Source: Candidatus Omnitrophota bacterium | GTDB taxonomy: Bacteria > Omnitrophota > Omnitrophia > Omnitrophales > JACROU01 | DNA: 64,000 nucleotides | Direction: 5' to 3' | Assembly: GCA_029261035.1 (NCBI GenBank) | Contig: JAJDCD010000022.1 | Coordinates: forward strand, 16,063 to 80,062 | Part shown: one piece after another, positions 1 through 64,000 of the stretch | How the letters are laid out: each line of letters opens with the position of its first letter | How positions within the stretch are numbered: the stretch's first letter is position 1 | Made by a program: the position numbers and the translations under genes | The notes under the pieces: generated by a model | Database searches by the model: none | Told to the model about the DNA's origin: nothing | The model's input: the letters and a program-made list of their open reading frames with translations, nothing else

Positions 1-780
1 CGTTATGTGATGGATTATGCTCGAGAAAATTTTAAAGAGGTTCGTTTGGAAACAAAAGTATTAGAAATGGCAACCAGCGGAAAGAAAATTAAAGTTACTT
101 TCGAGATAGATGGAAAGCCGGTGGATGAGCTTTATGACAAAGTATTAGTTTCTGTTGGAAGAGCGCCTAACTGTGAAGATATGGGTCTTGAAAACACAAA
201 GATTGAAAAAGACGAAAAAGGATTTATTAAAGTAAACGAAAAACAACAAACAGCAGACGAAAATATATTTGCTATTGGTGATGTTGTGGGTGGTTTGATG
301 TTGGCACACAAAGCATCGAAAGAAGCACGAATTGCTGTTGATGTATTGAGTGGGGAATATAACGAATTTAAAGATATTATTATTCCAGCTGTGGTTTTTA
401 CAGACCCTGAAGTTGCTTGGGCTGGTTTGACAGAATCGGAAGCCAAACAACAAGGGATAAAAGTTGAAGTGGCTCGTTTTCCATGGGCGGCTTCGGGTCG
501 AGCATTAAGTTTTGACCGCACGGATGGTTTAACCAAATTGATTGTTGAGCCAGAAACAGAAAGAGTTTTAGGGATTGGTGTTGTCGGGCATGGAGCAGGA
601 GAGCTTGTGAGTGAAGGCGCTTTTGCTATTGAGATGGGTGCCACAGTTCGCGATTTGGCAGAAACAGTTCATCCTCATCCAACTTTGTCTGAGACTCTGA
701 TGGAATGCGCTGAGGTTTTCTATGGTCATTGTACGCATATGGCACCTAGAAAAAAGTCTCAGGCTGTAAAGCAGGAGTAG
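1..780 (+). CDS. lpdA: dihydrolipoyl dehydrogenase, C-terminal part (5' end outside window)
   Basis: ORF runs in frame from the window edge. Translation shows the FAD/NAD-binding tail and pyridine-nucleotide-disulfide oxidoreductase dimerisation domain (…FAIGDVVGGLMLAHKA… HPHPTLSETLMECAE…). Confidence 0.85.
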   Translation, partial: RYVMDYARENFKEVRLETKVLEMATSGKKIKVTFEIDGKPVDELYDKVLVSVGRAPNCEDMGLENTKIEKDEKGFIKVNEKQQTADENIFAIGDVVGGLMLAHKASKEARIAVDVLSGEYNEFKDIIIPAVVFTDPEVAWAGLTESEAKQQGIKVEVARFPWAASGRALSFDRTDGLTKLIVEPETERVLGIGVVGHGAGELVSEGAFAIEMGATVRDLAETVHPHPTLSETLMECAEVFYGHCTHMAPRKKSQAVKQE

Positions 781-905
781 TTGCTTTGGGAGGCTCGAAA
801 AGGCCTCTGTTAAAGGAAAAACGAGAAAAGATCGATAATTAATAAAGGCGTTTTATTAATGTTTTCAGTGAGAAACGCTGAGAACCTATACCAGGAGGAA
901 TCAAC

Positions 906-1169
906 ATGCCAAGAGGAAATCCAGCAATTAACAAACCGTTAAAGCTAAGTGCAGATTTAGAAGCTGTTATCGGAAAAGGTCCAATACCTCGTGGACAAGT
1001 AATGAAGAAAATATGGGAATACATTAAAGGGAAAGACCTTCAAGATCCAAACAATAAAAGAGATATTATTGCAGACGATAAGTTAAGACCTCTTTTTGAT
1101 GGAAAAGATAAGGTTAATATGTTTGAAATGACCAAATTGCTTTCTAAGCATTTGACAAAAATCGATTAA
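906..1169 (+). CDS. SWIB/MDM2-domain protein (87 aa)
   Basis: Whole protein matches the standalone SWIB fold (…RGQVMKKIWEYIKGKDLQDPNNKRDIIADDKLRPLF…). RBS AGGAGGA sits 5 nt upstream. Standalone SWIB proteins are typical of Chlamydiae. Confidence 0.85.
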   Translation: MPRGNPAINKPLKLSADLEAVIGKGPIPRGQVMKKIWEYIKGKDLQDPNNKRDIIADDKLRPLFDGKDKVNMFEMTKLLSKHLTKID

Positions 1170-1176
1170 TTTTTAA

Positions 1177-1208
1177 GGGCAGCTCATAATTTGAGCTGCC
1201 CTTTTTTT
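1177..1208 (+). terminator. rho-independent terminator after SWIB gene
   Basis: GGGCAGCTCATAATTTGAGCTGCCC hairpin followed by T7. Confidence 0.8.
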
Positions 1209-1237
1209 ATCTCCTTTATTTACAACGGGTTACATAG

Positions 1238-1262
1238 GCTGCTAAATGCAGCTTATTTTTTT
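1238..1262 (+). terminator. second small hairpin + T-run
   Basis: GCTGCtaaatGCAGC followed by TTATTTTTTTG. Confidence 0.45.
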
Positions 1263-1268
1263 GTTTCT

Positions 1269-1293
1269 AAACTGGACTAAATCAGTCCAGTTT
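1269..1293. promoter_or_regulatory. 10-bp-arm perfect inverted repeat AAACTGGACT-N5-AGTCCAGTTT upstream of Rrf2 regulator gene (candidate operator)
   Basis: Seen directly. It lies about 150 bp upstream of the Rrf2/IscR-like gene and is not followed by a T-run. Confidence 0.35.
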
Positions 1294-1440
1294 GGTAGAA
1301 TTGAGTATGGAAGGAGTAATGGGCCTATTGTCTATGGCAGTAGATAAGGCGTATTCAAGCCGTAGTGTCTTCAGTAGTAATCCTATCTCTATCACTCTTT
1401 CCAATAAGTTTGAAGTTTGTAATCGGATTGGAGAGGTCCA

Positions 1441-1905
1441 ATGAAATTTACAACAAAAACAGAATATGGGCTTGTTTGTTTAATTTATATGGCTCGTAAT
1501 AAACAATTGCAGCCGGTGACGGTTAAAGAGATTGTGAGTGAAGAGCATTTTTCTGTTACGTTTACAGAAAAAATTTTACAACAACTCAGAAAAGCAAATA
1601 TTATTGAATCGCATCAGGGGCATGGCGGTGGTTATGTTCTTGCGCGAAACCCTTCAGAGATTACTTTTAAAGAAGTGATCGAGTGTTTAGAAGGGCAGAC
1701 GTTTGATGTTTTTTGTGCACCAAAGGTAAGGGAAGATATTGTTTGTAACCACTTTTCTTTGTGTGGTCTTAAACCTGTTTGGTCTAAGACAAAGCAATTG
1801 TTGGATGAATTTTACAGTGAAGTAACTTTGGATATGATTGTAAATAAAGAGACAAATATGAATGTTGTGAATGACTTTCATGTGTTAAAGGAGGCGAATG
1901 GGTAA
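1441..1905 (+). CDS. Rrf2-family transcriptional regulator (IscR/SufR-like, three-Cys cluster ligand motif)
   Basis: N-terminal wHTH ([15 protein letters not shown]…) and C92/C103/C108 spacing ([19 protein letters not shown]). Its stop overlaps the sufB start by 1 nt. Confidence 0.85.
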
Positions 1906-3359
1906 TGAGTAAAGAGAAGACGGTTACGATTGATGAAATTGTAAACCGAGAATACAAATACGGATTTAAGACAGACATTAAACCTGGGATGACTATTAAA
2001 GGTTTGTCTGAGGATACGATTCGCTTTATCTCTGCTCATAAAGAGGAGCCCGAGTGGATGCTTGAGTTTCGTCTTAAAGCATTTCGTCATTGGCAAACGA
2101 TGAAAGAACCGGAATGGGCTAATGTCCATTACCCACCTATTGATTTCCAAGAAGTGATTTATTATTCGGAACCTGAGTTAGAGAAGAAAAAATTGCAGAG
2201 TATGGATGAGGTAGATCCTGAACTTAAAAGAACGTTTGATAAATTAGGTATATCTTTGGTCGAGCAAAAAAAATTAGCAAATGTCGCTGTGGACGCTATT
2301 TTTGACAGCGTTTCTGTTGCGACAACGTTTAAAGAAAAGTTAAAAGAAGCAGGGGTTATTTTTTGCTCTTTCTCAGAGGCGGTTAAAGAGTATCCGGAAC
2401 TTATAAAGAAATATATGGGAACAGTGGTTCCTTATACGGATAATTATTATGCCGCATTGAACTCCGCTGTTTTTACCGATGGTTCCTTTGTTTACATTCC
2501 AAAAAACACAAGATGTCCTATGGAGCTTTCGAGTTACTTTAGAATTAACACAGAAAATTCAGGTCAGTTTGAGAGAACGTTAATTATTTGTGAAGACAAC
2601 AGCCATGTCAGCTATCTTGAAGGGTGTACTGCTCCTAAGTTTGATACAAACCAATTGCATGCAGCTATTGTAGAACTTGTTGCGATGGAGAGTTCTGAAA
2701 TTAAATATTCAACTGTTCAGAATTGGTATGCTGGAGATAAAGAGACGGGTAAGGGTGGGATTTATAACTTTGTAACGAAGCGAGGGAAGTGTCAGGGAGC
2801 TTATTCAAAAATTTCCTGGACTCAAATAGAAACTGGATCGGCTATTACTTGGAAGTATCCAAGTTGTATTCTTTTAGGTGATCATTCTGTTGGTGAGTTC
2901 TATTCTGTTGCTCTTACTGTAGGTTATCAGCAAGCAGATACAGGAACGAAGATGATTCATGTTGGAAAAAATACACGTAGTCGTATTATTTCAAAAGGGA
3001 TTTCTGCAGGTAAATCGAGTAACAGTTATCGTGGGTTGGTTCAGATTGGAAAAAATGCAGAAAATGCTAGGAACTTTACGCAATGCGACTCTTTGCTTAT
3101 TGGAGACACGTGTGGGGCTCATACCTTTCCATATATTGATGTTCAAAACTCTTCGGCACAGCTAGAGCATGAGGCAACAACATCCACTATTAGTGATGAC
3201 CAATTATTTTATTTTCTTTCCAGAGGAATTGGGTCAGAGGATGCGATGACAACGATTATTAATGGATTTTGCAAATCTGTATTTAAGGAGTTGCCGATGG
3301 AGTTTGCTGTAGAAGCAACTCAACTTTTAGGACTTAAATTAGAAGGTACGGTAGGGTAA
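1905..3359 (+). CDS. sufB: Fe-S cluster assembly protein SufB
   Basis: 484 aa with a conserved SufB core (…[28 protein letters not shown]…), first gene of the suf operon. Confidence 0.95.
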
Positions 3360-3426
3360 AGACAGTTTTTGGCTTTTAATAAAAACCAATTACTAATAGC
3401 TAAGAACAATGACAAAGGGGAAAGAC

Positions 3427-4170
3427 ATGTTAAGCATTAAAGATTTAACTGCTACGATTGCAGACAAGCAGATTTTGAAGGGGATTAATTTAGAGGTGAA
3501 GGCAGGAGAGGTTCATGCCATTATGGGGCCTAACGGTTCTGGAAAGAGCACTTTAGCTAAGGTTTTGGCTGGAGCACCGCATATTCAAGAAGCAAAAGGT
3601 GAGGTTTTGTTTGAAGGAAAACCTTTGCTGGATATGGCTCCGGAAGACCGAGCTTTGGCAGGTGTGTTTATGGCATTTCAATATCCGGTGGAAGTGCCCG
3701 GGGTGAACAATGCCTCATTTCTAAGAATGGCATATAACGCAAGGTTAAAAGCGGCAGGAAAAGAAGAAGTGGATCCATTGGAGTTTGATGAGTTGCTTAT
3801 TGAAAAATCAAAAATAGTTGAAATTCCAGAACACTTTTTGGATCGGGCTGTAAATCACGGTTTTTCTGGTGGTGAGAAAAAAAGAAATGAAATTTTACAA
3901 ATGGCTGTTCTGGACCCTAAGTTAGCTTTGTTAGATGAAACAGATTCAGGGTTAGATGTAGATGCGCTTCGCATTGTTGCTGGAGGAATTAATAGACTTC
4001 GATCTAAAGATAAAGCTATTATTTTAGTGACGCATTATCAAAGAATCTTAGATTATATTCAACCGGACTTCGTTCATATTTTATTTGATGGACGCATTAT
4101 AAAGTCGGGAGATAAAAGTTTGGCTTTAGAAGTAGAAGAACAAGGTTTTGAGAACATAAAAGCGGGATAG
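3427..4170 (+). CDS. sufC: Fe-S cluster assembly ATPase SufC
   Basis: Walker A GPNGSGKST, ABC signature FSGGEKKR, Walker B LALLDETDSGLD. Start moved to the ATG after the GGGGA RBS; the ORF track starts at 3409. Confidence 0.95.
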   Translation: MLSIKDLTATIADKQILKGINLEVKAGEVHAIMGPNGSGKSTLAKVLAGAPHIQEAKGEVLFEGKPLLDMAPEDRALAGVFMAFQYPVEVPGVNNASFLRMAYNARLKAAGKEEVDPLEFDELLIEKSKIVEIPEHFLDRAVNHGFSGGEKKRNEILQMAVLDPKLALLDETDSGLDVDALRIVAGGINRLRSKDKAIILVTHYQRILDYIQPDFVHILFDGRIIKSGDKSLALEVEEQGFENIKAG

Positions 4171-4175
4171 GAGCC

Positions 4176-4252
4176 TTGTCATCCTGAATGTAACGAAGTA
4201 TATCAGGTAAAAGATTTTTCAGCTCATTTTTTAAAATGCCTCAGAATGACAT
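4176..4252. repeat. MITE-like intergenic repeat, family A (inverted termini GTCATCCTGA / TCAGAATGAC)
   Basis: Seen in sequence, between sufC and sufD. Confidence 0.6.
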
Positions 4253-4281
4253 GTGTAAGATATTTTTTTTGGAGAATAAAG

Positions 4282-5619
4282 ATGACGGATATAAAACAGA
4301 AATCACAGTTTAAAGAGTGCTTTAATGATAAAAAGCTTTCTTTTGAAAGTTTAGATTGGGTGAAATCTGTCCAAGAGAGGGCATGGACTCAGTTTCAGAG
4401 TTTGGGATTTCCGACTCAAAAGGATGAAGGGTGGAAATATTTTAATATAGAGTCACTTCTTAAGAATTCTTATGAGAGTGAAAGAAATTTTGAGCTTACT
4501 TCAGAGATGACGACGCGTATTCAACGTTATTTCTATGAAGAATCAGCTGCGAGTCGATTAACTTTTTTGAATGGAAAAAAAGAAAGTGGTATGACAAGCT
4601 TAAAAGATTTGCCTGCTGGAGTGGAGTTTCTTCCTTTGTCTGAAGCATTAAAAACGAAAGAAAGTAAAATAAAGCCTTATTTAGGTCTGAATATTGAAAA
4701 AGAAGAAAATGCTTTCAGCGCTTTAAATGCGGCACAGTTTGAAGAAGGCATCTTTTTATACGTACCTAGAGATACGGTTGTTGATATTCCGATTCATTTG
4801 TTGTTTTTTAATTTAAGTTCAGATTCCACACCTTGGATTGCTCATCCGCGTAATATTATTGTTGTCGACGAAGGAGCTAAGCTTAATTTGGTTTATGAAC
4901 AAGTAGGATTGGATGTGAATAGTACTTTAATTAATGTATTTAACCAAATTCATTGTGAGAAAAACTCTTCGGTTCATTATCTTGGGATACAAAGAGAATC
5001 TCTTGGATCTTATCATTTAATGAATTCTCATGTTTATCTTCAAGAGGGAAGTAGCTTTGAAGGGGTTTTGTTTGCTCAGGGTGGTTCTGCAAGAAGAGAT
5101 GAATTTCAGTTCTACATTGAAGGAGAAAATACGCACTGCTCTTTGAAGGGGTTAGGGGTTTTGGCAGGAGAGTCCAAGTTGTTTTCTCATGTGACCGTGC
5201 ATCACCAAAAGCCTCATGGTAGCAGTAAGCAGTTATTTAAAAATATTTTAGCGGACAAAGCTCAATCAGAGTTTAATAGTTTGGTTCATGTATATCCGCA
5301 AGCGCAGAAGTCGGACACACATCAGCTAAATAGAAACCTTTTAGTTTCTGATAAAGCTCGAGCGTATTCTAGGCCGCAGCTTAAGATTGAAGCGGATGAT
5401 GTTCAGTGTGCTCACGGCTCTTCCATAGGTCAAATGGAAGAAGATGAGTTGTTTTATTTGCAAAGTCGTGGATTGAATAAACAACTAGCACGCTTTGTGA
5501 TGACATTTGGATTTGCAGAAGAGGTTTTAGAAGGAATTCAGATTCCAACCTTAAAAAGAGATTTGGAATGTGCGCTTCGAATAGAGTTGGAAACAATACT
5601 GAATAAGCATCAAGTGTAA
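4282..5619 (+). CDS. sufD: Fe-S cluster assembly protein SufD
   Basis: SufB/SufD-family C-terminal β-helix. Start chosen at MTDIKQ after the GGAG RBS; the track ORF begins at 4246 inside an intergenic repeat. Confidence 0.85.
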   Translation: MTDIKQKSQFKECFNDKKLSFESLDWVKSVQERAWTQFQSLGFPTQKDEGWKYFNIESLLKNSYESERNFELTSEMTTRIQRYFYEESAASRLTFLNGKKESGMTSLKDLPAGVEFLPLSEALKTKESKIKPYLGLNIEKEENAFSALNAAQFEEGIFLYVPRDTVVDIPIHLLFFNLSSDSTPWIAHPRNIIVVDEGAKLNLVYEQVGLDVNSTLINVFNQIHCEKNSSVHYLGIQRESLGSYHLMNSHVYLQEGSSFEGVLFAQGGSARRDEFQFYIEGENTHCSLKGLGVLAGESKLFSHVTVHHQKPHGSSKQLFKNILADKAQSEFNSLVHVYPQAQKSDTHQLNRNLLVSDKARAYSRPQLKIEADDVQCAHGSSIGQMEEDELFYLQSRGLNKQLARFVMTFGFAEEVLEGIQIPTLKRDLECALRIELETILNKHQV

Positions 5620-5623
5620 TAAG

Positions 5624-5712
5624 TTTGTCATCCTGAGCGTAGCGAAGGATCTCTGGCAAAGGAGTAAAGTTTTTCGGAAGATTCTTCGTCGCAAAGTTCC
5701 TCAGAATGACAG
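5624..5712. repeat. family A repeat (TTGTCATCCTGAGCGTAGCGAAGGATC … CCTCAGAATGACAG)
   Basis: Between sufD and sufS. Its first 27 nt recur inverted at 41140-41166. Confidence 0.65.
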
Positions 5713-5732
5713 TAAGAGGTAGGTGAATAATC

Positions 5733-6965
5733 ATGTTAACAAAAGACATAATCAACGTAGAAAAAATCAGAAAAGATTTCCCCGTTCTTTCTACTACCAT
5801 GCACAAACATCCTCTAGCTTATTTAGATAATGCAGCAACCACACAAAAACCCCTAGTTGTTATTGATAGAATCAACCGTTTCTTAAAAGAAGAGTATGCA
5901 ACCGTAAGTCGTGGTGTTTATATTCTGAGTCAAAATGCAACTCAAGAATGTCATGAGGTTAGGGAAAAGTGTCAGAAGTTTTTGAATGCAGAGAAATTAG
6001 AAGAGATTATTTTTGTTCGAGGTACGACAGAGGCGATTAATTTAGTGGCAGCATCTTATGGTAGGAAGTTTTTAAAATCAGGAGATGAAATTATCATTTC
6101 TGAGATTGAGCATCACGCAAATATTGTTCCCTGGAAACGATTGAGTGATGAAAAGGGTTTGGTTTTAAAAGTGATTCCTGTTAATGATGAGGGAGAGCTT
6201 ATTCTTGAAGAATACAAAAAAATGCTTACAGAAAAGACCAAATTAGTTGCTGTGGGCCATATTTCGAATGCGTTAGGAACCGTGCATCCGATTAAGCAAA
6301 TTATTAAATGGGCCCATGAAGTAGGGGCGAAGGTCCTTATTGATGGAGCTCAAGGAGCGCCTCATACCAAGGTAGATGTTCAGGAATTAGATTGTGATTT
6401 TTACTGTTTTTCAGGCCATAAGATTTATGGTCCAACTGGGATTGGTATCTTATACGGAAAATATGACTTACTTGATTCTATGGATCCATATCAAGGTGGA
6501 GGTGAGATGATCGAATTGGTGACTTTTGAGAAAATCACCTATGCTAAGCCTCCAAGTCGCTTTGAAGCTGGAACTATTGCTATAGCTGAGATAGTAGGTT
6601 TGGGCCCAGCCTTAGACTATATCGAGAAAATTGGTCTAGAAAAAATAGCTGCTTATGAAGATGAGTTATTGAGAGTAGCAACAGAAAAATTGAAAGAAAT
6701 GGACGATATTACTTTGATTGGAACAGCAAAAGAAAAAGCTGGAATTATTTCTTTTGAGATGGATGAGGTGCATCCGCATGATATAGGCACTATTTTAGAT
6801 CAAGAAGGCGTAGCTATTCGGACGGGGCATCATTGCGCTCAGCCAACGATGAAACGGTTTGGTGTGCCTGCAACAGCTCGCGCCTCGTTTTCGTTTTATA
6901 ATAACCAACAAGATCTAGAGGCTCTTTTTAGAGGGTTGGACAAGGTGAGGGAGGTGTTTAAATGA
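5733..6965 (+). CDS. sufS: cysteine desulfurase SufS (class V aminotransferase)
   Basis: PLP-lysine motif FSGHKIYGPTGIG and active-site Cys loop RTGHHCAQP, 410 aa. Confidence 0.93.
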   Translation: MLTKDIINVEKIRKDFPVLSTTMHKHPLAYLDNAATTQKPLVVIDRINRFLKEEYATVSRGVYILSQNATQECHEVREKCQKFLNAEKLEEIIFVRGTTEAINLVAASYGRKFLKSGDEIIISEIEHHANIVPWKRLSDEKGLVLKVIPVNDEGELILEEYKKMLTEKTKLVAVGHISNALGTVHPIKQIIKWAHEVGAKVLIDGAQGAPHTKVDVQELDCDFYCFSGHKIYGPTGIGILYGKYDLLDSMDPYQGGGEMIELVTFEKITYAKPPSRFEAGTIAIAEIVGLGPALDYIEKIGLEKIAAYEDELLRVATEKLKEMDDITLIGTAKEKAGIISFEMDEVHPHDIGTILDQEGVAIRTGHHCAQPTMKRFGVPATARASFSFYNNQQDLEALFRGLDKVREVFK

Positions 6966-7411
6966 ACATCCCAGAACCTAAGTTAGATCATCTATATCAA
7001 GAAACCATTCTTGAACATAATAAGAATCCGAGAAACTTTAAAGAGTTAGAGAGTCCAACGCTTTATTCTCATGGTCATAACCCTGTTTGTGGTGATGACT
7101 ATCATTTATATTTAAATACAGATACAAATAAAGTGATTACTGATATTGCTTTTCATGGCTCAGGATGTGCGATATCAAAATCATGCGCGTCTATCATGAC
7201 GACTCTTGTTAAAGGAAAGACCTTAGAAGAAGCTCAGGAGTTGGAGGAAAACTTTTCTTCTTTTATGACCGATAAAGAAGTGAGTGAAATTACAAAAGAA
7301 AAAGTGGGGCGTTTAAAAATGTTTGAAGGAGTACGAGAGTTTCCTATTCGCATTAAATGCGCCACTTTAATTTGGCATGCACTGAAGGATGCAATCAAAG
7401 ATAGCAAATAG
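6962..7411 (+). CDS. sufU: SUF-system NifU/IscU-like scaffold (SufU)
   Basis: ATGA start/stop overlap with sufS. Conserved Cys residues (NPVCGDD…HGSGCAISKS…IKCATL). Confidence 0.88.
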   Translation: MNIPEPKLDHLYQETILEHNKNPRNFKELESPTLYSHGHNPVCGDDYHLYLNTDTNKVITDIAFHGSGCAISKSCASIMTTLVKGKTLEEAQELEENFSSFMTDKEVSEITKEKVGRLKMFEGVREFPIRIKCATLIWHALKDAIKDSK

Positions 7412-7440
7412 CTATTAGCCTTTAGCCACTAGCCATTGAA

Positions 7441-7515
7441 TTGTCATCCCCGACCTGATCGGGGATCCAGTTTTTTAATTACCTGGATTCCCGACAAAAG
7501 ATTTCTGGAATGACA
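7441..7515. repeat. family A repeat (TTGTCATCCCCGA … CTGGATTCCCGACAAAAGATTTCTGGAATGACAG)
   Basis: After sufU. Its core recurs at 53399-53432 and 57040-57088. Confidence 0.65.
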
Positions 7516-7539
7516 GTTGTTCTGGTTAGGAGGTTTTTT

Positions 7540-7570
7540 CTATCCGCTAAACGCTCTATGCTGAACGCTA
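7540..7570. repeat. family B motif CTATCCGCTAAACGCTCTATGCTGAACGC, immediately 5' of DUF59 gene
   Basis: Recurs at 52094-52126 (5' of lipA) and partially inverted at 56935-56950. Confidence 0.55.
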
Positions 7571-7589
7571 ATAAACAGAGGATAATAAC

Positions 7590-8135
7590 ATGGAACCAGG
7601 AACAGTAATTGAATTAACTCGAGATTGTGAAGTGACCCTCATCCCTGAGGGTACCAAAGCAACCATTGCAAAAGGAACCAGTGTGCGTGTTACACAGTCA
7701 TTAGGAGGGACTCATACTGTGGTTACAGAGCAGGGGCCTATGGTAAGTATTTCTAGTGAAAATGCAGATGCTTTAGGGGTTGAGGCAGCAGGTTCTGAGA
7801 ATCAATATGATGAAAATATGGATAAAGATGAATTTGAAAAGTGCGTTTGGGAAAAATTGAAAACTTGTTATGACCCTGAGATTCCTCATAATATTGTTGA
7901 TTTGGGTTTGATTTATGGATGTAATATTATTGAGAAAGACGGGCTTAGAACCGTGGGTATTACGATGACTCTTACAGCTCCTGGTTGTGGGATGGGCGAC
8001 TGGCTCGCTCAAGATATTAGAACCAAAGTAAGTGTTCTTCCAAAAGTGGAGAAAGTCCATGTGGAAGTTGTTTTTGACCCTCCTTGGGATAAAGAAAAAA
8101 TGTCCCCAGCTTTACGTCGCCAAATGAACTTATAA
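7590..8135 (+). CDS. DUF59 (MIP18/SufT-like) Fe-S assembly protein with ~75-aa N-terminal extension
   Basis: C-terminal …YDPEIPHNIVDLGLIYG…TLTAPGCGMG… is the DUF59 signature. The N-terminal 75 aa is unassigned. Confidence 0.75.
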   Translation: MEPGTVIELTRDCEVTLIPEGTKATIAKGTSVRVTQSLGGTHTVVTEQGPMVSISSENADALGVEAAGSENQYDENMDKDEFEKCVWEKLKTCYDPEIPHNIVDLGLIYGCNIIEKDGLRTVGITMTLTAPGCGMGDWLAQDIRTKVSVLPKVEKVHVEVVFDPPWDKEKMSPALRRQMNL

Positions 8136-8199
8136 TTTATCTAACCTTGATCCTTTTTATAGCTAAGGTATACTATAATTATATTAACCTTTAACGGTA

Positions 8200-8457
8200 G
8201 TGGTGGATATGTCTTCAGAAAAAGAAAATATTAAAAATATAATAGACTTATTGTTAGTGGATATAGAAGAAGAGGAAGTGGGGATTAGTCTGCTTTCAAC
8301 CTTTTATCAAAACGAAGAAGAGCTTACTCTTTTTTCCAACGGAAATAAAAAGACTGTAATGCGCATTTTGAAACGATTAGCGGATGACAGTATGCGCCAC
8401 AAGCAAATAGTAGAAGAAATTATAGATCTTCTAAGTAAGGAATATCATGGAAAATGA
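8200..8457 (+). CDS. hypothetical small helical protein (85 aa)
   Basis: ORF with acidic helical sequence. Overlaps the next ORF via ATGA. Confidence 0.45.
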   Translation: MVDMSSEKENIKNIIDLLLVDIEEEEVGISLLSTFYQNEEELTLFSNGNKKTVMRILKRLADDSMRHKQIVEEIIDLLSKEYHGK

Positions 8458-8689
8458 GTTCTTAAAGAATTTGTGGCAGCTTCGTTTTGAGAAGATGAAA
8501 AAGAACGAAGAAGAAGCGGCTTGGGCTTATCAAGAAGTTCTAGATCTTTGTCTTGTTCTTTTTGGTGGAGCACACCCTGTTATTGAAAAACTTCAAACGC
8601 TTGTTAAAGAAGAAAGAATGCACGAAAAATTAGCAGAAGAATTGATCGAAATTGGTCGGATGACCCACCCCGAATGTGGTGGCCTTTAA
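8447..8689 (+). CDS. hypothetical small helical protein (80 aa), ExxH motif
   Basis: ORF translationally coupled to the previous one; …EERMHEKLAEE…. Confidence 0.45.
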   Translation: MENEFLKNLWQLRFEKMKKNEEEAAWAYQEVLDLCLVLFGGAHPVIEKLQTLVKEERMHEKLAEELIEIGRMTHPECGGL

Positions 8690-8722
8690 CTTTCTGTTGC
8701 TCTCAACTTTAAAAAGGGAGAT

Positions 8723-10459
8723 ATGGAACAGCCTACTTTTTTTACGGAATTTCTACTTGTTATCGTTGTTGCTACCTGGGTAGCGGTTATCTTTGACCGC
8801 CTTCGCTTGCCCGCAGTTCTTGGGTTTCTCTTGGCTGGCCTTGTTATTGGTCCTCAAGGTTTTTCACTTCTTTCAAGCACTGAAAATATTCATCATTTAG
8901 CAGAAATGGGTGTTGTTCTTTTGATGTTTACCATTGGGCTTGAGTTTTCTGTAGATCACCTTAGGGGTGTTAAAAACATTGCTATTTGGGGCGGCTCTCT
9001 CCAAATTTTAATTTCAATTGGTTTGAGCTTATTGTTTACTTTGTGGTCTTCACTCACATTGTATCAAGGGTTTGTGTTGGGTTCTGTGATTGCGTTAAGT
9101 TCAACAGCCCTGGTTTTAAAATACTTAATCGATAGAGGAGAGGTCGGAACAGAGCATGGGCGTATTGCTATCTCTATTCTTATCTTTCAAGATTTGGCTA
9201 TATTGCCCCTAATGATTTTTACTTCAGGGCTTAGTTTATCTACGGATCAGTTAGCTCAAAATTTGTTTTTTGCTTTTCTGAAAACTTCAGGATTAATTCT
9301 CTTTGTGATTGTCTTTTCTCGATATGTTCTTCCTCATTTATTAAGGCAAATTGCAATGAGTCGAAGTCGTGAGATTTTTTTCTTAACCTCTATTGTAATT
9401 TGTTTAGGGATGGCTTGGGTGAGTGGACAGTTAGGTCTTTCTTTTGCTGTAGGGGCTTTTATCGCGGGGTTTATGTTTGCTAATACGGATTATAAGAGTC
9501 AGATTATGGGAGATGTTATCCCTTTTAGACATGTTTTTGTCAGTATTTTCTTTGTATCCATTGGACTTTTATTTGATATTCATTTTGCGATAGAACATAT
9601 CCTTACTGTGGTTACTGTATTCAGTTTTGTTTTGTTTATTAACTTTGTGTTGATGAGTTTGTTGATTGTCGCTTTTGGTTACCCTCCGCGAGTAGCATTA
9701 GCCGCTGGAATTATGTTATCTCAAATTGGTGAGTTCTCTTTTCTTATCATTGAATCTGCAAGAAATGCGCAAGGAATAGATGAATACTTGTATCAGTTAT
9801 TATTATCTGTCGCTTTTATGACTCTTTTGATTACACCTTTTTTATTTTCTTTAGTTCCTGTGGTGCTGAGAATTTCAGAAAACATTCCGTTTTTTGGTTT
9901 ACCACCCCGCAATTGGAAGAAAAGCAAATTAGAGAAAAACATTGCACTGAAAAATCATTATATTATTTGTGGTTTTGGAAAAGCGGGCGAAGATTTAGCG
10001 ATGACCTTAAAAGAAGAAAAAGTACCTTTTTTGATTATTGAGATGAACCCTCAGAAAGTAAAGAAAGCAAAGAAGTTAAGAATGAAAGCTATTTATGGAG
10101 ATGCTGCTAATGAAGAGGTGATTAAAAGGGCAGGGATTAAAAAGGCGAAGGCCCTTATTGTTAGCTATGTGGACCCCTTTGGTGTGGGGCAAATGATTCG
10201 AATTTCTCAGGGTTTAAATGAGGATGCGGAGATTGTTGTTAGAACACGCTATGAACGGGATGTGGCCAAACTCTATGATTTAGGGGCAGATACCGTTATT
10301 ATTGAAGAGTGGCAATCGAGTTATGAGCTGAATCGTATTATTTTGAGTCAGCTAGAAATTTCTGAGAAAAAAATTAATCATCATTTAGATCGAATACAAT
10401 CCCGTAAAGAACTGCTTGTAGAAGAAGCTATTTTGAAAAAAGATACGGAAGGCTTTTAG
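8723..10459 (+). CDS. CPA2-family cation:proton antiporter (KefB/KefC-like) with C-terminal RCK/TrkA-N domain
   Basis: About 12 TM helices, then a Rossmann GxGxxG (ICGFGKAGEDLA) RCK domain. Confidence 0.88.
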   Translation: MEQPTFFTEFLLVIVVATWVAVIFDRLRLPAVLGFLLAGLVIGPQGFSLLSSTENIHHLAEMGVVLLMFTIGLEFSVDHLRGVKNIAIWGGSLQILISIGLSLLFTLWSSLTLYQGFVLGSVIALSSTALVLKYLIDRGEVGTEHGRIAISILIFQDLAILPLMIFTSGLSLSTDQLAQNLFFAFLKTSGLILFVIVFSRYVLPHLLRQIAMSRSREIFFLTSIVICLGMAWVSGQLGLSFAVGAFIAGFMFANTDYKSQIMGDVIPFRHVFVSIFFVSIGLLFDIHFAIEHILTVVTVFSFVLFINFVLMSLLIVAFGYPPRVALAAGIMLSQIGEFSFLIIESARNAQGIDEYLYQLLLSVAFMTLLITPFLFSLVPVVLRISENIPFFGLPPRNWKKSKLEKNIALKNHYIICGFGKAGEDLAMTLKEEKVPFLIIEMNPQKVKKAKKLRMKAIYGDAANEEVIKRAGIKKAKALIVSYVDPFGVGQMIRISQGLNEDAEIVVRTRYERDVAKLYDLGADTVIIEEWQSSYELNRIILSQLEISEKKINHHLDRIQSRKELLVEEAILKKDTEGF

Positions 10460-10512
10460 TTCTTCTCTCAAAGAATTCCTCCTTAGAAAAAATTCATCCA
10501 ATAAAACTCTTT

Positions 10513-10528
10513 AGTGATCTAAGTCACT
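10513..10528. promoter_or_regulatory. weaker CRP-type box aGTGA-N6-TCACt upstream of desaturase
   Basis: Palindromic with 4/5 match per half-site; the −10 region is poorly defined. Confidence 0.25.
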
Positions 10529-10580
10529 GTAAGAACTGAATTTCAATGTCATTATGCTCCAAATTAAAAGGAGAATCATA

Positions 10581-11753
10581 ATGAAGCCACCATCGCCGCC
10601 TATTCGTAAAATAATTTGGGTCAATGTTATTTTTTTTGCGATAACCACTTTTGTAGCACTCATAGGAGCTCCTACTTATATCTACAAATATGGGCTTTCT
10701 TTTTTTGATATTACTTTATTTGTATTTTTTATGATAGCAACGGGTTTGTCTGTAACTGCTGGATATCATCGTTTGTTTGCACATACGACTTATCAAACAA
10801 ATCCGATTATTCGTTTTTTGTTCTTGTTTTTTGGAGCAGCTGCTTTTGAGCAACCTGTACTGGATTGGGCATCTCAACATCGAGATCATCATCAATATGT
10901 TGATACGGATGAGGACCCTTATAATATTAATAAAGGATTCTTTTATGCACATATGGGGTGGTTGATGTTTTGGGAGCATGATGTAGATCACTCTAATGTG
11001 AAAGATTTACAGAAAGATCCGATGGTAATGCATCAATCTAAATACTACATGTTGTGGGCTGCCGGTTCTGGGATTATTCTCCCTGTTCTTATTGGAGCCT
11101 TTGCAGGTCATGCTTTGGCAGCTTTTATTTTTGCTGTTTGCTTAAGGCTTACCTTGGTGTATCACGCAACTTTCTTTATCAATTCCATTTGCCACATGTT
11201 TGGGAAATCCACATATGATATTCATCAAACAGCAAGGGACCATTGGTTTATAGCATTTTTAACCTATGGAGAAGGCTATCATAATTTTCATCACGCCTTT
11301 CCAAATGACTACCGTAACGGAGTGCGTTGGTACCAATATGACCCATGTAAATGGTTGATTGCATCTATGAATTATATTGGGATGGCACGGGGTTTGAAGA
11401 GGGCTTCTCGTTTTCGTATTTTGGAAAAACGGTTAGCTGCTGAGAATCAACGAACAAACGAATTGTTGGAGTCTCTGATAAAAGATCCTCGTCTGGCAAA
11501 TGCACTTTCGGTTTTTCAAACGCATTATCAGAAGGTGAAAAATAGTTTGCTGGCTTGGGAGGAAACAGCCAAGGAATATAAGCGTATTTTACGTAAACAT
11601 GTGAGCCTAAATAACTTTAATTTGCGTTCAAAAGCATTTAAAGAGATGAAGTCGACACGATCCCTGTTTCAAAGAAAATATCAGAAGTGGAATCGTCTTA
11701 CGAACAAAGACCCTATTCTTCTGACGCAGTTTCTCTTATCTAAAGCAGCTTAA
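10581..11753 (+). CDS. acyl-CoA/acyl-lipid Δ9-type fatty-acid desaturase
   Basis: Three His boxes HRLFAH, HRDHHQY, HNFHHAF. Start moved to MKPPSPP after the AAAAGGAGA RBS. Confidence 0.88.
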   Translation: MKPPSPPIRKIIWVNVIFFAITTFVALIGAPTYIYKYGLSFFDITLFVFFMIATGLSVTAGYHRLFAHTTYQTNPIIRFLFLFFGAAAFEQPVLDWASQHRDHHQYVDTDEDPYNINKGFFYAHMGWLMFWEHDVDHSNVKDLQKDPMVMHQSKYYMLWAAGSGIILPVLIGAFAGHALAAFIFAVCLRLTLVYHATFFINSICHMFGKSTYDIHQTARDHWFIAFLTYGEGYHNFHHAFPNDYRNGVRWYQYDPCKWLIASMNYIGMARGLKRASRFRILEKRLAAENQRTNELLESLIKDPRLANALSVFQTHYQKVKNSLLAWEETAKEYKRILRKHVSLNNFNLRSKAFKEMKSTRSLFQRKYQKWNRLTNKDPILLTQFLLSKAA

Positions 11754-11781
11754 TTTATTTTGACCCCGATGAGGTGTTTGT

Positions 11782-11943
11782 ATGCACGAAAATGAAATAA
11801 ATTTCGAAATTAATGAAATCGTTAATATTAAAGGTTTGATCTTTAAGATTGCACTTGTCGATGCTGGAACTCGAAAGATGTGCCTTAAACAAATTTCCAA
11901 AGAAGAAGCAGCTGTCCTTAAAGAAGAAAGTGAAAAGGGCTAA
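11782..11943 (+). CDS. possible small protein (53 aa), not in ORF track
   Basis: ATG preceded by GAGGTG 5 nt upstream. Translation MHENEINFEINEIVNIKGLIFKIALVDAGTRKMCLKQISKEEAAVLKEESEKG. No homology is recognised. Confidence 0.25.
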   Translation: MHENEINFEINEIVNIKGLIFKIALVDAGTRKMCLKQISKEEAAVLKEESEKG

Positions 11944-11966
11944 GCTTTAAGCTGGAGGAGAATATT

Positions 11967-12419
11967 ATGGAAGAAATTCAAAAAGTTGTTTCTAAACATC
12001 CATTTTTTGAAGGTTTGGATGAATGGTATTTGGAACAACTGGCAAGGTATGGCACGTTCGCAGAATATGCTTCGAATGAATTTTTGATTCGTGAGTGTGG
12101 AGAAGCGGACCAGTTCTTTTTGATTCTAGAAGGAAAAGTCGCTGTGGGTTTTGAGAGTGATGGAGGAAACTTTTCAGCAGTGCAGGAGTTAACAGAGAAG
12201 GACATTTTAGGGTGGTCTTGGCTGATTCCGCCTCACCGGTGGCACTTTGATGCTATGGCTAAGACAGAAGTTAAAGTTATTGTCTTTGATGCGAAATACC
12301 TAAGAACTAAGTGCGAGGAAGATCCTAAATTAGGCTATGAAATGCTTAAGCGATTGACGCACTTCATTACCCAGAGGCTATTAGCAACTCGACTTCAGCT
12401 AGCAACTCCTCCTGTATAG
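11967..12419 (+). CDS. cyclic-nucleotide-binding domain protein (no DNA-binding domain)
   Basis: 150 aa with a cNMP-binding β-roll fold pattern (FFLILEGKVAV…) and no C-terminal HTH. Confidence 0.7.
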   Translation: MEEIQKVVSKHPFFEGLDEWYLEQLARYGTFAEYASNEFLIRECGEADQFFLILEGKVAVGFESDGGNFSAVQELTEKDILGWSWLIPPHRWHFDAMAKTEVKVIVFDAKYLRTKCEEDPKLGYEMLKRLTHFITQRLLATRLQLATPPV

Positions 12420-12485
12420 GATGAAAGAACATGATTTTAATTTCTTATATATAGAAATGGGGGGTTTTTTGCTATACTCCTACCT

Positions 12486-13148
12486 ATGCTTAAAGACATT
12501 CCATTATTCCAAGATTTAACAGCTGATGAAAGAAAGATTCTCGAGACTTGTTTGCATGAGAAGACCTACGAAAAAGGGGAGGTTCTCTTTTTGGCAGGAA
12601 CTATGTGTAAGCGAGTTTTCTTTGTTGCATCTGGAAAAATTAAGCTTTACAGAACCTCTGCTTCTGGAAAAGAACAGGTTTTAGAAGTTCTGGGTGGAGG
12701 TGAAACATGTGCTTGTAATGCTGAAGCTCAAGCCTTTAGTTGTGCTTCTACGGGAGAGGCCCTTATGCCGACAACAGTCTGGTACTTGTCAAAACCAGAT
12801 TATCTCCGCTTAGTACATGAAAATCCTAATATTGCCCGCAAATTGCTTCAAATCTTAACAGATAAGTTATTTAATATTGGGGGTTTAGTTGAAGAAATTT
12901 CTTTGATGAACGTCAAAGAGCGTCTTGTTAAGTTTCTATTAGATATGCTTAAAGATCAGACGAAGGGCGAAGGTAAAGATGAAGTTTTGATATTACCTTT
13001 CACCCGAGAAGAAATAGCTCACCAACTAGGTTCTGCAAGGGAAACGGTAGCGAGAAACCTTCATCAACTGAAGCAAGACAAGCTTATTGATATAAAACCT
13101 CATCAAATCGTTATTCTTGATAAAAATGGATTAGAAAGTCTCTTGTAA
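12486..13148 (+). CDS. Crp/Fnr-family transcriptional regulator (CRP-like recognition helix RETVAR; no FNR Cys cluster)
   Basis: N-terminal cNMP domain and C-terminal HTH …TREEIAHQLGSARETVARNLHQL…. It lies directly upstream of the nar operon. Confidence 0.85.
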   Translation: MLKDIPLFQDLTADERKILETCLHEKTYEKGEVLFLAGTMCKRVFFVASGKIKLYRTSASGKEQVLEVLGGGETCACNAEAQAFSCASTGEALMPTTVWYLSKPDYLRLVHENPNIARKLLQILTDKLFNIGGLVEEISLMNVKERLVKFLLDMLKDQTKGEGKDEVLILPFTREEIAHQLGSARETVARNLHQLKQDKLIDIKPHQIVILDKNGLESLL

Positions 13149-13247
13149 CTCTACTTATTTATCTTCTGTTTTTCATCTCATTTCATTGAAAATCCTACAA
13201 ATACGACAATTTCTGCCTAAAACTTAAAAATAGTTAATTTACCTGTG

Positions 13248-13263
13248 TGTGACCCATGTCACA
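13248..13263. promoter_or_regulatory. perfect CRP-type box TGTGA-CCCATG-TCACA, class-II position relative to TATACT −10 (13285-13290)
   Basis: Seen in sequence. Centre of the box to the −10 first base is 29.5 bp, the class-II geometry. It sits 82 bp upstream of the narC-like start. Confidence 0.65.
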
Positions 13264-13344
13264 AACAGTTTTAAGTAATGGAGCTATACTATTTTACGAG
13301 TTTGCACTATTCACCCAATTCTTTAGACTCTACGAAGGTGTGTA

Positions 13345-14136
13345 ATGAAGATAAATTTGTTGAGATTCTCAATTTCTCTATTTGTTTTGCTGGTATGTTT
13401 TCATTCTGGTAAGGCATTTGCTATCGATGAAGATATGGTGGATATTGACACGTCGGTTCAACTTTATGTACAGAACTGTTCTGGCTGTCATACCGTTGGA
13501 GGAGGAGAGCTGACGGGCCCTGACTTAAAGGATGTTTCTACATGGTCCCAGAATGATCTATTTCCGGCAGTAAAGAGAATGGAGAAAGAGGTAGGGCCTT
13601 TAACGGATGAAGAAATTCAGAGTTTGGTAGATTTCTTAAAGACTCCAGATGCGGGAGAACGTGTAAAAGCAGAAGAAGCAAAGGTTTCTATGAAGTTCCT
13701 GTCCCAGATGTCACCCGCAGATTCGGAGTTAGGAAAAGAATTATTTTTTGGCGAGAAAAGTTTTGAGAATAAAGGCTTAGCTTGCATTTCCTGCCACGGG
13801 ATATCGGATTACCAAGGAGGCCATTTAGGTCCCGACTTAACAGGGATTTACAAGAAAATGGGTGAAACGGCTTTAGTTTCTGCTAATGAAAAAGCTAGCT
13901 TTAAGATTATGCGAGCGGCTTATAAAGATCACGCTATTACAAAACAAGAAGCGCTCCACTTAACCGAGTTTATGAAAAAAGTTTCTGAAGATCCAAAAAC
14001 GGCATCGGAGTTTAATCCTGTTGTATGGATAGGCTCAGGGTTAGCCTTATTATTTTTTATTGTTCTTTTATTTATACGACCTAAAAGAAAAAAAAGCACA
14101 AGACATAATTTAATTAAAAAAACGAAAAAAGGGTAA
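13345..14136 (+). CDS. membrane-anchored dihaem cytochrome c (NarC-like)
   Basis: Signal peptide, two CxxCH motifs (CSGCH, CISCH), C-terminal TM helix and basic tail. First gene of the nar operon, as in Thermus narCGHJIK. Confidence 0.8.
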   Translation: MKINLLRFSISLFVLLVCFHSGKAFAIDEDMVDIDTSVQLYVQNCSGCHTVGGGELTGPDLKDVSTWSQNDLFPAVKRMEKEVGPLTDEEIQSLVDFLKTPDAGERVKAEEAKVSMKFLSQMSPADSELGKELFFGEKSFENKGLACISCHGISDYQGGHLGPDLTGIYKKMGETALVSANEKASFKIMRAAYKDHAITKQEALHLTEFMKKVSEDPKTASEFNPVVWIGSGLALLFFIVLLFIRPKRKKSTRHNLIKKTKKG

Positions 14137-14139
14137 ATC

Positions 14140-17100
14140 ATGAGTTGGATAAAAGATATTTTTTCACCTAAAGAAAGATCCTGGGAAGATTTTTATCGCA
14201 ATCGTTGGGCTTATGACAAGATTGTTCGGAGTACTCATGGTGTAAACTGCACCGGATCTTGTAGTTGGAATATTCATGTAAAGCAGGGGATTGTTACGTG
14301 GGAAATGCAAGCTTTGGACTACCCTCAAATTGATAAACAAATTCCTCCTTACGAACCTCGAGGATGTCAGAGAGGGATTTCTTACTCTTGGTATATCTAT
14401 AGCCCTTTAAGAATTAAGTATCCATTAGTGAGAGGGGTTCTTTTTGATTTGTGGAGAGAAGCTAAAAGAAAATATCCAACGGATCCTGTCAAAGCCTGGG
14501 AATCCATTGTAACGAATGAAAAGTCTAGAAAAGAATACCAACAAGCTCGAGGCAAGGGAGGTTTTAGAAGAGTTTCTTGGGATGAAGTCAGTGAGATTAT
14601 GGCTGCAGCTAATCTTTATACAGTGAAAAAATATGGGCCAGACCGATTGGTTGGATTTTCTCCAATTCCGGCGATGTCTATGATTAGTTATGCCGCAGGA
14701 GCTCGTTTTATGCAGCTTATGGGTGGTGTGGCTATGTCTTTTTATGATTGGTATTGTGATTTACCCCCTGCTTCTCCAGAAGTTTGGGGTGAGCAGACCG
14801 ACGTGGCTGAAAGTGCGGATTGGTATCAATCTAGAATGATCGCTGTTGTGGGATCTAATGTATTGATGACGCGTACGCCCGATGCGCATTACTTAGTCGA
14901 AGTGAGGCATCGTGGAAGTAAAGTTGTTGTTTTTTCTCCAGATTTTAGTCAAACCTCAAAAATTGCTGACGAATGGGTTCCAATTCACCAAGGACAAGAT
15001 GGTGCTTTTTGGCTTGCTGTAGGGCATGTTATTTTGAAAGAGTATTTTGTTGATCAAAAAACGGATTTCTTTTTGGATTATCAAAAGAAGTATACGGATG
15101 GACCTTTTCTTGTGGTTCTAAACAAGGGTGATGACGGAGTTTTTAAAGCGGGGTCTTTTTTAAGAGCTTCTGACTTTAAAGAAACACAAGATGAAGAAAA
15201 TGGAGAATGGAAACTTTTTGTTTGGGATCAAAAAACAAATAAACCGGCTATGCCAACAGGAACTGTAGGACATCGTTGGCAGGAAAAGAAAGGGGAATGG
15301 AATCTTAAAATGGAAGATTCTAAAACAGGAGAAAAACTGGATCCTGTTTTGTTTTTTGAAGGAAAAAATGCGGAGCAGGTTTCTGTTCATATGGACGATT
15401 TCTCTCAAGGGTTTGAAACGCAAAGTTTAGAACGTTCTATGTGTGCTCGGAAAATCAAAACGAAAGATGGGGAAGTGTATGTAACCACTTCTATGGAGCT
15501 GATGTTGGCTCAATATGGTGTTAAAAGATCAGAAAATGCTGAAGGGTTATGGCCAGATAGTTATGAGAATGATCTGGTGTATACGCCTGCTTGGCAAGAA
15601 AAGTTTACAGGCATCAAATCTTCAGTAGTGATTAATTTTGCAAGGGATTGGGCTCAGACGGCTATAGAAAGTGAAGGTCGTTGCAGTATTATTATTGGGG
15701 CTGGCGCAAATCACTGGTATCACAATAATCTGATTTATAGAGCGTGTATTAATGCACTCATCTTTTGTGGATGTGTTGGTAAGAACGGTGGTGGTTGGAA
15801 CCATTATGTAGGGCAAGAAAAACTGGCCCCAATGGCTTCTTGGTCTCCTATTGCATTTGGTACGGATTGGGGCGGTCCTCCTCGGCTTCAAAACTCTCCT
15901 TCATTTCACTATATTCATTCGGATCAATGGCGTTATGAGAAAGCATTTGATGAGGTTTGTGCTGTGAGTGAAAAAGATCATCCTATGACAACAGGACATA
16001 CGGCAGATAAGCAGGCTTTGGCTGTTCGTAACGGTTGGCTTCCATGTTTTCCTCAATTTAATAAAAGTAATTTTGATTTAATTAAAGAAGCTCGAGAGGA
16101 TGGAGCAGACGATCCTGGAAAAATAAAAAATTATGTAGTTAAACAATTAAAAGAGCGTAAGCTTTTATTTTCTATGGAAGATCCAGATAACCCCACGAGC
16201 TTTCCTCGTGTTTGGTACATTTGGCGTGGTAATGCTTTGATGTCTTCTGCTAAGGGGCATGAATATTTTTTAAAACATTATTTAGGAACACATTCCAATG
16301 CGATTTCTGAAGAAGTGGCGAAAGAAGATATTAAAGAGGTTGTTTGGCATGACAAGGTAGAGCTTGGAAAAATGGATTTAGTTGTGGATTTAAATTATCG
16401 TATGGATTCCTCTGCACTTTACTCCGATATTGTATTGCCGGCAGCCACTTATTATGAAAAAGATGATTTAAACTCTACGGACATGCATTCTTTTATCCAT
16501 CCTTTACAAGCGGCGGTTCAGCCTTGTTGGGAATCTAAAAGCGACTGGGCTATTTTTCGAGATTTAGCAAAAGCAACTTCTGAAATGTCGGAACAATATT
16601 TTTCAGAACCTGTTGAGGATATTGTTGTAACTCCTTTACTTCATGATACGCCACAGGAAATCACACAGCCCACCGTGAAAGATTGGGCTAAGGGAGAGTG
16701 TGAACCTATTCCGGGAAAAACAATGCCTAATATTCAAGTTGTTCAGCGGCATTATCCTGATGTGTATAAGAAATTTATTTCTTTAGGGCCTAACTATCGA
16801 AATAAGGGGTTGTCAGCTCATGGGTTGAGTTATATGGCAGATGATGAATATGATCGCTTTTGTGAAGAAGAGCCCGTAGAAAAGTGGGATGGAAAGGTCT
16901 ACCCATCTCTTAAAGAAGATAGAGGTGTTTGTGAGATTATTTTAGCTTTTGCTCCAGAAACGAATGGAGAAATGGCTTGTCGCGCTTATGAGGCGGAATC
17001 TAAAAAAACAGGTTTGGATCTCACTCATCTAGCTGAAGACAGCCGTTCCATTAAATATAATTTTAACGATTTAATCGCTTCTCCTAAGAGGGTATTGACG

Positions 17101-17775
17101 ACACCTTATTGGACAGGGGTAACACGAGACAATCGAACGTATAGTGCCTTTTGTCAGAATATAGAACAGTTGATTCCATGGAGAACTTTGACAGGAAGGC
17201 AGCACTTTTATATGGATCATGAGGCGTATCGGGCTTTTGGGGAACATGTTCCTACCTTTAAAATTAGAATGGATGAAAAACAAAGTCGTGATTTGGTTCA
17301 AACAAAAAAAGAACCAGACAGTCTAACTCTAAATTATTTAACTCCACATGGTAAATGGCATATCCATAGTACTTATGGAGACACGCTTCGTATGAAGACG
17401 TTGTCACGAGGAATTGAACCTATATGGTTGAATGATCGAGATGCTGGTTTAGTGGGTGTTTGTGATAATGATTGGGTCGAGGTGACGAATGATCACGGGT
17501 CTGTTGTTACGAGAGCGTGTGTGAGCGCTCGAATTCCAAGAGGTATTTGTTTTATTTATCATGCAGTGGAAAGAACGGTTGGAGTTCCTAAATCACCGTC
17601 GCGTAATTTTAAACGAGCAGGAGGACATAACAGTTTAACTCGAGCTCGATTGAAGCCTTTGTTTATGATTGGGGGATATGCTCAATTTTCATACTTTTTT
17701 AACTATTGGGGTCCTCAAGGAGTTAATAGAGATACTTTTATAAAAATACGCAAACTAGGCAAATTGGTCTGGTAA
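14140..17775 (+). CDS. narG: respiratory nitrate reductase alpha subunit NarG (cytoplasmic nNar type; no Tat signal)
   Basis: 1211 aa. N-terminal HGVNCTGSCSWNIHVKQG [4Fe-4S]/His motif. Molybdopterin oxidoreductase. Confidence 0.95.
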   Translation: MSWIKDIFSPKERSWEDFYRNRWAYDKIVRSTHGVNCTGSCSWNIHVKQGIVTWEMQALDYPQIDKQIPPYEPRGCQRGISYSWYIYSPLRIKYPLVRGVLFDLWREAKRKYPTDPVKAWESIVTNEKSRKEYQQARGKGGFRRVSWDEVSEIMAAANLYTVKKYGPDRLVGFSPIPAMSMISYAAGARFMQLMGGVAMSFYDWYCDLPPASPEVWGEQTDVAESADWYQSRMIAVVGSNVLMTRTPDAHYLVEVRHRGSKVVVFSPDFSQTSKIADEWVPIHQGQDGAFWLAVGHVILKEYFVDQKTDFFLDYQKKYTDGPFLVVLNKGDDGVFKAGSFLRASDFKETQDEENGEWKLFVWDQKTNKPAMPTGTVGHRWQEKKGEWNLKMEDSKTGEKLDPVLFFEGKNAEQVSVHMDDFSQGFETQSLERSMCARKIKTKDGEVYVTTSMELMLAQYGVKRSENAEGLWPDSYENDLVYTPAWQEKFTGIKSSVVINFARDWAQTAIESEGRCSIIIGAGANHWYHNNLIYRACINALIFCGCVGKNGGGWNHYVGQEKLAPMASWSPIAFGTDWGGPPRLQNSPSFHYIHSDQWRYEKAFDEVCAVSEKDHPMTTGHTADKQALAVRNGWLPCFPQFNKSNFDLIKEAREDGADDPGKIKNYVVKQLKERKLLFSMEDPDNPTSFPRVWYIWRGNALMSSAKGHEYFLKHYLGTHSNAISEEVAKEDIKEVVWHDKVELGKMDLVVDLNYRMDSSALYSDIVLPAATYYEKDDLNSTDMHSFIHPLQAAVQPCWESKSDWAIFRDLAKATSEMSEQYFSEPVEDIVVTPLLHDTPQEITQPTVKDWAKGECEPIPGKTMPNIQVVQRHYPDVYKKFISLGPNYRNKGLSAHGLSYMADDEYDRFCEEEPVEKWDGKVYPSLKEDRGVCEIILAFAPETNGEMACRAYEAESKKTGLDLTHLAEDSRSIKYNFNDLIASPKRVLTTPYWTGVTRDNRTYSAFCQNIEQLIPWRTLTGRQHFYMDHEAYRAFGEHVPTFKIRMDEKQSRDLVQTKKEPDSLTLNYLTPHGKWHIHSTYGDTLRMKTLSRGIEPIWLNDRDAGLVGVCDNDWVEVTNDHGSVVTRACVSARIPRGICFIYHAVERTVGVPKSPSRNFKRAGGHNSLTRARLKPLFMIGGYAQFSYFFNYWGPQGVNRDTFIKIRKLGKLVW

Positions 17776-17813
17776 ATCGAAGAAATATTTTTACATAACA
17801 AAGGAAAAACATA

Positions 17814-19310
17814 ATGGATGTAAGAGCTCAAACAGCAATGGTATTTCATTTGGATAAATGTATTGGATGCCATACCTGTAGTGTGGCATGTAAGAACATT
17901 TGGACTGATCGCCCAGGTGCAGAATATATGTGGTGGAATAATGTAGAAACAAAACCTGGAACGGGTTACCCCACGCTTTGGGAAGATCAGGTTAATTATA
18001 AAGGTGGGTGGGAAGTTACAGACAAGAGAGAACTAAAACTTAAAAGTCAAAACAAGAAAAATTTTTGGCTGAAGATGTTCTATAACCCTAACCAACCTAC
18101 ATTGGATGATTATTACGAACCATGGACTTATGAATATAAGCATTTAACAGATGCTAAGCTAGGAGATGATCAGCCTACAGCTAGACCGATTTCTCAAATC
18201 ACTGGGGAGCCTATTGATATTGAAGCGGGGCCCAACTGGGATGATGATTTATCCGGTTCTCCTATCTATGCCGAAAATGATCCTAATTTAAGCCAATTGT
18301 CAGAAGATGAGAAAAGAATGCTTTTTGAAATCGAAAGTATTTCAATGATGTACTTACCCCGCATTTGTAATCACTGTGCAAACCCAAGTTGTGTAGCTGC
18401 TTGTCCTTCTGGGGCATTGTATAAGCGAGGGGAAGATGGGATTGTACTTGTGAATCAAGATGTTTGTCGTGGTTGGAGAAATTGTGTAGCCGCATGCCCA
18501 TATAAGAAAATTTATTTTAATTGGAAAACAGGAAAATCTGAAAAATGTATTTTGTGTTACCCCCGAATAGAAACGGGGCAGCCTCCAGCATGTTTTCATA
18601 GTTGTGTTGGGAGAATCCGTTATATGGGTGTTTTGCTTTATGATGCAGATCGTGTTGAAGAAGCGATGAAAGCGCCTTTAAATTCTCTTGTGGAGTCGCA
18701 AAGAAGTGTTTTGTTAGATCCTTTTGACCCTGAAGTTATTAAAGGAGCTAAAGAAAACAATATTAGTCCTGAAATGATTGACTCTGCACAGAATTCACCT
18801 GTATGGAATTATGTGATGAAGTGGAAATTAGCCTTACCTCTTCACCCGGAGTTTCGCACACTTCCTATGTTGTACTACGTTCCACCGTTACTTCCTGTAA
18901 TGGGGAAAATAGGGGACGGTATTTACGAGCATAAAACGGAAGACTTTTTTGCTTCAATAGAACAAGCGAGGCTTCCTATGAAGTTTTTGGCTTCTCTTTT
19001 CAGTGCGGGGAACTTAAATGAAATTAGAAGTGTCATGAAAAAACTTTTAGCGATACGACATTTCAAAAGAGCGGAATCTAGAAAAGAATTGGGCTCTGAC
19101 AAGATAAGAAAGATTCTTCATGAATCAAGAATGGACCCAGAAGAAGCAGAAGCAATCTATCAATTAACTTCTTGCCCTGGACCTTACGAGCGATTTGTTT
19201 TACCGCCTCTTCAAAGAGAAGAAGCGATGGAGGGTGGGGAAGAATGCCCTGAGTCTTGTAAAGGGAGTTGTGGCTTAGGAGATGTTCAAACACCAAAGCG
19301 AGGGTTATAA
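17814..19310 (+). CDS. narH: respiratory nitrate reductase beta subunit NarH
   Basis: Four Cys clusters (CIGCHTCSVAC…, CNHCANPSCVAACP…). Confidence 0.95.
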   Translation: MDVRAQTAMVFHLDKCIGCHTCSVACKNIWTDRPGAEYMWWNNVETKPGTGYPTLWEDQVNYKGGWEVTDKRELKLKSQNKKNFWLKMFYNPNQPTLDDYYEPWTYEYKHLTDAKLGDDQPTARPISQITGEPIDIEAGPNWDDDLSGSPIYAENDPNLSQLSEDEKRMLFEIESISMMYLPRICNHCANPSCVAACPSGALYKRGEDGIVLVNQDVCRGWRNCVAACPYKKIYFNWKTGKSEKCILCYPRIETGQPPACFHSCVGRIRYMGVLLYDADRVEEAMKAPLNSLVESQRSVLLDPFDPEVIKGAKENNISPEMIDSAQNSPVWNYVMKWKLALPLHPEFRTLPMLYYVPPLLPVMGKIGDGIYEHKTEDFFASIEQARLPMKFLASLFSAGNLNEIRSVMKKLLAIRHFKRAESRKELGSDKIRKILHESRMDPEEAEAIYQLTSCPGPYERFVLPPLQREEAMEGGEECPESCKGSCGLGDVQTPKRGL

Positions 19311-19313
19311 GTC

Positions 19314-19841
19314 ATGAGCGAAAAAAATGATTATATACAACTAGCAAAGCTTTTGGATTATCCAGATAAAAATTATATCAGTCAGCTAAGAACCATCATT
19401 AATTACTTTCAAGAAAAAAGCCCCGCAACTTCTCGTTTCTTAGAGGACTTTTTATCTCAACTTCTAGATCTGTCTTTGGAGCAAATACAAGAGATACAGA
19501 CAGCAACTTTTGATGTCAATCCTATCTGTGTGCCTTATGTGAGTGTGCATTTGTTTGGAGAAGAAAGTTTTAAGCGTTCTCAGCTTATGGCGGGTTTGGC
19601 GATGGCATATGCAGATGAGGAGTTTGATTCAGGTAAAGAATTAGCAGATCATTTAAGAAATATTCTTAATTTTGCACCTTACTTTAAAGCCGAAGAATGG
19701 GATGAGCTTGTTAGTTTTGTTTTGTTGGATTCAGTTGAAAAGATGCAAGGTAAACTAAAACAGCCGGATCATGTTTTCTTACCCTTATTGAATGCAATTT
19801 TAGAAAGACTGCGTCAAGATTCGCTTATAGGAGTTCTTTAA
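19314..19841 (+). CDS. narJ: nitrate reductase assembly chaperone NarJ
   Basis: 175 aa in the NarJ/TorD family, in its canonical position. Confidence 0.85.
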   Translation: MSEKNDYIQLAKLLDYPDKNYISQLRTIINYFQEKSPATSRFLEDFLSQLLDLSLEQIQEIQTATFDVNPICVPYVSVHLFGEESFKRSQLMAGLAMAYADEEFDSGKELADHLRNILNFAPYFKAEEWDELVSFVLLDSVEKMQGKLKQPDHVFLPLLNAILERLRQDSLIGVL

Positions 19842-21154
19842 TGATGAACCAAATGTTTTTTGTGGGATTGCCTTATTTAGCTTTATTTCTTTTAGTGGCA
19901 GGCTCTATCCTCCGATATGTGTGGAATCCTTTTAGTTATTCTGCGTTGTCGTCTCAGTTTTTAGAGAAAAATGCATTGTTGTGGGGGACGCTTTCTTGGC
20001 ATATAGGAATTTTAATTATTTTGCTTGGTCATCTTCCAGCATTCTTAGTACCCGAACTATGGAAAAGTTTAACTTCCAATTTTGTATTTCTTCTAACAGT
20101 AGAAACTGTGGGAGTGATGGCTTCCATTCTTTGTATTGCAGGACTTATTATTTTAATTGTTAGAAGAGTTGTTTCTGGAAAATTACAGCAAGTAACGACG
20201 GTTATTGATATTCTCTTACTCGTACTTATTTTGTTACAAGTGGTCATTGGTCTTTCGATGGCTCTGATGCATCGGTGGGGAGCTGTATGGTCTACAGGAA
20301 CAACAACACCCTATCTTTGGAGTATTCTTACCTTTCGTCCTGACATTTCTTATATAGAAGAAATGCCTCTTTTAGTTCAAGCTCATATTGTGATGGCCTG
20401 GATTATATTAATGCTCGTTCCTTTCTCAAGATTGGTTCACATATTTTCATTCCCTTTCCAATATTTCTTTCGTCCTCCCCAAAAGGTGGTTTGGGTCAGC
20501 GAGAGGAGGAAAGAACATGATGATTCACTTGTGGTGGTTCAAGAGAGTCGTAGAGACTTTGTTAAAGGGGCTTTGGGATTGTCTGTGGCTGGAGCTTTAT
20601 TGTCCGTAGGGGTTTTGGATAAATTGGCAGGTTTCTTTTATAAACCAGAAGTTTCTGTTGAAGAAGAAAGTAAACTGTTAGAGCAAAAACTAAAACGATT
20701 AGAACAAACAGCAGAAGAACGCACTTATCAGTTAGAAAGAATGAAGAAAGAGTTTATTTACGTATCGCGTCTAAATCAACTGGACATAGAAAAAGGGAAA
20801 TATTTTATTGATTACTTAATGCGTCCTGCTTTAGCGTTTTTGGGTAAGGATGGGCTTCCTATTCTCATATCTGCAAAATGCACCCATTTAGGATGTACCG
20901 TGGGGAGTGAGTTAGATAATCAAGGACGCATATTGTGCCCTTGCCATGTTTCTTATTTTAATATTAATACAGGGATGCCTAATCAAGGGGCTCCAGCTTT
21001 AGATCCTTTGCCTCATTTAGGCTGGGTGATCATGAATGCGAATAACGAGATTATTCTGGAGCAAGATCCATCCGGAAAGAGATATGGAAATGTGAATGTC
21101 AGTAGTATAGACAAAAGCAATCGTGTGTTTATAGCTAAGAAACATAAGGAGTAA
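19841..21154 (+). CDS. narI: NarI (gamma subunit, dihaem b) fused to a C-terminal Tat-anchor-like TM + Rieske [2Fe-2S] domain
   Basis: Residues 1-210 are NarI with His56/66/187/205 at E. coli-equivalent positions. SRRDFVKGALGLSVAGALL is a Rieske-type RR anchor. CTHLGC…CPCHVS are the Rieske boxes. Confidence 0.85.
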   Translation: MMNQMFFVGLPYLALFLLVAGSILRYVWNPFSYSALSSQFLEKNALLWGTLSWHIGILIILLGHLPAFLVPELWKSLTSNFVFLLTVETVGVMASILCIAGLIILIVRRVVSGKLQQVTTVIDILLLVLILLQVVIGLSMALMHRWGAVWSTGTTTPYLWSILTFRPDISYIEEMPLLVQAHIVMAWIILMLVPFSRLVHIFSFPFQYFFRPPQKVVWVSERRKEHDDSLVVVQESRRDFVKGALGLSVAGALLSVGVLDKLAGFFYKPEVSVEEESKLLEQKLKRLEQTAEERTYQLERMKKEFIYVSRLNQLDIEKGKYFIDYLMRPALAFLGKDGLPILISAKCTHLGCTVGSELDNQGRILCPCHVSYFNINTGMPNQGAPALDPLPHLGWVIMNANNEIILEQDPSGKRYGNVNVSSIDKSNRVFIAKKHKE

Positions 21155-21157
21155 TCT

Positions 21158-22264
21158 GTGGCTAAGCAAAGTCGTTTAAAGTATGTAATTGATGCCTTGT
21201 CTGAAAGGCTGCCTATGGAGAAATTAAGCTTTGAATCTATGGTGCAGAAGAAAGAGGTTCCTCTGCATAAAATGAGCTGGGCTTACTATATGGGTGGGTT
21301 GGCGCTCTTTTTCTTTTTGACACAGTTGATTACAGGGGTGATGTTGTTGTTTTACTATGAACCTACGGTTAGTGATGCGCATGCTTCTGTAGAGTATATT
21401 ACGCAACATGTGGTTTGGGGTGATTTGATTCGAAATTTACATACTTGGTCCTCTAGTCTTATGATTCTTTGTGTGATGGTCCATTTGTTAACAACATTTG
21501 CGATGAAGGCATTTGAAGCTCCTCGCGAGTTAACTTGGCTTACCGGTGTTGGCCTTTTAATTATTACTTTTATGTTTGGTTTCACTGGGTATTTACTTCC
21601 TTGGCATCAAATTGCAGTCAATGCGACTAAGGTGGGGTTGCAATCTATTGAATATTTAGGCAATTATCTACCCGGGTTTTTGGCAGAGTGGCCTACGATG
21701 ATTAAAGAGATTATTCAGGGAGGCCCTACTGTAGGACAGGCTACTTTAAGCCGTTTTTATGCGCTTCATGTTGTGATTTTACCTTTATGTTTATTTGGTT
21801 TGTTGGGTCTTCATTTGCTTTCAGTTCAACTTCACGGAATGAGCCAGGGGATTGATAAGCCTTCAAAAAAACAAGAACGCTTTTTTCCATTTTTTGTACT
21901 CAAAGATTTTTCTCTTTGGGGGATTGTGTTTTTAATTACCTTTATTTTGGCTCTCTGTCTTCCGTTTGAATCATTTTTTTCTTTTCCTCTATTTGAACCT
22001 TATGACCCACTGGGATCAACGCCTGATGGAATTAAGCCAGAGTGGTATTTCTTATTTCTTTTTTATCCTCTAGAACTCCTTCCTTTTTGGGTTGTTCTTT
22101 TGGGGTTGATGATTGTGATGGGTGTCTTAACATTTACACCCTGGATTTTCAAAAGTACTTCCAGAAAGATATTAACAATTATTTCACTGTTGTCAGCAGC
22201 ATACCTCATTATTATGACTTTGTTTGGAGGCATAATTTATGAATGGGTTAAAGGGGGACACTGA
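21158..22264 (+). CDS. cytochrome b of bc1/b6f-type complex (full length, PEWY Qo motif)
   Basis: GTG start. Conserved b-haem His residues and …IKPEWYFLFLFYP…. Confidence 0.88.
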   Translation: MAKQSRLKYVIDALSERLPMEKLSFESMVQKKEVPLHKMSWAYYMGGLALFFFLTQLITGVMLLFYYEPTVSDAHASVEYITQHVVWGDLIRNLHTWSSSLMILCVMVHLLTTFAMKAFEAPRELTWLTGVGLLIITFMFGFTGYLLPWHQIAVNATKVGLQSIEYLGNYLPGFLAEWPTMIKEIIQGGPTVGQATLSRFYALHVVILPLCLFGLLGLHLLSVQLHGMSQGIDKPSKKQERFFPFFVLKDFSLWGIVFLITFILALCLPFESFFSFPLFEPYDPLGSTPDGIKPEWYFLFLFYPLELLPFWVVLLGLMIVMGVLTFTPWIFKSTSRKILTIISLLSAAYLIIMTLFGGIIYEWVKGGH

Positions 22265-22266
22265 TA

Positions 22267-22905
22267 ATGAGATGGATTAAGGTTTTATCATTAGTAAGTT
22301 TTCTATTAGGAATCTCTTTTTTATTCCAAGACAACCTTTGTGCTTACCCTGAGTTTCAAGAGTTCTCACAGAAAAATTCAGGACGTTATGTTAACTGTGC
22401 TCTTTGTCATGCCCATCCTGATGGTCCTGAGGGAATTAAGCCAGGGCAGGTAGGTAGTTTGGATGAGGAGGAAAGGCAGTTGTTGAATCAGGCACGAGCA
22501 GCCGTTCAGCCTGGATTTGAAGTTAATAGCCCCATTCTAAATGAGTTTGGCAATGACATTATGAAGCAATTAGGAAAGAAAGAATTTTTATTGTACCGCA
22601 AGTTTCCAGAACGTTTATCTGAAGTGTTAGATCCAAATAGCGATTTAGATAACGATGGAATTTCAGATAGGCAAGAATATTTAGATGGAACTCATCCTTT
22701 AAATAATCAACACGGAAATCCATGGAAGTTATTTAACCATCGATTTTGGAATAATCGTTTTGATATTTTAATTATTGTTTTAGCCACTTTTTTTGGGCTT
22801 TATGGTTTTAAGCATTTGCTTCATTGGCTACATTTTAAGACATCCTCTTTTAATAAGGATGAGGATGAAAGCGAAGATGAGGACAAGGATTCTTATTCCA
22901 TATAA
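22267..22905 (+). CDS. membrane-anchored monohaem cytochrome c (c1-like partner)
   Basis: Signal peptide, CALCHAH, C-terminal TM helix and acidic tail. Confidence 0.75.
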   Translation: MRWIKVLSLVSFLLGISFLFQDNLCAYPEFQEFSQKNSGRYVNCALCHAHPDGPEGIKPGQVGSLDEEERQLLNQARAAVQPGFEVNSPILNEFGNDIMKQLGKKEFLLYRKFPERLSEVLDPNSDLDNDGISDRQEYLDGTHPLNNQHGNPWKLFNHRFWNNRFDILIIVLATFFGLYGFKHLLHWLHFKTSSFNKDEDESEDEDKDSYSI

Positions 22906-22917
22906 GGAGTTATCGTC

Positions 22918-24405
22918 ATGCAAACACAAGCAACTTTTGATTCCCACAAGGCACTTTTTTTAAATACGTTTGCTTTTACTGTGTGTTTTGCCGTTTGGAT
23001 GTTAAACGGGGTGCTCGTAACCTTTTTAGTAGCAAATCAGGTCTTTGACTGGGGTCCTGTTGAAATAGGTTGGTTGTTGGGGATTCCTGTCTTAACGGGT
23101 TCTCTTTTTCGTTTGCCTGCAGGTATGCTTACGGATAAGTTTGGAGGCAAGCCCATTTATGGAGCTTTGCTTTTAATATGCGCTGTACCTATGTACTTAT
23201 TATCGTACGCTAATGATTTTACCAGTTTTGCTTTATGCAGTTTTGGATTTGGATTAGCAGGGGTTAGTTTTTCTATTGGAATTGCGTTTTCTTCTGTTTG
23301 GTATCCTAAAAATATTCAAGGAACAGTACTCGGCATTTTTGGTGCAGGAAATGCTGGAGCAGCGCTCACAACATTGTTTGCTCCTACCATCTTAAATAAA
23401 TTAACACAAAATGGAATCAATATAGAAGGTTGGAGAATGTTACCAAAGTATTATGCTTTGGTATTGATTGCCACTGCTATTGTGTTTTTTATCTTTTCTA
23501 AAAACAAAAAACCTGCTTCGAGTGGCTTGGGTTGGATTGAGATGTTGAAGCCATTAAAAAATATTCGAGTATGGCGATTTGGGCTTTATTACTTTTTGGT
23601 GTTTGGGTGTTTTGTGGCTTTTTCTCAATGGCTAGTACCTTATTTTGTAAATGTTTATTACTTACCTTTAGTTACAGCAGGAATCTTTGCTTCGCTATTT
23701 AGTTTGCCTTCAGGTGTTATTCGAGCTTTAGGAGGGTGGATGTCGGATAAGTTTGGAGCAAGGAAAGTGATGTATTGGATCCTAGCATCTTCAACCATTA
23801 TTTGCTTCTTGTTAATTGTTCCCAAAATGGATATTTACTCCCCAGGGCAGGGGATTATGGCTAAAAGAGCGGGAGAGGTTGTTGGGGTGACTGATGGTGC
23901 AATTAAAGTAGATACTAAGACTTACACCATGGTTAAAGCCCAGAATAAATTTGATGATTTGGATGATCAAGTTTTGGTATTTCCTTCAAAAGAAGTGTGG
24001 CAAGAAGCAGTTGTTGAGGTGGGTCAAAAAGTAAAACGAAAAGAGTTGTTAGCAAAAGGAATAACCCGAATTCATTTTCAGGCGAATGTATGGATTTTTA
24101 CCGTTCTGGTTATTGCATTAGGGGCTATCTGGGGGATTGGAAAAGCAGCCGTTTATAAACATATTCCTGATTATTTTCCTAACGAAGTGGGTGTTGTCGG
24201 AGGGATGGTCGGAGTTCTTGGCGGGTTAGGCGGGTTTTTCTGCCCGATTATTTTTGGTTATTTGCTAAAAGGAACAGGGCTTTGGACGAGTTGTTGGATT
24301 TTTATGTTCTTTTTATCTTTTCTCTGTCTGTGGTGGATGCATCATGTCATTAGTCATATGTTGAGAAAGAAACAACCCGAATTAGAACATCGAATTGACC
24401 ATTAA
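22918..24405 (+). CDS. narK: MFS nitrate/nitrite transporter NarK1
   Basis: 12-TM MFS in the NNP family, with a long central loop. Confidence 0.85.
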   Translation: MQTQATFDSHKALFLNTFAFTVCFAVWMLNGVLVTFLVANQVFDWGPVEIGWLLGIPVLTGSLFRLPAGMLTDKFGGKPIYGALLLICAVPMYLLSYANDFTSFALCSFGFGLAGVSFSIGIAFSSVWYPKNIQGTVLGIFGAGNAGAALTTLFAPTILNKLTQNGINIEGWRMLPKYYALVLIATAIVFFIFSKNKKPASSGLGWIEMLKPLKNIRVWRFGLYYFLVFGCFVAFSQWLVPYFVNVYYLPLVTAGIFASLFSLPSGVIRALGGWMSDKFGARKVMYWILASSTIICFLLIVPKMDIYSPGQGIMAKRAGEVVGVTDGAIKVDTKTYTMVKAQNKFDDLDDQVLVFPSKEVWQEAVVEVGQKVKRKELLAKGITRIHFQANVWIFTVLVIALGAIWGIGKAAVYKHIPDYFPNEVGVVGGMVGVLGGLGGFFCPIIFGYLLKGTGLWTSCWIFMFFLSFLCLWWMHHVISHMLRKKQPELEHRIDH

Positions 24406-24432
24406 CAACGAGTAAAGTTTAAGGAGTGGAAG

Positions 24433-26028
24433 ATGTCAAAAATTAATATTCCCGATTGGGATGTCGAAAATAATGAGTTTTGGAATAATAAGGGTAAAAA
24501 ACTTGCTTCTAAGAACCTTTGGCTTTCTATTCCTGCATTGCTACTGGCTTTTTCTGTCTGGTTGATGTGGGGGATGGTTATTGTTCAGATGAAAAAGCTG
24601 GGATTTAACTTAGGGCTTCCTGCGGAAACTCCGGAGCATTTAAGGCGAATTAACGAACTTTTATGGACGCTTCCTGCGATTGCAGGTTTGTCTGGAGCAA
24701 CATTGAGGATTCCCAATTCTTTTTTAATTGCTGTTGGGGGTGGACGTAATGTTATTTTCTTAACGACAGCACTTCTTCTAATTCCAACAGTGGCTGCAGG
24801 GGTAGCGTTACAGGATGTGAATACGCCTTTTTTCATTTTTGCTTTATTAGCGGCCTTATCCGGGTTTGGGGGAGGTAACTTTGCTTCTTCCATGTCTAAC
24901 ATTAGTTTTTTCTTTCCTAAAAGAGTCCAGGGAACTTCATTGGGTTTGAATGCAGGTCTTGGTAATTTAGGTGTGAGTGTTATGCAGTTTGTGATTCCTA
25001 TTGTTATTGCAGGAGGAGTCTTTGGAGCTGTGGCAGGTGGAGGTTTACCCTTAGTGGAGGTGGATGGCTCTAAAGCTGTGGGAACTTTGGTGTATATTCA
25101 GAACGCGGCATGGGTTTGGGTGCCTCTCTTAATCATTTCTGTTATCGCTGCTTTCTTCGGTATGAACAATTTGAAGTTTGCAACCCCTGCATTAGGTAAT
25201 TATTTTTTAGAGTTTAGTAAAATTATATTATTGATTTTTTTCGGAGTAGTCGCTGCTGGTTTTGGAGGTTGGTTACTAATTGGTTTAAAATTGAATATGT
25301 GGCTTGTGTTGCCCATTACAATTTTGATAACCGTTCTCTTGATGAAATTCTTATCTCCTGGGGAGTTGAAGGAAAATTTAAATAGGCAGTTTTCAATCTT
25401 TAAAAGTAAGCATAACTGGATTATGACGATTATCTATACGATGACTTTTGGCTCTTTTATTGGATACTCTGCTTCTTTCCCAAAATTAATTCAGGATGTG
25501 TTTGGATACCTACCCGATGGAGGGGTGAACCCAAATGCGCCAAACCCTATGACATGGGCTTTTTTAGGCCCCATGTTAGGCGCTTTAATTAGACCCTTAG
25601 GGGGATGGCTTTCTGATAAAGTCAATAGTGGGTCTAAAGTGACGACATGGAGTACGATTGCTCAGGTAGGTGCGGCGCTTGGAGTTGCTTACTTTATAGT
25701 TCAGGCAAAAGGGGTTGAAACTCCTGAAACTTATTGGTGGCCATTTTTTGTACTATTTATGATTTTATTCATTGCTACGGGCGTTGGAAATGGATCTACG
25801 TTTAGAAGTATTCCATATATTTTTAGTAAAGAGCAAGCGGGCCCTGTACTAGGATGGACCTCAGCCATTGCTGCTTATGGGGCATTTATTATTCCCAAAG
25901 TTTTTGGACAACAAATTAAAGCGGGCCATGCGGAATATGCGCTTTATGGATTTACGGCTTATTATTTGATTTGCTTGCTCCTGAATTGGTATTACTATGA
26001 CCGAAAAAATTCGCTCATTAAATGTTAG
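24433..26028 (+). CDS. narK: MFS nitrate/nitrite transporter NarK2
   Basis: Second NNP-family MFS paralogue in tandem. Confidence 0.85.
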   Translation: MSKINIPDWDVENNEFWNNKGKKLASKNLWLSIPALLLAFSVWLMWGMVIVQMKKLGFNLGLPAETPEHLRRINELLWTLPAIAGLSGATLRIPNSFLIAVGGGRNVIFLTTALLLIPTVAAGVALQDVNTPFFIFALLAALSGFGGGNFASSMSNISFFFPKRVQGTSLGLNAGLGNLGVSVMQFVIPIVIAGGVFGAVAGGGLPLVEVDGSKAVGTLVYIQNAAWVWVPLLIISVIAAFFGMNNLKFATPALGNYFLEFSKIILLIFFGVVAAGFGGWLLIGLKLNMWLVLPITILITVLLMKFLSPGELKENLNRQFSIFKSKHNWIMTIIYTMTFGSFIGYSASFPKLIQDVFGYLPDGGVNPNAPNPMTWAFLGPMLGALIRPLGGWLSDKVNSGSKVTTWSTIAQVGAALGVAYFIVQAKGVETPETYWWPFFVLFMILFIATGVGNGSTFRSIPYIFSKEQAGPVLGWTSAIAAYGAFIIPKVFGQQIKAGHAEYALYGFTAYYLICLLLNWYYYDRKNSLIKC

Positions 26029-26037
26029 TTTTGTGAT
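26022..26037. promoter_or_regulatory. CRP-type box TGTGA-TTTGAA-TCACt upstream of radical-SAM gene
   Basis: 9/10 half-site match. ATAATT at 26059 gives a −41.5 centre. Confidence 0.5.
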
Positions 26038-26136
26038 TTGAATCACTGTTTTATTGTACGGCACATGATAATTTAAACTCGTGATCGATTAATTTTTTAT
26101 TAATAAACCAAAGTCTATTAGCGAGTTTAAATTATT

Positions 26137-26904
26137 ATGCCGATTCCACTACAACCCTCAGTCGTTTATGGCCCTATATACTCTCGACGGTTAAATACAT
26201 CCCTAGGGATTAACATTCTGCCAACTGATAGAAAATACTGTTTTTCTAATTGCTTATATTGTCAATATGGCTTTACGGACTTTCTCTCTTTGTCTCAGAG
26301 AAAGCTCAGTTCGATCGATTTTCTAATTAAAAGAATAGAACAAGGCTTTGAAGAACATAAGAAAAAAGGGCTGAAGCCTCATTCCATAACGTTTAGCGGG
26401 AATGGAGAACCTACGGTTCATCCAGAACTTTTCTTTATAGTAAAAGAAGTTAAGAATTTAAGAGATATTTATTTTCCACAAACTCCCATTTCAATTCTCT
26501 CTGATTCTTCAAGGGTTCACTTTAAGAGTGTTCAAAAAGCTCTATCTCAATTTGATTTATGTTATATGAAGCTGGATTCAGGAGATGATGAAATGATGAA
26601 GGTTATTAATGATTCTCGATTTCAGGTTCCTTGGAATAAGAAACTAACGGGTTTGAAAGAAATTTCGAACCTAGCTATTCAAAGTATGTTTTTTTCTACT
26701 CCAGTTAATAATGCTTCTGAAGAGCAGGTAGAGCTTTGGCTTAACAAATTAGAGCAAGTAGCACCAAGCGAAGCTCATTTATACACGATTGACCGTTCTC
26801 CAGCGCATGAGAAAGCAACAGCTGTAAGCAAACAAACGCTTAACAAAATAGCTAAATCAGTAAAGAAAAGAATGGGTGGGGTAGATGTGAAGGTATTTAA
26901 ATAG
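26137..26904 (+). CDS. small radical-SAM protein (CxxxCxxC), function unknown
   Basis: CFSNCLYCQYG motif near the N-terminus, 255 aa. Confidence 0.7.
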   Translation: MPIPLQPSVVYGPIYSRRLNTSLGINILPTDRKYCFSNCLYCQYGFTDFLSLSQRKLSSIDFLIKRIEQGFEEHKKKGLKPHSITFSGNGEPTVHPELFFIVKEVKNLRDIYFPQTPISILSDSSRVHFKSVQKALSQFDLCYMKLDSGDDEMMKVINDSRFQVPWNKKLTGLKEISNLAIQSMFFSTPVNNASEEQVELWLNKLEQVAPSEAHLYTIDRSPAHEKATAVSKQTLNKIAKSVKKRMGGVDVKVFK

Positions 26905-26949
26905 AGCATTAAAATCTTAGGGTTGTAATTTATATAAGGTGGTGATGGC

Positions 26950-28383
26950 ATGAAGATAATATATGTACTTTTAATTGTTGTTATGGGAGTGACAACAAAT
27001 TTATATGCAGAGAATGTAAAAGAACAATTTGCTGTTGATTCTGGAGTTGCCCAACAAGAGAGCGTTGCAAGGTTGCTCGATCGTTCTCTTCAATCGGTTG
27101 ATGATTCTGTAGGAGTTTTGGCAAAACCTTTGGATGTTCTTTTTCAGCCCATTTCCATTTGGGATGAAAATATTACTTTTCAATTAAGTGGCCAATATCG
27201 GTATCGTTTGGAGTTGAGAGATGATTTTAATTTTAATGATGCTCGATTTGAAGATGATGATATTCATTTAATGAGGACTCGTTTAAATGGAAAACTTCAA
27301 ATAGGCCCTTATTTGAAAATTTTTGCACAAGCTCAAGATGCAGAGAGTTTTGCAGGTCGCCAGGCTCATAAATCAAGAGCATTTGTAAACCGATTGGATT
27401 TGAGACAACTTTATGGAGAAGTCATTAGTCCATGGGAAGATATTCCTGTGAGTGTCAAAGTGGGACGTCAGGAGTTGTCTTATGGGGATCAGCGGTTTGT
27501 GGGAGCTTTTAATTGGTCTAATGTTGCAAGGGTATTTGATGCGGTTAAAGTGACAGTGACCCCTGTTTCTTGGTTTAACTTTGATATTTTTCTAAGCCAA
27601 GTTGTTCAAGTTAATCGCAGTCAGCCGGACTCTTCAAATCATAATGATAATTTTTATGGTATTTATAGCACGTTAAAACCATTCCAAGAACACCTGATCG
27701 ACACATTCTTGTTTATACGCCACAATCAGAATCGTGGAATTGTGGGGGAAGTTCCGGGAAGGTTAGGACAGTTAAAAGAGTATACGTTTGGCAACCGTTT
27801 TAAGGGTAAAAAATGGAATTTTGATTATGGATTGGAGTGGGCGTTGCAATTAGGTTCTCGAGCACATGATGAGATTAATGCGTGGGCTTTACACGTCGAA
27901 GCTGGATATACGTTTAAAGATTGCCCTTGGTCCCCGCGATTGTCTTTTGAGTATAACCATGGGTCCGGAGACAGCGATCCTACAGATGGAAAAAATGAGA
28001 ATTTTGATAATTTATTTCCTACAAACCACATGCACTATGGTTATATGGACTTTGCTAGTTTGAGAAATATTGAAAATATCAAACTAGCATTTGATTTAAA
28101 GCCACATAAAAAAATCAAACTAACAACAGCATATCATTGGTTTTTCTTGGATACGACAAACAGTGCTTGGTTTAATGCGGGGCAGGGAGTTATTCGACCT
28201 CGTTCTCCAGGGGCAAGTAACACGATTGGACAAGAGTTAGATCTGACACTTAAGTGGAATATGAACGAACATCTTAATTTATTTGTAGGTTACTCGCATT
28301 TTAATGCAGGCGCTTTTATTAAAGATACAGGAGCAAGTGATAATGCGAATTTCTTCTATGTGCAGTCGACTATTAATTTCTAA
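26950..28383 (+). CDS. outer-membrane β-barrel protein / putative porin
   Basis: Signal peptide, alternating amphipathic β-strands and C-terminal …YVQSTINF (terminal Phe). Confidence 0.65.
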   Translation: MKIIYVLLIVVMGVTTNLYAENVKEQFAVDSGVAQQESVARLLDRSLQSVDDSVGVLAKPLDVLFQPISIWDENITFQLSGQYRYRLELRDDFNFNDARFEDDDIHLMRTRLNGKLQIGPYLKIFAQAQDAESFAGRQAHKSRAFVNRLDLRQLYGEVISPWEDIPVSVKVGRQELSYGDQRFVGAFNWSNVARVFDAVKVTVTPVSWFNFDIFLSQVVQVNRSQPDSSNHNDNFYGIYSTLKPFQEHLIDTFLFIRHNQNRGIVGEVPGRLGQLKEYTFGNRFKGKKWNFDYGLEWALQLGSRAHDEINAWALHVEAGYTFKDCPWSPRLSFEYNHGSGDSDPTDGKNENFDNLFPTNHMHYGYMDFASLRNIENIKLAFDLKPHKKIKLTTAYHWFFLDTTNSAWFNAGQGVIRPRSPGASNTIGQELDLTLKWNMNEHLNLFVGYSHFNAGAFIKDTGASDNANFFYVQSTINF

Positions 28384-28430
28384 ATAAACAAGCAGCTAAA
28401 CTTGGTTTTCTCTGCTTGTCCCGCCAAAAG

Positions 28431-28459
28431 GGCATGGTTTGGGTACTATGCCCTTTTTT
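28431..28459 (+). terminator. rho-independent terminator after porin gene
   Basis: GGGCATggtttgggtactATGCCC followed by TTTTTTA. Confidence 0.7.
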
Positions 28460-28490
28460 ACCTTAATGAGGCTCTATATCTAGGGGGATC

Positions 28491-28510
28491 AATGTGATCT
28501 AGATCACATT
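28491..28510. promoter_or_regulatory. 20-bp perfect palindrome AATGTGATCTAGATCACATT (CRP-type box), class-II spacing to TACAAT −10 (28530-28535)
   Basis: Seen in sequence. Centre to −10 is 29.5 bp; it lies upstream of nrdD. Confidence 0.65.
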
Positions 28511-28581
28511 TTTAACCTTAGATCTTGTATACAATATTTTCTACCTACGATATATAGACACTTTATTCCAAGGAGGGTTTT

Positions 28582-30612
28582 ATGGAGAAGATGTTTCCGG
28601 CTTGCCGAGTTGATGTTGTAAGAAAGAGAAGTGGAGAAACGGTTTCTTTTGATGCGGAAAGAATTAGAAATGCAATTTTAAAAGCAGGGCAAGCAGCCGG
28701 TGAATTTGAAGAGGATGATGCAAATCTCTTAACACTTCAAGTGATTAAAGTTTTAGAAAATAGGTATGATCGAGGAACGTTAGAGATTGAAGAAATTCAG
28801 GATATTGTAGAACAGGTTTTGATTTCAGCAAACTTTTTGAAGACAGCAAGAGCCTATATTGTTTATAGAGAACAACACAAAAATTTAAGAAGAGCAAAAA
28901 AGACAGTTGTGGATGTTGTTTCTTCTGTAAATGAATATTTAGATCGTTTGGATTGGCGTGTGAATGCAAATGCAAATCAAGGGTTTTCATTAGGAGGAAT
29001 GATTCTTAATATTTCGGGGAAAGTCGTGGCGAATTATTGGTTAAGTCATGTCTACCCTCAAGAGGTAGGAGAGGCGCATCGTCAAGCGGATATTCATATT
29101 CATGACTTGGATATGCTTTCGGGTTATTGTGCTGGATGGTCCTTGAGATTGTTGCTTGAAGAAGGTTTTAATGGAGTTCCAGGAAAAATTGAGTCTGGGC
29201 CACCAAAGCATCTTTCTTCTGTCGTTGGTCAGATGGTTAACTTTTTGGGGACATTGCAAAATGAATGGGCGGGAGCTCAGGCGTTTTCTTCGTTTGATAC
29301 TTACTTAGCTCCATATGTGCGTCAGGACCTTTTGACATACCCCGAAGTGAAACAGTGTGTTCAGGAGTTTATTTATAATTTAAATGTGCCTTCTCGTTGG
29401 GGGACTCAAACGCCTTTTACTAATGTTACTTTTGATTGGGTGTGTCCGGAAGATTTGAAAGACCAAGTGCCACAGATTGCAGGTGAGGAAATGCCGTTTA
29501 CCTATGGGGAACTGCAACCTGAGATGGATATGATTAATCGAGCTTATATTGATGTGATGTTGCAGGGAGATGCGAAAGGAAGAGTGTTTACGTTTCCTAT
29601 TCCTACATACAATATCACTAAAGATTTTGATTGGGATCATCCTAATTGCAATACTCTTTTTGAAATGACGGCCAAATATGGGCTTCCTTATTTTCAGAAT
29701 TTTTTAAATTCGGATATGCAGCCCAACCAAATTCGATCGATGTGTTGCCGTCTGCAATTGGATTTAAGAGAATTGTTGAAGCGTGGAAATGGTTTGTTTG
29801 GTTCTGCGGAACAAACAGGATCTATTGGAGTTGTAACGATTAATTGTGCTCGTCTTGGCTATTTGTATGCGGGTGATGAAAAAGCTTTGCTTAATAGAAT
29901 TGATGAACTTGCTTTATTGGCTAAGGAGAGTTTGGAAATTAAGAGAAAGGTGATTCAGCGTTATATTGATGCTGGACTTTTTCCTTATACCAAGCGTTAT
30001 TTAGGCACTTTGAGAAATCATTTTTCTACGATTGGGGTTAATGGAGTTAATGAATGTGTTCGGAATTTTACAGAAGGAAAACAAGATATCACGCACCCAG
30101 AAGGTCACGCTTTTTCAGTGAGGATATTAGAATCCATCAGAGAACGGCTGAAGCAGTTTCAAGAAGAGACGGGTAATTTATATAACTTAGAAGCGACACC
30201 CGCAGAAGGAACTACTTATCGTTTTGCTAAAGAAGATAAGAAGCGTTTTCCTGAAATTTTGCAGGCAGGCACCAAAGAGAGACCTTATTACACGAACTCA
30301 TCACAGCTGCCTGTTGGGTTTACAGATGATCCTTTTGAAGCCTTAGCGCAGCAAGATGAGCTTCAGACAAAATATACGGGTGGAACGGTACTTCATCTTT
30401 ATATGGGGGAACGTATTTCAAGTTCAGATTCTTGTAAGAAGTTAGTAAAACGAGTTCTTGAGACACATAGGTTGCCTTATATTACGATTTCGCCCACGTT
30501 TTCTGTATGTCCTAATCATGGATATTTGGAAGGGGAGCATAAGTATTGTCCTAAATGTGATATTGAAATTTTGAATCGTAAATCTCAATCGTCTGAACCG
30601 GTGACTGTATAA
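28582..30612 (+). CDS. nrdD: anaerobic ribonucleoside-triphosphate reductase NrdD, large polypeptide (ATP-cone + catalytic barrel + Zn ribbon), lacking glycyl-radical tail
   Basis: N-terminal ATP-cone (VDVVRKRSGETVSFDAERIRNAIL). C-terminal CPNHGY…CPKCD ribbon, then a stop. Confidence 0.88.
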   Translation: MEKMFPACRVDVVRKRSGETVSFDAERIRNAILKAGQAAGEFEEDDANLLTLQVIKVLENRYDRGTLEIEEIQDIVEQVLISANFLKTARAYIVYREQHKNLRRAKKTVVDVVSSVNEYLDRLDWRVNANANQGFSLGGMILNISGKVVANYWLSHVYPQEVGEAHRQADIHIHDLDMLSGYCAGWSLRLLLEEGFNGVPGKIESGPPKHLSSVVGQMVNFLGTLQNEWAGAQAFSSFDTYLAPYVRQDLLTYPEVKQCVQEFIYNLNVPSRWGTQTPFTNVTFDWVCPEDLKDQVPQIAGEEMPFTYGELQPEMDMINRAYIDVMLQGDAKGRVFTFPIPTYNITKDFDWDHPNCNTLFEMTAKYGLPYFQNFLNSDMQPNQIRSMCCRLQLDLRELLKRGNGLFGSAEQTGSIGVVTINCARLGYLYAGDEKALLNRIDELALLAKESLEIKRKVIQRYIDAGLFPYTKRYLGTLRNHFSTIGVNGVNECVRNFTEGKQDITHPEGHAFSVRILESIRERLKQFQEETGNLYNLEATPAEGTTYRFAKEDKKRFPEILQAGTKERPYYTNSSQLPVGFTDDPFEALAQQDELQTKYTGGTVLHLYMGERISSSDSCKKLVKRVLETHRLPYITISPTFSVCPNHGYLEGEHKYCPKCDIEILNRKSQSSEPVTV

Positions 30613-30636
30613 AGGTTGCCTTAAAAAGGAGGGGCT

Positions 30637-30798
30637 ATGAGCAAGGAAGCTAATCTTAAAGATGAAGAACGACAAGAGTGTGAAGTTTGGACAAGAGTGA
30701 TGGGGTACCATAGACCTGTTTCAGAGTATAACCTAGGAAAGAAAGGGGAGTACGATGAGAGGCAATGCTTTAGCGAACCTTGTGGAAAAAAGGAGTAG
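30637..30798 (+). CDS. separate 53-aa NrdD glycyl-radical domain ORF
   Basis: Own RBS AAAGGAGG. Translation …TRVMGYHRPVSEYNLGKKGEYDER… matches the class-III RNR Gly-radical motif (T4: RRTCAYLGNPNERGFNLGKNKEI). It is in the same frame as nrdD but separated by two in-frame stops. Confidence 0.6.
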   Translation: MSKEANLKDEERQECEVWTRVMGYHRPVSEYNLGKKGEYDERQCFSEPCGKKE

Positions 30799-31513
30799 TG
30801 TTTCTGTAGACAAAAATTGGTGTCGGCTTCCGGTGGGTGGGATTACCCCATTTACCACTATCGATTTCCCTAATCGTCTAGCAGCAGTAATTTATACCCA
30901 TGGTTGTTCTTGGAGTTGTCGGTATTGCCATAATGCAGAGTTGAGAGGCTCTTCGGATCACCCTTTCGATTTTGAGAAATTAATTCAATTTCTTGAAGAC
31001 AGAAAAGGGAAGTTGGATGGAGTTGTTTTCTCTGGAGGAGAACCTAGTATTCATGATTCTTTATCCACTTGGATGCGTTATGCAAAAACGCTTGGGTATG
31101 AAGTTGGGTTGCACACTAGCGGAATGTTTCCAGAGCGCTTAAAGAATTTGTTGCCTTTGTGTGATTGGGTGGGAATGGATATTAAAGCGCCTTTTAACAA
31201 TTATGATAAAGTTACGCTTGTTGAAGAAAGTGGCATTGAAGCGAAAAAAAGTGCGCGTTTACTTTTGGATAGTGGTGTAGATTATGAATTTAGAACAACA
31301 GTTCATCCAAATCTTCTTTCAGAGAATGATATTAAAAATATAGCTAGAGAGCTTGAGGAGATGGGTGCGAAACGTTTTGTAATTCAAGCTTTTCAGCCCG
31401 AAGGATGTGAGGATGAAGAGTTGAGCCAAGTGAAGATGCCGGTACCTATTATATCGGAAGAGCTTTATCATTTTTTAGATTGTAAGTTTGATTTTGTGGA
31501 TGTAAGGCAGTAG
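30755..31513 (+). CDS. nrdG: anaerobic RNR activating protein NrdG (radical SAM)
   Basis: CSWSCRYCHN motif. Its start is uncertain and it overlaps the small ORF. Confidence 0.85.
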   Translation: MRGNALANLVEKRSSVSVDKNWCRLPVGGITPFTTIDFPNRLAAVIYTHGCSWSCRYCHNAELRGSSDHPFDFEKLIQFLEDRKGKLDGVVFSGGEPSIHDSLSTWMRYAKTLGYEVGLHTSGMFPERLKNLLPLCDWVGMDIKAPFNNYDKVTLVEESGIEAKKSARLLLDSGVDYEFRTTVHPNLLSENDIKNIARELEEMGAKRFVIQAFQPEGCEDEELSQVKMPVPIISEELYHFLDCKFDFVDVRQ

Positions 31514-31681
31514 TTTTTAATTTTAAAAATAAAAATCTCCGATTTTAGTGACCTAAGACCCCTCAGGGTTATGGAAGCTAAAGCGTTTAGGGTTATTTGA
31601 GAAATCATTTAGCCTTCCGAAGATTTAAAGATCAGCCCAGTTAGGGATGATTTCTAAATCCGAATTGAGAAGGAGAAGGAA

Positions 31682-32698
31682 ATGAACCATCAAGACTATC
31701 TTGTTGACTCATACGGTCGACGACTATCTTATCTTAGACTTTCATTAACCGAATTGTGTAATTTTCGTTGCATCTATTGCATGCCTGAAGAAGGTGTGCC
31801 TGTGGTGCCTCCCTCAAAATATCTAACCCGAGATGAAATCTTACGTTTTACTAAAATTATAGGCCGCTTAGGTGTTCACCGTATTCGATTAACCGGTGGA
31901 GAGCCTTTGTTGCGGGAAGATATTCTGGATATTGTCCGAGCTCTTAAAAGTATTGAGACCGTAAAAGAGCTTTCTTTAACAACCAACGCGAGCCGTTTGG
32001 GACCTCTCGTAAATTCTCTTAAAGAGGCGGGACTAGACCGGATTAATATTAGTTTGGATAGTCTAGACCCAGAGAGGTTTAAAGAAATCACCTTAAAGGA
32101 TGTTTATTATGAAGTGTTAGATGCTACTTTTTCTGCGCTTCGAGCAGGATTTCCAGTAAAACTCAACATGGTTGTTTTGAAAGGAATTAGCGATGAGGAG
32201 ATTCTAGAGTTTGCCAAGATGGCTTATGACTTTCCATTGGATGTTCGTTTCTTAGAGTTTATGCCTTTGTGTGGAACAGGTTGGAAACCAGAGTGGGTTC
32301 TTCCTATTGAACATGTTCGTCAAGTGATTCATCAGCATTTTGAGCTGACAGAGGAAAAGAATCGAAAGGACGATGTTGCTCAGAATTATATGATTCACGG
32401 AGGAAAGGGCAAGATTGGTTTAATTGCTTCTCTAACAGAATCTTTTTGTGACCAATGTTCTCGAATCCGTTTGAGTGCAGATGGAAGTCTTTACCCGTGC
32501 CTTTTTTCAGACAAAGAGGTGTCTGTTAAAGATTTGCTTCGCAGTCATGCATCCGATGAAGCAATTATTGAAGCGATTCGTTATGCGGCTTCGATTAAAC
32601 CTAAGGGCAATTGGTTTTATGAAAACAAATTTAATGAAAAAGAGTCTCCTATTGAACAATTACAGTCTCATCCAATGATTCGTTCTATAGGCGGATAA
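31682..32698 (+). CDS. moaA: GTP 3',8-cyclase MoaA
   Basis: CNFRCIYCMP radical-SAM motif plus a C-terminal second cluster. Confidence 0.93.
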   Translation: MNHQDYLVDSYGRRLSYLRLSLTELCNFRCIYCMPEEGVPVVPPSKYLTRDEILRFTKIIGRLGVHRIRLTGGEPLLREDILDIVRALKSIETVKELSLTTNASRLGPLVNSLKEAGLDRINISLDSLDPERFKEITLKDVYYEVLDATFSALRAGFPVKLNMVVLKGISDEEILEFAKMAYDFPLDVRFLEFMPLCGTGWKPEWVLPIEHVRQVIHQHFELTEEKNRKDDVAQNYMIHGGKGKIGLIASLTESFCDQCSRIRLSADGSLYPCLFSDKEVSVKDLLRSHASDEAIIEAIRYAASIKPKGNWFYENKFNEKESPIEQLQSHPMIRSIGG

Positions 32699-32711
32699 AA
32701 GGAGAGTATCA

Positions 32712-33614
32712 ATGAAGTCTGTTACAGAAAAAATAAATACGTTACGTATTGCAACAGCGACAAGTACTTTGGTAGCAAAACCAGAAACAATTGTGCGAAT
32801 GAAAGAGAATGATTTGCCAAAGAAAGATGTGTTGATTGTCGCTAGGGTTGCTGCTGTAAATGCGGTGAAGAAAACGCCAGATTTAATTCCTTACTGTCAT
32901 CCATTGCCAGTAGATTCAGTGAAGGTAGAGTTTGAAGTTAAAAGGGATAGCGTGATTGCAACAGTAACCGTTGAAGCGATTTGGAAGACAGGGGTAGAGA
33001 TAGAAGCTTTGGCCGGAGCTCAAATGGCAACGTTGACGATCTATGATATGTTGAAGCCTGTAGATAAAGAGATGGAAATAACGACGACTAAACTACTCAG
33101 TAAAAAAGGTGGAAAAACATCTTTTAATGAAAAATTGCCGGCTGGTTTTAAAGCAGCTGTAATCGTTAGTTCGGATGGTACTGCAAGTGGAAAGCGAGAG
33201 GATAAGTCAGGTAAAATAATCAAAGAACGTTTAGAGAGTTTTGGGATAGAACCTGCTTATGAGATTCTTCCAGATGAAAAAGAGTTGATACAGGCAAAGA
33301 TTAAAGAGCTTTGTGATGAGGGAGTTCTTCTTATTTTAACAACTGGAGGCACTGGATTGGGGCCTCGAGATGTAACTGTTGAAGCAACTCAAGAAATGAT
33401 TGATCGAGAAATTCCAGGAATCGTAGAAGCGGCACGGAGTTATGGTCAACAGAGAACGCCCTATGCGATGCTTTCCAGAGGATTGGCAGGACAAAGAGGG
33501 AATACGATTATCATTAATTTACCGGGTTCTTCAAATGGTGTTCGGGAAAGCTTGAATGCCATTTTTCCAGCGATTTTACATTCTTATAAAATGATGAAAG
33601 GCTTAGGTCATTAA
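32712..33614 (+). CDS. moaC: MoaC (cPMP synthase) fused to MogA/MoaB-type MoCF domain
   Basis: N-terminal MoaC fold and C-terminal …LILTTGGTGLGPRDVT…. Confidence 0.8.
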   Translation: MKSVTEKINTLRIATATSTLVAKPETIVRMKENDLPKKDVLIVARVAAVNAVKKTPDLIPYCHPLPVDSVKVEFEVKRDSVIATVTVEAIWKTGVEIEALAGAQMATLTIYDMLKPVDKEMEITTTKLLSKKGGKTSFNEKLPAGFKAAVIVSSDGTASGKREDKSGKIIKERLESFGIEPAYEILPDEKELIQAKIKELCDEGVLLILTTGGTGLGPRDVTVEATQEMIDREIPGIVEAARSYGQQRTPYAMLSRGLAGQRGNTIIINLPGSSNGVRESLNAIFPAILHSYKMMKGLGH

Positions 33615-34345
33615 TGTTACCGGTTTATTTTTTTCTTATTGCTTTGTTTTATTCCATGGTTGGGTTTGGAGGAGGGTCTTCTTATATTGCGCTTCTCGCG
33701 TTGATGGGAATGCCTTACCAAACGATACCGCCTATTGCTTTAGTTTGTAATCTGATTGTAGTCGTGGGTGGCTGTTGGCATTTTTATCGAGCGGGTTATT
33801 TAAAATTAAAATTAATATTACCCTTTGTTTTACTCTCTATTCCGATGGCTTATTTAGGGGGTAGGATTCCAATTTCAAATACAGCTTTTTGTTTTGTTTT
33901 AGGGTTTTCTCTTTTGTGTGTTGCTATTCGGATGTTTGTGCCAGATAAATGGTTTGAAAATCCAAAAGAAATTTCATGGAAAGCAGCTTGGTTTCTAGGG
34001 GTTCCCATGGGAGGGTTTTTAGGTTTTTTGGCTGGATTGGTCGGTATTGGCGGGGGAATTTTATTGAGCCCACTTCTTTTGTTTTTGCGTTGGGGGCATG
34101 TTAAAGAGGTTGCTGCTACAGCCAGCTTTTTTATTTTAGTCAACTCTGCTTCAGGGTTGCTTGGGCAAATGCAAAAAGGGGGAGCTGATTTTAGTTTGCT
34201 TCTGCCTTTAGCTGTTGCTGTATTTTTAGGTGGGCAAATAGGTTCTCGTTTAGGGGCTTATCAACTGCCAAAATTACGTTTACAACAACTATTAGCTCTA
34301 CTGGTACTTTATATTTCAGTTCGATTGATAGGAATAGCCATATGA
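33614..34345 (+). CDS. TauE/SafE (DUF81) family anion exporter
   Basis: About 8 TM helices with G-rich repeats. Confidence 0.7.
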   Translation: MLPVYFFLIALFYSMVGFGGGSSYIALLALMGMPYQTIPPIALVCNLIVVVGGCWHFYRAGYLKLKLILPFVLLSIPMAYLGGRIPISNTAFCFVLGFSLLCVAIRMFVPDKWFENPKEISWKAAWFLGVPMGGFLGFLAGLVGIGGGILLSPLLLFLRWGHVKEVAATASFFILVNSASGLLGQMQKGGADFSLLLPLAVAVFLGGQIGSRLGAYQLPKLRLQQLLALLVLYISVRLIGIAI

Positions 34346-35562
34346 TTACTGTTAAACAAGCAAAACAATTAATACAAAAGAATGTACCTCAACCTTTGAG
34401 AAAAATAGTTTCACTGAAGGAAGCGTTAGGTTTGGTATTAGCAAAGGACATAAGCTCTCCATTTCCATTACCTTTATATGATAATTCTGCAATGGATGGT
34501 TTTGTTCTAAATAGTAAAAACACATTAACAGCGACGAAGTTAGCGCCTATTAAATTAAAGCTCGGATTACCTATTAAGGCAGGGGATACTAAAAGAAGAA
34601 TGCTAGATAAGTTTTCTGCGACACCTATTATGACAGGCGCTGTTATCCCGGGTGGAGCAGATACCGTGTTGATGAAAGAATATGCTGAAATAAAAGAGGG
34701 TTACTTAATTTTTAAAGCTCCTTATAAAAATAACAGACATATTCGTTATCGTGGAGAAGAGGTTGAAAAAGGAGAGGTACTTCTTAGTAAGAATGAAGTT
34801 ATTCATTCAGGAACCATGGGTGTGTTAGCTTCTATAGGGAAGGGGCAAGTTCCTATTTTTAAAGCGCCACAAATTTCGTTGATGGCAACAGGCACAGAGC
34901 TTGTATCTCCAGGGAAACCGCTACGTTTTGGTAAAATTTATGACAGTAATTCAACGATGATTCGGTCTGCCTTAAATCAAATGGGCATTCACTCTGTTGA
35001 TGTTACTCGAAGCAGTGACCGATTGGAGTTGTTAAATCAGCGGGTTAAACAAGCGCTTAATCAATCGGATATGTTAATTTTGATGGGGGGCGTTTCTGTA
35101 GGAGACTACGACTTTGTTAAAGATGTTTTAAATCATTTGGGAGTTAAGACGATTTTTTGGAAAGTGAGTCAAAAACCAGGAAAGCCTATTTATTTTGGAA
35201 AAAAGGGAAAGAAACTTATTTTTGGACTTCCGGGTAACCCAGCAAGTGTTTTTACCTGCTTTTATGAGTATGTGTATCCAGCAATTCGACAATGGATGGG
35301 ATTCTCTAAAACAGAATTACCCAAGAAAAAACTTTCATTAGGAACAGAAGTTAAAGGAGATCCATTTAAGACGATCTTTCTAAAAGGAAGGATTGTTGAA
35401 AATAAGGTTCAGCTCTTGTCGAAGCAAGGTTCTCATATGTTATCTTCTTTGGCTGATGCGCACTGTTTTATTGTGTTGCCTCCAAGGCAAAGAGTTTATA
35501 AAAAAAATGAGATTGTGGAAGTACATCAATTTTTTTCTGACGAGAGAGGAGTGTTACTATGA
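34342..35562 (+). CDS. moeA: molybdopterin molybdotransferase MoeA
   Basis: MoeA N/linker and MoCF domains (…GGVSVGDYDFVKDVL…). Confidence 0.88.
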   Translation: MITVKQAKQLIQKNVPQPLRKIVSLKEALGLVLAKDISSPFPLPLYDNSAMDGFVLNSKNTLTATKLAPIKLKLGLPIKAGDTKRRMLDKFSATPIMTGAVIPGGADTVLMKEYAEIKEGYLIFKAPYKNNRHIRYRGEEVEKGEVLLSKNEVIHSGTMGVLASIGKGQVPIFKAPQISLMATGTELVSPGKPLRFGKIYDSNSTMIRSALNQMGIHSVDVTRSSDRLELLNQRVKQALNQSDMLILMGGVSVGDYDFVKDVLNHLGVKTIFWKVSQKPGKPIYFGKKGKKLIFGLPGNPASVFTCFYEYVYPAIRQWMGFSKTELPKKKLSLGTEVKGDPFKTIFLKGRIVENKVQLLSKQGSHMLSSLADAHCFIVLPPRQRVYKKNEIVEVHQFFSDERGVLL

Positions 35563-35795
35563 CGGTTAAAGTTTTGTTTTTTGCAGGCCTCAAAGATTAT
35601 TTTGGAGAGTCCGAAAAGCAAGTGGAGATTAAGGAAAGCGTTACGGTAATTGATTTATGGAAGCGGCTATCTTCTTCGATAAACTCTGTTTCTGTTCCTC
35701 TTTTATTTGCTGTAAACGAAAATTACGTGAAGGGGAGTTATGTTTTAAAAGATAAAGATACCGTGGCTTTTATGACTCCGGTTGCGGGAGGATAG
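35559..35795 (+). CDS. moaD: molybdopterin synthase sulfur-carrier MoaD
   Basis: 78 aa with a ubiquitin-like fold ending in GG. Confidence 0.85.
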   Translation: MTVKVLFFAGLKDYFGESEKQVEIKESVTVIDLWKRLSSSINSVSVPLLFAVNENYVKGSYVLKDKDTVAFMTPVAGG

Positions 35796-35797
35796 AA

Positions 35798-36226
35798 ATG
35801 ATTACAGAACAGAGTATTGATTTAAATACATTTTTAGCTCATCAACCTGACACCTCTTGCGGTGGGGTGGCAACATTTACGGGCATTGTTCGAAACCATC
35901 ATAAGGGACGATCTGTTGAAAAGCTATACTATGAATGTTATACCTCGATGGCAGAGAAAGAGATGGGTCGGATTACTCAAGAAGTGAAGTTGGAATTTGG
36001 GGTTCATGAACTGAGGGTTCTTCACCGAGTTGGATGGCTGGATGTTGGTGAAGCGGCTATTGCTATTTGGGTGAGTGCGGCACATCGCAAAGAAGCTTTT
36101 AGTGCTTGCAGGGCAACGATTGATCGAATTAAAGCACGTGTACCTATTTGGAAGAAAGAAATTTATGTCGACGGAACAAGTGATTGGGTTCTGTGCACCC
36201 ATCAAGAGGTGGAAGTTTTATCATGA
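35798..36226 (+). CDS. moaE: molybdopterin synthase catalytic subunit MoaE
   Basis: 142 aa in the MoaE family. Confidence 0.85.
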   Translation: MITEQSIDLNTFLAHQPDTSCGGVATFTGIVRNHHKGRSVEKLYYECYTSMAEKEMGRITQEVKLEFGVHELRVLHRVGWLDVGEAAIAIWVSAAHRKEAFSACRATIDRIKARVPIWKKEIYVDGTSDWVLCTHQEVEVLS

Positions 36227-36789
36227 AGATCCAAGGGGTTGTTTTGGCGGGGGGGAGAAGTACTCGATTTGGTTCTGATAAGGCCCATGCAAAAATTGGA
36301 AGTATATCTTTAGCTCAAAAAGCGATAAACTTACTTAAAGATATAAATTTAAATCCTTTACTGGTTTCTAATAACGATCAAGACTTTTCGTATTTATCTT
36401 GTCCTGTGGTTGTGGATCAAATACCGAACCAAGGACCTTTGGGTGGGTTGCAAACCGCGTTAACCTTAACAGATGCAGATGCTGTTCTCGTTTTGGTTTG
36501 TGATATGCCCGGAGTTACAAACGAACTGTTGAACCACTTGTTAGAGGAGCATCATTTCTCTCAATTATTGACACACTTTGCTTTTGGGAGAGAGATGGAA
36601 CAGCCTTTTCCGGGTATCTATGATAAAAAACTATTGGATTTAGTTAATCAACAATTGAATCAAGGGAGGCGTTCTATGAAAGCGCTTTCAGAACAAGTGC
36701 AAAGTAAAAAAATAGTTCAGTTAGATCAAAATTTTGATTGTTTTGTTAATGTGAATACTCAGGAAGATTGGAATAAGAAAAATGAGTAA
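36223..36789 (+). CDS. mobA: molybdenum cofactor guanylyltransferase MobA
   Basis: GVVLAGGRSTRFGSDKA. ATGA overlap with moaE; start moved from 36184. Confidence 0.85.
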   Translation: MKIQGVVLAGGRSTRFGSDKAHAKIGSISLAQKAINLLKDINLNPLLVSNNDQDFSYLSCPVVVDQIPNQGPLGGLQTALTLTDADAVLVLVCDMPGVTNELLNHLLEEHHFSQLLTHFAFGREMEQPFPGIYDKKLLDLVNQQLNQGRRSMKALSEQVQSKKIVQLDQNFDCFVNVNTQEDWNKKNE

Positions 36790-38215
36790 GCCATTTCGTA
36801 TTACGATTGTAGGCAGCGGTGTTTCGGGTCTTGCGGCAGCTTACCGTTTAAAGGAGTTATCTCAAGAGAGAGGGATAGATATTCAAATCCAAGTTTTGGA
36901 GGCTTCTCCTGAGGTGGGTCCGGCAATTATGACCACACATCGCGAAGGTTTTTTGTTGGAGTCTGGACCAGACTCTTTTATTACAGAGAAACCATGGGCA
37001 ATGGACTTATGCAAACGTTTGGGTATCGAGACTGAGGTGATTAGTACTCAGAATCAATTCAGAAAAAGCTATGTTGTACGAAACAAGGCTCTACTGCCTG
37101 TTCCGGAAGGTTTTTATCTAATGGCTCCGGTGAAAATCAGTTCTTTTCTATCCTCTAAAATCTTTAGTTTGATGGGAAAAACACGAATGGTTTTGGAGTA
37201 TTTGATTCCAAAAAAGAAAAGTGATAAGGAAGAAAGTTTAACGCAATTTATTCATCGAAGGTTTGGAAAAGAAGCCTTAGAGCGTATTGTGCAACCTATG
37301 ATTTCTGGGGTTTATGCGGCAGATCCGGACCAGTTAAGTTTAAGAGCTACATTTCCTAAGTTCTTAGAAATGGAAAAAAAGTATGGAAGTGTGATTAGAG
37401 GGTTGAGAAAGAAAAGAAGAGAAGAAAGTAGCGAAAAAGCAAGCGGCGCCCGATATAGTTTATTCGCTTCTTTTAAAGGTGGAATGAGAACCTTGGTGGA
37501 TGCTCTAGTTAAAGCGTTGGGTTCAATGATGATTCGTACAGAGTGCTGCGTTGAAAAAATTGAAAAGAAAACAGGCTCCACATCTTGGCAGGTGTATCTA
37601 AAAGGTGGAGAAGTTTTAGATACAGATTATGTTGTTTTAGCTTTACCGGCAAATCGATGTTCGGAGATTTTAAAAAGTGTCGATCTTTCATTGGTGGATG
37701 AACTATCTGAATTTTCGTTTGGTTCTGTGGCGACTGTTAACCTGGCTTATGCACGAGAAGATATTAAACATTCTTTAGATGGTTTTGGGTTTGTGGTTCC
37801 CGCGGCAGAAAATATTCCTCTGGTTGGATGTACTTTTTCAAACGTCAAATATGAGGGAAGAGCTCCAAAAGGATTTGCGTTATTGAGAGCTTTTGTGGGA
37901 GGTGTTCAGAAACCAGATTGTCTTAATATGAGTGATGAGGCCTTAGAATCTCTAGCCCATGAAGAACTGTCTAAGCTTTTAGGAATTAAAAAGAAACCCC
38001 ATTTATCACAAATAGGACGTTATGATAAGGTAATGCCTCATTACTACTTAGGACATTTGGAGAGGGTGGAAAGAATAGAAAAGAGGGTTAGCCGCCACGA
38101 AGGATTAAGTCTAGTAGGCAACAGCTATCGAGGCGTTGGAATTCCAGATGCCATCCACAGCGGAGAACAAGCCGCAGAAGAAATTATAAAAAAATTAGCA
38201 ATAAGCATCCAATAA
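36782..38215 (+). CDS. hemY: protoporphyrinogen oxidase (HemY-type, FAD)
   Basis: N-terminal GSGVSGLAAAY dinucleotide fold, 477 aa, amine-oxidase family. Confidence 0.8.
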   Translation: MSKPFRITIVGSGVSGLAAAYRLKELSQERGIDIQIQVLEASPEVGPAIMTTHREGFLLESGPDSFITEKPWAMDLCKRLGIETEVISTQNQFRKSYVVRNKALLPVPEGFYLMAPVKISSFLSSKIFSLMGKTRMVLEYLIPKKKSDKEESLTQFIHRRFGKEALERIVQPMISGVYAADPDQLSLRATFPKFLEMEKKYGSVIRGLRKKRREESSEKASGARYSLFASFKGGMRTLVDALVKALGSMMIRTECCVEKIEKKTGSTSWQVYLKGGEVLDTDYVVLALPANRCSEILKSVDLSLVDELSEFSFGSVATVNLAYAREDIKHSLDGFGFVVPAAENIPLVGCTFSNVKYEGRAPKGFALLRAFVGGVQKPDCLNMSDEALESLAHEELSKLLGIKKKPHLSQIGRYDKVMPHYYLGHLERVERIEKRVSRHEGLSLVGNSYRGVGIPDAIHSGEQAAEEIIKKLAISIQ

Positions 38216-38220
38216 ACCAT

Positions 38221-39010
38221 AGCTTTTTATTTACAGCCTAAATTCTCTCATTTGGGCCCGGGCCTAAATGGAAGTTTTTTAAAATAAAGAACGTTTTATG
38301 TCGGAAAGATGTTCTTGCTCTTCTTTGTGAATAGGTTGTTCATGAAACTCTTTTATGTCGGATAAGGCATATGACATGTTTTCATTAAACATTGAAAGTC
38401 CTCCTGTTGTATCTAAGTAGTTCCATTCAGGTAAAGTTTTAACGTAACTTCCGTAACTGGACCATCTATAATTTTCTGGAGATGTAACAATATTTGCTTT
38501 TACTGGATTGTTATGGATATATCGAAGTAAAACTTTTCCATAGAGGTTTTCATTTACTAATCTATATTTGTATCTTCCCTGAAATAATGGTCCTATACGC
38601 TTATATTTCGTATTAAAAAAACGTGAGTACGTTGATGTAATATGCCAGATAGCCTCACTTAAATTAGGAGATACTGTTTGGATGAACAGGTGAAAGTGAT
38701 TATCCATAAGGCAGAACGCAAATAGGTTTACGTTATACTTTTTTACACTTTCCGAGGTTGCTTTGAGAAACATTTTTCTATCATAGTCGTCAAAAAATAT
38801 TTCATGCTTATTTACACCTCTATTGTATATATGATAATAAGCCCCTGGGTATTTGATTCTAGCAAAATGAGTCATAACGTATATTATTATAAATAATATA
38901 TAAATTTCAAATAATAAAATAAAAAATTGATAAAATATTCAAACAAGAGACCGATAAGTTTTTATTTTACAGTCTAAATTCTTGCATTTGGGCCCGGGCC
39001 TGTTTGGAAG
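38221..39010 (-). mobile_element. IS200/IS605-like or RAYT-like element: Y1 (HuH) transposase bracketed by ~52-bp direct repeats containing GGGCCCGGGCC palindrome
   Basis: Direct repeats at 38225-38275 and 38959-39010 are about 85% identical. Confidence 0.6.
38279..38875 (-). CDS. tnpA: Y1 HuH transposase (IS200-family/RAYT-like)
   Basis: …NHFHLFIQT… HuH motif, with downstream Tyr candidates. Confidence 0.8.
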   Translation of the reverse strand: MTHFARIKYPGAYYHIYNRGVNKHEIFFDDYDRKMFLKATSESVKKYNVNLFAFCLMDNHFHLFIQTVSPNLSEAIWHITSTYSRFFNTKYKRIGPLFQGRYKYRLVNENLYGKVLLRYIHNNPVKANIVTSPENYRWSSYGSYVKTLPEWNYLDTTGGLSMFNENMSYALSDIKEFHEQPIHKEEQEHLSDIKRSLF

Positions 39011-39067
39011 GTTTTGGGTGGTTTGGGTGTTTTAATTGAGGGGATAAGTAGCTAGTATGAAGGTTTT

Positions 39068-40420
39068 TTGCTAGAATGTGCGGCTATGGATATAGTAAAA
39101 GAGAAAAATATAAAGGTTTCGATTAAGACTTTTGGTTGTCAGATGAATGAGTATGATACGGAGCTTGCTTCTGGTTTGTTGATGAAGCAGGGGTATCAGA
39201 TGACTTCCGATGAGACTGAGGCGGATGTTGCTATCCTGAATACGTGCAGTGTACGGGAGCATGCGGAGACGCGTGTTTTTGGGCGTTTGAGTCGTTTATG
39301 CTTTGAGAAGTCTAAATTTGGTCGTAATGTTGTTGTGGGTGTTATGGGTTGTATGTCTGAGAATTATAAAGGAGAGCTATTTGAGCGCTATCCTCAGCTT
39401 GATTTTATTGTGGGAACTCGTAATGTTAAAGATGTTCCTCGTATCGTAAAACAAGTGATTTCAGATAAAAAACGAGTGATGCTTTTGGAAGAAGAGGGTT
39501 TGGGTATTGAGTTTTCTGAATTCACCCAGCGCAAACACGCTTATCATGCATGGGTTCCTATCATGACAGGTTGTGATAAAGTTTGTACTTTTTGTATTGT
39601 GCCCAAAACTCGAGGTGCTGAAATTTCAAAGCCATCAAAGGATGTGATTGAAGAAGTTACGCGTCTTCGAGATCGAGGTTATAAATCGATTACGCTTCTT
39701 GGACAAAATGTAAATTCTTATGGTAAAGAGTTTGCTGATGGGGTTGGATTTCCTCAGTTGTTAGAACGGTTAGCTCAAATTGATGGAATCGAAATGGTTT
39801 CGTTTACAACAAGTCATCCCAGTGATGCTATTCCAGAACTTTTTGAAGTTATTCGAGATAATCCGGCTATTACGCGTCGTTTTCATTTACCTTTACAATC
39901 AGGCTCAGACCCTATTCTTAAAAAAATGAAACGACATCATAATATGGATCAGTATTTAGAAAAAGTGGAGCAACTTCGGAGTACGGTTCCGGGTGTGGAT
40001 ATCACCACAGATATCATTGTTGGTTTTCCGGGCGAGACGGAAGAGGATTATCAGGCGACAAAAGAAGCTCTACAGAAAATAGAGTTTGATGGGGCTTATA
40101 TTTATAAATATTCTGCACGTCCTGGGACGCCTGCTGCTGAAAACTTTGAAGATGATGTTGCTCTTTCTGACAAAAAAAGAAGAAATAGCGAGCTTCTAGA
40201 TATTCAAGATTGGATTTCTCAAAAGAAAAATCAAAATAGAATAGGCTCAACTCATAAAGTACTCGTGGAGAGAAAAAACTCTCGTGGGGAAGGTGAGGTT
40301 GTTGGGAGAACGTGGATTGATAAAAAGATCGTGTTTCCAGGAACAGAGGCTGTTGGAGATATTTGCGAAGTGAAAATTCAAAAGCTAGTGAATGACACCT
40401 TTTTCGGGGTGAAAGTATGA
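39068..40420 (+). CDS. miaB: tRNA-i6A37 methylthiotransferase MiaB
   Basis: UPF0004 N-terminal domain, radical-SAM CxxxCxxC (CDKVCTFC) and TRAM C-terminal domain. Confidence 0.92.
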   Translation: MLECAAMDIVKEKNIKVSIKTFGCQMNEYDTELASGLLMKQGYQMTSDETEADVAILNTCSVREHAETRVFGRLSRLCFEKSKFGRNVVVGVMGCMSENYKGELFERYPQLDFIVGTRNVKDVPRIVKQVISDKKRVMLLEEEGLGIEFSEFTQRKHAYHAWVPIMTGCDKVCTFCIVPKTRGAEISKPSKDVIEEVTRLRDRGYKSITLLGQNVNSYGKEFADGVGFPQLLERLAQIDGIEMVSFTTSHPSDAIPELFEVIRDNPAITRRFHLPLQSGSDPILKKMKRHHNMDQYLEKVEQLRSTVPGVDITTDIIVGFPGETEEDYQATKEALQKIEFDGAYIYKYSARPGTPAAENFEDDVALSDKKRRNSELLDIQDWISQKKNQNRIGSTHKVLVERKNSRGEGEVVGRTWIDKKIVFPGTEAVGDICEVKIQKLVNDTFFGVKV

Positions 40421-41100
40421 GCGATCCTTCTTTCCCTATTGTGACCCCGGCGCAGATGAAAGTGTTAGAACGACGATGCGTGGAAGATTATGGTATCCCC
40501 AGCTTGATATTGATGGAAAACGCGGGGCGGAGTGTTTTTGAAGTGACTTGTGAGATGCTTAAAGATTCAGGATCTGAAAGCCATGTTAGTATTTTTGTAG
40601 GATCTGGAAATAATGGAGGAGATGGGCTTGTTGCGGGTCGTCATTTATTGAACTTTAATCTTGAGGTTGATTTTTTTGTATTTGCTGAGGAAGAGTCTAT
40701 TAAAGGAGATGCTTTAACAAATCTTCAAATTTTAAAGAAAATGAAAGCACCCATCCATTTTGTAAAAGATGTTGAAAGTGTAAAAGAAAAAGTTGCTGAT
40801 TCCCATTTAATTATGGACGCGCTGTTTGGGACGGGGCTTTCGAGAATAATTGAAGAGCCTTATTTTTCAGTTATCCAATTTATGAATCATTCGAATAAAC
40901 CTATTTTATCTGTTGATATTCCTTCAGGTCTTCATGGGGAGTTTGGAGAGGTTATGGGCTGTGCGGTAAAGGCAACTCGAACAGCGACACTCGGTCTTCC
41001 AAAAAAAGGTTTGTTTGAAAATGAAGGCCCTAAACATGTTGGAGACGTGATCTTGGGAGAGATTTCAATGCCCCGCGAGCTTTTTACGGGGTTTGAATAA
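40417..41100 (+). CDS. nnrE: NAD(P)H-hydrate epimerase (YjeF N-terminal domain)
   Basis: …VGSGNNGGDGLVAGRHL…. Confidence 0.8.
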   Translation: MSDPSFPIVTPAQMKVLERRCVEDYGIPSLILMENAGRSVFEVTCEMLKDSGSESHVSIFVGSGNNGGDGLVAGRHLLNFNLEVDFFVFAEEESIKGDALTNLQILKKMKAPIHFVKDVESVKEKVADSHLIMDALFGTGLSRIIEEPYFSVIQFMNHSNKPILSVDIPSGLHGEFGEVMGCAVKATRTATLGLPKKGLFENEGPKHVGDVILGEISMPRELFTGFE

Positions 41101-41139
41101 TGAAAGCAACTTTTAGCTTTTAAAAAAACGAAAAAAACA

Positions 41140-41230
41140 GATCCTTCGCTTCGCTCAAGGGTGACAATTTGTCTGTTCTCTTTGTCGTTAGATTGCCGCA
41201 GTTATTTTTTTTCCTCGCAATGACACATGC
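41140..41230. repeat. family A repeat, inverted orientation (GATCCTTCGCTTCGCTCAAGGGTGACAA … AGATTGCCGCAG … CCTCGCAATGACAC)
   Basis: Between the nnrE and Rieske genes. Confidence 0.65.
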
Positions 41231-41232
41231 GG

Positions 41233-41544
41233 TCATAATTCCAAATATATTTTATCTTTCTCTATTTTCAGTTTATAAGTTTCGATGGGTGGGGCTGGCA
41301 TGTTGAGACATTCGCCTGACTCTAAATTGAAGAGCCATCCATGAAGAGGGCAGCGGACAGCAGGGCCATTTTCGGTTTCTCCACGATATAAAGGGCCTCC
41401 ACGGTGAGGACAAAAGTTATTAATGGCATAGGCTTTTTCTTTGTGCCAAATAAGAGCAATTTCCTTATCCTCTAATTCAATACAAAGACCTTTGTTTGTT
41501 TTTAGTTCACTTAAATCAGCAATATATTGCCGCTCTTGGGACAT
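41233..41544 (-). CDS. small Rieske [2Fe-2S] protein (NirD/ferredoxin-like)
   Basis: CPHRGGPL…CPLHGW. Confidence 0.8.
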   Translation of the reverse strand: MSQERQYIADLSELKTNKGLCIELEDKEIALIWHKEKAYAINNFCPHRGGPLYRGETENGPAVRCPLHGWLFNLESGECLNMPAPPIETYKLKIEKDKIYLEL

Positions 41545-41708
41545 TCTGAAATTCCTTATATTTTAAGTTCTTTAAGCATAAAGAGTTACATTTCTTCAAT
41601 ATACTAGGGTTTGATTTTTAGCTCTTTTTATGGTTTACTTGTCGTCAATATTTGTCTGTAATCCCTTATTTTCGGACGTTTTACGGCAAATATTAATTAC
41701 TTTCTTGC

Positions 41709-44700
41709 TTGGAGACTCAATTGAATTCAGACTCAAAATTAATAAAAGTTTTAGCATTTTTCATCTCTTTTTATTTTACACTTTTTTCAACCTTTTCTTA
41801 TGCTAAGGCAATCCCTGTAGCTCAAGTGGGTTCTTATGGGGATAATCCTTTAAGCATTTCTATTCCTTCTGAATTAGGAATACTCCGTAATAGTACCCCT
41901 ATTTTTCAAAAGAAGGGTATTATTTTTCATATTCAAGACGCGCATGGGCAATTAGAAGCTCAAGAGAATATTGAGAAATTACTCCACTACTTAAATTCTG
42001 AGCACAATGTAAATCTAATTTTTATGGAAGGAGCTCTTCAGGGAAGTGTTTCAAAAGACTTACTTCGTTTTTACTCCGAGCCAAAAGCGAATGAAAATGT
42101 TGTGGAGCAATTACTTGAAAAAGGGTTGATTGGTGGTGCTGAAAAATTCTTAGTTAATTCGGATAAAGAAACAAAAGGTTTTGGGGTAGAAAATAGTTCT
42201 CTTTATAGAGAAAATTTAGAATTATTTAGAGATGTATATAAATATCGAAAGATCACAGATATTTTCTTAAGCCAGTTTAGAAGTCGAATTGATTTGCTCT
42301 CCACTCATTATTTCAATTCGGACTTAAGAAAGTTTGTTATGGAGTGGTTGAAATTTTCTCGGAAAGAAAATCTTCAATACCGTTTTATTCAATTTTTAAA
42401 TAAATCATCAAAAAAATATCTAAACCTTGATTTAAATAACCCTCGAACCCAACTCCGTTACCCCCAATTAACGCGCTTCTTCACACTAAAGAAACTTGAA
42501 GAAGAGTTGAAGGGTGAGGATGCTCAAAAAGATTTAAAGGTTGAGAAAGTAAAATTTAATAATTGGCTTACTAACAAAGATATTTCTTCTGAGACTCAAA
42601 ATTTATTTAAACTGTTATTAGATTTTCATTCCTTATCTTCTGTTTCGAATATTAAATTTGATATTCGAAAAACTCTCGAAATCTTTTATACTCAAGCTTC
42701 TAAGAAAGGCTTTCAATTTCAAGATTATCCTCAGTTAACACGTGTTATAGGCAGTCTAATGTTATCTCAAGAACTTCAAGCGACGCAGTTGTTTTTAGAA
42801 GTAGAAGGTGTGTCTGAAGCTATTCTGGGAAAGTTAACGCAATCTGAGATAGAGAAAGATTTAGTCGGTTTAATCAAAAAATACTTATCCTTAAAAAAAC
42901 TTTTTGCTTTGGAATTAACGCGTGAAGATTGGAGAAAGATAAATTTATATGGAATTCATTTAATTGCACCTGAAGAATTAGTCTCTTCTATTCATGGAAC
43001 GGTTGAGTCTAAACGTATTGAAGAGTTGAAAGTAGATTTTGAAATTAAAGAAGCTTTTGAGAAAGCGACGCAATTTTATGCAGTAGCTGAAAAGAGAGAG
43101 TCTGTGATTGTTGAGAGTGTTCTCATCAATACAAAAGAGAATCAAAATGCTGTTCTGGTTACCGGAGGTTTTCACTCTGGAGGTTTGAGAGACTTGGTGG
43201 AGAAGGGAAGAAAGACTTTTATTGAGATAACGCCTAAAGTCACTCATTTAAATTCGGATCATACCTATTTAAATCAGATGTTGCTCTCTGATGTGTCTAC
43301 AGTTCCGTCCCTTTCTTTGGGGAAGCTATCATTACCTCAAATTGACCGTAATTTTGGGAGTGAGTCAGGACGATATGTGTTATCACAGCTTATGCCTATT
43401 CTTTCTCGTACAGATGGGAGATCAGGAATAGCCTTTGATGTTCATGGTATTAAACCGACGCATCGGTTGGAGCAACCTCAATTACAGACTGTAAGTGTTG
43501 CAGCCTCTTTAGGGAATAACTATCTAGAAAATGCTTTCTTTAAGTCTGCTCGTTTTGTTTCTCGAATACTGCCAACAACTTGGAAAGAAGATATTAAGAG
43601 TGTAATTTTTAGAAGGTTAGCTAAAAACCTTAAGAAGGCTATAGTGGAGTTTGCGATTCAATATGAAGATTTACATCCAGGAGCTCAAATTGATAAACCA
43701 ACGAAAGAGATGCAAGAAGCTTTCTTGAAAATTGCGAGACCCTTAGTGGAGAAGTGGTCTTCTAAACTTAAAAATAAACTTCGTTATCGTTTTCTTTTAC
43801 CTCTTGTTTTGAATTACCCTGAAGGGGATGAGGAGTACCGTAGAAATTCTATTTTTATAGATAAGGATACGGGATTTGGAATTTTTACTCATGTTTGGAA
43901 AAAGGACGGAAAAACTTTAATTCATAATCATGATGGAACTATGGCGCTGTTGATGCCTTTTACCAATGAGATGAAAGAGGAAGTGTATCAATTGGTAGAA
44001 AAACCCAAGTCTCCGGAGTGGGATAAACAAATACATGACTTAGAGATGATTGAAGAAAGAAAATTAGGATTGGGTACCGTTGCAAGTTTTACAAGAGGTC
44101 AACGGTCGATTCATCGAGTGAAGAACTCTTCTCCTTCGAGAGAAGGGCTTGTGATGGAGATTTACGTTTGGATGGAAAGTAATCCTCCAAAACAAGTGAA
44201 TGTTCCTATTCCTGTTTGGGGAGAAGAAAAAGCACATTTTATTTTGAGAGAAGAAGCCGGTAAATTAGCAGTTCCGTTACACCAGACTTTAAAACCGCAC
44301 TCGGGACAGTTGATAAGACCGGAAATGGTAGGAGTTTTTGTTGATCATTTGAAGCTGCAAATGGAAGAGTATGCGCAGAAGGGGAAGGTGTACCCCATAT
44401 TTATATTTGATGGAAAACAAATTTATGTTTTTGAAGATGTAGAGAAAGCTTTTGAGTGGTATTACGAATTAGATCCCGCAAACAGACCTGATGTTTATAT
44501 TAAGCTTACAGAAGAACAAGAGTATGCTTTTCTGGATGCCTCAAATGTGAATTTCCATCAAGAATCATTAGGCTCGAGTTTGGGGTTATCTGTTACAGAA
44601 GAAGTGCAAGAGAAGGCGGAGCTCTTTCGTACTTTGAAAGGTGTTGGAGATGTTGAATTCATTGATGCTTTTATACAGAATGTTTACTATTCTTTACTGG

Positions 44701-47700
44701 ACTCACCTCCAAGTGAAATAGTTGTAGACCCCGAAAATTATCAAGAGGGCCCTTCTTTGTTTGTTGACTATCGTGAGAAATGGTTAAAACACTTTGAAGG
44801 TTATTTTGATATAGCGACTCTTCTACAAGACGCTACTCCTGAATTTATCGACTACATGAAAGCTATTTTATTAAAGATGTTTTTTGAAAGATTTCCCGAG
44901 GTGGATAATCTGCCTGTTAGAGCTATTGAAGAGTTGGTGTATGAGTTCATTCGTTTGATTACTGGAATGCCAGAAGTAATGTCTTTCTTTAAAATGCGCG
45001 CACTTAGAGTCGGGGTGCACGAATTGCCTTTGCTTCATTTGAATAGTTCTGCTACGAGTAACGCGAGAGAGATGGGACACTATCTGATGGGTTTTGCCGC
45101 TCAAGCAAACATAGCGACCTCAGATGATTTTCGAGCTGCTGGAATAGATATGTATGAAACAGAGCAAAGAATGAAAAGAAATACTACTTTTGATGAAGAT
45201 CAAAAACAGGATTTAATTGAAGAGCCCTTTGCGAAATATGCCATGAGAATTAGAGAGGTTCAACCTAAGTTTTCGATTGATGCTCGGAATCCTCTGTTAA
45301 ACCGTTTGTTAGAAAGAAATGAGGAGGATGAGATTAAATCAAAACAAATTCTCTACTTCTTAGATAATACCATGGAATCCATTTTTGATTTAGGTCTGAT
45401 CCGTTGGATGATACAAATGGGTCATCAGGTTACTTTAGTAGCAAAAGAAAAAGAAGCTGATAATGATATGACTGTTGATGATGTTAATTTGCTATTAAGT
45501 TTAGAGCAAGTAAAAGACTTTTTCAAAGACATTGATATTCAGGAAAAGATAAAAGTAATTTCAAGCGGTTCTGCAACTAGAGGAACAAACCTCAGAAGAG
45601 CAACTCCAGTCTTGGTAGAAGCATGGCAACAAGCAGAGATTATTATTTCAAAGGGAGAGGGGAATAGAGGAACTCTTCAAGGTGTTAATAAGGATGTGTA
45701 TCACTTCGTGATGGCAAAACAAGGACATGAAACTCCTGGGATCCATCAAGGAACCATAGCTGTTGAGCATGTTTTGGCAGCAAAGAAAACAGAAGCTTCA
45801 AGCTTAGGGGTTGAGAATGTTGATGACTCGATGCAGGAATTTATCCTCCGCTATTTAGAGCCTAAATTACCATCGCCTCAAATTGTTGCAAAGCCTAAAC
45901 AGTACCGAATGACATCAAATGTGTTTTCATCTACCCATCCAGAGATTAAGGAAAAAAGAATCGCAAATACTTTTCTCTATTTAGAGATGATGATGCAAGG
46001 GCTGTCGGCAGAAACACAAGAGAAGAACAGATTGCTACTAAAACGTTTCATGGATAGACCGGAATTGGAAGGGGTTAATTTAAGGCTCTTTTCTTTAATT
46101 GTTTATGATTTTATAAAAATTTTGACTGAAAGAAAAGAAGGTTTAAGTAATGCAAAAAAAGAAGCTTATTCTATTGTCCTAGACATTTTGCATATATCGA
46201 AACATGAGTTTGAAGGTTTGGAAAGCGCACGCGAACAAGGGGCTTTAGCTATTGATTTTGCTACGCGCGGAAATCAAACAACTTACCGTACTTTTTTAGA
46301 AATATCTCAAGGATCTATTCCAACGATAGGTTATCGTGCTCACATGATGGCGCTTACGAATGAACCTTTGGCTTGGTCTGTGGATGATCGTTCTGAATTG
46401 TTAGACCTCTTGTTAGAATCAGAAAAAGGAAAGGTGAAGTCGAAGCATGTACTTTATCTTCTGGATAATGTCATAGAAGATGTTTTTGATTTAATATTAG
46501 TTCAGTGGCTCCTTGAACAAGGCCACACAGTTACTCTTGTTGTTAAAGAATTAGAAGCTGGAAATGATACGACCTTTGAGGATATAAACTATTTAATTCA
46601 ACAAGAAAAGGTTTTGGAGTATTTAAAACAGAGTGGAAACGTTTTTAATATTAATATCGTTTCTAGTAAGTCTGCAACGCATGCAACAGATTTGCGTTTT
46701 GTGACAGAAGAAGATAATCTGGGGCTATATCATTCTTGGCTTGCTGCAGATGTGATTATAGCTAAGGGAGAAGGTAATCGTGGAGCTTTGCAGGGAATCC
46801 ATAAAGATTTTTTTAGTTTAGTAAATTCAAAAGCAGGTTACGAAACTCCTGGAATCAAAAAAGGGACACGTGCTGTTGAAAGAAATTTAGGATACCAATC
46901 TAGAACAGCTCTCCGTTCTACTGTATTTCAACACATAAACGGAATTGTTTTAGCTCCCGTGATGAACTCTTTAGCGAAGAGGGGTGTTTTTAATTTGTTC
47001 AGACCTTCAGAAGGTGGATATGAAGAGGTTTCGGAAATGGGTGAAACTCGAGCTGAAACCATGGATGAAGATGAAGCGTTAGACGATGCAGGTCTTTCTA
47101 GAGTTTTAACTTTAAAACAAATCGCGGAAAGTCGATTTGCAAATCGTGCTATTGTTGAGGGTAACCCTGAGGATAATATGGGTAATCTTTATGGAGCTCT
47201 TCGGATGTTGGCTCTTCAAGGTTGGCTCACGATGGAAGGGGTCGATGAGGAGACAAAGTTTGCGTTAACAGAGCAAGGTTGGAAAGCTGTTGGCTTAGCT
47301 GAAAAAGGGACGTATATACCTTCAGTAGAAGCTGTGTCTAACTTAAATCAATTATATCGTTTAATCCGAGGTCCTCCCGCCGGCTTAGGAATGTTGTTTA
47401 GACAAAAATCTGAAAATGATGAGCAATTAAAAAGCTATAAAAAATTAATCCAATTGAGTAAAAAGAATTGGGGTATAAGAGGTGCGAAGTACTCTATTGA
47501 AGAACGTGTTTACCAGCAAGTGGTTAAGCAGATGGACGGGATGTTGTTGGGGCCAACCTTTGTTGCTTTGGCTATGCCTTTATATGAAGAACGAGGCGAA
47601 AAAATAGAAAAAACGGGGCCCTCCTTTTTTGAGCACTTTGATCCAGAAACACACACGCTTGATTTAACAACGTTAAAGGGATCCTTTCACCCTGAGTTTT

Positions 47701-50700
47701 TAAATGAAGCATTAGGACTTTTGGAAAATAAAGGTTTTATCGTTTTTGAAGGCACCGATAAAAAAGTTGTTCGTTTGACTGCTACGGGTCGAGTGATGGG
47801 AACGCGTCCTAGAAAAGGGAAGTCGGAGCTAGCTACAGCTTATGGTGTTACTAATTCTTATCTCGTCGGTTATCAATATGTGGATGAATGGTTGTTTGGT
47901 AATGGAGCTATTCTGGATTCAATTGAAGGGGATCGATTAGATCGTGTGATGGATGTTTGGGGTTCTGGAGGAAGTCATAAGGCTTACTTGGGGGGTGTAT
48001 TGTCTTATATGGAAGAAGTGTTTAATAAACCCCTAGAAGATCAGCCTGAAGGCTATGCGGATATGGGCAGTGGTAGTGGAGAGATGGCTGAAGAAATTAC
48101 AGATTTTATTCTTAATAAAACAGCGCGCGGTAACGTTCTGGAAGAGAAGGCTTTAACTGTGGTTACCTCGGACTATGATCGAGCATCTCAAAGACGTTCT
48201 CGAGCTACGATGGAAACAGCTTTTGGAAATAGAAAGGACATTCATTTAGAAACACTTTATGGTGATATTACAAAACCGGGTGAATATGATGCTGCAATTC
48301 GAAATTCATCCGATCTCAATGGAGCAACTGCTCGTAATTTGGTGCATTCTCAATTTTTTATACCTCACGAACGTTTTCTTCAATTAAAGTATGATGAAAA
48401 AAATAATGCGTTAGATATTATTCGTGAGAGTTTAAGTGCCGTTGATCGAGTTCAGCTAAAAAAAGCCTTAGAGCTTTTAGGAGAAACAAGAGAATTGCCA
48501 ACAGGTGAGAACGAGTTATTTGAGTTTGTTATTCGTCAATTCACAACCTCTTATTCGGATCGAGGTCGCTTGATTCCAGCTGTAGTTCAGGCTGCGGATT
48601 TAATGCAGTTTATGAGAAAGTGGGCGCCTTATACCCAACATGGATTAATTGTTTTAGATTTACATACACCTAGAGTTAACAGTCTGCTATTTCAGGATAT
48701 CCCAAAGGATTTAAATCAACCCATGACCGTGGAATTAACTCCAGCGGTTGCTTATTGGGGAACCCATTGGATTCCGAGAAAGAACGCGCCATCCCAATTG
48801 ATTATGCCTTATGAAGAATATAACCTTGTGATGGTTTTAGCCGGGATGACGCCAATTAGTCCAAAGCAATACCCTCCTAAAAAGACATTGCCAACCAACG
48901 TAAGTTTGACGCTTTACCGTGAGTCTAGTGCCGCAAACTCATTGGGTAAGGAGAATGATTTTCCTTTAACTCAGAAAGAGGCTCTTCAGATGATTTCGAA
49001 GAGAACTTTTAAAACGAAAGACTTAGATCGTATTCAAGGTGTTCCAGTTTCTAAAAGTAATATTTCATACAAACACCCCTATGTAACAGAAACGCAGATG
49101 AAATTATTAGCGAAAGTTTCTGAACAGAAGTATACGGATGAAGAACTTGATGTTGTTATTCAAGGAGGTTTTTTTAAGCCATTAACTCCAAAAGAAAGAG
49201 AAGAAGCTAATAAATTAGAAGATGCTCGAGGCTTTTATCTTTTTGATGAGCGTGATGTTTTGTTTCGTAGAGTAGATGTGGAACGATTATTAAATGGAAT
49301 GATTAGAGAAAAATATGCGCGTCGTCTTATGCGCACAGATCGTATTCGGATTGTTAGGTTATTAAATATTAAAGGAAACAAAGAGCATTGGGAAGTTCAG
49401 ACTTATGGAAAGATTCAATTAATCCCTGTTGCAGTAGTCAGAGAATGGTTAGAAGAAAAAGAACGTTTAGTTCATAGAGCAGTGGCTAAAAAAGTTTTAG
49501 AAGGGTTGGGTATTCGAATTGGTTCTTTTTACAGTTTTCTTAAGAAGCCTAAGAGTCATCTGAAAGGAGTTCAATTACCTGAACATAATAAAGAAAGAGG
49601 TGATTTGCTAAGTGTTAATTTGTATGGTTCTCCTGAATATCTAGATATACGAACTCTATGGTGGATTGTTGAACATCACACTAAAAAACAAGTGGTGAGT
49701 CAGCCTGGAAGTTCGGGGAGTGGAAGAGATGTGTCCAATGCTTCAAGTTTAGGCAATCCAGATAAAAGCGAAAAGTCAGAACGAATACAAAAGGCCATAA
49801 AAAAGACAGGGTATTCGGTGAAAAAATTTACTTCAAAAATGAGAGGGGAAATGTCGGCCTCTACCTTAGCTAGTTGGGCTAGTGGATATTACGAACCGAC
49901 CCTAGAGCAGGTTCAGTGGGTGGAATTAGAATCGGAGCGTTTAATGAAAAAGGTGAGAAAGCAAATTGTTAAACGTGTTCTTTATTTAAAAAATCTTTTA
50001 GATTTATCTCCCAATAAATTTCTTCAATTATTAAAAACAGAATTAAATTGGAAACGTTTTCCAACAGTACTTCAAATAACAGAAGGTGACTTTGACTTAA
50101 CCCCTTCTCAGCTAGAAGAAATTGAGTTGGTAGCAAAAAAAACTATTGCCGAGGAGTTTCGTTATTTGAGAAGAGAGATCTTGAACGAGGGGCAAATTAC
50201 TTTTTCAGATTATCTGGAAACTCATCAAGTGACATTGTCTCGTTACGAGAGAGGTGTTTTGCCGATTACAGTGGATTTAGCTAAAGCTTTAAGAAAAGCG
50301 CGAAGGATTGTTTATGAAAAAGCTCCTGAGAAACTAAAACGAACTCGACTTCAGTTAGATGTATCTCAAGTAAAAATGGGGGAATTGTTAGGTTTTAAGG
50401 TCCAACATGTAAGAAAAAAGACAGAAAACTTAGAGTCAGGTCATACGTTGATGCCTCCTGGGTTATTGCAAAAGGCTCAAAAGCTTTTGGGTACTTTAAA
50501 GAAACAGACAGGTCTTAAACTTCGTTTTTATAGAGAGCGAGCAGGATTGACCCAAGAAGAGCTGGTTGAAGCGATTGACGTTGAAGGCGTTGATAAAGCG
50601 CGAAACATTAGTTTGTTTGAAAAGGGAACGTTGGTGACGCCTTATGAAGTGATGGTGCGAACTAAAGAAATAGCTCGAGAAACAGTTACAGATGAAAATC

Positions 50701-51683
50701 TAAAAAGAGGATTGGAATTAAAATTTTATCGACTTCAAACAGGAATGACTCAACCTGAGTTTGTTGAAGCGCTTAATTTGGATAGTATCAATGAAGGCCG
50801 TCAAGAACTTGGAAGAATGGAAAGAGGGCTGTATCACGTACCTCAAGAAGTTCTCGATGCTGCTCGATTTATAGCTCAGAGACGCTCTGATTTTTCATTG
50901 TTCGAAACTTCAGCTGCTAGTTTAGGTTTAGAGAAATCTGTTATTGAAGTTGCGCGTTTCCCTGGTCAACGATTGTTTCGTGTTTCGGAATTGAGTGGGG
51001 AGCGTATTGGAGAGTTCTTTGAACAATTGGGTTTAGCGGATTCTACTTCTGTTGATAAGGATGTTCAATTATTTAATAAGGATTTAACTATCTTACTTTC
51101 AAATTTAGGTTTTGCTGATAGGCGTCAGCAAGAGAGAAGGTCTCTGCCTTTGATTTTAAACCAAGAAGTTTTGAATATGTATCAGAAGGAATCTGAAAAA
51201 GTTGTTCATAAAATATTAGGGGCAGTAAAACGAGGGGATGAGCTTTTAATTTTAAAGACAGAAAGAAAGGCATCTCGTTTGATTGATCAGTTGAAAACTA
51301 AGGCTCATGGAAAAGTGAAAATTCAAGTTTTGCCCGAAGCGCTTTTCAACTCTCAAAGAGTTGGGGTCTTAACTGAAAAATATCAAACAAAGCCAATTCT
51401 CGTAGAGTCTCTGTCTTCTGGAAAAAGAGATCAAGTTTCTGTGGACGAAATTCGGTTGGACTTAGATGCATTTACCCAAAGAGGAATTGATCCCATTCAG
51501 GTATTAGCCTTAATTAGGAGAATGGCGGATGATCCGAATAAAAGGGCTCAGTTGTTCTTTGAGGCTGGATTTGACTTTAACCAGGACCGTCAATATTGGG
51601 TTGTGGGACAACGCTTTGTACAGATTATGACCCAAATCTACTCCGAATACCTCCAATCGCGTCAGATAGCCCAGGCGGCCTAA
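41709..51683 (+). CDS. giant multidomain protein (3324 aa): signal/anchor, 2× DUF89-like, O-methyltransferase-like SAM domain, 5× XRE-type HTH repeats
   Basis: Uninterrupted ORF. The TTG start at 41709 or 41721 is uncertain (GGAGA RBS precedes 41721). Domain coordinates are given in the findings. Confidence 0.8.
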   Translation: METQLNSDSKLIKVLAFFISFYFTLFSTFSYAKAIPVAQVGSYGDNPLSISIPSELGILRNSTPIFQKKGIIFHIQDAHGQLEAQENIEKLLHYLNSEHNVNLIFMEGALQGSVSKDLLRFYSEPKANENVVEQLLEKGLIGGAEKFLVNSDKETKGFGVENSSLYRENLELFRDVYKYRKITDIFLSQFRSRIDLLSTHYFNSDLRKFVMEWLKFSRKENLQYRFIQFLNKSSKKYLNLDLNNPRTQLRYPQLTRFFTLKKLEEELKGEDAQKDLKVEKVKFNNWLTNKDISSETQNLFKLLLDFHSLSSVSNIKFDIRKTLEIFYTQASKKGFQFQDYPQLTRVIGSLMLSQELQATQLFLEVEGVSEAILGKLTQSEIEKDLVGLIKKYLSLKKLFALELTREDWRKINLYGIHLIAPEELVSSIHGTVESKRIEELKVDFEIKEAFEKATQFYAVAEKRESVIVESVLINTKENQNAVLVTGGFHSGGLRDLVEKGRKTFIEITPKVTHLNSDHTYLNQMLLSDVSTVPSLSLGKLSLPQIDRNFGSESGRYVLSQLMPILSRTDGRSGIAFDVHGIKPTHRLEQPQLQTVSVAASLGNNYLENAFFKSARFVSRILPTTWKEDIKSVIFRRLAKNLKKAIVEFAIQYEDLHPGAQIDKPTKEMQEAFLKIARPLVEKWSSKLKNKLRYRFLLPLVLNYPEGDEEYRRNSIFIDKDTGFGIFTHVWKKDGKTLIHNHDGTMALLMPFTNEMKEEVYQLVEKPKSPEWDKQIHDLEMIEERKLGLGTVASFTRGQRSIHRVKNSSPSREGLVMEIYVWMESNPPKQVNVPIPVWGEEKAHFILREEAGKLAVPLHQTLKPHSGQLIRPEMVGVFVDHLKLQMEEYAQKGKVYPIFIFDGKQIYVFEDVEKAFEWYYELDPANRPDVYIKLTEEQEYAFLDASNVNFHQESLGSSLGLSVTEEVQEKAELFRTLKGVGDVEFIDAFIQNVYYSLLDSPPSEIVVDPENYQEGPSLFVDYREKWLKHFEGYFDIATLLQDATPEFIDYMKAILLKMFFERFPEVDNLPVRAIEELVYEFIRLITGMPEVMSFFKMRALRVGVHELPLLHLNSSATSNAREMGHYLMGFAAQANIATSDDFRAAGIDMYETEQRMKRNTTFDEDQKQDLIEEPFAKYAMRIREVQPKFSIDARNPLLNRLLERNEEDEIKSKQILYFLDNTMESIFDLGLIRWMIQMGHQVTLVAKEKEADNDMTVDDVNLLLSLEQVKDFFKDIDIQEKIKVISSGSATRGTNLRRATPVLVEAWQQAEIIISKGEGNRGTLQGVNKDVYHFVMAKQGHETPGIHQGTIAVEHVLAAKKTEASSLGVENVDDSMQEFILRYLEPKLPSPQIVAKPKQYRMTSNVFSSTHPEIKEKRIANTFLYLEMMMQGLSAETQEKNRLLLKRFMDRPELEGVNLRLFSLIVYDFIKILTERKEGLSNAKKEAYSIVLDILHISKHEFEGLESAREQGALAIDFATRGNQTTYRTFLEISQGSIPTIGYRAHMMALTNEPLAWSVDDRSELLDLLLESEKGKVKSKHVLYLLDNVIEDVFDLILVQWLLEQGHTVTLVVKELEAGNDTTFEDINYLIQQEKVLEYLKQSGNVFNINIVSSKSATHATDLRFVTEEDNLGLYHSWLAADVIIAKGEGNRGALQGIHKDFFSLVNSKAGYETPGIKKGTRAVERNLGYQSRTALRSTVFQHINGIVLAPVMNSLAKRGVFNLFRPSEGGYEEVSEMGETRAETMDEDEALDDAGLSRVLTLKQIAESRFANRAIVEGNPEDNMGNLYGALRMLALQGWLTMEGVDEETKFALTEQGWKAVGLAEKGTYIPSVEAVSNLNQLYRLIRGPPAGLGMLFRQKSENDEQLKSYKKLIQLSKKNWGIRGAKYSIEERVYQQVVKQMDGMLLGPTFVALAMPLYEERGEKIEKTGPSFFEHFDPETHTLDLTTLKGSFHPEFLNEALGLLENKGFIVFEGTDKKVVRLTATGRVMGTRPRKGKSELATAYGVTNSYLVGYQYVDEWLFGNGAILDSIEGDRLDRVMDVWGSGGSHKAYLGGVLSYMEEVFNKPLEDQPEGYADMGSGSGEMAEEITDFILNKTARGNVLEEKALTVVTSDYDRASQRRSRATMETAFGNRKDIHLETLYGDITKPGEYDAAIRNSSDLNGATARNLVHSQFFIPHERFLQLKYDEKNNALDIIRESLSAVDRVQLKKALELLGETRELPTGENELFEFVIRQFTTSYSDRGRLIPAVVQAADLMQFMRKWAPYTQHGLIVLDLHTPRVNSLLFQDIPKDLNQPMTVELTPAVAYWGTHWIPRKNAPSQLIMPYEEYNLVMVLAGMTPISPKQYPPKKTLPTNVSLTLYRESSAANSLGKENDFPLTQKEALQMISKRTFKTKDLDRIQGVPVSKSNISYKHPYVTETQMKLLAKVSEQKYTDEELDVVIQGGFFKPLTPKEREEANKLEDARGFYLFDERDVLFRRVDVERLLNGMIREKYARRLMRTDRIRIVRLLNIKGNKEHWEVQTYGKIQLIPVAVVREWLEEKERLVHRAVAKKVLEGLGIRIGSFYSFLKKPKSHLKGVQLPEHNKERGDLLSVNLYGSPEYLDIRTLWWIVEHHTKKQVVSQPGSSGSGRDVSNASSLGNPDKSEKSERIQKAIKKTGYSVKKFTSKMRGEMSASTLASWASGYYEPTLEQVQWVELESERLMKKVRKQIVKRVLYLKNLLDLSPNKFLQLLKTELNWKRFPTVLQITEGDFDLTPSQLEEIELVAKKTIAEEFRYLRREILNEGQITFSDYLETHQVTLSRYERGVLPITVDLAKALRKARRIVYEKAPEKLKRTRLQLDVSQVKMGELLGFKVQHVRKKTENLESGHTLMPPGLLQKAQKLLGTLKKQTGLKLRFYRERAGLTQEELVEAIDVEGVDKARNISLFEKGTLVTPYEVMVRTKEIARETVTDENLKRGLELKFYRLQTGMTQPEFVEALNLDSINEGRQELGRMERGLYHVPQEVLDAARFIAQRRSDFSLFETSAASLGLEKSVIEVARFPGQRLFRVSELSGERIGEFFEQLGLADSTSVDKDVQLFNKDLTILLSNLGFADRRQQERRSLPLILNQEVLNMYQKESEKVVHKILGAVKRGDELLILKTERKASRLIDQLKTKAHGKVKIQVLPEALFNSQRVGVLTEKYQTKPILVESLSSGKRDQVSVDEIRLDLDAFTQRGIDPIQVLALIRRMADDPNKRAQLFFEAGFDFNQDRQYWVVGQRFVQIMTQIYSEYLQSRQIAQAA

Positions 51684-51711
51684 TTTTACCTAATTCAGTC
51701 CCTGTCCCAAA

Positions 51712-51761
51712 GGTGACTGTCACTAAAGTGACAGTCACCGGTATCAAAGCGGCATTTTTTT
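51712..51761 (+). terminator. 13-bp-arm perfect inverted repeat (GGTGACTGTCACT-AAA-GTGACAGTCACC) followed within 15 nt by T8
   Basis: Seen directly downstream of the giant gene stop. It is a probable terminator or a protein-binding palindrome. Confidence 0.55.
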
Positions 51762-51853
51762 AAAATAATACTGGAATTTTAGGCTAAAAGTGATATAACG
51801 ACTTCTTGCGATGTGGAGAATTACCTATGTTTTTATAGGGTCTTGGAGGACGC

Positions 51854-52048
51854 ATGTTTAAAGGTACATATATTGTGTTATTTCTGTCATTTAGTTTATT
51901 TGCGATTTCGGGTTGCGAATATATGAATGTGGGAATGAATGATTCTGAAAGTGTGAATAGTGGGAACCAGTTTAAGCTTCAATTTAAGGAACGCCCTCAA
52001 GCCGATCCTGACGATGTCCCAGAAGAATTATTAGAAAACGATTACTAG
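51854..52048 (+). CDS. small lipoprotein (64 aa)
   Basis: Signal peptide with an …ISGC lipobox. Confidence 0.5.
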   Translation: MFKGTYIVLFLSFSLFAISGCEYMNVGMNDSESVNSGNQFKLQFKERPQADPDDVPEELLENDY

Positions 52049-52093
52049 TTTGACCAGAGGGCAGAAGTCAGAAAAAGCTTTTTACAAATGACC

Positions 52094-52126
52094 CTATCCG
52101 CTATGCGCTAAACGCTCTACGCTGAT
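52094..52126. repeat. family B motif CTATCCGCTATGCGCTAAACGCTCTACGCTGA 5' of lipA
   Basis: Seen directly. Confidence 0.55.
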
Positions 52127-52142
52127 AGACAAAGGATAAAAG

Positions 52143-53012
52143 ATGCAAACATTAGAAAGAAGACGGTTTCCAAGTTGGTTGAAAAGAGAATTGCCTACTC
52201 AATCTACTTTGAAAACGCATGATATTTTAGAGAAACATAAATTGAGTACCATTTGCGAATCGGCAAAATGCCCTAATCGAAGTGAATGTTATTCTAAAAA
52301 CACCGCAACTTTTTTAATTTTAGGGGAAGTTTGTACTCGGAGTTGTTCTTTTTGTTCTGTGAAGCCAGGAAAGCCAGGTGAGTTAGAATTAGATGAGCCG
52401 GAACGTGTTGCGAAGGCAGCTGTTGAGTTGGGCTTAAAGCATATCGTAGTAACATCCGTGAATCGGGATGATTTAGAATCGGGTGGCGCGGAAATTTTTG
52501 TAGAGACCATTAGAGAGTTAAGGGAGCGTATTCCGGAATGCACGATTGAAGTTTTGACTCCAGATTTTTGTGGAAATTGGGACTCTGTAAGAGCGATCAC
52601 AGATGCTGCGCCCGATGTTTATAATCATAATATGGAAACTGCGAAAGAATTGTACTCTAAGGTAAGGCCTCGAGGGATTTATACTCGGTCATTAGAATTA
52701 TTGGATTTGATCAAAAAGAGAAACCCAGACGTAATTACAAAAAGTGGATTTATGTTGGGTTGCGGGGAAACAAAACAACAAATTGATGTTTTGTTAGAAG
52801 ATTTAAGAAAAGTAGATTGTGACATTGTGACTGTGGGGCAGTATTTGCAGCCCATTGATTCTAAAATGAAAGTAGAAGAATTTGTTCACCCATCTGTTTT
52901 TGAAGATATAGAGAAACAAGCAAAACAAATGGGTTTTAAAGAAGCTTATTGTGCTCCTTTTGTACGAAGCTCGTATCATGCGGGTGAGGTTATGGAAACG
53001 GTTAGAAAATAA
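52143..53012 (+). CDS. lipA: lipoyl synthase LipA
   Basis: Two Cys triads (CPNRSEC…, CTRSCSFC). Confidence 0.93.
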   Translation: MQTLERRRFPSWLKRELPTQSTLKTHDILEKHKLSTICESAKCPNRSECYSKNTATFLILGEVCTRSCSFCSVKPGKPGELELDEPERVAKAAVELGLKHIVVTSVNRDDLESGGAEIFVETIRELRERIPECTIEVLTPDFCGNWDSVRAITDAAPDVYNHNMETAKELYSKVRPRGIYTRSLELLDLIKKRNPDVITKSGFMLGCGETKQQIDVLLEDLRKVDCDIVTVGQYLQPIDSKMKVEEFVHPSVFEDIEKQAKQMGFKEAYCAPFVRSSYHAGEVMETVRK

Positions 53013-53130
53013 ATGAGCACGCAACTTAGGCGCACAGAGTAAGGCTCAAGTTGCCCGTGCGAATTTATCCCAGAAAGCTGCGACCCAGCAGCTTATCAGG
53101 GATCCAAATTAGAAGAAGAGGGAAAAGACA

Positions 53131-53364
53131 ATGGAAGTTAAATTAAAAACAGTATCTCCTGATGTAAGTGAAGCTACAATTAGTTATTGGCATTATGAAG
53201 AAGGAGATTATGTGGAAAAAGGGCAAGAGCTTGTTGAGATTAGTTTGAGTGGATCAAATTATAATATGCTATCACCTGCGACAGGGACGCTTTCAGAGGT
53301 TCTTTATGATGTTGGAGAAGTTGTTGAAGTTGGTGAAACGATAGCAGAGATAGAAGAAAATTAG
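53131..53364 (+). CDS. lipoyl/biotinyl-like domain protein lacking the modifiable lysine
   Basis: 77 aa with a hybrid-barrel pattern (EGDYVEKGQELVEISLSGSNYNMLSPATGTL). The ETDKA position reads SLSGSN. Confidence 0.55.
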   Translation: MEVKLKTVSPDVSEATISYWHYEEGDYVEKGQELVEISLSGSNYNMLSPATGTLSEVLYDVGEVVEVGETIAEIEEN

Positions 53365-53398
53365 AGGTTGTGGTTTGATGAGGGTCGATATCTAAATA

Positions 53399-53432
53399 CT
53401 GGATCCCCGACAAAAGATTTCGGGGATGACAT
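53399..53432. repeat. family A fragment CTGGATCCCCGACAAAAGATTTCGGGGATGACAT
   Basis: Upstream of the aminotransferase gene. Confidence 0.6.
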
Positions 53433-53466
53433 ATTTTTAAGCTGAAAGCGGATAAAGGAGTTTGTT

Positions 53467-54645
53467 GTGGACGAAGCAAGAAGAATGAAGCGGTTACCAC
53501 CGTACATTTTTACTATTGTAGATGCGTTAAAAAGAGAGATTAGAGAGCAGGGAGTTGATGTTATCGATTTTAGTATGGGTAACCCTGATTTACCACCACC
53601 CTCTAACGTGATTGAGCGTGTTACGGATGCTTTAAAAGAGCCTGCAATTCACAGATATTCTAAAAATGATGGTGTGATTGAAAAGAAACTTAGAAAAGTA
53701 ATTGCTGATTGGTATGAAAATAAATTTGGCGTTCGTTTAGACCCTGATACCGAAGTGCTTCCTTTGATTGGTTCAAAAGAAGGAATAGCGCATTTGTCTT
53801 TGGCTTACTTGAATAATGATGATTTAGCTCTTGTTCCGTCTCCTGCATACCCAGTACATTTTAATGGAGTGATTATGGCTGGTGGCATTCTTTATAATCT
53901 GCCACTGAAGGAAGAAGAGGGGTATTTGCCTGACTTTTTTTCACTTCCGAAACAGACAACAGATTTAACAAAGTTAACCATTATTGGTTATCCGCATAAT
54001 CCAACTACAGCAACATGTGATTTGGAATTTTTTAATAAAGTGGTGGCATGGGCAAAGGGAAAAAATATGATCGTGGCGCATGATCTTGCTTATTCCGATT
54101 TTGTTTACAACGGTGCTAAAGCTCATTCTATTTTGGAATCCAAGGGTGCTAAAGAACAATGTATTGAGTTTCATACTTTGTCTAAGTCTTATAGTATGCC
54201 TGGGTGGCGTATTGGTTTTGCTGTAGGAAATAAAAAAATTCTTGCAGGTCTTGCAAAGACGAAAAGTTATTGTGATTTTGGTATCTTTAGAGCGGTTCAA
54301 GAAGCAGCAATCGAAGCGATGTCAGGGCCGCAGGATTATGTAAAAAAGATATCAGAAATTTACAGAAAGAGAATTGACTTGTTTGTAGATGGGTTGAATG
54401 CAATTGGTTGGGAAACAAAGAAACCTAATTCTACATTTTATGTATGGACTCGTATTCCTCAAAAATTCACCTTCCATACCTCTTTAGAATTTTCCGAGTT
54501 ACTTTTGAGAGAGGTGGGTGTTGCCGTTTCTCCAGGAAGTGGGTTTGGAGAATATGGAGAAGGGTATATTCGTTTTGCTTTGGTAGAACCGGATGAGCGA
54601 ATGAAAGAAGCTTTAACTCGTATCAAAAAAGTGCTTAGCCTGTAA
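53467..54645 (+). CDS. class-I/II PLP-dependent aminotransferase
   Basis: …GYPHNPTTA… and LSKSYSMPGWRIGF (PLP-Lys). Confidence 0.8.
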   Translation: MDEARRMKRLPPYIFTIVDALKREIREQGVDVIDFSMGNPDLPPPSNVIERVTDALKEPAIHRYSKNDGVIEKKLRKVIADWYENKFGVRLDPDTEVLPLIGSKEGIAHLSLAYLNNDDLALVPSPAYPVHFNGVIMAGGILYNLPLKEEEGYLPDFFSLPKQTTDLTKLTIIGYPHNPTTATCDLEFFNKVVAWAKGKNMIVAHDLAYSDFVYNGAKAHSILESKGAKEQCIEFHTLSKSYSMPGWRIGFAVGNKKILAGLAKTKSYCDFGIFRAVQEAAIEAMSGPQDYVKKISEIYRKRIDLFVDGLNAIGWETKKPNSTFYVWTRIPQKFTFHTSLEFSELLLREVGVAVSPGSGFGEYGEGYIRFALVEPDERMKEALTRIKKVLSL

Positions 54646-54681
54646 CAACTCTCGCGTATTAAAGTTAGGAACATCATTTTT

Positions 54682-55542
54682 ATGTCTTCACAAAACAAAA
54701 AAAACGTAGCGCGTCCGATTGGTGTTTTTGATTCTGGATTAGGCGGTTTAACCGTTGTTAAAGAATTGAGAAGAAAACTTCCTAATGAAAAAATAATTTA
54801 CTTTGGTGATATTGCACGTCTACCTTATGGTATTAAATCTAAGAAACAAATCATAGAATGCTCAAAAGAAAATACTCAATTTTTGAAGAGCAAGAATGTT
54901 AAAGCTCTTGTTGTGGCTTGTAATTCATCCGCGAGTGTTTCTATCCCCACTTTGAAGAAGATATTCAAACTTCCAATTATCGATGTGATCCAACCTGCTG
55001 TTGAGGCGGCTGTGAGGACGACTCAAGCAGGGAGGATTGCCGTTTTAGGAACTCAAGCAACCATTGATAGTGGGGCTTATCAAAAAGCAATTAAAAAAAA
55101 AGACGAAAAGATAAAAGTATTTTCAATCGCTTGCCCTTTGTTTGTTCCTCTTGTTGAAGAAGGTTGGGCGAATAATGATATTGCAAAAAAAACGATAGAA
55201 ACCTATTTGTCCTCATTGAAGAGTAAGAAAATTGATGTGTTGATTTTAGGATGCACACATTATCCTTTGTTAAAAACAAGTATTCAGAAATTTATGGGGG
55301 ATAAAGTTGTTCTTATTGATTCGGCAGGGCCTACCGTTAAGACTTTAGCTGAAAAGGTTTTACTGAATCAAAAAAGTATTGGAAGTAATAAGGCTTTAGA
55401 AATTTGTGTTACTGATTTTCCTAGAAACTTTGTAAAAATAGGTGAGCGGTTTTTGGGGCATAAGATGGAAAAGGTGCAAGTGATTCAATTAAGTAAAGGG
55501 CTTCTTCGGGGTAAAGAATCAATGGTGTTATCGAGTGAGTAA
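54682..55542 (+). CDS. murI: glutamate racemase MurI
   Basis: GVFDSGLGGLTV and GCTHYP motifs. Confidence 0.9.
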   Translation: MSSQNKKNVARPIGVFDSGLGGLTVVKELRRKLPNEKIIYFGDIARLPYGIKSKKQIIECSKENTQFLKSKNVKALVVACNSSASVSIPTLKKIFKLPIIDVIQPAVEAAVRTTQAGRIAVLGTQATIDSGAYQKAIKKKDEKIKVFSIACPLFVPLVEEGWANNDIAKKTIETYLSSLKSKKIDVLILGCTHYPLLKTSIQKFMGDKVVLIDSAGPTVKTLAEKVLLNQKSIGSNKALEICVTDFPRNFVKIGERFLGHKMEKVQVIQLSKGLLRGKESMVLSSE

Positions 55543-56209
55543 AAAAGCAATTGTATTATTTTCTGGAGGTTTGGATTCAACGACTGTATTGTTCCAAGCT
55601 TTAAAAGAAGGCTATACAGTTCATGCCCTAACAATCCAATATGGCCAACTTCATTTTAAGGAAATTGATTCCGCAAAGAGAATTGCTGGAGATTTAGGGG
55701 TGCCCCATGAGGTGGTGCATTTGTCTTTACCTTGGAAAGGGAGTTCTTTAGTTGATTCGGAATTGAAGCTTCCCAAAAACAGAAGTGCTAATGAGATGGA
55801 AACAGGAATTCCTTCAACCTATGTTCCCGCGCGTAATACCTTATTTTTAAGTTATGCACTCTCTTGGGCTGAGGCGTCTCAGGCTGATTCAGTTTGGATT
55901 GGGGCAAATGCGATTGATTATAGTGGTTACCCTGATTGTCGTCCTGATTTTCTTGCGGCTATGGAAAATGTGTATTGTTTAGGCACCAAACTAGGAAGAG
56001 AAGGAAATCCAATTAAGATAAAAGCGCCTTTAGTAGAAAAAACAAAATCAGATATAGTAAAATTAGCCTTATCATTGAAAGTTCCCTTAGAACAGACTTG
56101 GTCTTGTTATCAAGGAGATGATCAGCCTTGTGAGAAGTGTGATTCTTGCCAATTAAGAGCTAAAGGCTTTCAAGAAGCCGGAGAAAAGGATCCTATTTTA
56201 TCATGTTAA
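55535..56209 (+). CDS. queC: 7-cyano-7-deazaguanine synthase QueC
   Basis: LFSGGLDSTT PP-loop and a C-terminal CxxC…CxxC Zn site. Confidence 0.9.
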   Translation: MSKKAIVLFSGGLDSTTVLFQALKEGYTVHALTIQYGQLHFKEIDSAKRIAGDLGVPHEVVHLSLPWKGSSLVDSELKLPKNRSANEMETGIPSTYVPARNTLFLSYALSWAEASQADSVWIGANAIDYSGYPDCRPDFLAAMENVYCLGTKLGREGNPIKIKAPLVEKTKSDIVKLALSLKVPLEQTWSCYQGDDQPCEKCDSCQLRAKGFQEAGEKDPILSC

Positions 56210-56934
56210 AAATTAAGAGTCCTTTTAAGCCCAAATCTGACCTTGCCCAAATTTCAGAAGTGTTTTCTTCTATTCAAGGCGAAGGGCTTTGTGTCGGAGA
56301 AAAGCATTTATTCGTTCGTTTTCGTTCTTGCAATATCGCTTGTTCTTATTGTGATGAATATGACAAAGTGTACTTTGAAGATCTTTCAGTTATTCAACTC
56401 ATGACTTCCATTCAATCTTTAGATAAAGAAAAAGGGCCGCATGATTATGTGAGCCTGACAGGTGGAGAGCCTTTGCTTTACACGTCTTATCTTAAAAATC
56501 TAATCCCGGAGCTTAAAAGAGAAGGGCATTCCATTTATCTTGAGACAGGGGGTATTCTTTATCATCAGTTAGAAGAGGTTGTCGCTTTTTGTGATTTTAT
56601 TTCAATGGATATGAAGCTACCCAGTGTTACGGGAGAAAAAGATTTTTTTAAAGAACACGAAGCTTTTCTTAAAATTGCTAAACAAAAACAAGTATTTGTT
56701 AAAATTGTTTTGTCCAAGCAAACAAAGTTAGAAGAGTTTCTAAAAGCCCTGGATGTTATTTCTAGAATTGATAAAACAATCCCTCTTGTATTGCAGCCTG
56801 TTACAGATATAAAAACACAGGAGTTGGAACCTGGAATTGGAGAGTATTTATCAAGCTTGGTTTCAGTAGCTAAACGATATTTAGTTACAGTAAAAGCAAT
56901 TCCGCAAACGCATAAGTGGATGAATATACAATAG
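56203..56934 (+). CDS. queE: 7-carboxy-7-deazaguanine synthase QueE (radical SAM)
   Basis: CNIACSYCDE. Confidence 0.85.
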   Translation: MLKIKSPFKPKSDLAQISEVFSSIQGEGLCVGEKHLFVRFRSCNIACSYCDEYDKVYFEDLSVIQLMTSIQSLDKEKGPHDYVSLTGGEPLLYTSYLKNLIPELKREGHSIYLETGGILYHQLEEVVAFCDFISMDMKLPSVTGEKDFFKEHEAFLKIAKQKQVFVKIVLSKQTKLEEFLKALDVISRIDKTIPLVLQPVTDIKTQELEPGIGEYLSSLVSVAKRYLVTVKAIPQTHKWMNIQ

Positions 56935-56935
56935 C

Positions 56936-57088
56936 GTGGAGCGTTTAGCGTGACTGAAGGATCTCGGAAGTGAGAAGCCTGAGATTGCCACAGCTCGGCT
57001 GTTGTTGCTTCACAATGACAAAAAGCATTATGGATTCCCCCGCCCAACAAACTGGTGGACAGGCGATAAAAGATTTCGGGAATGACAC
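56936..57088. repeat. composite family A/B repeat (…GAGATTGCCACAGCTCGG…CACAATGACA…GGATTCCCCCG…AAAAGATTTCGGGAATGACAC)
   Basis: Between queE and rph. Confidence 0.6.
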
Positions 57089-57135
57089 TTTTTCTAATTA
57101 TTATGTCACCTAGTTTAATCAACAAAGGAGAGAAA

Positions 57136-57846
57136 ATGAAGAGGATGGATGGCCGTAAGCCTGATGAAATGAGAAAAGTAAAAGTAAAAATGGGTTATTT
57201 AAAATATGCTCTTGGATCTTGTTTGATAGAGTTCGGGAATACTCGTGTATTGTGTAGCGCTTCGATTGACGATGGTGTTCCGCGATTTTTAAAAGGACAG
57301 GGAAAAGGTTGGCTGACCTCTGAGTATGGAATGTTGCCAGCATCTTGTAATTCTCGTATCTCACGGGAGTCGAGTAAAGGAAAGATTAGTGGTCGAACTT
57401 CAGAAATTCAACGACTTATTGGACGTTCTTTGAGAGCGGTTGTTGATTTAGAAAAATTAGGGGAAAGAACCATTTGGATTGATGCCGATGTGATTCAAGG
57501 CGATGGGGGGACTCGAACAGCAAGTATTACTGGAGCTTATTTGGCGCTAAAGCAAGCAGTTGGAAAGCTTATTAAACAGAAGGTTCTTACAGAAGACCCA
57601 ATTATTGATAATATTTCAGCGATCAGTGTTGGAGTTATCGGAGGAGTTCCTTTTTTAGATTTATGTTACGTTGAAGACTCTAGTGCAGATACCGATATGA
57701 ATGTAGTGATGACCGGTAAGGGTAAGTTTATTGAAGTTCAAGGTACTGCAGAAGGAGCTCCCTTTACTGAGAAGGAACTGAGTCAGTTGTTAGTTCTTGC
57801 TAAAAAAGGGAATAAAGAACTAACAAAATTACAAGATAAGTATTAG
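57136..57846 (+). CDS. rph: ribonuclease PH
   Basis: RNase PH fold (…ITGAYLAL…). Start moved to MKRMDGR after the AAAGGAGAG RBS. Confidence 0.9.
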
Positions 57847-57904
57847 CGTATAGTTGTAGAAAGCTCTCACTACCCCCCCCCTGTCAGGGAGAGGGGATTT
57901 TGTT

Positions 57905-58525
57905 TTGTTATTGCTAATAGAAAGTGATCTGTTGAAGAAGACTATTGTTGTTGCCACAAAAAATGAGCATAAGGTAAGAGAATTTAAATCTATTTGCACA
58001 GGAATGGATTTTAAATTTGTTTCTTTAACTGCTTTTCCTGAAATTAAATCCGTACGAGAAGATGGAAAAACGTTTGAAGAGAATGCGATAAAAAAAGCAG
58101 TTTATGTTGCAAAGAAAACAGGTTGTTTTGCTATAGCGGATGATTCAGGTATTTGTATTGATGCGTTAGGGGGGAAGCCTGGAATTCGATCGGCGCGATT
58201 TGCCGGGTATAAAGGGGATGAGGCTAATAACTCTAAAGTATTTCGATCTTTAAAAGGTGTTTCAGATAAAGATCGAAAAGCTCATTACCATTGTTCTATT
58301 GCTATAGCAAGCCCAGACAAAGTGATTGGATGTTGTGAGGGTAAAGTCTATGGCCGTATCACTCATGAACGAATAGGTGAAAAGGGTTTTGGCTATGATC
58401 CTTTATTTTATTTTCCACCCTTTAAAAAAACATTTGCACAAGTTAGCTTAAAACAAAAAAACAGGGTATCTCACCGTGCAAAAGCCTTAAAAAAAGCGGT
58501 TAGAATACTAAAAAAATTAAAATAA
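57905..58525 (+). CDS. rdgB: dITP/XTP pyrophosphatase (RdgB/Ham1)
   Basis: …ATKNEHKVREF…, FGYDPLF. Confidence 0.85.
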   Translation: MLLLIESDLLKKTIVVATKNEHKVREFKSICTGMDFKFVSLTAFPEIKSVREDGKTFEENAIKKAVYVAKKTGCFAIADDSGICIDALGGKPGIRSARFAGYKGDEANNSKVFRSLKGVSDKDRKAHYHCSIAIASPDKVIGCCEGKVYGRITHERIGEKGFGYDPLFYFPPFKKTFAQVSLKQKNRVSHRAKALKKAVRILKKLK

Positions 58526-58527
58526 AG

Positions 58528-58705
58528 TCATTGCGAGCTTCAGCAAGGATGCGCGGCAGTCTCAGAATTTAGTATTTTTTCCCTTTAATCCGAGATTGCC
58601 ACGGCTCTTTTTTTCGTTGCCTCGCAATGACGTATCTGAGGGTGCTTAGCTGTCCGCCGCAAAAAACGGAGGATCTGTCTTTGACGGAAAAGCGAAGGGC
58701 TGACA
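58528..58705. repeat. composite family A repeat (GTCATTGCGAGC … GAGATTGCCACGGCTC … CCTCGCAATGACG …)
   Basis: Between rdgB and the DUF2203 gene. Inverted GTCATTGCGAG/CTCGCAATGAC termini. Confidence 0.6.
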
Positions 58706-58726
58706 GCTACAGGCTATAATGATATA

Positions 58727-59164
58727 ATGACACCTCAACTTAAAGAGGCTTCCATGGATAAAATTAAACAACCTAAGCTATTGACTCTTGAAGAAGCAAA
58801 TGCAATTCTTCCTGAAATAACTGTGCTTCTCAAACAAATTTCTGACAAAAAAGACCAGATAGAAAAGAAGCAAGTCGAAATCGATTCTCTAGAGCTTATC
58901 TTGGATGAAGATACCCCTAAACTACAGCAAGACTTAATCGACCGTTCTAGTGAATTTAATGAGCTAGTTTCTCAGGTTAAGAAAACGCTTCAGCGCATTG
59001 AAGACAAGGGTGGTTATCTAAAAGATCTAGATTATGGTCTTGTTGATTTTTTTGGAATGCATGAAAATAAAGTTGTTTACTATTGCTGGAAGCTAGGAGA
59101 ATCTAAAATTACTCACTGGCATGAAGTGGGTGAAGGGTTTGCTTCTAGGAAGCCTATTCATTAG
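58727..59164 (+). CDS. DUF2203-family protein
   Basis: Coiled coil, then …GYLKDLDYGLVDF…VYYCWKLGE…WHE…. Confidence 0.6.
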   Translation: MTPQLKEASMDKIKQPKLLTLEEANAILPEITVLLKQISDKKDQIEKKQVEIDSLELILDEDTPKLQQDLIDRSSEFNELVSQVKKTLQRIEDKGGYLKDLDYGLVDFFGMHENKVVYYCWKLGESKITHWHEVGEGFASRKPIH

Positions 59165-62100
59165 TTCTGATTGTTCATTTCTTCTATGGTTGCTCTATAA
59201 CCAATCCCGTGAGTTGTTAAGATTTTAAGCGTTTCATCTGATTCTGCTATTGTTCTCTTCTTTTTCTTTTGTCGATCAGAATAACCTGGAATTTCAATTT
59301 CCGCATCATTTTCTAATCTCTTTTGTTTAATTAAGAGTATGAGGTTTTCTATAAAATCTTTTCTTGATTGTCTATTTTGAAAATAAATTTGAGCTAATAG
59401 AGCTTGGTTTAAATTAAGTATGATTAGTGGCCCTTGAGGTGATGTTGATCCAATTGGACCTCCAATTGAGAATAACCAATTAATATTGTTTCCACTATTA
59501 ATGATGCCAGGGAGAGTGGCGTTAATTGGAGTGGCGTTGATGTTAACACTATCTTGAACATCTAAGAAGCCTAGCGTAGTGCCGCCTTGAGCGTCGATGT
59601 TCCACTGTGTTCCAGGTGTGCTGGATCTTAAGAAGAGTATATTGCCGGCAGCACCTTGTAATGTAAGATTACCAGCTACCGTTAATGTAGAGCTTGCTTG
59701 GAAGGTGAGTGTTGGGTCAACGACATTTACTTTGCTGAAATTATTCACTGTAAAAGAACCTGTAATTGATTGATCTAGACCGTCTAAGACAAAGGTTCCT
59801 CCATTGCCATTAAATGTAGCGGCAGGCGCAACGGTAATATTGTTTTTAACTCTAAAGGTAGTGCTAGGAGCGGTTAATGTTCCACCCGTTAGATTTAAGT
59901 TACCATTTACATCTATAATTCCTGTGTTACCATTCACATTTCCATTGGAGATATTTAAGTTTCCTTCGATTTGCTGGGTGTTTGTTCCTGTGTTAAAGGT
60001 TCCGCCATTAACAGTGACATTGCCTTGGGTTGTGGTTTGTCTTCCGTTGGAGTTTAAGGTACCGCTGGTGATTTGGACGTCATTAGCGACGGTAATATCG
60101 TTTGTTAAAACAAAAGTGGATTTAGCAATATTTTGATCATTGATGGTAAGGTTGAAGAAATTATTGATCCCGTTAATATTTAAAATACCTCCAACTCCAT
60201 CTCCGATATAGCCTACTGTTCCAATCGTATTGTTAAAGGTTCCAATGGTTGGAGTTTCATTTCCTGCAAGTCTGAGAAGTCCGTTGTTATCGACGGTACC
60301 GGCTGTAAAATTATTTTGATTTGCATTTAAAATATCATCGACTCCGATGGTAAGAGTATCTACGGTAACGGAATCTCCTAAAAGAATTGTTTTTGCCGTA
60401 CCATCAACGGTTACATCACCTAAGTCTTGGTTGTTGGCGGATAGAGTAGAGGTGCCATTGCCATCAAAAACCCATCCGCCATTTCCTTTCGTTACTGTTC
60501 CATTGACGGTAATGGTAACGTCACCAGATGCGTTCACCGTAGGGTCATTGGTGAGATCAAAATTTCCGTCTGTAATTGTGACGTTACCATTAATATCAAG
60601 ATTATTGGTTAAAACGACATTGTCTGTAACAGGAGTTGATTTATTAATTGTTAAACCAGCGATTGTTTTTCCTGCAAAGTCAACATTTTGATTGTTGTTT
60701 CCGTTGAGTGTGAATGAAGCAGTAGAAGAAACATTTGAGCTTGTTCCCATCGTAACATTACCTCCAACAGATATGGTGTTGGTAGTAGTGATGCCAGCAT
60801 TAGTGCTATCAGCTACTGTGAGATTTCCTCCCACGGTGATAGGGTTGGCACTTGTGTCGAGTTGGCCTAGGTTTAGAACGGCGTTTCCAACCATGTTAAG
60901 AGCTGAGGAGAAGACATTTTTACTGAGTGCATTTGTTAAATTTAGATTTAAATTATTAATTGTTTCACCAGACCAATCGACTGTTTGGCTACTGCTACCG
61001 TTAAGGTTGATCGTTCCGTTGTTATGAGTTAATGTTGTTATTCCAGATAAATCAATATTGCCACTAACATTACTTGTTCCAGAGGTTGCTGTGTAATTTC
61101 CACCACTAACAGTTAAACCACCTAAGGTGATATCTGCGGTACCTCCAACAAAGTTTCCTCCTGTTTGTGTATAGTTAGCAGCTGTAATGGTATTTGCCCC
61201 ATTCTGATTAAGGAAACCTTGGGTGAGTGTTATGTTTTGTTGTACATCCAAATTAGAAAGTAAAATAAGAGAGCCCGCAATTTTGCTAATAGTTAGATTA
61301 GGAATTGTAGAGTTTGCTGAAGTAGCTGTGAAAGTTTGATTTCCACCACCTGAAAAAGTAAGAGAAGCATTAAAAGAGGTTTCGTTGTCTAAAAGAGCAA
61401 AAGAGCTTGTGTTTCCAGACAGATTAAAGGTTAAATTAATGTCATTTACTGTTACAGCACCGTTTCCTGCCGTAACAGGGAAGCTTAAGTCTCCGCCAAC
61501 AGTAACTGTTGGTGTTCCATTACGAGTAATGGCTAGCGTGGTTCCTGCAGCAGAATTTTGAATGGTGATATTTCCTGCTGTTGAGAAGTTATTACCATCA
61601 ATAAAGGTGCTTCCTGTGCCTGTGCCGGCCGTTCGTTCAAGAGTTAATGTATTTAGGACGGCATTATTAAATCTAAGTGTCATTGGAGCAGCAGTATTGT
61701 TTCTGTGGATTAAACTTCCATTATTGTGAGTAAAAGTCACTGTGCCTGTAAAATCGACATTACCTAATACAGTTAAGTTACCAGAAGTAGACGTGAAAGC
61801 TCCTGCATCTAGATCTAAACTGCCAACTGTAATATCTCCAGAGCCTCCTATCCAGTTACCTGTTGTTTGAGTAAAGGCTTGTGTCACAGTAACGGTGTTT
61901 CCACCATTTTGATCAACGGTTCCCTGTGTTAATGTGAGTCCTAAACTAATGTTTAAGTCGGAGAGTAAGGTTAATATTCCTGAAGTTTTGTTGACTGTAA
62001 AGGAACCAAGGGTCGAGTTCTCAGGAGCGTCATTAAAACTTTGAACCCCTGTTCCTGTAAATTGAACGCTGGCATTAAATGTGGCTTCAGTATCTAAGAT

Positions 62101-64000
62101 ATTTAGAGAACTTGTTGCTCCTGAAAGAATGTAAGTAATATTTACATCATTAACCGTTACAATTCCGTTACCTACGGTTACAGGGATATTAATATTTCCA
62201 CCCACAGTAACTACAGGGAAGCCATTGCGAGTAATGAGTAATGTAGTACCTGCAACAGAGTTTTGAATGGTGATATCCCCAAGAGTAGAGAAGCTGTCAT
62301 TGTCAAAAAAGATACTTCCAGTTCCGGTGCCTGCAGTTCTGTCTAATGTTAATGTGTTAAATACAGCATTGTTTAAGAACATACTACTAGTTGTAGAAGA
62401 GTTGTTTCGAAGGGTAACATTTCCTCCGTTGTGGTTAAAAGTACCTGCTCCTCTTAAATCTACATTACCCATAACCGTTAAAACCCCTGAAGTGGAGGTC
62501 AAAGTGCCTGCATTAAGGTCAATGCCTAAAGTAATGGATATGGTTCCGGATCCCCCAAGAAAAGCACCACCATCCATGACGAGTTGACCGGTAAGAGTTA
62601 AATTGTTTCCATTAACGTCATAAGTTGGTGTGCTAATACCTAAGGTTCCTGTTAATGCAATTGTTCCTGTTTGAGTGGTGTTAGCTGAGAATTCAATGTT
62701 GTCATTTGTGGTTATGATGTCTCCAGCAATATTTACAGATCCTGAACCATTTTGTGTGAAGCTTCCATCTAAATTTAAATCTCCAGCTGCAGTGATGGTG
62801 AGGAGTCCTGTGTTCGTCAGCGTTAGTGTTCCACCACTTGTCGTTGTTATTGTATTGTTAATATTCATTGTTGTGCCTGAAACGATCGTAGTTGTTCCAA
62901 CGGATTGAAGGGCAGCATCTAAAGACAAACTAGTTCCAGCATTCAAACTGACATTTCCTACAGTGTTTACGATGAGCTCATTAATATTAATCGAAGTTGT
63001 CGAAGTGATATTAATAGTAGCACCTGTAGCGGATACACCGACGGTTACTCCGATGCCTCCAATCGTAAGGGCGCCAGTGTTGTTAATAAAAACACCACCG
63101 GTTCCACCGCTAGCTTCAAGGTTAGAAAGGGTTGTTTCTAATGGGTCTAGGGCAGTAGCAATGCCTGCGCCAGCAATCAATACTGCGTTTGCGGCAGTAA
63201 TGTTGTTAGTAGCACCATTTCCATCAATGATAGCGCTTGCTGCACCTCCAGCATTGAGTGTTACGGTATTTGTTCCTGCGCTGATAGGTCCTGTTGCTGT
63301 AATATTACCATTTGTTGTGATGACTGTGATGCCGCCATTATTGGTGGTAATTCCATTAACGCCATCAACAAAACCAATAATAAGTGCGGTTGTATTCGTG
63401 AAACTTGCTGAGTTGCCTGCAGTGAAGATAACAGCAGATAAAGTTCCAACATTATTGGCTTCATTTAATGTAGTGCTTCCACCATTAGAAAATCTTAGGT
63501 TAGGCACGGTGATTGTGGAACCAGCTGTTTGTGTTAATGTGCCAACAGTGCCGCCAGCAAATAAGGTGAGTGTGGAAATGTTACTAGGAGCAATTGCTGT
63601 CGTAACGGTTATTCCTCCTGCGGTAGAGCCGCCAATTCTTAATATATTTGCTGTTATTGTATTTAATTCAGTATTAGTTAATCCTAGAAGACCAACAGCA
63701 TCAGCTGCACCTAAATTAATTGCCGTACCATTCGTTCTGTGGGTCAGAGAAACGATTGAACCTGTGTTTGTTGTTGTTCCAACTAAATTAATATTATCTG
63801 CATTATAATTGATATTGTCATTACCGTTACCGACAACGTCTCCAAGAATAGATAGGAGTTGATTGGCTCCTGCTAGGCTGAGTAAAATTTGCTCCCCAAA
63901 AATATCTTGAGCAGCAGGTGTATTGTTAACTGTCAAATTACCTGTGCTAACAGAAATTATGATATCTCCGTTATTGGTACTAATACCATTAACCCCATCT
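59161..64000 (-). CDS. giant repetitive β-helical surface/adhesin-like protein, partial (N-terminus beyond window)
   Basis: At least 1613 codons, rich in T/G/N/S, with PATR-like GxLTLxG repeats and three tandem units of about 235 aa. There is no autotransporter barrel at the C-terminus. Confidence 0.7.
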   Translation of the reverse strand, partial: DGVNGISTNNGDIIISVSTGNLTVNNTPAAQDIFGEQILLSLAGANQLLSILGDVVGNGNDNINYNADNINLVGTTTNTGSIVSLTHRTNGTAINLGAADAVGLLGLTNTELNTITANILRIGGSTAGGITVTTAIAPSNISTLTLFAGGTVGTLTQTAGSTITVPNLRFSNGGSTTLNEANNVGTLSAVIFTAGNSASFTNTTALIIGFVDGVNGITTNNGGITVITTNGNITATGPISAGTNTVTLNAGGAASAIIDGNGATNNITAANAVLIAGAGIATALDPLETTLSNLEASGGTGGVFINNTGALTIGGIGVTVGVSATGATINITSTTSININELIVNTVGNVSLNAGTSLSLDAALQSVGTTTIVSGTTMNINNTITTTSGGTLTLTNTGLLTITAAGDLNLDGSFTQNGSGSVNIAGDIITTNDNIEFSANTTQTGTIALTGTLGISTPTYDVNGNNLTLTGQLVMDGGAFLGGSGTISITLGIDLNAGTLTSTSGVLTVMGNVDLRGAGTFNHNGGNVTLRNNSSTTSSMFLNNAVFNTLTLDRTAGTGTGSIFFDNDSFSTLGDITIQNSVAGTTLLITRNGFPVVTVGGNINIPVTVGNGIVTVNDVNITYILSGATSSLNILDTEATFNASVQFTGTGVQSFNDAPENSTLGSFTVNKTSGILTLLSDLNISLGLTLTQGTVDQNGGNTVTVTQAFTQTTGNWIGGSGDITVGSLDLDAGAFTSTSGNLTVLGNVDFTGTVTFTHNNGSLIHRNNTAAPMTLRFNNAVLNTLTLERTAGTGTGSTFIDGNNFSTAGNITIQNSAAGTTLAITRNGTPTVTVGGDLSFPVTAGNGAVTVNDINLTFNLSGNTSSFALLDNETSFNASLTFSGGGNQTFTATSANSTIPNLTISKIAGSLILLSNLDVQQNITLTQGFLNQNGANTITAANYTQTGGNFVGGTADITLGGLTVSGGNYTATSGTSNVSGNIDLSGITTLTHNNGTINLNGSSSQTVDWSGETINNLNLNLTNALSKNVFSSALNMVGNAVLNLGQLDTSANPITVGGNLTVADSTNAGITTTNTISVGGNVTMGTSSNVSSTASFTLNGNNNQNVDFAGKTIAGLTINKSTPVTDNVVLTNNLDINGNVTITDGNFDLTNDPTVNASGDVTITVNGTVTKGNGGWVFDGNGTSTLSANNQDLGDVTVDGTAKTILLGDSVTVDTLTIGVDDILNANQNNFTAGTVDNNGLLRLAGNETPTIGTFNNTIGTVGYIGDGVGGILNINGINNFFNLTINDQNIAKSTFVLTNDITVANDVQITSGTLNSNGRQTTTQGNVTVNGGTFNTGTNTQQIEGNLNISNGNVNGNTGIIDVNGNLNLTGGTLTAPSTTFRVKNNITVAPAATFNGNGGTFVLDGLDQSITGSFTVNNFSKVNVVDPTLTFQASSTLTVAGNLTLQGAAGNILFLRSSTPGTQWNIDAQGGTTLGFLDVQDSVNINATPINATLPGIINSGNNINWLFSIGGPIGSTSPQGPLIILNLNQALLAQIYFQNRQSRKDFIENLILLIKQKRLENDAEIEIPGYSDRQKKKKRTIAESDETLKILTTHGIGYRATIEEMNNQN

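Follow-up and report, generated by a model that had tools for sequence, protein, structure and literature searches.

The 64-kb stretch of DNA analyzed here (the window) carries two short dispersed repeat families. Both are real, as the initial annotation had proposed, and every motif quoted for them was found at its reported coordinates. Family A is made up of 25–57 nt hairpin units, written (T/C)GTC-[AT-stem]-loop-[stem-AT]-C, which fall into two structural classes. Four inverted pairs occur, along with a tandem pair and a unit that stands alone. The gaps that hold them lie mostly between co-directional genes, three of them within the suf operon. In the sufC/sufD gap, we observed a decayed class II inverted pair of the CCTGAG type (4178–4250; units 4178–4205 on the plus strand and 4222–4250 on the minus strand). 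An intact class II inverted pair occupied the sufD/sufS gap (5627–5710); its plus-strand unit (5627–5653) is GTCATCCTGAGCGTAGCGAAGGATCTC with the apex GCGTAGC, its minus-strand unit (5677–5710) is GTCATTCTGAG...CGAAGAATC, and the pair was identical in sequence on Logan contig L001. In the class I inverted pair at 7443–7514, TGTC-ATCCCCGA-CCTGA-TCGGGGAT-CCAG (7443–7470, plus) and GTCATTCCAGAAATCTTTTGTCGGGAATCCA (7484–7514, minus) are separated by a 13-nt spacer, an architecture that recurred in many of 136 copies listed from elsewhere. Two class II units, of the CCTGAG type (GTCACCCTTGAGCGAAGCGAAGGATC, 41140–41165) and the TGCGAG type (41190–41224), stand in minus-strand tandem between convergent genes at 41140–41224, a region that had been taken for one inverted copy (41140–41230). 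The single class I unit, GTCATCCCCGAAATCTTTTGTCGGGGATCCAG (53399–53430, minus), folds into a perfect stem of 8 bp capped by a 9-nt loop, and the 34 nt spanning it (53400–53433) were 100% identical to a stretch in the Omnitrophota MAG locus L095. A three-part minus-strand mosaic (56956–57086) comprises a CCTGAG unit reduced to a truncated 3′ half (GAAGGATCTC), a class II unit (56981–57019), and a class I unit (57030–57086) with an extra ~23 nt, CCTGTCCACCAGTTTGTTGGGCG, in its loop. Finally, a TGCGAG-type class II inverted pair (58527–58631) combines a degenerate plus-strand unit (58527–58553) with an intact minus-strand unit (58592–58631; GTCATTGCGAG...CGTGGCAATCTC), and the decayed remnants GGAGGATCTG and GCGAAGGGCTGAC with three GCTNNNN heptamers follow at 58634–58722.

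The GTCAT-headed units numbered 13 in nine intergenic gaps, compared with 0.69 ± 0.84 (maximum 4) expected from 300 dinucleotide shuffles; the search pattern covered three head types and was built from the copies themselves, so that the shuffle test is somewhat generous. With 94% of the window coding, 12 units lay strictly between genes (binomial P = 3e-14), and the 13th overlapped nothing but an upstream start codon that had been called mechanically, in agreement with the extragenic placement claimed previously. The motifs GTCAT...ATGAC, previously regarded as the two inverted ends of a single element, each mark the tagged head of a separate hairpin unit, with the two units facing each other, and the supposed single MITE family contains three stem types in its two classes.

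Next, the anatomy of the units was compared. All 13 start with GTCAT or GTCAC, and the base preceding GTC is T in nine, A in two, and C in two; across the 177 pairs from all loci, this base was T in 67% of cases and C in another 21%. A C directly follows the closing AT in 11 of 13 units, the exceptions being the decayed 4222–4250 and the degenerate 58527–58553. The four class I units, which fit the CGTC/TGTC-tagged REPs (also called NTS/SRM), all have CCA tails (CCAG, CCA, CCAG, and CCAT), and each of the stems ATCCCCGA, ATTCC(A)GA, and ATTCCC in the window is paired with its own complement. Unit 7443–7470 has the TGTC tag, an 8-bp AT-stem, a 5-nt loop, and the CCA tail. The stems of units 7484–7514 and 53399–53430 are within the 8–9 bp AT/TA rule with 9-nt loops, and the loop of unit 57030–57086 is 38 nt. 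The nine class II units, with CCTGAG and TGCGAG stems, form a bulged GAG...CGAA hairpin with the architecture GTCAT-NNN-GAG-[inner hairpin]-CGAA/CGTG-NNN'-ATC, a 5-bp outer stem, and a C(T/C)C tail. In 132 class II units, the 3′ bulge was CGAA or CGTG in 103 and the apex GCGNAGC was present in 19, compared with 1.4 expected.

Covariation was analyzed in 150 28-mers from all loci, anchored solely on GTCAT...ATC. Stem pairing reached 82.6% versus 67.1% in shuffles, and 170 double-sided stem changes were observed versus 58.6 expected, a number reached by none of 500 shuffles. In slid controls, pairing fell to 25–46%. The proposal of REP-like repeats that are dispersed, extragenic, and able to form hairpins is supported. 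By their folding, the copies at 7441–7517 (z = −2.7), 53399–53433 (z = −3.3), and 58525–58634 (z = −3.3) are intact; the intact pair at 5627–5710 gave z = −1.85. The regions 4176–4252 (z = −0.6), 41138–41228 (z = +0.2), and 56955–57090 (z = −0.6) folded no better than shuffles. Decay affects about one-third of the copies, and the description of the system as active or recently active was not supported.

Family B is a separate palindrome of AGCNNNN heptamers, with hairpin pairs nested inside it. The left array, (AGCNNNN)x5 on the plus strand (7403–7440), is additional to the Family B copies recorded initially and begins in the last codons of a NifU-like gene; its inverse, the right array (7540–7572, minus), lies ~20 nt 5′ of the sufT-like start codon. 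A solo array of the right-half type (52094–52125, minus) lies ~18 nt 5′ of lipA and has an ATGAC just 5′ of it. The three units AGCGTGG AGCGTTT AGCGTGA (56933–56953, plus) begin within the stop codon that ends the upstream gene, two positions before the 56935 given earlier for this copy, and are nearly identical to AGCGTGGAGTGTTTAGCGTAG at a non-orthologous site in locus L376. Arrays of at least four AGCNNNN units were found three times, all intergenic, with 0.00 expected from 200 shuffles. Thus, Family B is a real repeat, but a 7-nt periodic array rather than a unique 25-mer. Mazel et al. are said to have described, in 1990, short tandemly repeated heptamers (STRR) in cyanobacteria, intergenic and of unknown function. 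The window arrays are presumably comparable in being intergenic tandem heptamers; we take them to differ in their other unit sequences, in that only AGC is fixed, and in having inverted halves that form a palindrome.

On another reading, the repeats would be cis-regulatory RNAs conserved with the neighboring genes, for example as an Fe-S regulon motif, terminators, or attenuators, and would be kept by orthology and not by spread. In line with this, two Fe-S genes have Family B 18–25 nt ahead of their start codons, a terminator-like stem with a T-run was found at 7446–7466, and a promoter-like site, CTGACA-17-TATAAT (11/12), overlaps the decayed remnants at 58700–58728. In both relatives, the NifU-to-SufT gap also contains a class I pair whose stems show compensatory changes. 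However, the position of Family B 5′ of the sufT-like gene and lipA did not amount to a link with Fe-S genes, as arrays also lie beside RNase PH in the window and by other genes in a relative. Promoter and terminator counts were at or below shuffle levels, and no Rfam family matched any repeat. Other orthologous gaps differed in subtype or in presence and absence: the syntenic suf operon of the relative (SufD 55% identical) had other subtypes in the same gaps, and elements in gaps where the window has none. Therefore, most of the repeats are not conserved orthologous UTRs. In addition, the same 23–26-mers are present in many phyla, and identical units were found in unrelated phyla and phage-like contigs. 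The pattern CGAYAAAAGATTTCNGGRATGAC, often the right partner of GTCATTCCCGC-loop-GCGGGAATCCAG, was found in at least 116 stretches from Zetaproteobacteria, Omnitrophota, Planctomycetia, Caldisericota, Atribacteria, Bacteroidota, Ignavibacteria, Nitrospirota, and Clostridia. We consider an origin of these repeats as orthologous regulatory elements very unlikely.

The label MITE-like was retained in one sense, because the inverted pairs resemble derivatives of a larger unit from which the gene is missing. An identity as miniature inverted-repeat transposable elements of the classical kind, mobilized by a DDE transposase, is nevertheless hardly credible. Although the copies are short and AT-flanked with inverted ends, each of these ends is a unit that folds on itself and is also found singly or in tandem. 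Target-site duplications of 2–8 bp were at or below chance in 177 pairs, and no transposase was found to recur near the repeats.

A second mobile-element reading, in which REP/REPIN elements were mobilized by the Y1 (RAYT-like) transposase encoded at 38279–38875, has in its favor the Y1_Tnp domain of this weakly RAYT-like gene and the fact that REPs, too, are hairpin pairs lacking target-site duplications. However, the protein scored 68 bits against a cut-off of 80 with the RAYT model, and its gene has a different 59-nt repeat on its flanks, with GGGCCCGGGCC as the palindromic core, which occurs nowhere else in the window. No GTCAT unit adjoins the gene, the tag of the units is (T/C)GTC and not GTAG, and CGTC repeats are reported to flank no tyrosine transposase gene (PMC3733652). 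The Y1 enzyme, suggested before as the cognate one, is thus a highly improbable partner.

A different enzyme has been associated with hairpins of this type. Ssn, a GIY-YIG ssDNA nuclease of ~95 aa, binds and cuts the repeat hairpin, as shown in Neisseria and Wolbachia (PMC11893778). The SRM hairpin folds only as single-stranded DNA, and Ssn cuts a few bases 5′ of GTC; in the NTS, GTC 5′ of the palindrome is needed for cutting and C 3′ of it for binding (PMC11893778). Cleavage and an effect on transformation have been demonstrated, rather than transposition or mobilization of the repeats (PMC11893778). We analyzed 80 metagenomic loci encoding Ssn-clade GIY-YIG proteins. A forward GTCAT was present within 120 nt upstream of the gene in 61 of 76 loci and ATGAC within 150 nt downstream in 67 of 77; both flanks were present in 53 of about 76 loci, with a background of 0.13 per 120 nt. 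The published SRM-ssn-SRM layout (PMC11893778) was thereby reproduced in other organisms. The CCCGA stems of the window were also found in some of these loci (L175, L177, L186, and L204).

Whether class II belongs to the same system was considered separately. Class II may, somewhat doubtfully, be a system of its own with its own partner enzyme, resembling the Ssn hairpins in the GTC...ATC frame alone. Its distinct conserved bulge and apex point in this direction, and class II units fail the published SRM pattern. They never directly flanked an Ssn-clade gene in the 80 loci; moreover, no GIY-YIG ORF was found in 171 viral loci carrying class II units, with none within 1.5 Mb of such loci, and the analysis turned up no partner gene for this class. 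In four independent loci, a CCTGAGC...CGAAGG hairpin lies just upstream of genes from a second GIY-YIG clade. In contrast, the head, the start of the AT-stem, and the C tail are common to class I. The two classes also co-occur at 0.02–0.15 per kb in loci chosen for the other class, roughly estimated as ~10–100 times the chance rate for 11-mers of such degeneracy, and they are physically joined in the mosaic at 56956–57086. A separate class II system overlaps the Ssn-type explanation and does not exclude it.

Taken together, Family A probably belongs to the CGTC/TGTC-tagged REP (NTS/SRM) superfamily, its inverted pairs being gene-less derivatives of Ssn-type units. With their tags outward, the pairs are arranged like both ends of an SRM-ssn-SRM unit from which the gene is missing, and we therefore read them as non-autonomous derivatives. 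These may have spread, formerly or still, by a single-strand DNA route that leaves no target duplication. The hairpin units have accumulated in co-directional gene gaps, including the three inside the suf operon, and, nested with the Family B palindrome, they form mosaics like BIMEs or NIMEs. An Ssn-type nuclease may act on the copies in the window and may drive their spread, and the repeats could affect transcripts (termination or mRNA stability) or incoming single-stranded DNA. Counting against the Ssn reading, the window has no GIY-YIG gene, only one of 13 units matches the SRM pattern, class II units lack direct contact with Ssn-clade genes in the 80 loci and with GIY-YIG ORFs in the 171 viral loci, and several copies are decayed.

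Compared with REP/REPIN-RAYT systems and BIMEs (Bertels and Rainey 2011, PMC3116915) and with Neisseria NIMEs, the window repeats are similar in that inverted hairpin doublets are the likely replicating unit, target duplication is absent, and mosaics with other short motifs accumulate in operon gaps. However, the REP tag is GTAG, whereas the window tag is GTC(A/T), and the enzyme there is an HUH tyrosine transposase rather than a GIY-YIG protein; the only Y1 gene of the window is unrelated to the repeats.

The closer match is the CGTC-tagged REP family, first reported in 2013 and with Neisseria dRS3 and Rickettsia RPE-4/RPE-6 among its members (Di Nocera, De Gregorio, Rocco 2013; PMC3733652). 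It was presented again in 2025 under the name NTS/SRM (Chenal et al. 2025, PMC11893778), and where a partner is known, this is a GIY-YIG ssDNA nuclease and not a transposase. The published degenerate SRM pattern, HGTCWYN(0-2)YYVSBRHN(0-5)WNVSBRGN(0-2)RNCYNB (PMC11893778), matched the window once, at 7442–7470 (unit 7443–7470), with 0.02 matches in shuffles; the other 12 units failed on loop length or stem letters. Also unlike NTS/SRM, the 64-kb window has no ssn gene by regex, Pfam, and HMM searches for a cd10448-type GIY-YIG gene. In agreement with NTS/SRM, GTC precedes the palindrome in 13 of 13 units and C follows in 11, the units are extragenic, and the hairpin of 20–50 nt is supported by the covariation of the 150 units. 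CGTC-tagged REPs have a terminal CGTC tag (TGTC or CCTC allowed) at one side of a stem-loop, an 8–9 bp stem opening with complementary A-T and T-A, a 4–5 nt loop, and a short unpaired tail with the consensus CCA; they are extragenic, mostly between co-directional or convergent genes, and often inverted dimers (PMC3733652). Three of the four class I units in the window differ in having loops of 9 nt or longer, the class II units differ in their 5-bp outer stem and bulged inner hairpin, and the host, apparently Omnitrophota-like, is outside the five phyla given for these repeats (PMC3733652). Similarly to the CGTC-tagged REPs, the window repeats carry the GTC tag in all units, agree in placement and inverted dimers, and have no associated tyrosine transposase, and unit 7443–7470 fits every listed point (PMC3733652).

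All motifs that the initial annotation had quoted for its two repeat families were present where it had placed them. The window has 38% G+C and is 94% coding, leaving only 3.8 kb of intergenic DNA. Heads of Family A, the GTCAT-headed hairpin units, were searched as GTCAT followed by CCTGAG, TGCGAG or YCCNGA (three head types), and 13 were found versus 0.69 ± 0.84 in 300 dinucleotide shuffles, a comparison that is somewhat generous because the pattern was derived from the window's own copies. A generic detector (GTCAT plus any stem) gave 14 matches versus 6.6 in shuffles; it was too permissive and was therefore replaced by the specific heads. Twelve of the 13 heads were strictly intergenic (P = 3e-14), and the 13th overlapped only with an upstream ATG that had been called mechanically for the RNase PH gene. 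By the sum of annotated coordinates, the units total ~670 nt, approximately one-sixth of the window's non-coding DNA, and hairpins are located within an essential operon. The repeat system in the window is real and ordinary-looking, and recognizing such hairpins avoids false calls of small ORFs and regulatory motifs. An Rfam scan of the whole window matched none of the repeats, its sole match being a Moco riboswitch at 31525-31648 on the forward strand (RF01055, 37.8 bits versus a gathering score of 36), just upstream of an ORF at 31682, with MoaE- and ThiS-domain ORFs further downstream at 35559-36226. No tRNAs were found in the window.

The copies of Family A had each been described as having terminal inverted repeats. 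Family A is not one such element; each GTCAT heads a self-contained unit of 25-57 nt, consisting of (T/C)GTC, a stem starting with AT, a loop, the complementary stem ending with AT, and C. In the four class I units, the stems are continuous and of 6-8 bp; three have 8 bp, one of these with a single mismatch. The unit at 7443-7470 (+) reads TGTC-ATCCCCGA-CCTGA-TCGGGGAT-CCAG, while those at 7484-7514 (-) and 53399-53430 (-) share the 9-nt loop AATCTTTTG, the latter standing singly. In the fourth, at 57030-57086 (-), a 6-bp stem closes a 38-nt loop that includes ~23 extra nt; this insert, CCTGTCCACCAGTTTGTTGGGCG at 57053-57075, is itself a small hairpin and has the look of a very small element that inserted there in nested fashion. 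In the nine class II units, the outer stem is of 5 bp (ATCCT/AGGAT or ATTGC/GCAAT), and a conserved bulge, with GAG on the 5' side and CGAA or CGTG on the 3' side, encloses a variable inner hairpin. The core of the class II unit at 5627-5653 is GA-GCGTAGC-GA. GCGNAGC reportedly forms a DNA mini-hairpin of very high stability (Hirao and colleagues), and GA/AG mismatches in tandem are also said to be stable in DNA. Units are arranged as inverted pairs with tags outward (4178-4250, 5627-5710, 7443-7514 and 58527-58631), as a tandem pair (41140-41224, -) and as a mosaic (56956-57086). Folded as single-stranded DNA, intact copies were better than shuffles (z = -2.7, -3.3 and -3.3), and three decayed copies gave z = -0.6, +0.2 and -0.6.

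The Y1 transposase gene at 38279-38875 (-) had been suggested as the enzyme acting on Family A. It carries a Y1_Tnp domain, scores 68 bits with the RAYT model against a cut-off of 80, and is IS200-like and weakly RAYT-like. It is bracketed (38221-39015) by two direct, 83% identical copies of a 59-nt repeat, each with a GGGCCCGGGCC palindrome core, which occurs nowhere else in the window. The gene is unrelated to Family A and is not its partner; together with the 59-nt repeats, it may form one unit of the 'TIRYT' type (PMC3733652). Two giant ORFs were also observed, at 41709-51683 (+; 3324 aa) and 59161-63936 (-; 1591 aa), and nearly all genes between 1 and 59 kb lie on one strand.

Family B proved to be a real repeat, not as a unique 25-mer but as a 7-nt periodic array of AGCNNNN heptamers. 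Arrays of at least four units occurred three times in the window versus 0.00 in 200 shuffles, and a three-unit array lies at 56933-56953. The arrays are inverted halves, AGCNNNN on the left and the complement GCTNNNN on the right. Such halves bracket the class I pair within 7403-7572, and a TGCGAG pair in a 178-kb ENA contig (L376). L129, from a Planctomycetia MAG, and L382, a viral contig, contain array palindromes that stand alone with nothing inside. In Omnitrophota-like loci, arrays were found at 4/112 hairpin-cluster sides (~4%) versus a background of 0.4%, so they were rejected as a regular flank of hairpin pairs. From this low count, we read Family B as a palindromic element in its own right, with hairpin pairs sometimes lying at its centre; at 52094 and 56933, a single half stands on its own. 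The proposed association of Family B with Fe-S genes was unsupported, because arrays also adjoin RNase PH and other genes. The lipA product gave no match by exact look-up. A strong promoter-like site at 58700-58728 (+; CTGACA-17-TATAAT with TG, 11/12) lies within GCTNNNN heptamers, a short distance ahead of the DUF2203 gene; the ATG at 58755 is probably that gene's true start. Promoter-like counts overall, however, were at shuffle level.

The initial annotation had allowed that the repeats might be conserved parts of orthologous UTRs. The nearest relative on record, L376 (SufD 55% identical), has the same gene order as the window, SWIB, Rrf2, sufBCDS, nifU and sufT. In L376, the SufB-SufC gap contains a TGCGAG pair that heptamer arrays flank on either side, and in the window this gap is empty (49 nt); the SufD-SufS gap holds a TGCGAG pair with arrays in L376 and a CCTGAG pair without arrays in the window. 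Since the gap contents differ, the suf gaps have been repeatedly colonized or overwritten, and conserved UTRs are mostly not the explanation. The NifU-SufT gap is the possible exception, with a class I pair in both: stem ATCCCGGA/TCCGGGAT without arrays in L376, and stem ATCCCCGA/TCGGGGAT with arrays in the window. Only this pair might be an old shared insertion, retained with compensatory stem changes. The SufC-SufD gap of L376 (4832-5000) carries another palindromic repeat, with GGGACTGTCCC and GGGACAGTCCC motifs, of which the window has no copy. Regarding gene content, the window has a SWIB-domain gene, Omnitrophota are among the SufD homologue matches, and an Omnitrophota MAG carries RNase PH (63% identity) and Ham1 (45%) in the window's order; these three observations suggest, but do not prove, an Omnitrophota-like (PVC) bacterium. 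The same strain is represented in Logan runs SRR15505516 and SRR15505518.

Full-text searching with the sequences of the heads turned up the study of Chenal et al. 2025 (PMC11893778). In Neisseria, the NTS CGTCATTCCCGCGMAVGCGGGAATCYRG is bound in hairpin form by SsnA, a 94-aa GIY-YIG protein that takes only single-stranded DNA as substrate and cuts a few bases upstream; cutting depends on the three bases preceding the palindrome, and binding depends most on the C following it (PMC11893778). The NTS motif is seldom within genes, 'Ssn-related motifs' (SRM) bracket ssn genes across phyla, and 81% of genomes with >200 SRMs have an ssn gene (PMC11893778). The hairpins mark sites at which single-strand-specific nucleases could act on DNA, whether replicating or incoming.

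The right-hand class I unit, CGAYAAAAGATTTCNGGRATGAC, was found in at least 116 stretches in one scan of species-representative genomes, the hosts among the matches listed being Zetaproteobacteria, Omnitrophota, Planctomycetia, Caldisericota, Atribacteria, Bacteroidota, Ignavibacteria, Nitrospirota, Clostridia and others. In many of the 136 copies listed, GTCATTCCCGC-loop-GCGGGAATCCAG precedes it by a few bases as its left partner, an arrangement that matches 7443-7514 of the window. One copy (L089) adjoins a GIY-YIG ORF of a very large family, with 60-70% identity across phyla. Among 80 metagenomic loci encoding this family, a forward GTCAT was present within 120 nt upstream of the gene in 61/76 loci and ATGAC within 150 nt downstream in 67/77; 53 loci had both, against a background of 0.13 per 120 nt. 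These counts reproduced the SRM-ssn-SRM layout. No GIY-YIG gene lies within the 64-kb window, and its gene-less pairs resemble, in form, the two ends of an SRM-ssn-SRM unit. In 150 28-mers anchored on GTCAT...ATC alone, stem pairing was 82.6% versus 67.1% in shuffles, with 170 double-sided stem changes versus 58.6, and slid controls lowered pairing to 25-46%. The repeats had been called MITE-like; no target-site duplication was detected in 177 pairs, which is evidence against a DDE-type MITE, and a single-strand mechanism like that of REPs would be compatible with this absence. A Caldisericota MAG, JBPOJC01 (L066, L102, L110, L142, L153 and others), is saturated with class I and class II arrays, several per kb, and has small toxin-antitoxin-like genes bracketed by these units.

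The same 23-26-mers occur in unrelated phyla and phage-like contigs. Viral contigs with CCTGAG units numbered 52, and those with TGCGAG units at least 120, class II hosts being diverse metagenomic contigs and a recurrent group of phage-like contigs. The general form is GTCAT-NNN-GAG-(inner hairpin)-CGAA-NNN'-ATC, the inner part often being a GCGNAGC mini-hairpin flanked by GA/GA; among 132 distinct units, 103 had a 3' bulge of CGAA or CGTG, and GCGNAGC apices were enriched (19 versus 1.4 expected). In loci selected for one class, units of the other occurred at 0.02-0.15 per kb, an estimated ~10-100 times what chance would give for 11-mers of such degeneracy, and the two classes are physically joined in the window's mosaics; both observations favour a link between the classes. 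No class II unit directly flanked Ssn-clade genes at the 80 loci, and no GIY-YIG ORF was found in 1.5 Mb of class II-bearing viral loci (52 + 119 loci), which speaks against a partner shared with class I. ORFs between inverted class II heads were rejected as partners, being repeat translations, toxin-antitoxin genes or phage genes. After ORF clustering, the neighbours in viral loci were phage structural proteins only. In the recurrent phage-like group (IMG/VR L008, L024, L030, L261 and others), class II units lie between structural genes, indicating that the repeats are carried by, or are invaders of, viruses.

One hint came from a second small GIY-YIG clade. At four independent loci, its gene is closely preceded by a CCTGAGC...CGAAGG hairpin, which ends 5-60 nt ahead of the start codon and lacks the GTCAT/ATC frame. 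Its genes (L088 3600-4200; L250-L253; L254; L255) directly follow a tRNA or tmRNA gene and are preceded by a ~100-nt stretch closed by the inverted repeat TGGTTCGAC...GTCGAACCA. The locus could be a tRNA-targeted element of its own; no further relatives of the clade were found in viral contigs. It is possible, if rather doubtful, that class II and the AGCNNNN palindromes represent two undescribed families of single-strand-structured mobile DNA, each with its own partner enzyme (for class II, possibly the second GIY-YIG clade), which nest with Ssn hairpins in one another's loops and so produce intergenic mosaics. Class II is a concrete lead in the search for another sequence-specific ssDNA nuclease, which would be of interest for ssDNA tools.

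The repeats of Chenal et al. had been catalogued earlier by Di Nocera et al. 2013 as 'CGTC-tagged REPs', identical with dRS3 of Neisseria and RPE-4/6 of Rickettsia (PMC3733652). Their tag is CGTC, frequently in the form TGTC; the stem, of 8-9 bp, begins with AT, the loop has 4-5 nt and the tail is CCA, and they occur mainly as inverted dimers with no associated transposase (PMC3733652). The unit at 7443-7470 agrees on every point and is the window's only match to the published SRM pattern (0.02 in shuffles), whereas the remaining class I units depart solely in loop length. The family to which class I belongs has been known since 2013 and its partner nuclease since 2025, and the occurrence of class I here carries the Ssn story into an Omnitrophota-like lineage that has been poorly sampled. 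Searching the literature in full text for class II sequences gave no match. Class II and the heptamer palindromes, which alone have discovery potential, are variants or companions outside the published definitions.

Follow-up and report, generated by a model that had tools for sequence, protein, structure and literature searches.

Gene content of the locus

The window (the whole stretch of Omnitrophota DNA analysed here, 64,000 nt) contains at 11967-38215 a contiguous run of genes that, by open reading frame (ORF) calls and family profile searches, all lie on the + strand. An earlier note had described this run as contiguous and co-directional, and every gene that it listed was recovered in place; the ATGA overlap between moaE and mobA (ATG at 36223) is likewise real, as are further overlaps of 1-8 nt. 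The conserved block begins slightly upstream of 11967, at a 53-aa ORF (11782-11943). Features are listed below with profile scores in bits; "relative" denotes the one close relative found for synteny comparison, a 2.17-Mb metagenome contig (L083).

10514..10527 (no strand) operator-like palindrome GTGATCTAAGTCAC, exact GTGA-N6-TCAC, 5' of the desaturase gene preceding the block
11782..11943 (+) small ORF, 53 aa, function unassigned, no match in a Pfam search; opens the conserved block; a 47-aa homologue stands at the equivalent place in the relative, 80% identical at the nucleotide level
11967..12419 (+) cNMP-binding-domain protein, 150 aa, lacking a DNA-binding domain; possible sensor partner (PF00027, 49; 72% identical in the relative)
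12486..13148 (+) Crp/Fnr-family transcription regulator (PF00027 and HTH_Crp_2)
13249..13262 (no strand) operator-like palindrome GTGACCCATGTCAC, centre 89.5 nt 5' of narC (relative's equivalent at L083:3410)
13345..14136 (+) NarC, membrane-anchored periplasmic dihaem cytochrome c (two CxxCH, signal-like N-terminal segment, C-terminal transmembrane (TM) segment)
14140..17775 (+) NarG, catalytic subunit (TIGR01580, 1547; cut-off 1084)
17814..19310 (+) NarH, iron-sulfur subunit (TIGR01660, 633; cut-off 524)
19314..19841 (+) NarJ-like assembly chaperone (TIGR00684, 41, below the cut-off of 59; PF02613 in an orthologue)
19841..21154 (+) NarI::Rieske fusion (PF02665, 197, and PF00355)
21158..22264 (+) cytochrome b, b6-like and subunit-IV-like halves in a single chain (PF00033/PF13631/PF00032)
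22267..22905 (+) membrane-anchored monohaem cytochrome c outside any named family, anchor C-terminal (one CxxCH, signal-like N-terminus, C-terminal TM segment)
22918..24405 (+) NarK-type nitrate/nitrite MFS transporter 1 (TIGR00886, 181)
24433..26028 (+) NarK/NarU-type nitrate/nitrite transporter 2 (NF011608, 319; TIGR00886, 268)
26033..26046 (no strand) operator-like palindrome GTGATTTGAATCAC, in the gap that separates narK2 from the radical-SAM gene (relative's equivalent at L083:16233)
26137..26904 (+) radical-SAM protein, role unassigned (PF04055, 34; no NCBIfam family above 24)
26950..28383 (+) outer-membrane beta-barrel, Alginate_export family (PF13372, 285)
28494..28507 (no strand) operator-like palindrome GTGATCTAGATCAC, centre 81.5 nt 5' of nrdD (relative's equivalent at L083:18641)
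28582..30612 (+) NrdD, class III ribonucleotide reductase large chain without the glycyl-radical loop (NF006126, 1148)
30637..30798 (+) NrdD glycyl-radical loop as a separate 53-aa ORF (…TRVMGYHRP…; Pfam NRDD model 530-561/562, 29.5)
30755..31513 (+) NrdG, class III ribonucleotide reductase activase (TIGR02495, 187)
31525..31648 (+) Moco (molybdenum cofactor) riboswitch, 5' of moaA (RF01055, 37.8; gathering score 36)
31682..32698 (+) MoaA (TIGR02666, 347)
32712..33614 (+) MoaC/MoaB (MogA-type) fusion (NF002947, 384)
33614..34345 (+) TauE/SafE-family membrane protein within the moa operon (PF01925, 131)
34342..35562 (+) MoeA (NF007960, 336)
35559..35795 (+) MoaD, Gly-Gly C-terminus (TIGR01682, 54.7, below the cut-off of 66)
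35798..36226 (+) MoaE (NF007959, 90; NF011061, 104; both below cut-offs)
36223..36789 (+) MobA, start ATG overlapping the moaE stop codon as ATGA (NF001457, 123)
36782..38215 (+) HemY-type protoporphyrinogen/coproporphyrinogen oxidase, 8-nt overlap with mobA (TIGR00562, 340; adjacency kept in the relative)
38221..39015 (-) Y1 (IS200/RAYT-like) transposase region at the block end; gene 38279-38875 (PF01797, 50.9)

This gene content supports the predicted function that the earlier note assigned to the block, anaerobic nitrate respiration. Its labels "self-contained" and "complete Moco pathway" go too far: the moa, moe and mob genes it named are present, but genes for a MoeB/ThiF-type MoaD activator, a molybdate transporter, cytochrome c maturation and Tat are all missing from the block. 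Similarly, its "sensor and regulator genes" do include a Crp/Fnr regulator, but the sensor is just a cNMP-binding domain for which no ligand was identified. NrdD is split, with the main ORF covering positions 2-534 of the 562 in the Pfam NRDD model and the glycyl-radical-loop ORF preceded by its own Shine-Dalgarno sequence; the relative shows this split as well. The Moco riboswitch also recurs there at the equivalent place (56.4 bits), and the TauE/SafE gene keeps its position both there and in a further locus, L102. Among the loci compared, the radical-SAM gene is present in the relative only. The neighboring Alginate_export porin is likely an anion channel for nitrate and nitrite, and an Alginate_export-family gene likewise lies 3' of narK in a Hydrogenedentes locus.

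Transcription units and putative regulation

The block is predicted to consist of five transcription units set side by side: the small ORF, the cNMP-binding protein and the Crp/Fnr regulator (unit 1); a ten-gene nar operon from narC to narK2, in which each intergenic gap is at most 38 nt (unit 2); the radical-SAM protein and the outer-membrane anion porin (unit 3); nrdD, the glycyl-radical peptide and nrdG (unit 4); and the Moco riboswitch, moaA to mobA and hemY (unit 5). These boundaries are read from the sequence, and scans for promoters and terminators gave results at chance level. Exact GTGA-N6-TCAC sites occur four times in the 64 kb, against 0.58 expected, and all are intergenic. They precede units 2, 3 and 4, standing 81-98 nt 5' of narC, the radical-SAM gene and nrdD, while the fourth copy lies 5' of the flanking desaturase gene; in the relative, the site equivalent to GTGATCTAAGTCAC stands 5' of the small ORF.

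We propose GTGA-N6-TCAC as a putative operator of the unit-1 Crp/Fnr regulator. The sequence of this protein has no FNR-type N-terminal cysteine cluster, and its five cysteines are conserved in the relative. Under such an arrangement, anoxia or nitrogen oxides may jointly induce the reduction of nitrate, the transport of nitrate and nitrite, and dNTP synthesis without oxygen, and cofactor supply would be controlled separately, by Moco itself via the riboswitch.

Genomic context and origin of the block

The earlier note had read the block as a transferable metabolic island, analogous to the Thermus nitrate-respiration conjugative element and ending at an IS-like element. The homology behind this analogy holds for the enzyme core, which corresponds to Thermus narCGHJI (plasmid-borne in Thermus), with 59% identity between the NarG proteins and 29% (E 1e-15) between the NarC proteins; the regulator is 33% identical to the Crp beside Thermus nar. 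A recent transfer of the 26-kb block would also accord with its functionally coherent, co-directional gene set, with an upstream junction unlike that of the relative, and with the transposase gene at its right end, which lies between two 59-nt direct repeats (38221-38279 and 38957-39015), each containing the hairpin GGGCCCGGGCC. This gene does mark the end of the block, but it is a lone 198-aa Y1 gene rather than a mobility boundary: it scores 68 bits against the NCBIfam RAYT model NF047646, below the cut-off of 80, and its orthologue in the relative, 58% identical, occupies the equivalent position.

Composition and context argue further against recent transfer. GC (0.388 in the block vs 0.377 in the flanks) and GC3 (0.316 vs 0.295, slightly higher in the block, p = 0.012) are close to those of the flanks, and the tetranucleotide correlation of block with flanks (0.982) compares with 0.974 between the upstream and downstream flanks. 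No tRNA was found, the ORFs include no integrase, relaxase or T4SS genes, no repeats bracket the block, and the fused NarI is absent from the plasmids of PLSDB. The single available relative has the block in a matching chromosomal context on both sides; the shared gene order runs lpdA, SWIB, Rrf2, sufBCDSU, sufT, desaturase/kefC, the block, the Y1 transposase, miaB, yjeF_N, a Rieske ferredoxin and a giant protein. The upstream junction of the relative differs: there, kefC and the block are separated by a pyruvate:ferredoxin oxidoreductase gene, and the desaturase gene is located elsewhere. Proteins of block and flanks are similarly diverged between the two (38-92% and 50-87% identity; means 72% vs 66%, p = 0.11), and in the next-closest SufB-bearing contigs synteny is gone on both sides. 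With a flank-like composition and a locus shared with the relative, the block therefore shows what the earlier note had named as the outcome contrary to transfer, as far as available relatives allow. The island reading is thus unsupported, and we regard it as very improbable; as a whole, the block is probably a chromosomal, vertically inherited nitrate-respiration operon cluster of an Omnitrophota-like bacterium, and not a mobile element. This host assignment is supported by the named SufB and MoaA matches, most of which are Omnitrophica/Omnitrophota (counts below).

The history of individual units may be more varied. A seven-gene nar-bc core, made up of narCGHJ, the NarI::Rieske gene and the genes for cytochrome b and monohaem cytochrome c, keeps its gene order across genomes of Melainabacteria, Hydrogenedentes, Sumerlaeota and Omnitrophota-like bacteria (53-70% identity), and our literature search found no published description of it. 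Orthologues of the monohaem cytochrome c (43-48% identical) lie at the equivalent position in three other loci. The core stands without nrd, moa or hemY alongside in Melainabacteria, Hydrogenedentes, Sumerlaeaceae and one further contig, and in L102 the moa operon, with its gene order kept, adjoins a different molybdoenzyme. The block is a composite, formed by accretion of separate units. The order shared across phyla and the absence of linked nrd and moa there would fit an ancient lateral acquisition or inter-phylum transfer of the ten-gene nar-bc operon alone (13345-26028), with subsequent amelioration and the later addition of native nrd and moa operons, as would the affinities of the named matches: 1 of 12 for NarI::Rieske is from Omnitrophota, unlike SufB (9 of 11 from Omnitrophica/Omnitrophota) and MoaA (5 of 8). 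However, this tally is biased by the small number of named sequences, no compositional trace is present, and a neighbor-joining tree (no bootstrap) groups the sequences roughly by phylum, placing the window with the sole named Omnitrophica sequence. We consider such an acquisition unlikely, and it is compatible with vertical inheritance of the cluster in its present state.

The NarI–Rieske nitrate reductase

The most interesting and unusual part of the block is its nitrate reductase, a Thermus-type NarCGHJ enzyme whose membrane subunit, NarI, forms one chain with the Rieske protein of a dedicated cytochrome bc module. After the dihaem NarI part, this chain continues through a Tat motif, RRxF(V/L)K, a TM helix that is its sixth and a long helix to a periplasmic bc-type Rieske [2Fe-2S] domain, with six TM segments in all. 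Four haem-ligand histidines, R237-R238, CTHLGC and CPCH are invariant across 60 homologues. In an AF2 model (pLDDT 83), the N-terminal half matches E. coli NarI (TM 0.79) and the C-terminal half has a Rieske fold. The lysine corresponding to E. coli NarI Lys86 is absent, but as Thermus NarI lacks it too, its absence is uninformative on quinol oxidation by NarI. In some organisms the Rieske half also exists as a separate protein, ca. 225 aa long; covalent fusion to NarI is therefore not obligatory. The best solved match of the cytochrome b is cytochrome b6 (E 1e-44), with four histidines aligned and a tyrosine where the haem-ci cysteine would stand; inspection of the translation shows an intact PEWY quinol-oxidation motif. 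The N-terminus of NarG, inspected in the same way, carries no twin-arginine signal, which places NarGH in the cytoplasm.

NarG-type proteins are closely related to those of the NxrA type, a kinship that would suit an enzyme working in reverse, as a nitrite oxidoreductase with the bc module serving reverse electron flow, as in the Nitrobacter-type NXR related to cytoplasmic Nar. Nitrobacter has a very similar cluster with that function, including a NarC homologue (PMC7694296). The anaerobic context argues against this: a Crp/Fnr regulator and a pair of NarK transporters are present, and the shared palindrome also stands 5' of the genes for class III ribonucleotide reductase, an oxygen-sensitive enzyme. 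So does the NarG score, which exceeds the equivalog cut-off for NarG by a wide margin, and we find the idea exceedingly improbable.

Possible electron route and energetic implications

The eight redox proteins may form a single physical Nar-bc assembly. Our preferred mechanism, a tentative one, assigns quinol oxidation in this assembly to the Rieske/cytochrome b module; electrons would pass from Rieske to cytochrome c, NarC, the NarI haems, NarH and finally NarG. Haloarchaea (PMC3509893) and Streptomyces Nar1 (PMC7931247) offer precedents for a Nar fed through a bc complex, and NarC and NarI interact in Thermus (PMC7694296).

It is also possible, if rather doubtful, that NarI itself oxidizes quinol for nitrate reduction, while the fused Rieske, cytochrome b, cytochrome c and NarC form a branch toward periplasmic acceptors (nitrite, NO and N2O reductases, or oxidases), the fusion serving co-assembly or stoichiometry only. 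Thermus NarC has been proposed to relay electrons out of Nar to the reductases for nitrite and NO under complex III repression (PMC7694296); further, none of the four haem ligands of NarI varies, the Rieske protein has stand-alone forms, and a multihaem cytochrome gene lies immediately 3' in the Hydrogenedentes locus. However, the conserved core is without any periplasmic reductase gene, a general-purpose bc complex would be unexpected within a nar operon under a shared operator, and the dedicated bc modules of haloarchaeal nar clusters are thought to supply Nar itself (PMC3509893). Should the preferred route through the bc module operate, Q-cycle coupling would be added to transmembrane electron transfer via NarI, and the charges moved per electron would be roughly doubled.

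Gene content and organization

The earlier note had listed the genes of an anaerobic nitrate-respiration block at 11967-38215; all of them are present and on the + strand, and family searches support each gene that it named. Every ORF of at least 90 aa in the interval lies on the + strand, nested antisense ORFs excepted.

Family assignments in the block (11967-38215, + strand)
Regulator genes: cNMP-binding-domain protein and Crp/Fnr regulator
NarG: TIGR01580, 1547 bits against a cut-off of 1084
NarH: TIGR01660, 633 bits against a cut-off of 524
NarJ-like chaperone: TIGR00684, 41 bits, below the cut-off of 59; an orthologue has PF02613, and the position fits
Transport genes: two NarK-type transporters and an Alginate_export outer-membrane barrel
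Radical-SAM protein gene
NrdD: NF006126, 1148 bits against a cut-off of 548
NrdG: TIGR02495, 187 bits against a cut-off of 131
Cofactor genes: MoaA, MoaC/MoaB, TauE, MoeA, MoaD, MoaE and MobA, followed by a HemY-type oxidase

Gene spacing is operon-like: no intergenic gap from narC to narK2 exceeds 38 nt, and from moaA to hemY the gaps are at most 13 nt, with overlaps of 1-8 nt at five junctions. The moaE/mobA junction is an ATGA overlap, as the earlier note had it. To call the block self-contained, and its Moco pathway complete, is an overstatement, as the block holds neither a MoeB-type MoaD activator nor a molybdate transporter, and neither cytochrome c maturation genes nor Tat genes. The proposed sensor consists of a ligand-binding domain alone.

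A NarI subunit fused to a Rieske domain

The NarI protein of this operon is 437 aa long, compared with ~225 aa for stand-alone NarI of the Thermus type, and includes a Tat motif, a sixth membrane segment (TM6), and a Rieske domain. Its NarI part aligns to Escherichia coli NarI over residues 2-214, with all four heme ligands included: H54, H64, H182, and H200 correspond to H56, H66, H187, and H205 of the E. coli protein and do not vary among 60 homologues. Equally invariant in this set are the twin arginines R237-R238, which precede TM6 and belong to a Tat consensus, RRxF(V/L)K, as well as the two Rieske boxes (C347-T-H-L-G-C352 and C366-P-C-H369), with the pair of disulfide cysteines that bc-type Rieske proteins typically have. 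Hydropathy places six membrane segments in the fusion, with TM6 at 241-259. The AlphaFold model (pLDDT 83) contains a five-helix NarI bundle (TM-score 0.79 to E. coli NarI), then helix six (236-266), a long helix (273-302), and a Rieske beta domain. The C-terminal end of NarI is cytoplasmic in E. coli; because NarI thus ends in the cytoplasm and a sixth helix follows, the Rieske domain is predicted to be periplasmic, as a bc complex requires. E. coli Lys86, at the quinol site, aligns to Phe83 here; this residue was rejected as a test of quinol binding by NarI since it is uninformative, Thermus NarI also being without Lys86.

A full-text literature search, with subscription journals mostly outside it, returned no description of a NarI-Rieske fusion. 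A parallel to its topology is found in the actinobacterial Rieske proteins of the Sco2149 type, for which dual Sec/Tat insertion has been shown (PMC5449189). Like the fusion, these proteins begin with membrane helices, continue with an internal twin-arginine motif and a final helix, and end in an exported domain that binds the cofactor; their N-terminal helices, however, carry no hemes and are not NarI, and the NarI-Rieske architecture is absent among the protein families given in the available part of that source. The internal Tat motif of NarI::Rieske matches this dual insertion route (PMC5449189).

The neighboring genes supply candidate partners. The first half of the cytochrome b resembles cytochrome b6 (E 1e-44); it keeps the four heme histidines and the quinol-oxidation motif PEWY (PEWYF in the translation), and at the heme ci site a Tyr aligns to Cys35 of cytochrome b6. 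NarC has a signal-like N-terminus, two CxxCH motifs, and a C-terminal transmembrane anchor, while the downstream cytochrome c has a signal-like N-terminus, one CxxCH, and a C-terminal anchor, and matches no named family. The NarG N-terminus shows no RR signal and no hydrophobic segment; NarGH is therefore taken to be cytoplasmic, given the lack of a Tat signal. From their sequences and gene order, we infer that NarI::Rieske, cytochrome b, cytochrome c, and NarC would form one Nar-bc assembly.

Comparison with characterized nitrate reductases

Save for the stand-alone NarI, the enzyme core belongs with the Thermus-type NarCGHJI. Compared with narCGHJIK(T) of Thermus thermophilus, NarG is 59% and NarI 37-38% identical. 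In both, a membrane-anchored dihaem NarC is encoded 5' of narG (BLASTP E 1e-15 over 231 aa, 29% identity; PMC7694296), a Crp-family regulator adjoins the operon (33% identity), and NarK-type transporters lie downstream; the two NarI proteins also share a conserved Glu along with the lack of Lys86. The window differs in that its NarI is fused to Rieske and is followed by cytochrome b and cytochrome c genes, and in that it has neither the Nrc NADH dehydrogenase nor DnrS/DrpAB. E. coli NarGHJI likewise shares NarG, NarH, NarJ, and a five-helix dihaem NarI with the four heme ligands, but has no NarC, Rieske extension, or bc module, and its Lys86 is not conserved in the window.

Bacterial cytoplasmic Nar has been described as receiving electrons by a path that bypasses a Rieske/cytochrome b complex, whereas haloarchaeal nar clusters encode a Rieske protein and a cytochrome b (NarB/NarC) that are proposed to feed Nar (PMC3509893). 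The window cluster resembles this haloarchaeal Nar-bc in logic, with Rieske and cytochrome b genes inside a nitrate reductase cluster, but not in orientation or subunits: haloarchaeal NarGH faces outside and has no NarI, whereas here NarGH is predicted to be cytoplasmic, NarI is kept and fused to Rieske, and there are two c-type cytochromes. In Streptomyces coelicolor, in vivo activity of Nar1 needs the bcc-aa3 supercomplex, with which the enzyme co-purifies (PMC7931247). This, too, is a cytoplasmic Nar tied to a Rieske/cytochrome b complex; yet the Streptomyces complexes have their genes apart and work in oxygen respiration as well, while those of the window share one operon and, in part, one polypeptide.

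Possible routes of electron transfer

Two readings of the bc module fit. In the first, the module would feed Nar through a Q-cycle: quinol would be oxidized at the cytochrome b/Rieske site, the high-potential electron would pass through cytochrome c and NarC to the NarI hemes, and from these it would cross the membrane to NarH and NarG. Q-cycle coupling would then be added to transmembrane transfer through NarI, giving ~2 charges per electron rather than 1. About 0.5 V is available between menaquinol and nitrate, as estimated from textbook potentials, and this suffices. The Q-cycle route is slightly favoured here, though tentatively and with somewhat less than even confidence, because the bc module is dedicated to the nar operon, because the conserved core includes no periplasmic reductase, and because haloarchaeal Nar and Streptomyces Nar1 offer precedents in which a bc complex has been proposed as dedicated to Nar or required by it.

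Alternatively, NarI may oxidize quinol itself, with the branch of bc module, cytochrome c, and NarC supplying periplasmic acceptors. A comparable role has been proposed for Thermus NarC (PMC7694296), and this reading, which sits less easily with a core that holds no periplasmic reductase, is possible though a little less probable. That the enzyme acts instead as a nitrite oxidoreductase is given low weight, the anaerobic context arguing against it. The most far-reaching form of the Q-cycle reading—a hard-wired, Q-cycle-fed Nar-bc supercomplex with ~2 times the charge per electron of NarGHI, constituting the usual Nar of four mostly uncultivated phyla, Omnitrophota, Melainabacteria, Hydrogenedentes, and Sumerlaeota—is rather unlikely to hold in full.

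Distribution of the nar-bc core

A search of 1.84 billion proteins with the linker and Rieske half alone recovered only 16 cluster representatives at E ≤ 1e-30, with both fused (about 423-441 aa) and stand-alone (about 224-229 aa) forms included; this Rieske clade is therefore compact and nar-associated, and its members are often, though not always, fused. The whole NarI::Rieske query recovered 695 proteins at E ≤ 1e-5, and both domains are found in the best 120 of the 695. Named homologues are labelled "nitrate reductase subunit gamma" in their source records, and the module can therefore escape genome surveys.

The seven-gene core (narC, narG, narH, narJ, narI::Rieske, cytochrome b, and cytochrome c) also occurs in one genome each of Melainabacteria, Hydrogenedentes, and Sumerlaeaceae, and on one further contig. 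Identity across these loci is 68-70% for NarG, 63-69% for cytochrome b, and 43-48% for the downstream cytochrome c; narK genes usually accompany the core there, and nrdDG, moa, and hemY never do. At the Hydrogenedentes locus (L098), the nar-bc core has a porin gene downstream and, after it, a gene for a multihaem c-type cytochrome (17978-19417 of that locus), which may be a periplasmic reductase of nitrite or hydroxylamine that is linked to the module in that phylum. The cofactor genes have a separate distribution: tatA, moaA, moaC/B, tauE, moeA, moaD, moaE, and mobA recur in the same order on another contig, L102 (MoaA 67% identical), where they adjoin a different molybdoenzyme and nitrite reductase genes. 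The block is thus composite, in that the moa operon and the nar-bc core each occur separately elsewhere.

A neighbor-joining tree of 120 fused NarI proteins (without support values) groups them roughly by phylum, and places the window and a close relative in a 13-leaf clade with the sole Omnitrophica-named sequence. Ancient exchange of the core between phyla is conceivable; nothing points to a recent event. Named matches to SufB (75-80% identity) come from Omnitrophica/Omnitrophota in 9 of 11 cases, and those to MoaA in 5 of 8. A MiaB scan of species-representative genomes found no relative above 44% identity; the host is therefore placed in an Omnitrophota-like lineage that those genomes do not closely represent.

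A probably native gene cluster

The close relative was recovered by a homology search with the fused NarI, which led to a protein of 78% identity encoded on a metagenome contig of 2.17 Mb (JGI 3300032138); the locus is also assembled as a 178-kb ENA contig. A metagenome scan with HemY had not recovered it (best match 47%), since HemY is 52% identical between the window and the relative.

Gene order at the relative's locus
Upstream: lpdA-like, SWIB, Rrf2, sufBCDSU, sufT, desaturase, two small ORFs, kefC
After kefC: pyruvate:ferredoxin oxidoreductase, small ORF, cNMP protein, crp, narC … hemY
After hemY: small carbonic-anhydrase-like gene, Y1 transposase (- strand), miaB, yjeF_N
After yjeF_N: Rieske ferredoxin (- strand), giant protein

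Gene order agrees with that of the window on both sides, and the differences are local. The desaturase differs in position; pyruvate:ferredoxin oxidoreductase is present in the relative and not in the window; and the relative alone carries a 368-aa radical-SAM gene with tatA between nrdG and the riboswitch/moaA (8403-9782 of its locus, L099) and the carbonic-anhydrase-like gene after hemY (L099 16715-17101). In the unrelated locus L102, tatA also precedes moaA; because this adjacency is found both there and in the relative, it may be ancestral and lost in the window. In the window, a small SWIB/MDM2-domain-like ORF of 87 aa (906-1169) separates the lpdA-like gene from the Rrf2/suf operon, and its orthologue in the relative carries PF02201.

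This shared locus bears directly on the proposal that the block is a transferable island analogous to the Thermus nitrate-respiration conjugative element. Protein identity to the relative is 38-92% within the block (mean 72%, 23 genes) and 50-87% in the flanks (mean 66%, 14 genes; p = 0.11 against the block), and block and flanks have thus diverged together. In the next-closest SufB-bearing contigs (81% SufB identity), synteny is gone on both sides of the suf operon; synteny was thus judged against one close relative only, which carries the block at the same locus with both flanks conserved. Composition points the same way. The window has a G+C of 36-41% throughout, and its GC skew stays positive and steady; measured by gene, GC is 0.388 for the block against 0.377 for the flanks, and GC3 is 0.316 against 0.295, a difference in GC3 that is statistically detectable and amounts to two points only. 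Tetranucleotide usage correlates as well between block and flanks (r 0.982) as between flank and flank (0.974), and sliding-window composition shows no step at either block border.

Mobility features were also sought. The 64-kb window contains no tRNA genes; integrase, relaxase, and conjugation genes are absent from the block, and none of the repeat families lies on both sides of it. Its ORFs of at least 90 aa are all assigned metabolic or regulatory roles, the sole mobility-type gene being a Y1 transposase outside the block. No plasmid in PLSDB has a fused NarI: plasmid matches to NarI are all unfused, mostly from Ralstonia and Thermus, the best being Thermus at 37-38%. While the Thermus element lies on a transferable megaplasmid region, the window cluster is chromosomal, with native composition and conserved flanks.

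What the earlier note took for an IS-like element ending the block is one lone Y1 transposase gene.

Y1 transposase and flanking repeats
38221-39015: Y1 transposase region with two flanking 59-nt direct repeats, 83% identical

Its product has a Y1_Tnp domain (PF01797, 50.9 bits, cut-off 23) and scores 68 bits against the NCBIfam RAYT equivalog (cut-off 80). Each 59-nt repeat has a GGGCCCGGGCC hairpin, and the two flanking copies are the only ones in the 64-kb window. The gene is not an insertion boundary, since an orthologue (58% identity) occupies the same place in the relative. Functional coherence and a nearby transposase gene are no evidence of mobility, and within the reach of these data—native composition, no mobility features, and the same locus in the relative—the island proposal is close to refuted: the block is an unremarkable candidate for horizontal transfer and probably a native cluster.

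Regulation of the block and a split NrdD

Exact GTGA-N6-TCAC palindromes, a motif of the CRP/FNR type (TGTGA-N6-TCACA), occur four times in the 64 kb against 0.58 expected, and all four are intergenic.

Candidate regulatory elements
10514: palindrome upstream of the desaturase gene that precedes the block, 33.5 nt from the annotated start
13249: palindrome 89.5 nt upstream of narC
26033: palindrome between narK2 and the radical-SAM gene
28494: palindrome 81.5 nt upstream of nrdD
31525-31648: Moco riboswitch (RF01055) directly upstream of moaA, 37.8 bits, above the Rfam gathering threshold

In the relative, palindromes stand at four equivalent places, the first of them ahead of the small ORF with which the regulator unit begins, and a Moco riboswitch again lies directly upstream of moaA (L099 9776-9897, 56.4 bits). 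This opening ORF, of 53 aa (11782-11943 in the window; …VDAGTRKMCLKQI…), is conserved, belongs to no known family, and opens the regulator unit in both genomes. The classical FNR box, TTGAT-N4-ATCAA, was dropped, being in slight excess only, and at two mismatches; its two intergenic matches within the block are GTGAT-N4-ATCAC palindromes, and GTGA-N6-TCAC replaced it. The Crp-family protein, which is 33% identical to the Crp regulator beside Thermus nar, has five conserved cysteines and no FNR-type N-terminal cluster, and is the putative partner of the palindrome. The first site lies just upstream of an oxygen-dependent fatty-acid desaturase gene, so that gene might share the regulator.

The block is best described as five adjacent units (regulator; nar operon from narC to narK2; radical-SAM/porin; nrdD-nrdG; and riboswitch-moa-hemY), three with a palindrome upstream and one behind a cofactor-sensing RNA. 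Scans of the window for sigma-70 promoters and terminators gave counts at or below chance; intergenic hairpins appeared in the terminator scan only after the porin gene and after hemY, where the left 59-nt repeat copy is the sole terminator-like hairpin.

NrdD (28582-30798) is split. A 676-aa chain stops after the zinc ribbon, and the glycyl-radical loop (TRVMGYHRP) is carried by a distinct ORF of 53 aa (30637-30798) that has a Shine-Dalgarno sequence to itself, lies in the nrdD frame after two in-frame stops, and runs into the 5' end of nrdG. NrdD is split in the same way in the relative, where one stop codon intervenes and the peptide is near-identical. The shared operator, the riboswitch, and the split NrdD lead to directly testable regulatory and enzymological predictions.

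Additional features of the window

Short repeats of several families (33-52 nt, 71-91% identical) occupy intergenic positions upstream of sufT, an aminotransferase gene, rph, sufD, sufS, and lipA, all housekeeping genes, and may be a dispersed regulatory or REP-like element.

Short intergenic repeats
7483-7515, 53399-53431, 57055-57087: one family
4176-4214 and 5625-5663: pair
7540-7591 and 52094-52145: pair

A giant protein of 3324 aa (41709-51683) combines an ARMT1-like damage-control phosphatase domain, AprA-like domains (N-terminal and methyltransferase), and several helix-turn-helix motifs; its orthologue in the relative is called at 5353 aa. At 59161-63936 (- strand), a 1591-aa repetitive protein rich in Thr, Gly, Asn, and Ala, with no Pfam match, may be surface or adhesin-like, and the most deviant tetranucleotide pattern in the window (r 0.85) is found there.

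Implications for nitrate respiration

The cluster encodes an uncharacterized, widespread Nar-bc hybrid that adds a bc module to a Thermus-type core, and both the placement of that module inside the nar operon and its covalent fusion to NarI have been kept across several phyla. If the bc module does feed Nar, the energy conservation of Nar would need an extra case, and these bacteria, widespread and for the most part uncultured, would gain more energy from nitrate respiration than has been assumed.

Follow-up and report, generated by a model that had tools for sequence, protein, structure and literature searches.

In Escherichia coli, FNR acts from class II sites at -41.5 to switch on nar and nrdDG when oxygen is absent, and Reents et al., in 2006, reportedly found the Bacillus Fnr site to be centred at that same position. 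In Rhodospirillum rubrum CooA, a haem-based CO sensor, the haem ligands are C75 and H77. The Fnr of Bacillus and Paenibacillus binds TGTGA-N6-TCACA rather than the E. coli FNR box and ligates its [4Fe-4S] cluster through three C-terminal cysteines (C227, C230 and C235) together with D141 (bioRxiv 10.1101/2020.01.03.894683). Desulfovibrio HcpR1 has the operator wTGTGA-N6-TCACAw and a recognition helix that keeps R, E and R; it controls both its own gene and nap (nitrate reduction), and is without the FNR cysteine motif (PMC1274295, PMC5701242). In Thermus thermophilus, DnrT (encoded within dnrST-narCGHJIKT) activates nar as well as its own operon (PMC6282519).

Here a regulator belonging to a distinct Crp/Fnr subfamily, which is common in Candidatus Omnitrophota, is described from a 64-kb stretch of DNA (termed here the window), this being the part of the source genome that was scanned. 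The overall design is familiar, inasmuch as the regulator would work like Bacillus Fnr or Desulfovibrio HcpR1; the unfamiliar part is its sensor half. The regulator (220 residues; 12486..13148, + strand) consists of cNMP_binding and HTH_Crp_2 domains, and the other genes considered here are likewise on the + strand. Upstream of it lie a fatty-acid desaturase (10581..11753; FA_desaturase domain), a conserved small ORF of 53 residues (MHENEINFEINEIVNIKG...VDAGTRKMCLKQI...; 11782..11943) that found no match in a Pfam search, and a protein of 150 residues that consists solely of a cNMP-binding-like domain (11967..12419), as had been predicted and as a domain search confirmed. In this last protein the motif GWSW...HRW stands in place of CRP's GELG...RS. 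Although the desaturase ORF is open from 10554, AAGGAG precedes an ATG at 10581, which is the likelier start. Downstream lies a nar operon (13345..26028) encoding a dihaem cytochrome c (narC-like), narG, narH, narJ, a narI-Rieske fusion, a cytochrome b, a 212-residue protein without assigned function and two MFS (narK-like) transporters. This is followed by a radical-SAM protein (255 residues) with an Alginate_exp-type outer-membrane porin (26137..28383) and by nrdD, the anaerobic class III ribonucleotide reductase (NRDD and ATP-cone domains), with its activase nrdG, which scores above the cutoff of the TIGR02495 NrdG2 model (28582..31513).

Operator boxes, none of which is assigned a strand, occur at four places within this region, and they are real, being far beyond chance expectation. 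The original prediction had named perfect TGTGA-N6-TCACA boxes at the nar promoter (13248..13263; TGTGACCCATGTCACA) and at the nrdD promoter (28493..28508; TGTGATCTAGATCACA), the latter within a 20-bp palindrome; both match exactly at those coordinates, and the nrdD box lies at the centre of a perfect 20-bp palindrome spanning 28491-28510. A third box had been called before the radical-SAM gene at 26022-26037, which reads ATGTTAGTTTTGTGAT; the box itself exists, with one mismatch, but 10 bp further on, at 26032..26047 (TGTGATTTGAATCACT). The fourth and weaker box (10513..10528; AGTGATCTAAGTCACT), which retains the core GTGA-N6-TCAC, is present before the desaturase as had been noted. Within the window the exact 16-mer pattern is observed twice, the expectation being 0.06 (a count of two is reached in none of 100 shuffles), and the core is observed four times against 0.58 expected. 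All four cores are intergenic, in a window only 7.9% of which is intergenic (probability ~4e-5), and all lie 60-98 bp upstream of + strand genes. The remaining one-mismatch matches (at 52586, 56350 and 59923) all fall within ORFs and are probably due to chance.

At each of the four core boxes the distance from the box centre to the start of a -10-like hexamer is exactly 29.5 bp, so that the box would be at -41.5 relative to the predicted transcription starts. At nar this hexamer is TATACT (13285..13290; start near 13297) and at nrdD it is TACAAT (28530..28535; start near 28542), both as originally proposed. At the radical-SAM promoter the hexamer proposed, ATAATT (26068), is 28.5 bp away; it is the adjacent TAATTT (26069), within an extended -10 element TGA-TAATTT (26066..26074), that sits at 29.5 bp, with a predicted start near 26081. 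Before the desaturase there is an extended -10-like element, TGT-CATTAT (10547..10555), the hexamer of which (10550) again has the 29.5-bp spacing and would direct a start near 10562. The -35 positions of these four promoters are poor (CAAACA, CTGTTT, CATTTT and CTGTAA).

This geometry is kept in a close relative (loci L079 and L082), the regulator of which is 79% identical and the locus of which, including the nar operon, is syntenic. Boxes, -10 hexamers and spacing are all preserved there at the promoters of nar, the radical-SAM gene and nrdD, which are the targets originally proposed, and of the regulator operon, even as the flanking intergenic DNA has diverged at three of these four; the exception is nrdD, where conservation runs from the box as far as the ribosome-binding site. 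The relative's nar box is TGTGACCTACGTCACA, with the -10 hexamer and spacing identical to those of the window; its radical-SAM box is AGTGATCTGCGTCACT, with TGA-TAATCT at equal spacing; and its nrdD box is AGTGATGTATGTCACA, with TAGAAT at equal spacing. A perfect box, TGTGACTTACATCACA, precedes the relative's operon of small ORF, cNMP-only protein (72% conserved) and regulator, and it aligns with the window's box at 10513..10528. Given this homology, and given that the relative's desaturase sits elsewhere and has no box, the weaker box, which had been described as preceding the desaturase, is better read as probably the autoregulatory promoter of a single transcription unit comprising desaturase, small ORF, cNMP-only protein and regulator.

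The association between box and regulator extends across the subfamily. The 957 kb of DNA around 68 homologous regulators holds 37 perfect and 65 one-mismatch boxes, 81 of these 102 being intergenic although intergenic DNA makes up 9.4% of the total. When every 5-mer gapped palindrome in the DNA that immediately follows the regulator gene is counted without bias, GTGAC-N4-GTCAC ranks first (41 of 63 loci, against a control maximum of 2), and the family consensus is TGTGAC-N4-GTCACAG. In 49 of the 63 loci, which come from diverse genomes, a box lies no more than 200 bp downstream of the stop codon of the regulator gene, and this presence of the box right by the regulator gene in about 60 other genomes of the subfamily strengthens the predicted agreement between regulator and operators. 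The promoter spacing recurs as well: TAnnnT starts at +29.5 in 42 of the 63 pairs of box and gene, while nine pairs have it at +30.5 and five on the mirror side (P ~2e-54). Behind these boxes the genes include a hemerythrin that is weakly RIC-repair-like (28 of 62), NirK, hemA, a dihaem cytochrome c and the radical-SAM family of the window, members of which (49-51% identity) directly follow boxes beside the regulator in two loci (L009 and L020); homologues of the small ORF likewise come after a box in L079 (9315), L029 (4375) and L004 (9666). Such targets would fit an anaerobic or N-oxide regulon. No box was found at four other Omnitrophota nrdD loci, and nrdD membership of the regulon therefore appears to be lineage-specific.

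The two halves of the regulator differ in their familiarity. The helix GSARETVARNL contains the recognition helix ARETVAR, in which R185, E186 and R190 are invariant, as expected from the CRP-type assignment made earlier; RET[VIA]AR is present in 116 of 120 homologues. That the regulator has no FNR cysteine cluster is literally true, but the earlier reading missed four invariant cysteines in the sensor domain (C41, C75, C77 and C86), a CxC-x7-9-C motif being found in 120 of 120 homologues; no description of this four-cysteine module was found in the literature, and no invariant histidine was found in the sensor domain among the aligned homologues. The cysteines occupy the positions of CRP G71/E72 and of the phosphate-binding cassette, which is six residues shorter here, and a profile alignment puts them no more than one residue away from the CooA haem-ligand loop F74-C75-M76-H77. 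Their conservation and their position in the effector pocket suggest Fe-S, metal or haem sensing. Alignment with CRP, one of the comparisons originally called for, makes cAMP an unlikely signal, since the nucleotide-binding cassette is shortened and has the cysteine motif in its place. An AlphaFold model of only moderate confidence (mean pLDDT 76, with 66-73 over the cysteine loop) shows a normal Crp fold without cofactor.

Compared with the known systems, the regulator shares with E. coli CRP its fold, the DNA-reading residues R180, E181 and R185 (CRP numbering), the operator consensus and class II geometry; it differs in that the cAMP contacts E72, R82 and S83 are not kept, in that the targets are respiratory or anaerobic rather than catabolic, and in scoring 61.5 bits against the NCBIfam CRP model (cutoff 266). 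With E. coli FNR it would share its role and, by our leading hypothesis, a cysteine-ligated Fe-S sensor; yet its helix reads RETVAR rather than E--SR, its box is TGTGA-N6-TCACA rather than TTGAT-N4-ATCAA, the N-terminal Cx2Cx5C plus C122 of FNR occurs in 0 of 120 homologues, and the NCBIfam Fnr model gives 56 bits (cutoff 228). Bacillus subtilis and Paenibacillus Fnr, with which no close sequence relationship is shown, is likewise a Crp/Fnr-family anaerobic activator with a non-canonical cysteine arrangement unlike FNR's N-terminal motif, and controls targets like those here (nitrate reductase, nitrate transporter genes and itself); unlike it, the present regulator ends at residue 220 without C-terminal cysteines (that motif is found in 0 of 120 homologues) and carries its cysteines in the beta-roll effector pocket. 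HcpR1 is alike in its CRP-like operator, R-E-R helix, nitrate-reduction targets, autoregulation and lack of the FNR motif; neither PMC1274295 nor PMC5701242 mentions the four-cysteine motif in it. HcpR1 is, moreover, defined by control of hcp/frdX and thought to sense NO via haem, whereas no hcp family was found within the 25 commonest box-adjacent gene families of the family loci. DnrT resembles the regulator as a CRP-like activator whose gene directly precedes a nar operon headed by a cytochrome c gene (narC), but no DnrS-like gene is present here, and the regulator carries a candidate sensor site of its own. CooA, finally, has its ligands C75 and H77 on the same sensor-domain loop as C75-x-C77 here, but is a haem-based CO sensor, differs in its helix (SRQTTS) and its targets, and is only about 24% identical.

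It is proposed that the product of 12486..13148 acts as a dimeric Crp/Fnr-superfamily transcription activator. Because all three of the residues with which CRP reads TGTGA are retained in ARETVAR, it is predicted to bind TGTGA-N6-TCACA, and the operators very probably belong to it. At the four promoters, which have no usable -35 element, a dimer bound at about -41.5 would stand in for the -35 contact in recruiting RNA polymerase; class II activation of this kind is likely. The units driven would be the nar operon, the radical-SAM/porin pair, nrdDG and, by positive autoregulation, the regulator's own operon. Among the options considered, C41 and C75-x-C77-x8-C86 would be most likely to ligate an Fe-S cluster or some other metal centre, the state of which would report O2 and/or NO, and the regulon would be on under anoxic, nitrate-respiring conditions. 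Taken whole, this explanation (dimeric activator, class II promoters and a cysteine-held metal centre as signal receiver) is moderately probable; the cysteine-ligated Fe-S or metal sensor, considered separately, falls slightly short of an even chance.

Two alternatives retain the operators and the class II mechanism but change the sensor. The regulator may be a haem protein with one or two cysteine axial ligands, switched by NO (or CO) rather than containing an O2-labile Fe-S centre. In the profile alignment C75-A-C77-N78 falls on CooA F74-C75-M76-H77, and C86 on CooA C80; the commonest targets elsewhere, the RIC-like hemerythrin and NirK, typically belong to NO regulons; and HcpR1, which has an equal box and the same R, E and R and regulates nap and itself, is thought to be a haem-based NO sensor (PMC5701242). 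Four invariant cysteines nevertheless exceed the needs of haem and match the number for a cubane cluster, an invariant histidine is lacking, and nrdDG and nar are classically controlled by oxygen, not NO, all of which leaves haem sensing rather unlikely. Less probable still is that the cysteines carry no redox-active cofactor and instead make up a structural Zn(Cys)4 site or, in the manner of CprK or FLP, a thiol/disulfide switch; the signal would then be another small ligand or a partner such as the adjacent cNMP-only protein. Disulfide control is known for the superfamily member CprK (PMC2610375), the cofactor-free model folds normally, and the cNMP-only protein and small ORF share the regulator's autoregulated operon in this lineage. 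Against this, the cysteines replace the ligand-binding cassette and leave little space for a separate small-molecule site, and the cNMP-only protein, found near the regulator in none of the 68 other Omnitrophota loci, appears linked to it only in this lineage and is thus no general partner.

It is also conceivable, though very improbable, that the boxes serve another protein, namely a Rex-type redox repressor or a true cAMP-CRP, and that adjacency to the regulator is incidental. The Rex operator TTGTGAA-N4-TTCACAA shares the TGTGA-N6-TCACA core, Rex reportedly recognises the very sites that HcpR1 binds (PMC5701242; PMC2883068), and regulators may exist beyond the 64 kb visible. However, the sites have C or T at position 6, never the A that Rex sites have there; a fixed -41.5 placement without a -35 element is an activator's signature, not a repressor's; the regulator's own helix predicts exactly the observed half-site; the box accompanies this regulator in most loci of the family; and the window ORFs that were scanned yielded neither a Rex gene nor a second Crp gene. 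That the boxes are functionless palindromes of AT-rich intergenic DNA was considered because a motif of 10 specified bases is short and intergenic composition is biased. This reading is contradicted by the shuffle tests and by conservation in the relative, and it is effectively refuted by the family-wide enrichment, intergenic bias and -10 spacing.

Two further observations concern the genes behind the boxes. Hemerythrin and NirK, the most conserved targets elsewhere, are typical of NO-responsive, not O2-responsive, regulators. An O2-dependent desaturase, 58% identical to one just upstream of the regulator in L016, is the first gene behind one boxed promoter, a misfit with a purely anaerobic regulon.

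Between 8.7 and 31.5 kb the window carries a run of genes, all on the + strand, in which a Na+/H+ exchanger and a fatty-acid desaturase are followed by a small ORF of 53 aa (11782-11943), a 150-aa protein with a cNMP-binding-like domain only (11967-12419), the 220-aa Crp/Fnr-family regulator (12486-13148), a nar operon (13345-26028; a narC-like dihaem cytochrome c, narG, narH, narJ, a narI-Rieske fusion, cytochrome b, an unknown protein and two MFS transporters), a 255-aa radical-SAM protein with an Alginate_exp porin (26137-28383), and nrdD with nrdG (28582-31513). The G+C content of the window is 38%; for MiaB, NrdD and the regulator, the best-matching named relatives come from Candidatus Omnitrophota, which makes an Omnitrophota-like metagenome-assembled genome the most likely source. 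The predicted operator TGTGA-N6-TCACA (termed here the box) occurs in perfect form at 13248-13263, before the nar operon, and at 28493-28508, before nrdD, where it sits within a perfect 20-bp palindrome (28491-28510); both sites, including the palindrome, are present as originally predicted. A third predicted site, before the radical-SAM gene, also exists and has one mismatch, its real position being 26032-26047 rather than 26022-26037; a weaker box, AGTGATCTAAGTCACT, is found where it had been predicted, at 10513-10528, before the desaturase. The window holds two exact 16-mers versus 0.06 expected from shuffles, and four matches to the core GTGA-N6-TCAC versus 0.58 expected. All four core matches are intergenic, in a window of which 7.9% is intergenic (P ~4e-5), and they lie 60.5-97.5 bp upstream of + strand start codons. 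One-mismatch matches at 52586, 56350 and 59923 were set aside as lying inside ORFs.

A class II promoter has its activator site centred near -41.5, over a weak or absent -35 element, and both features are seen at the four window promoters. At each of them the -10 hexamer starts 29.5 bp from the box centre: TATACT at nar, TACAAT at nrdD, at the radical-SAM gene TAATTT, preceded by the TG of an extended -10, and before the desaturase CATTAT, likewise with a TG upstream (-41.5 being a predicted value that assumes a transcription start 7 nt past the hexamer). The sequences at the -35 positions (CAAACA, CTGTTT, CATTTT and CTGTAA) are poor, and such promoters depend on an activator. The proposed 29.5-bp spacing thus holds at nar and nrdD with the hexamers first named; at the radical-SAM gene the hexamer first chosen, ATAATT, is one base off (28.5 bp), and TAATTT fits. 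Rfam reports no regulatory RNA at the four boxed promoters, its sole match being a Moco riboswitch elsewhere in the window.

A syntenic relative (JGI 3300032138, a 2.17-Mb contig, the same contig being in ENA as ERZ27248688), which was reached by exact-protein look-ups and whose regulator and NrdD are 79% and 87% identical to those of the window, keeps both box and spacing at all of the promoters compared. Its nar promoter has the box TGTGACCTACGTCACA, which overlaps the regulator stop codon, with TATACT at +29.5; its radical-SAM promoter has AGTGATCTGCGTCACT with TGA-TAATCT, and its nrdD promoter AGTGATGTATGTCACA with TAGAAT, at the same offset; and the operon consisting of the small ORF, the cNMP-only protein and the regulator is preceded by the perfect box TGTGACTTACATCACA with TACTCT, again at +29.5. 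When window and relative are aligned pairwise, the flanks diverge around the kept box and -10 hexamer at three of the four promoters. At the relative's regulator locus (L079, 10659-10674) the TGTGA of the nar operator itself supplies the TGA stop codon of the regulator, whereas in the window about 100 bp separate stop codon and box.

This comparison also bears on the box at 10513, which the original prediction had noted as preceding the desaturase. In the relative the desaturase is located elsewhere and has no box, and the window box aligns with the relative's autoregulatory promoter; hence it is read here as driving the operon that includes the regulator, the desaturase gene having presumably been placed into that operon.

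The regulator belongs to a tight subfamily (50-58% identity; 313 matches at E <= 1e-10). A scan of species-representative genomes yields 68 loci, nearly all labelled Omnitrophota and a few Planctomycetia, Eisenbacteria or Auribacterota. The 957 kb around these 68 regulator homologues contain 37 perfect and 65 one-mismatch boxes, where roughly one perfect box would arise by chance (a hand estimate); intergenic DNA, which makes up 9.4% of the total, holds 81 of the 102 boxes, among them 35 of the 37 perfect boxes. The same operator emerges without being specified beforehand: when all 5-mer gapped palindromes with gaps of 0-10 were counted de novo within the 220 bp 3' of the regulator stop codon at 63 loci, GTGAC-N4-GTCAC came top with 41 of 63 loci, ahead of TGTGA-N6-TCACA in second place with 25, as against at most 2 in the control. 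Moreover, of 63 box-to-gene pairs, 42 have a TAnnnT hexamer beginning exactly 29.5 bp past the box centre and 9 have one at +30.5 bp; each remaining offset accounts for 0-4 pairs and the mirror side for 5 (P ~2e-54). The extended family consensus is TGTGAC-N4-GTCACAG. Enrichment, intergenic bias, de novo recovery and fixed spacing together argue that the operator, its link to the regulator and the predicted -41.5 architecture are properties of the whole family.

The regulator itself has the two parts that define the Crp/Fnr superfamily, an N-terminal cNMP-binding-like beta-roll and a C-terminal Crp-type helix-turn-helix, each above its gathering cutoff (PF00027 cNMP_binding, E = 2.3e-16; PF13545 HTH_Crp_2, E = 4.5e-18). 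Its AlphaFold model adopts the standard fold, with residues 114-141 forming the long dimerisation helix between the domains, and the best Foldseek matches of that model are all Crp/Fnr proteins (top match 4ev0, E = 1.8e-18). The closest relatives of solved structure are Thermus CRP (4ev0) and Pseudomonas DNR (3dkw), none exceeding 27% identity, and no NCBIfam equivalog (CRP, Fnr, FixK, NtcA, FnrL or FtrB) comes near its cutoff; consequently the regulator is placed under no named subfamily. The recognition helix, originally predicted to be CRP-like on account of its RETVAR sequence, indeed reads ARETVAR, with R, E and R invariant; the corresponding residues of CRP read the G-C pairs of TGTGA. 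Within the family, these residues and the operator co-vary, as Rodionov et al. showed (PMC1274295).

The effector domain is more unusual. The original prediction correctly noted the absence of the FNR cysteine cluster; it overlooked the putative sensor, namely four other cysteines (C41, C75, C77 and C86), each of them found in all 30 aligned sequences, and 120 of 120 homologues carry CxC-x7-9-C. By homology, using alignments with CRP and CooA, the four map to one pocket; in the AlphaFold model the cysteine loop is of lower confidence. BLASTP against E. coli CRP places C75 and C77 at I70 and E72, and W-x-C86 at W85-x-R87. Because C77 thus stands at E72, and because the phosphate-binding cassette is six residues shorter than that of E. 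coli CRP and lacks the R82/S83 pair, cAMP is predicted not to be the effector. Against R. rubrum CooA (the sequence used being identical to PDB 1ft9), C75-A-C77-N78 falls on F74-C75-M76-H77, the haem-ligand loop, and C86 falls on C80. No description was found in the literature of the four-cysteine motif (the Fe-S cysteine positions of HcpR2 lying outside the comparison) or of Omnitrophota Crp/Fnr regulators.

Judged by its sequence, the regulator lacks the defining sensor features of CRP, of E. coli FNR and of Bacillus Fnr. With CRP proper it shares the operator and the counterparts of R180, E181 and R185, but the cAMP contacts E72, R82 and S83 are not kept, and it scores 61.5 bits against NCBIfam NF008732, for which the cutoff is 266. 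In E. coli FNR a Cx2Cx5C motif and C122 ligate a [4Fe-4S] cluster; that N-terminal motif is absent from the first 45 residues of all 120 homologues, the Fnr model of NCBIfam gives 56 bits against a cutoff of 228, and the E--SR helix and TTGAT-N4-ATCAA operator of FNR contrast with the RETVAR and TGTGA-N6-TCACA found here. DNR (3dkw), at 27% identity among the best PDB matches, and NnrR likewise differ in having an FNR-like operator (TTGAT-N4-ATCAA or TTGCG-N4-CGCAA). Bacillus-type Fnr, whose [4Fe-4S] cluster is ligated by C227, C230, C235 and D141, does share TGTGA-N6-TCACA before nitrate-respiration genes (bioRxiv 10.1101/2020.01.03.894683); its C-terminal cysteines, however, have no counterpart in a protein that ends at residue 220, and Cx2Cx4C occurs in the last 40 residues of none of the 120 homologues.

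Functionally closest are three systems: Firmicutes-type Fnr, which governs nar and whose cluster site is non-canonical; Desulfovibrio HcpR1, which has the same operator and R, E and R residues and controls nap and itself (PMC1274295, PMC5701242); and Thermus dnrST-narCGHJIKT, where a CRP-like activator similarly lies directly upstream of a narC-first nar operon (PMC6282519). The definition of HcpR includes a CRP-like operator with R180 and E181 retained (PMC1274295), and both are found here. HcpR is further marked by controlling, and lying beside, hcp (hybrid cluster protein) and frdX. No hcp-type family is among the 25 commonest families of the 62 box-adjacent genes, nor is there an hcp gene in the 64-kb window, and the only solved HcpR, that of P. 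gingivalis (9day), is distant (E = 3.9e-8, 21% identity).

What, then, might the regulator sense? Its effector pocket, with four cysteines that never vary, suggests a cofactor ligated by cysteine. An Fe-S cluster is favoured on three counts: the conserved ligands number four, none of the histidines is invariant, and oxygen is the classical control signal of nar and nrdDG. A serious rival is that the protein is instead a haem-thiolate sensor of NO: the correspondence of its cysteines to the CooA haem loop speaks for this, as do the hemerythrin and NirK targets described below. A different kind of explanation would assign the boxes to Rex, whose operator shares their core; this is unlikely, since none of the sites has A at position 6, the boxes go with the regulator gene, their geometry is that of an activator, and no Rex gene was seen among the scanned window ORFs.

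Tentatively, then, and with somewhat less than even confidence, it is proposed that these proteins constitute an unrecognised class of Crp/Fnr sensor, in which C41 and C75-x-C77-x8-C86 would hold an Fe-S or other metal centre in the nucleotide pocket, and which would act as the main anaerobic and N-oxide switch of the Omnitrophota through a CRP-type operator whose position, -41.5, is strictly conserved. Binding, direction of control and cofactor are all predicted. If true, the Crp/Fnr superfamily would have placed a redox cofactor independently at a third site, the other two being N-terminal in proteobacterial FNR and C-terminal in Bacillus Fnr, each with a cluster; and an Fe-S cluster in the pocket would be a new solution to oxygen sensing by FNR-type proteins. 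The same pocket binds cAMP in CRP and haem in CooA, and the CRP scaffold has perhaps been re-used here once more for gas or redox sensing. A Crp/Fnr activator acting through a CRP-type box over anaerobic respiration is already a known kind of system; what appears to be new is the subfamily with a putative cysteine-lined effector pocket, its dominance in the Omnitrophota, and a promoter rule kept with base-pair precision. The original prediction is confirmed in its overall observation and supported in its interpretation, with corrections to the second site, its -10 hexamer, the cysteines and the desaturase box.

Across the family, the commonest gene behind the regulator-adjacent box, accounting for 28 of the 62 downstream genes, encodes a hemerythrin-domain protein about 175 aa long; the resemblance of these proteins to the RIC Fe-S-repair proteins is weak. 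At one locus, from an Omnitrophota MAG (L005, 11855-12975), the box AGTGACGCCGGTCACA precedes a copper nitrite reductase gene, nirK (TIGR02376, 320 bits versus a cutoff of 296), which would link the regulator family to denitrification beyond the window. Other boxed genes encode glutamyl-tRNA reductase HemA (L013, L053), radical-SAM homologues with 49-51% identity to the window protein (L009, L020), the regulator itself (L007, L038), the conserved small ORF (L004, L029), a dihaem cytochrome c, a PAS-GGDEF protein and Rrf2 regulators. The boxed genes thus have the composition of an anaerobic, denitrification and N-oxide-stress regulon. This is a testable regulon, with operator, promoter architecture and core regulon (hemerythrin, radical-SAM protein, NirK, hemA, nar and nrdDG) readable from sequence. 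The Omnitrophota are known mainly from metagenome-assembled genomes, and in these the box and its 29.5-bp rule could help to annotate regulons for anaerobic life and denitrification.

As a family-wide target nrdD was rejected: four other Omnitrophota nrdD loci (L084-L087) are boxless even at three mismatches, and have in place of the box clearer tandem NrdR-box-like sequences (ACTACAATATATTG) upstream of nrdD. The window nrdD also has NrdR-box-like sequences, which fall between its -10 hexamer and its ribosome-binding site (CAATATTTTC, 28532-28541; CGATATATAG, 28548-28557), so that this gene may be under dual control, activated through the box and repressed by NrdR; the window showed no nrdR gene. 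A conserved protein of 47-53 aa (...VDAGTRKMCLKQI...), belonging to no Pfam family, is encoded at 11782-11943 (+) in the window and at L079 9315-9458, L029 4375-4533 and L004 9666-9794; because it repeatedly lies directly 3' of a box and adjoins the regulator, it may be a core regulon member. The cNMP-only protein was rejected as a general partner, tblastn having found it in this lineage alone.

Several further features of the window deserve mention. The nar operon has an unusual layout (13345-22905, +), kept in the relative, with the narC-like dihaem cytochrome c in first place; behind its NarI-Rieske fusion (19841-21154) come a cytochrome b/b6-type protein (21158-22264) and an unknown protein of 212 aa, and this fusion and its cytochrome b/b6-type neighbour suggest that nitrate reductase may be coupled to a bc-like module. 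After nrdG, moaA and other Moco genes (moaC/B, tauE-like, moeA, moaD/E and mobA) are immediately preceded by a Moco riboswitch (Rfam RF01055, 31525-31648, +; 37.8 bits, the gathering score being 36); hence Moco supply for Nar appears to be controlled by the riboswitch and not by the box. Just upstream of the gene run is an Fe-S assembly block (1441-8135, +) encoding an Rrf2-family regulator, SufB, SufC, SufD, a cysteine desulfurase, a NifU-like scaffold and an FeS_assembly_P protein; none of its genes has a box, and its position near a putative Fe-S-dependent regulator and Fe-S-rich targets is worth noting.

A giant ORF of 3324 aa (41709-51683, +) combines an ARMT1-like damage-control phosphatase, an AprA-like methyltransferase and helix-turn-helix domains. 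In the intergenic gap 3' of it lies the palindrome TGTCAC-N4-GTGACA (TGTCACTAAAGTGACA, 51718-51733), which was set aside as a different motif, its half-sites (GTCAC...GTGAC) being inverted relative to the operator, and which could be a short hairpin. A large minus-strand ORF of 1591 aa (59161-63936) has no Pfam match. Finally, an IS200/Y1-type transposase (38279-38875, -) follows the Moco genes, and the relative has one at the equivalent position (its locus L082, from 21710 onward).
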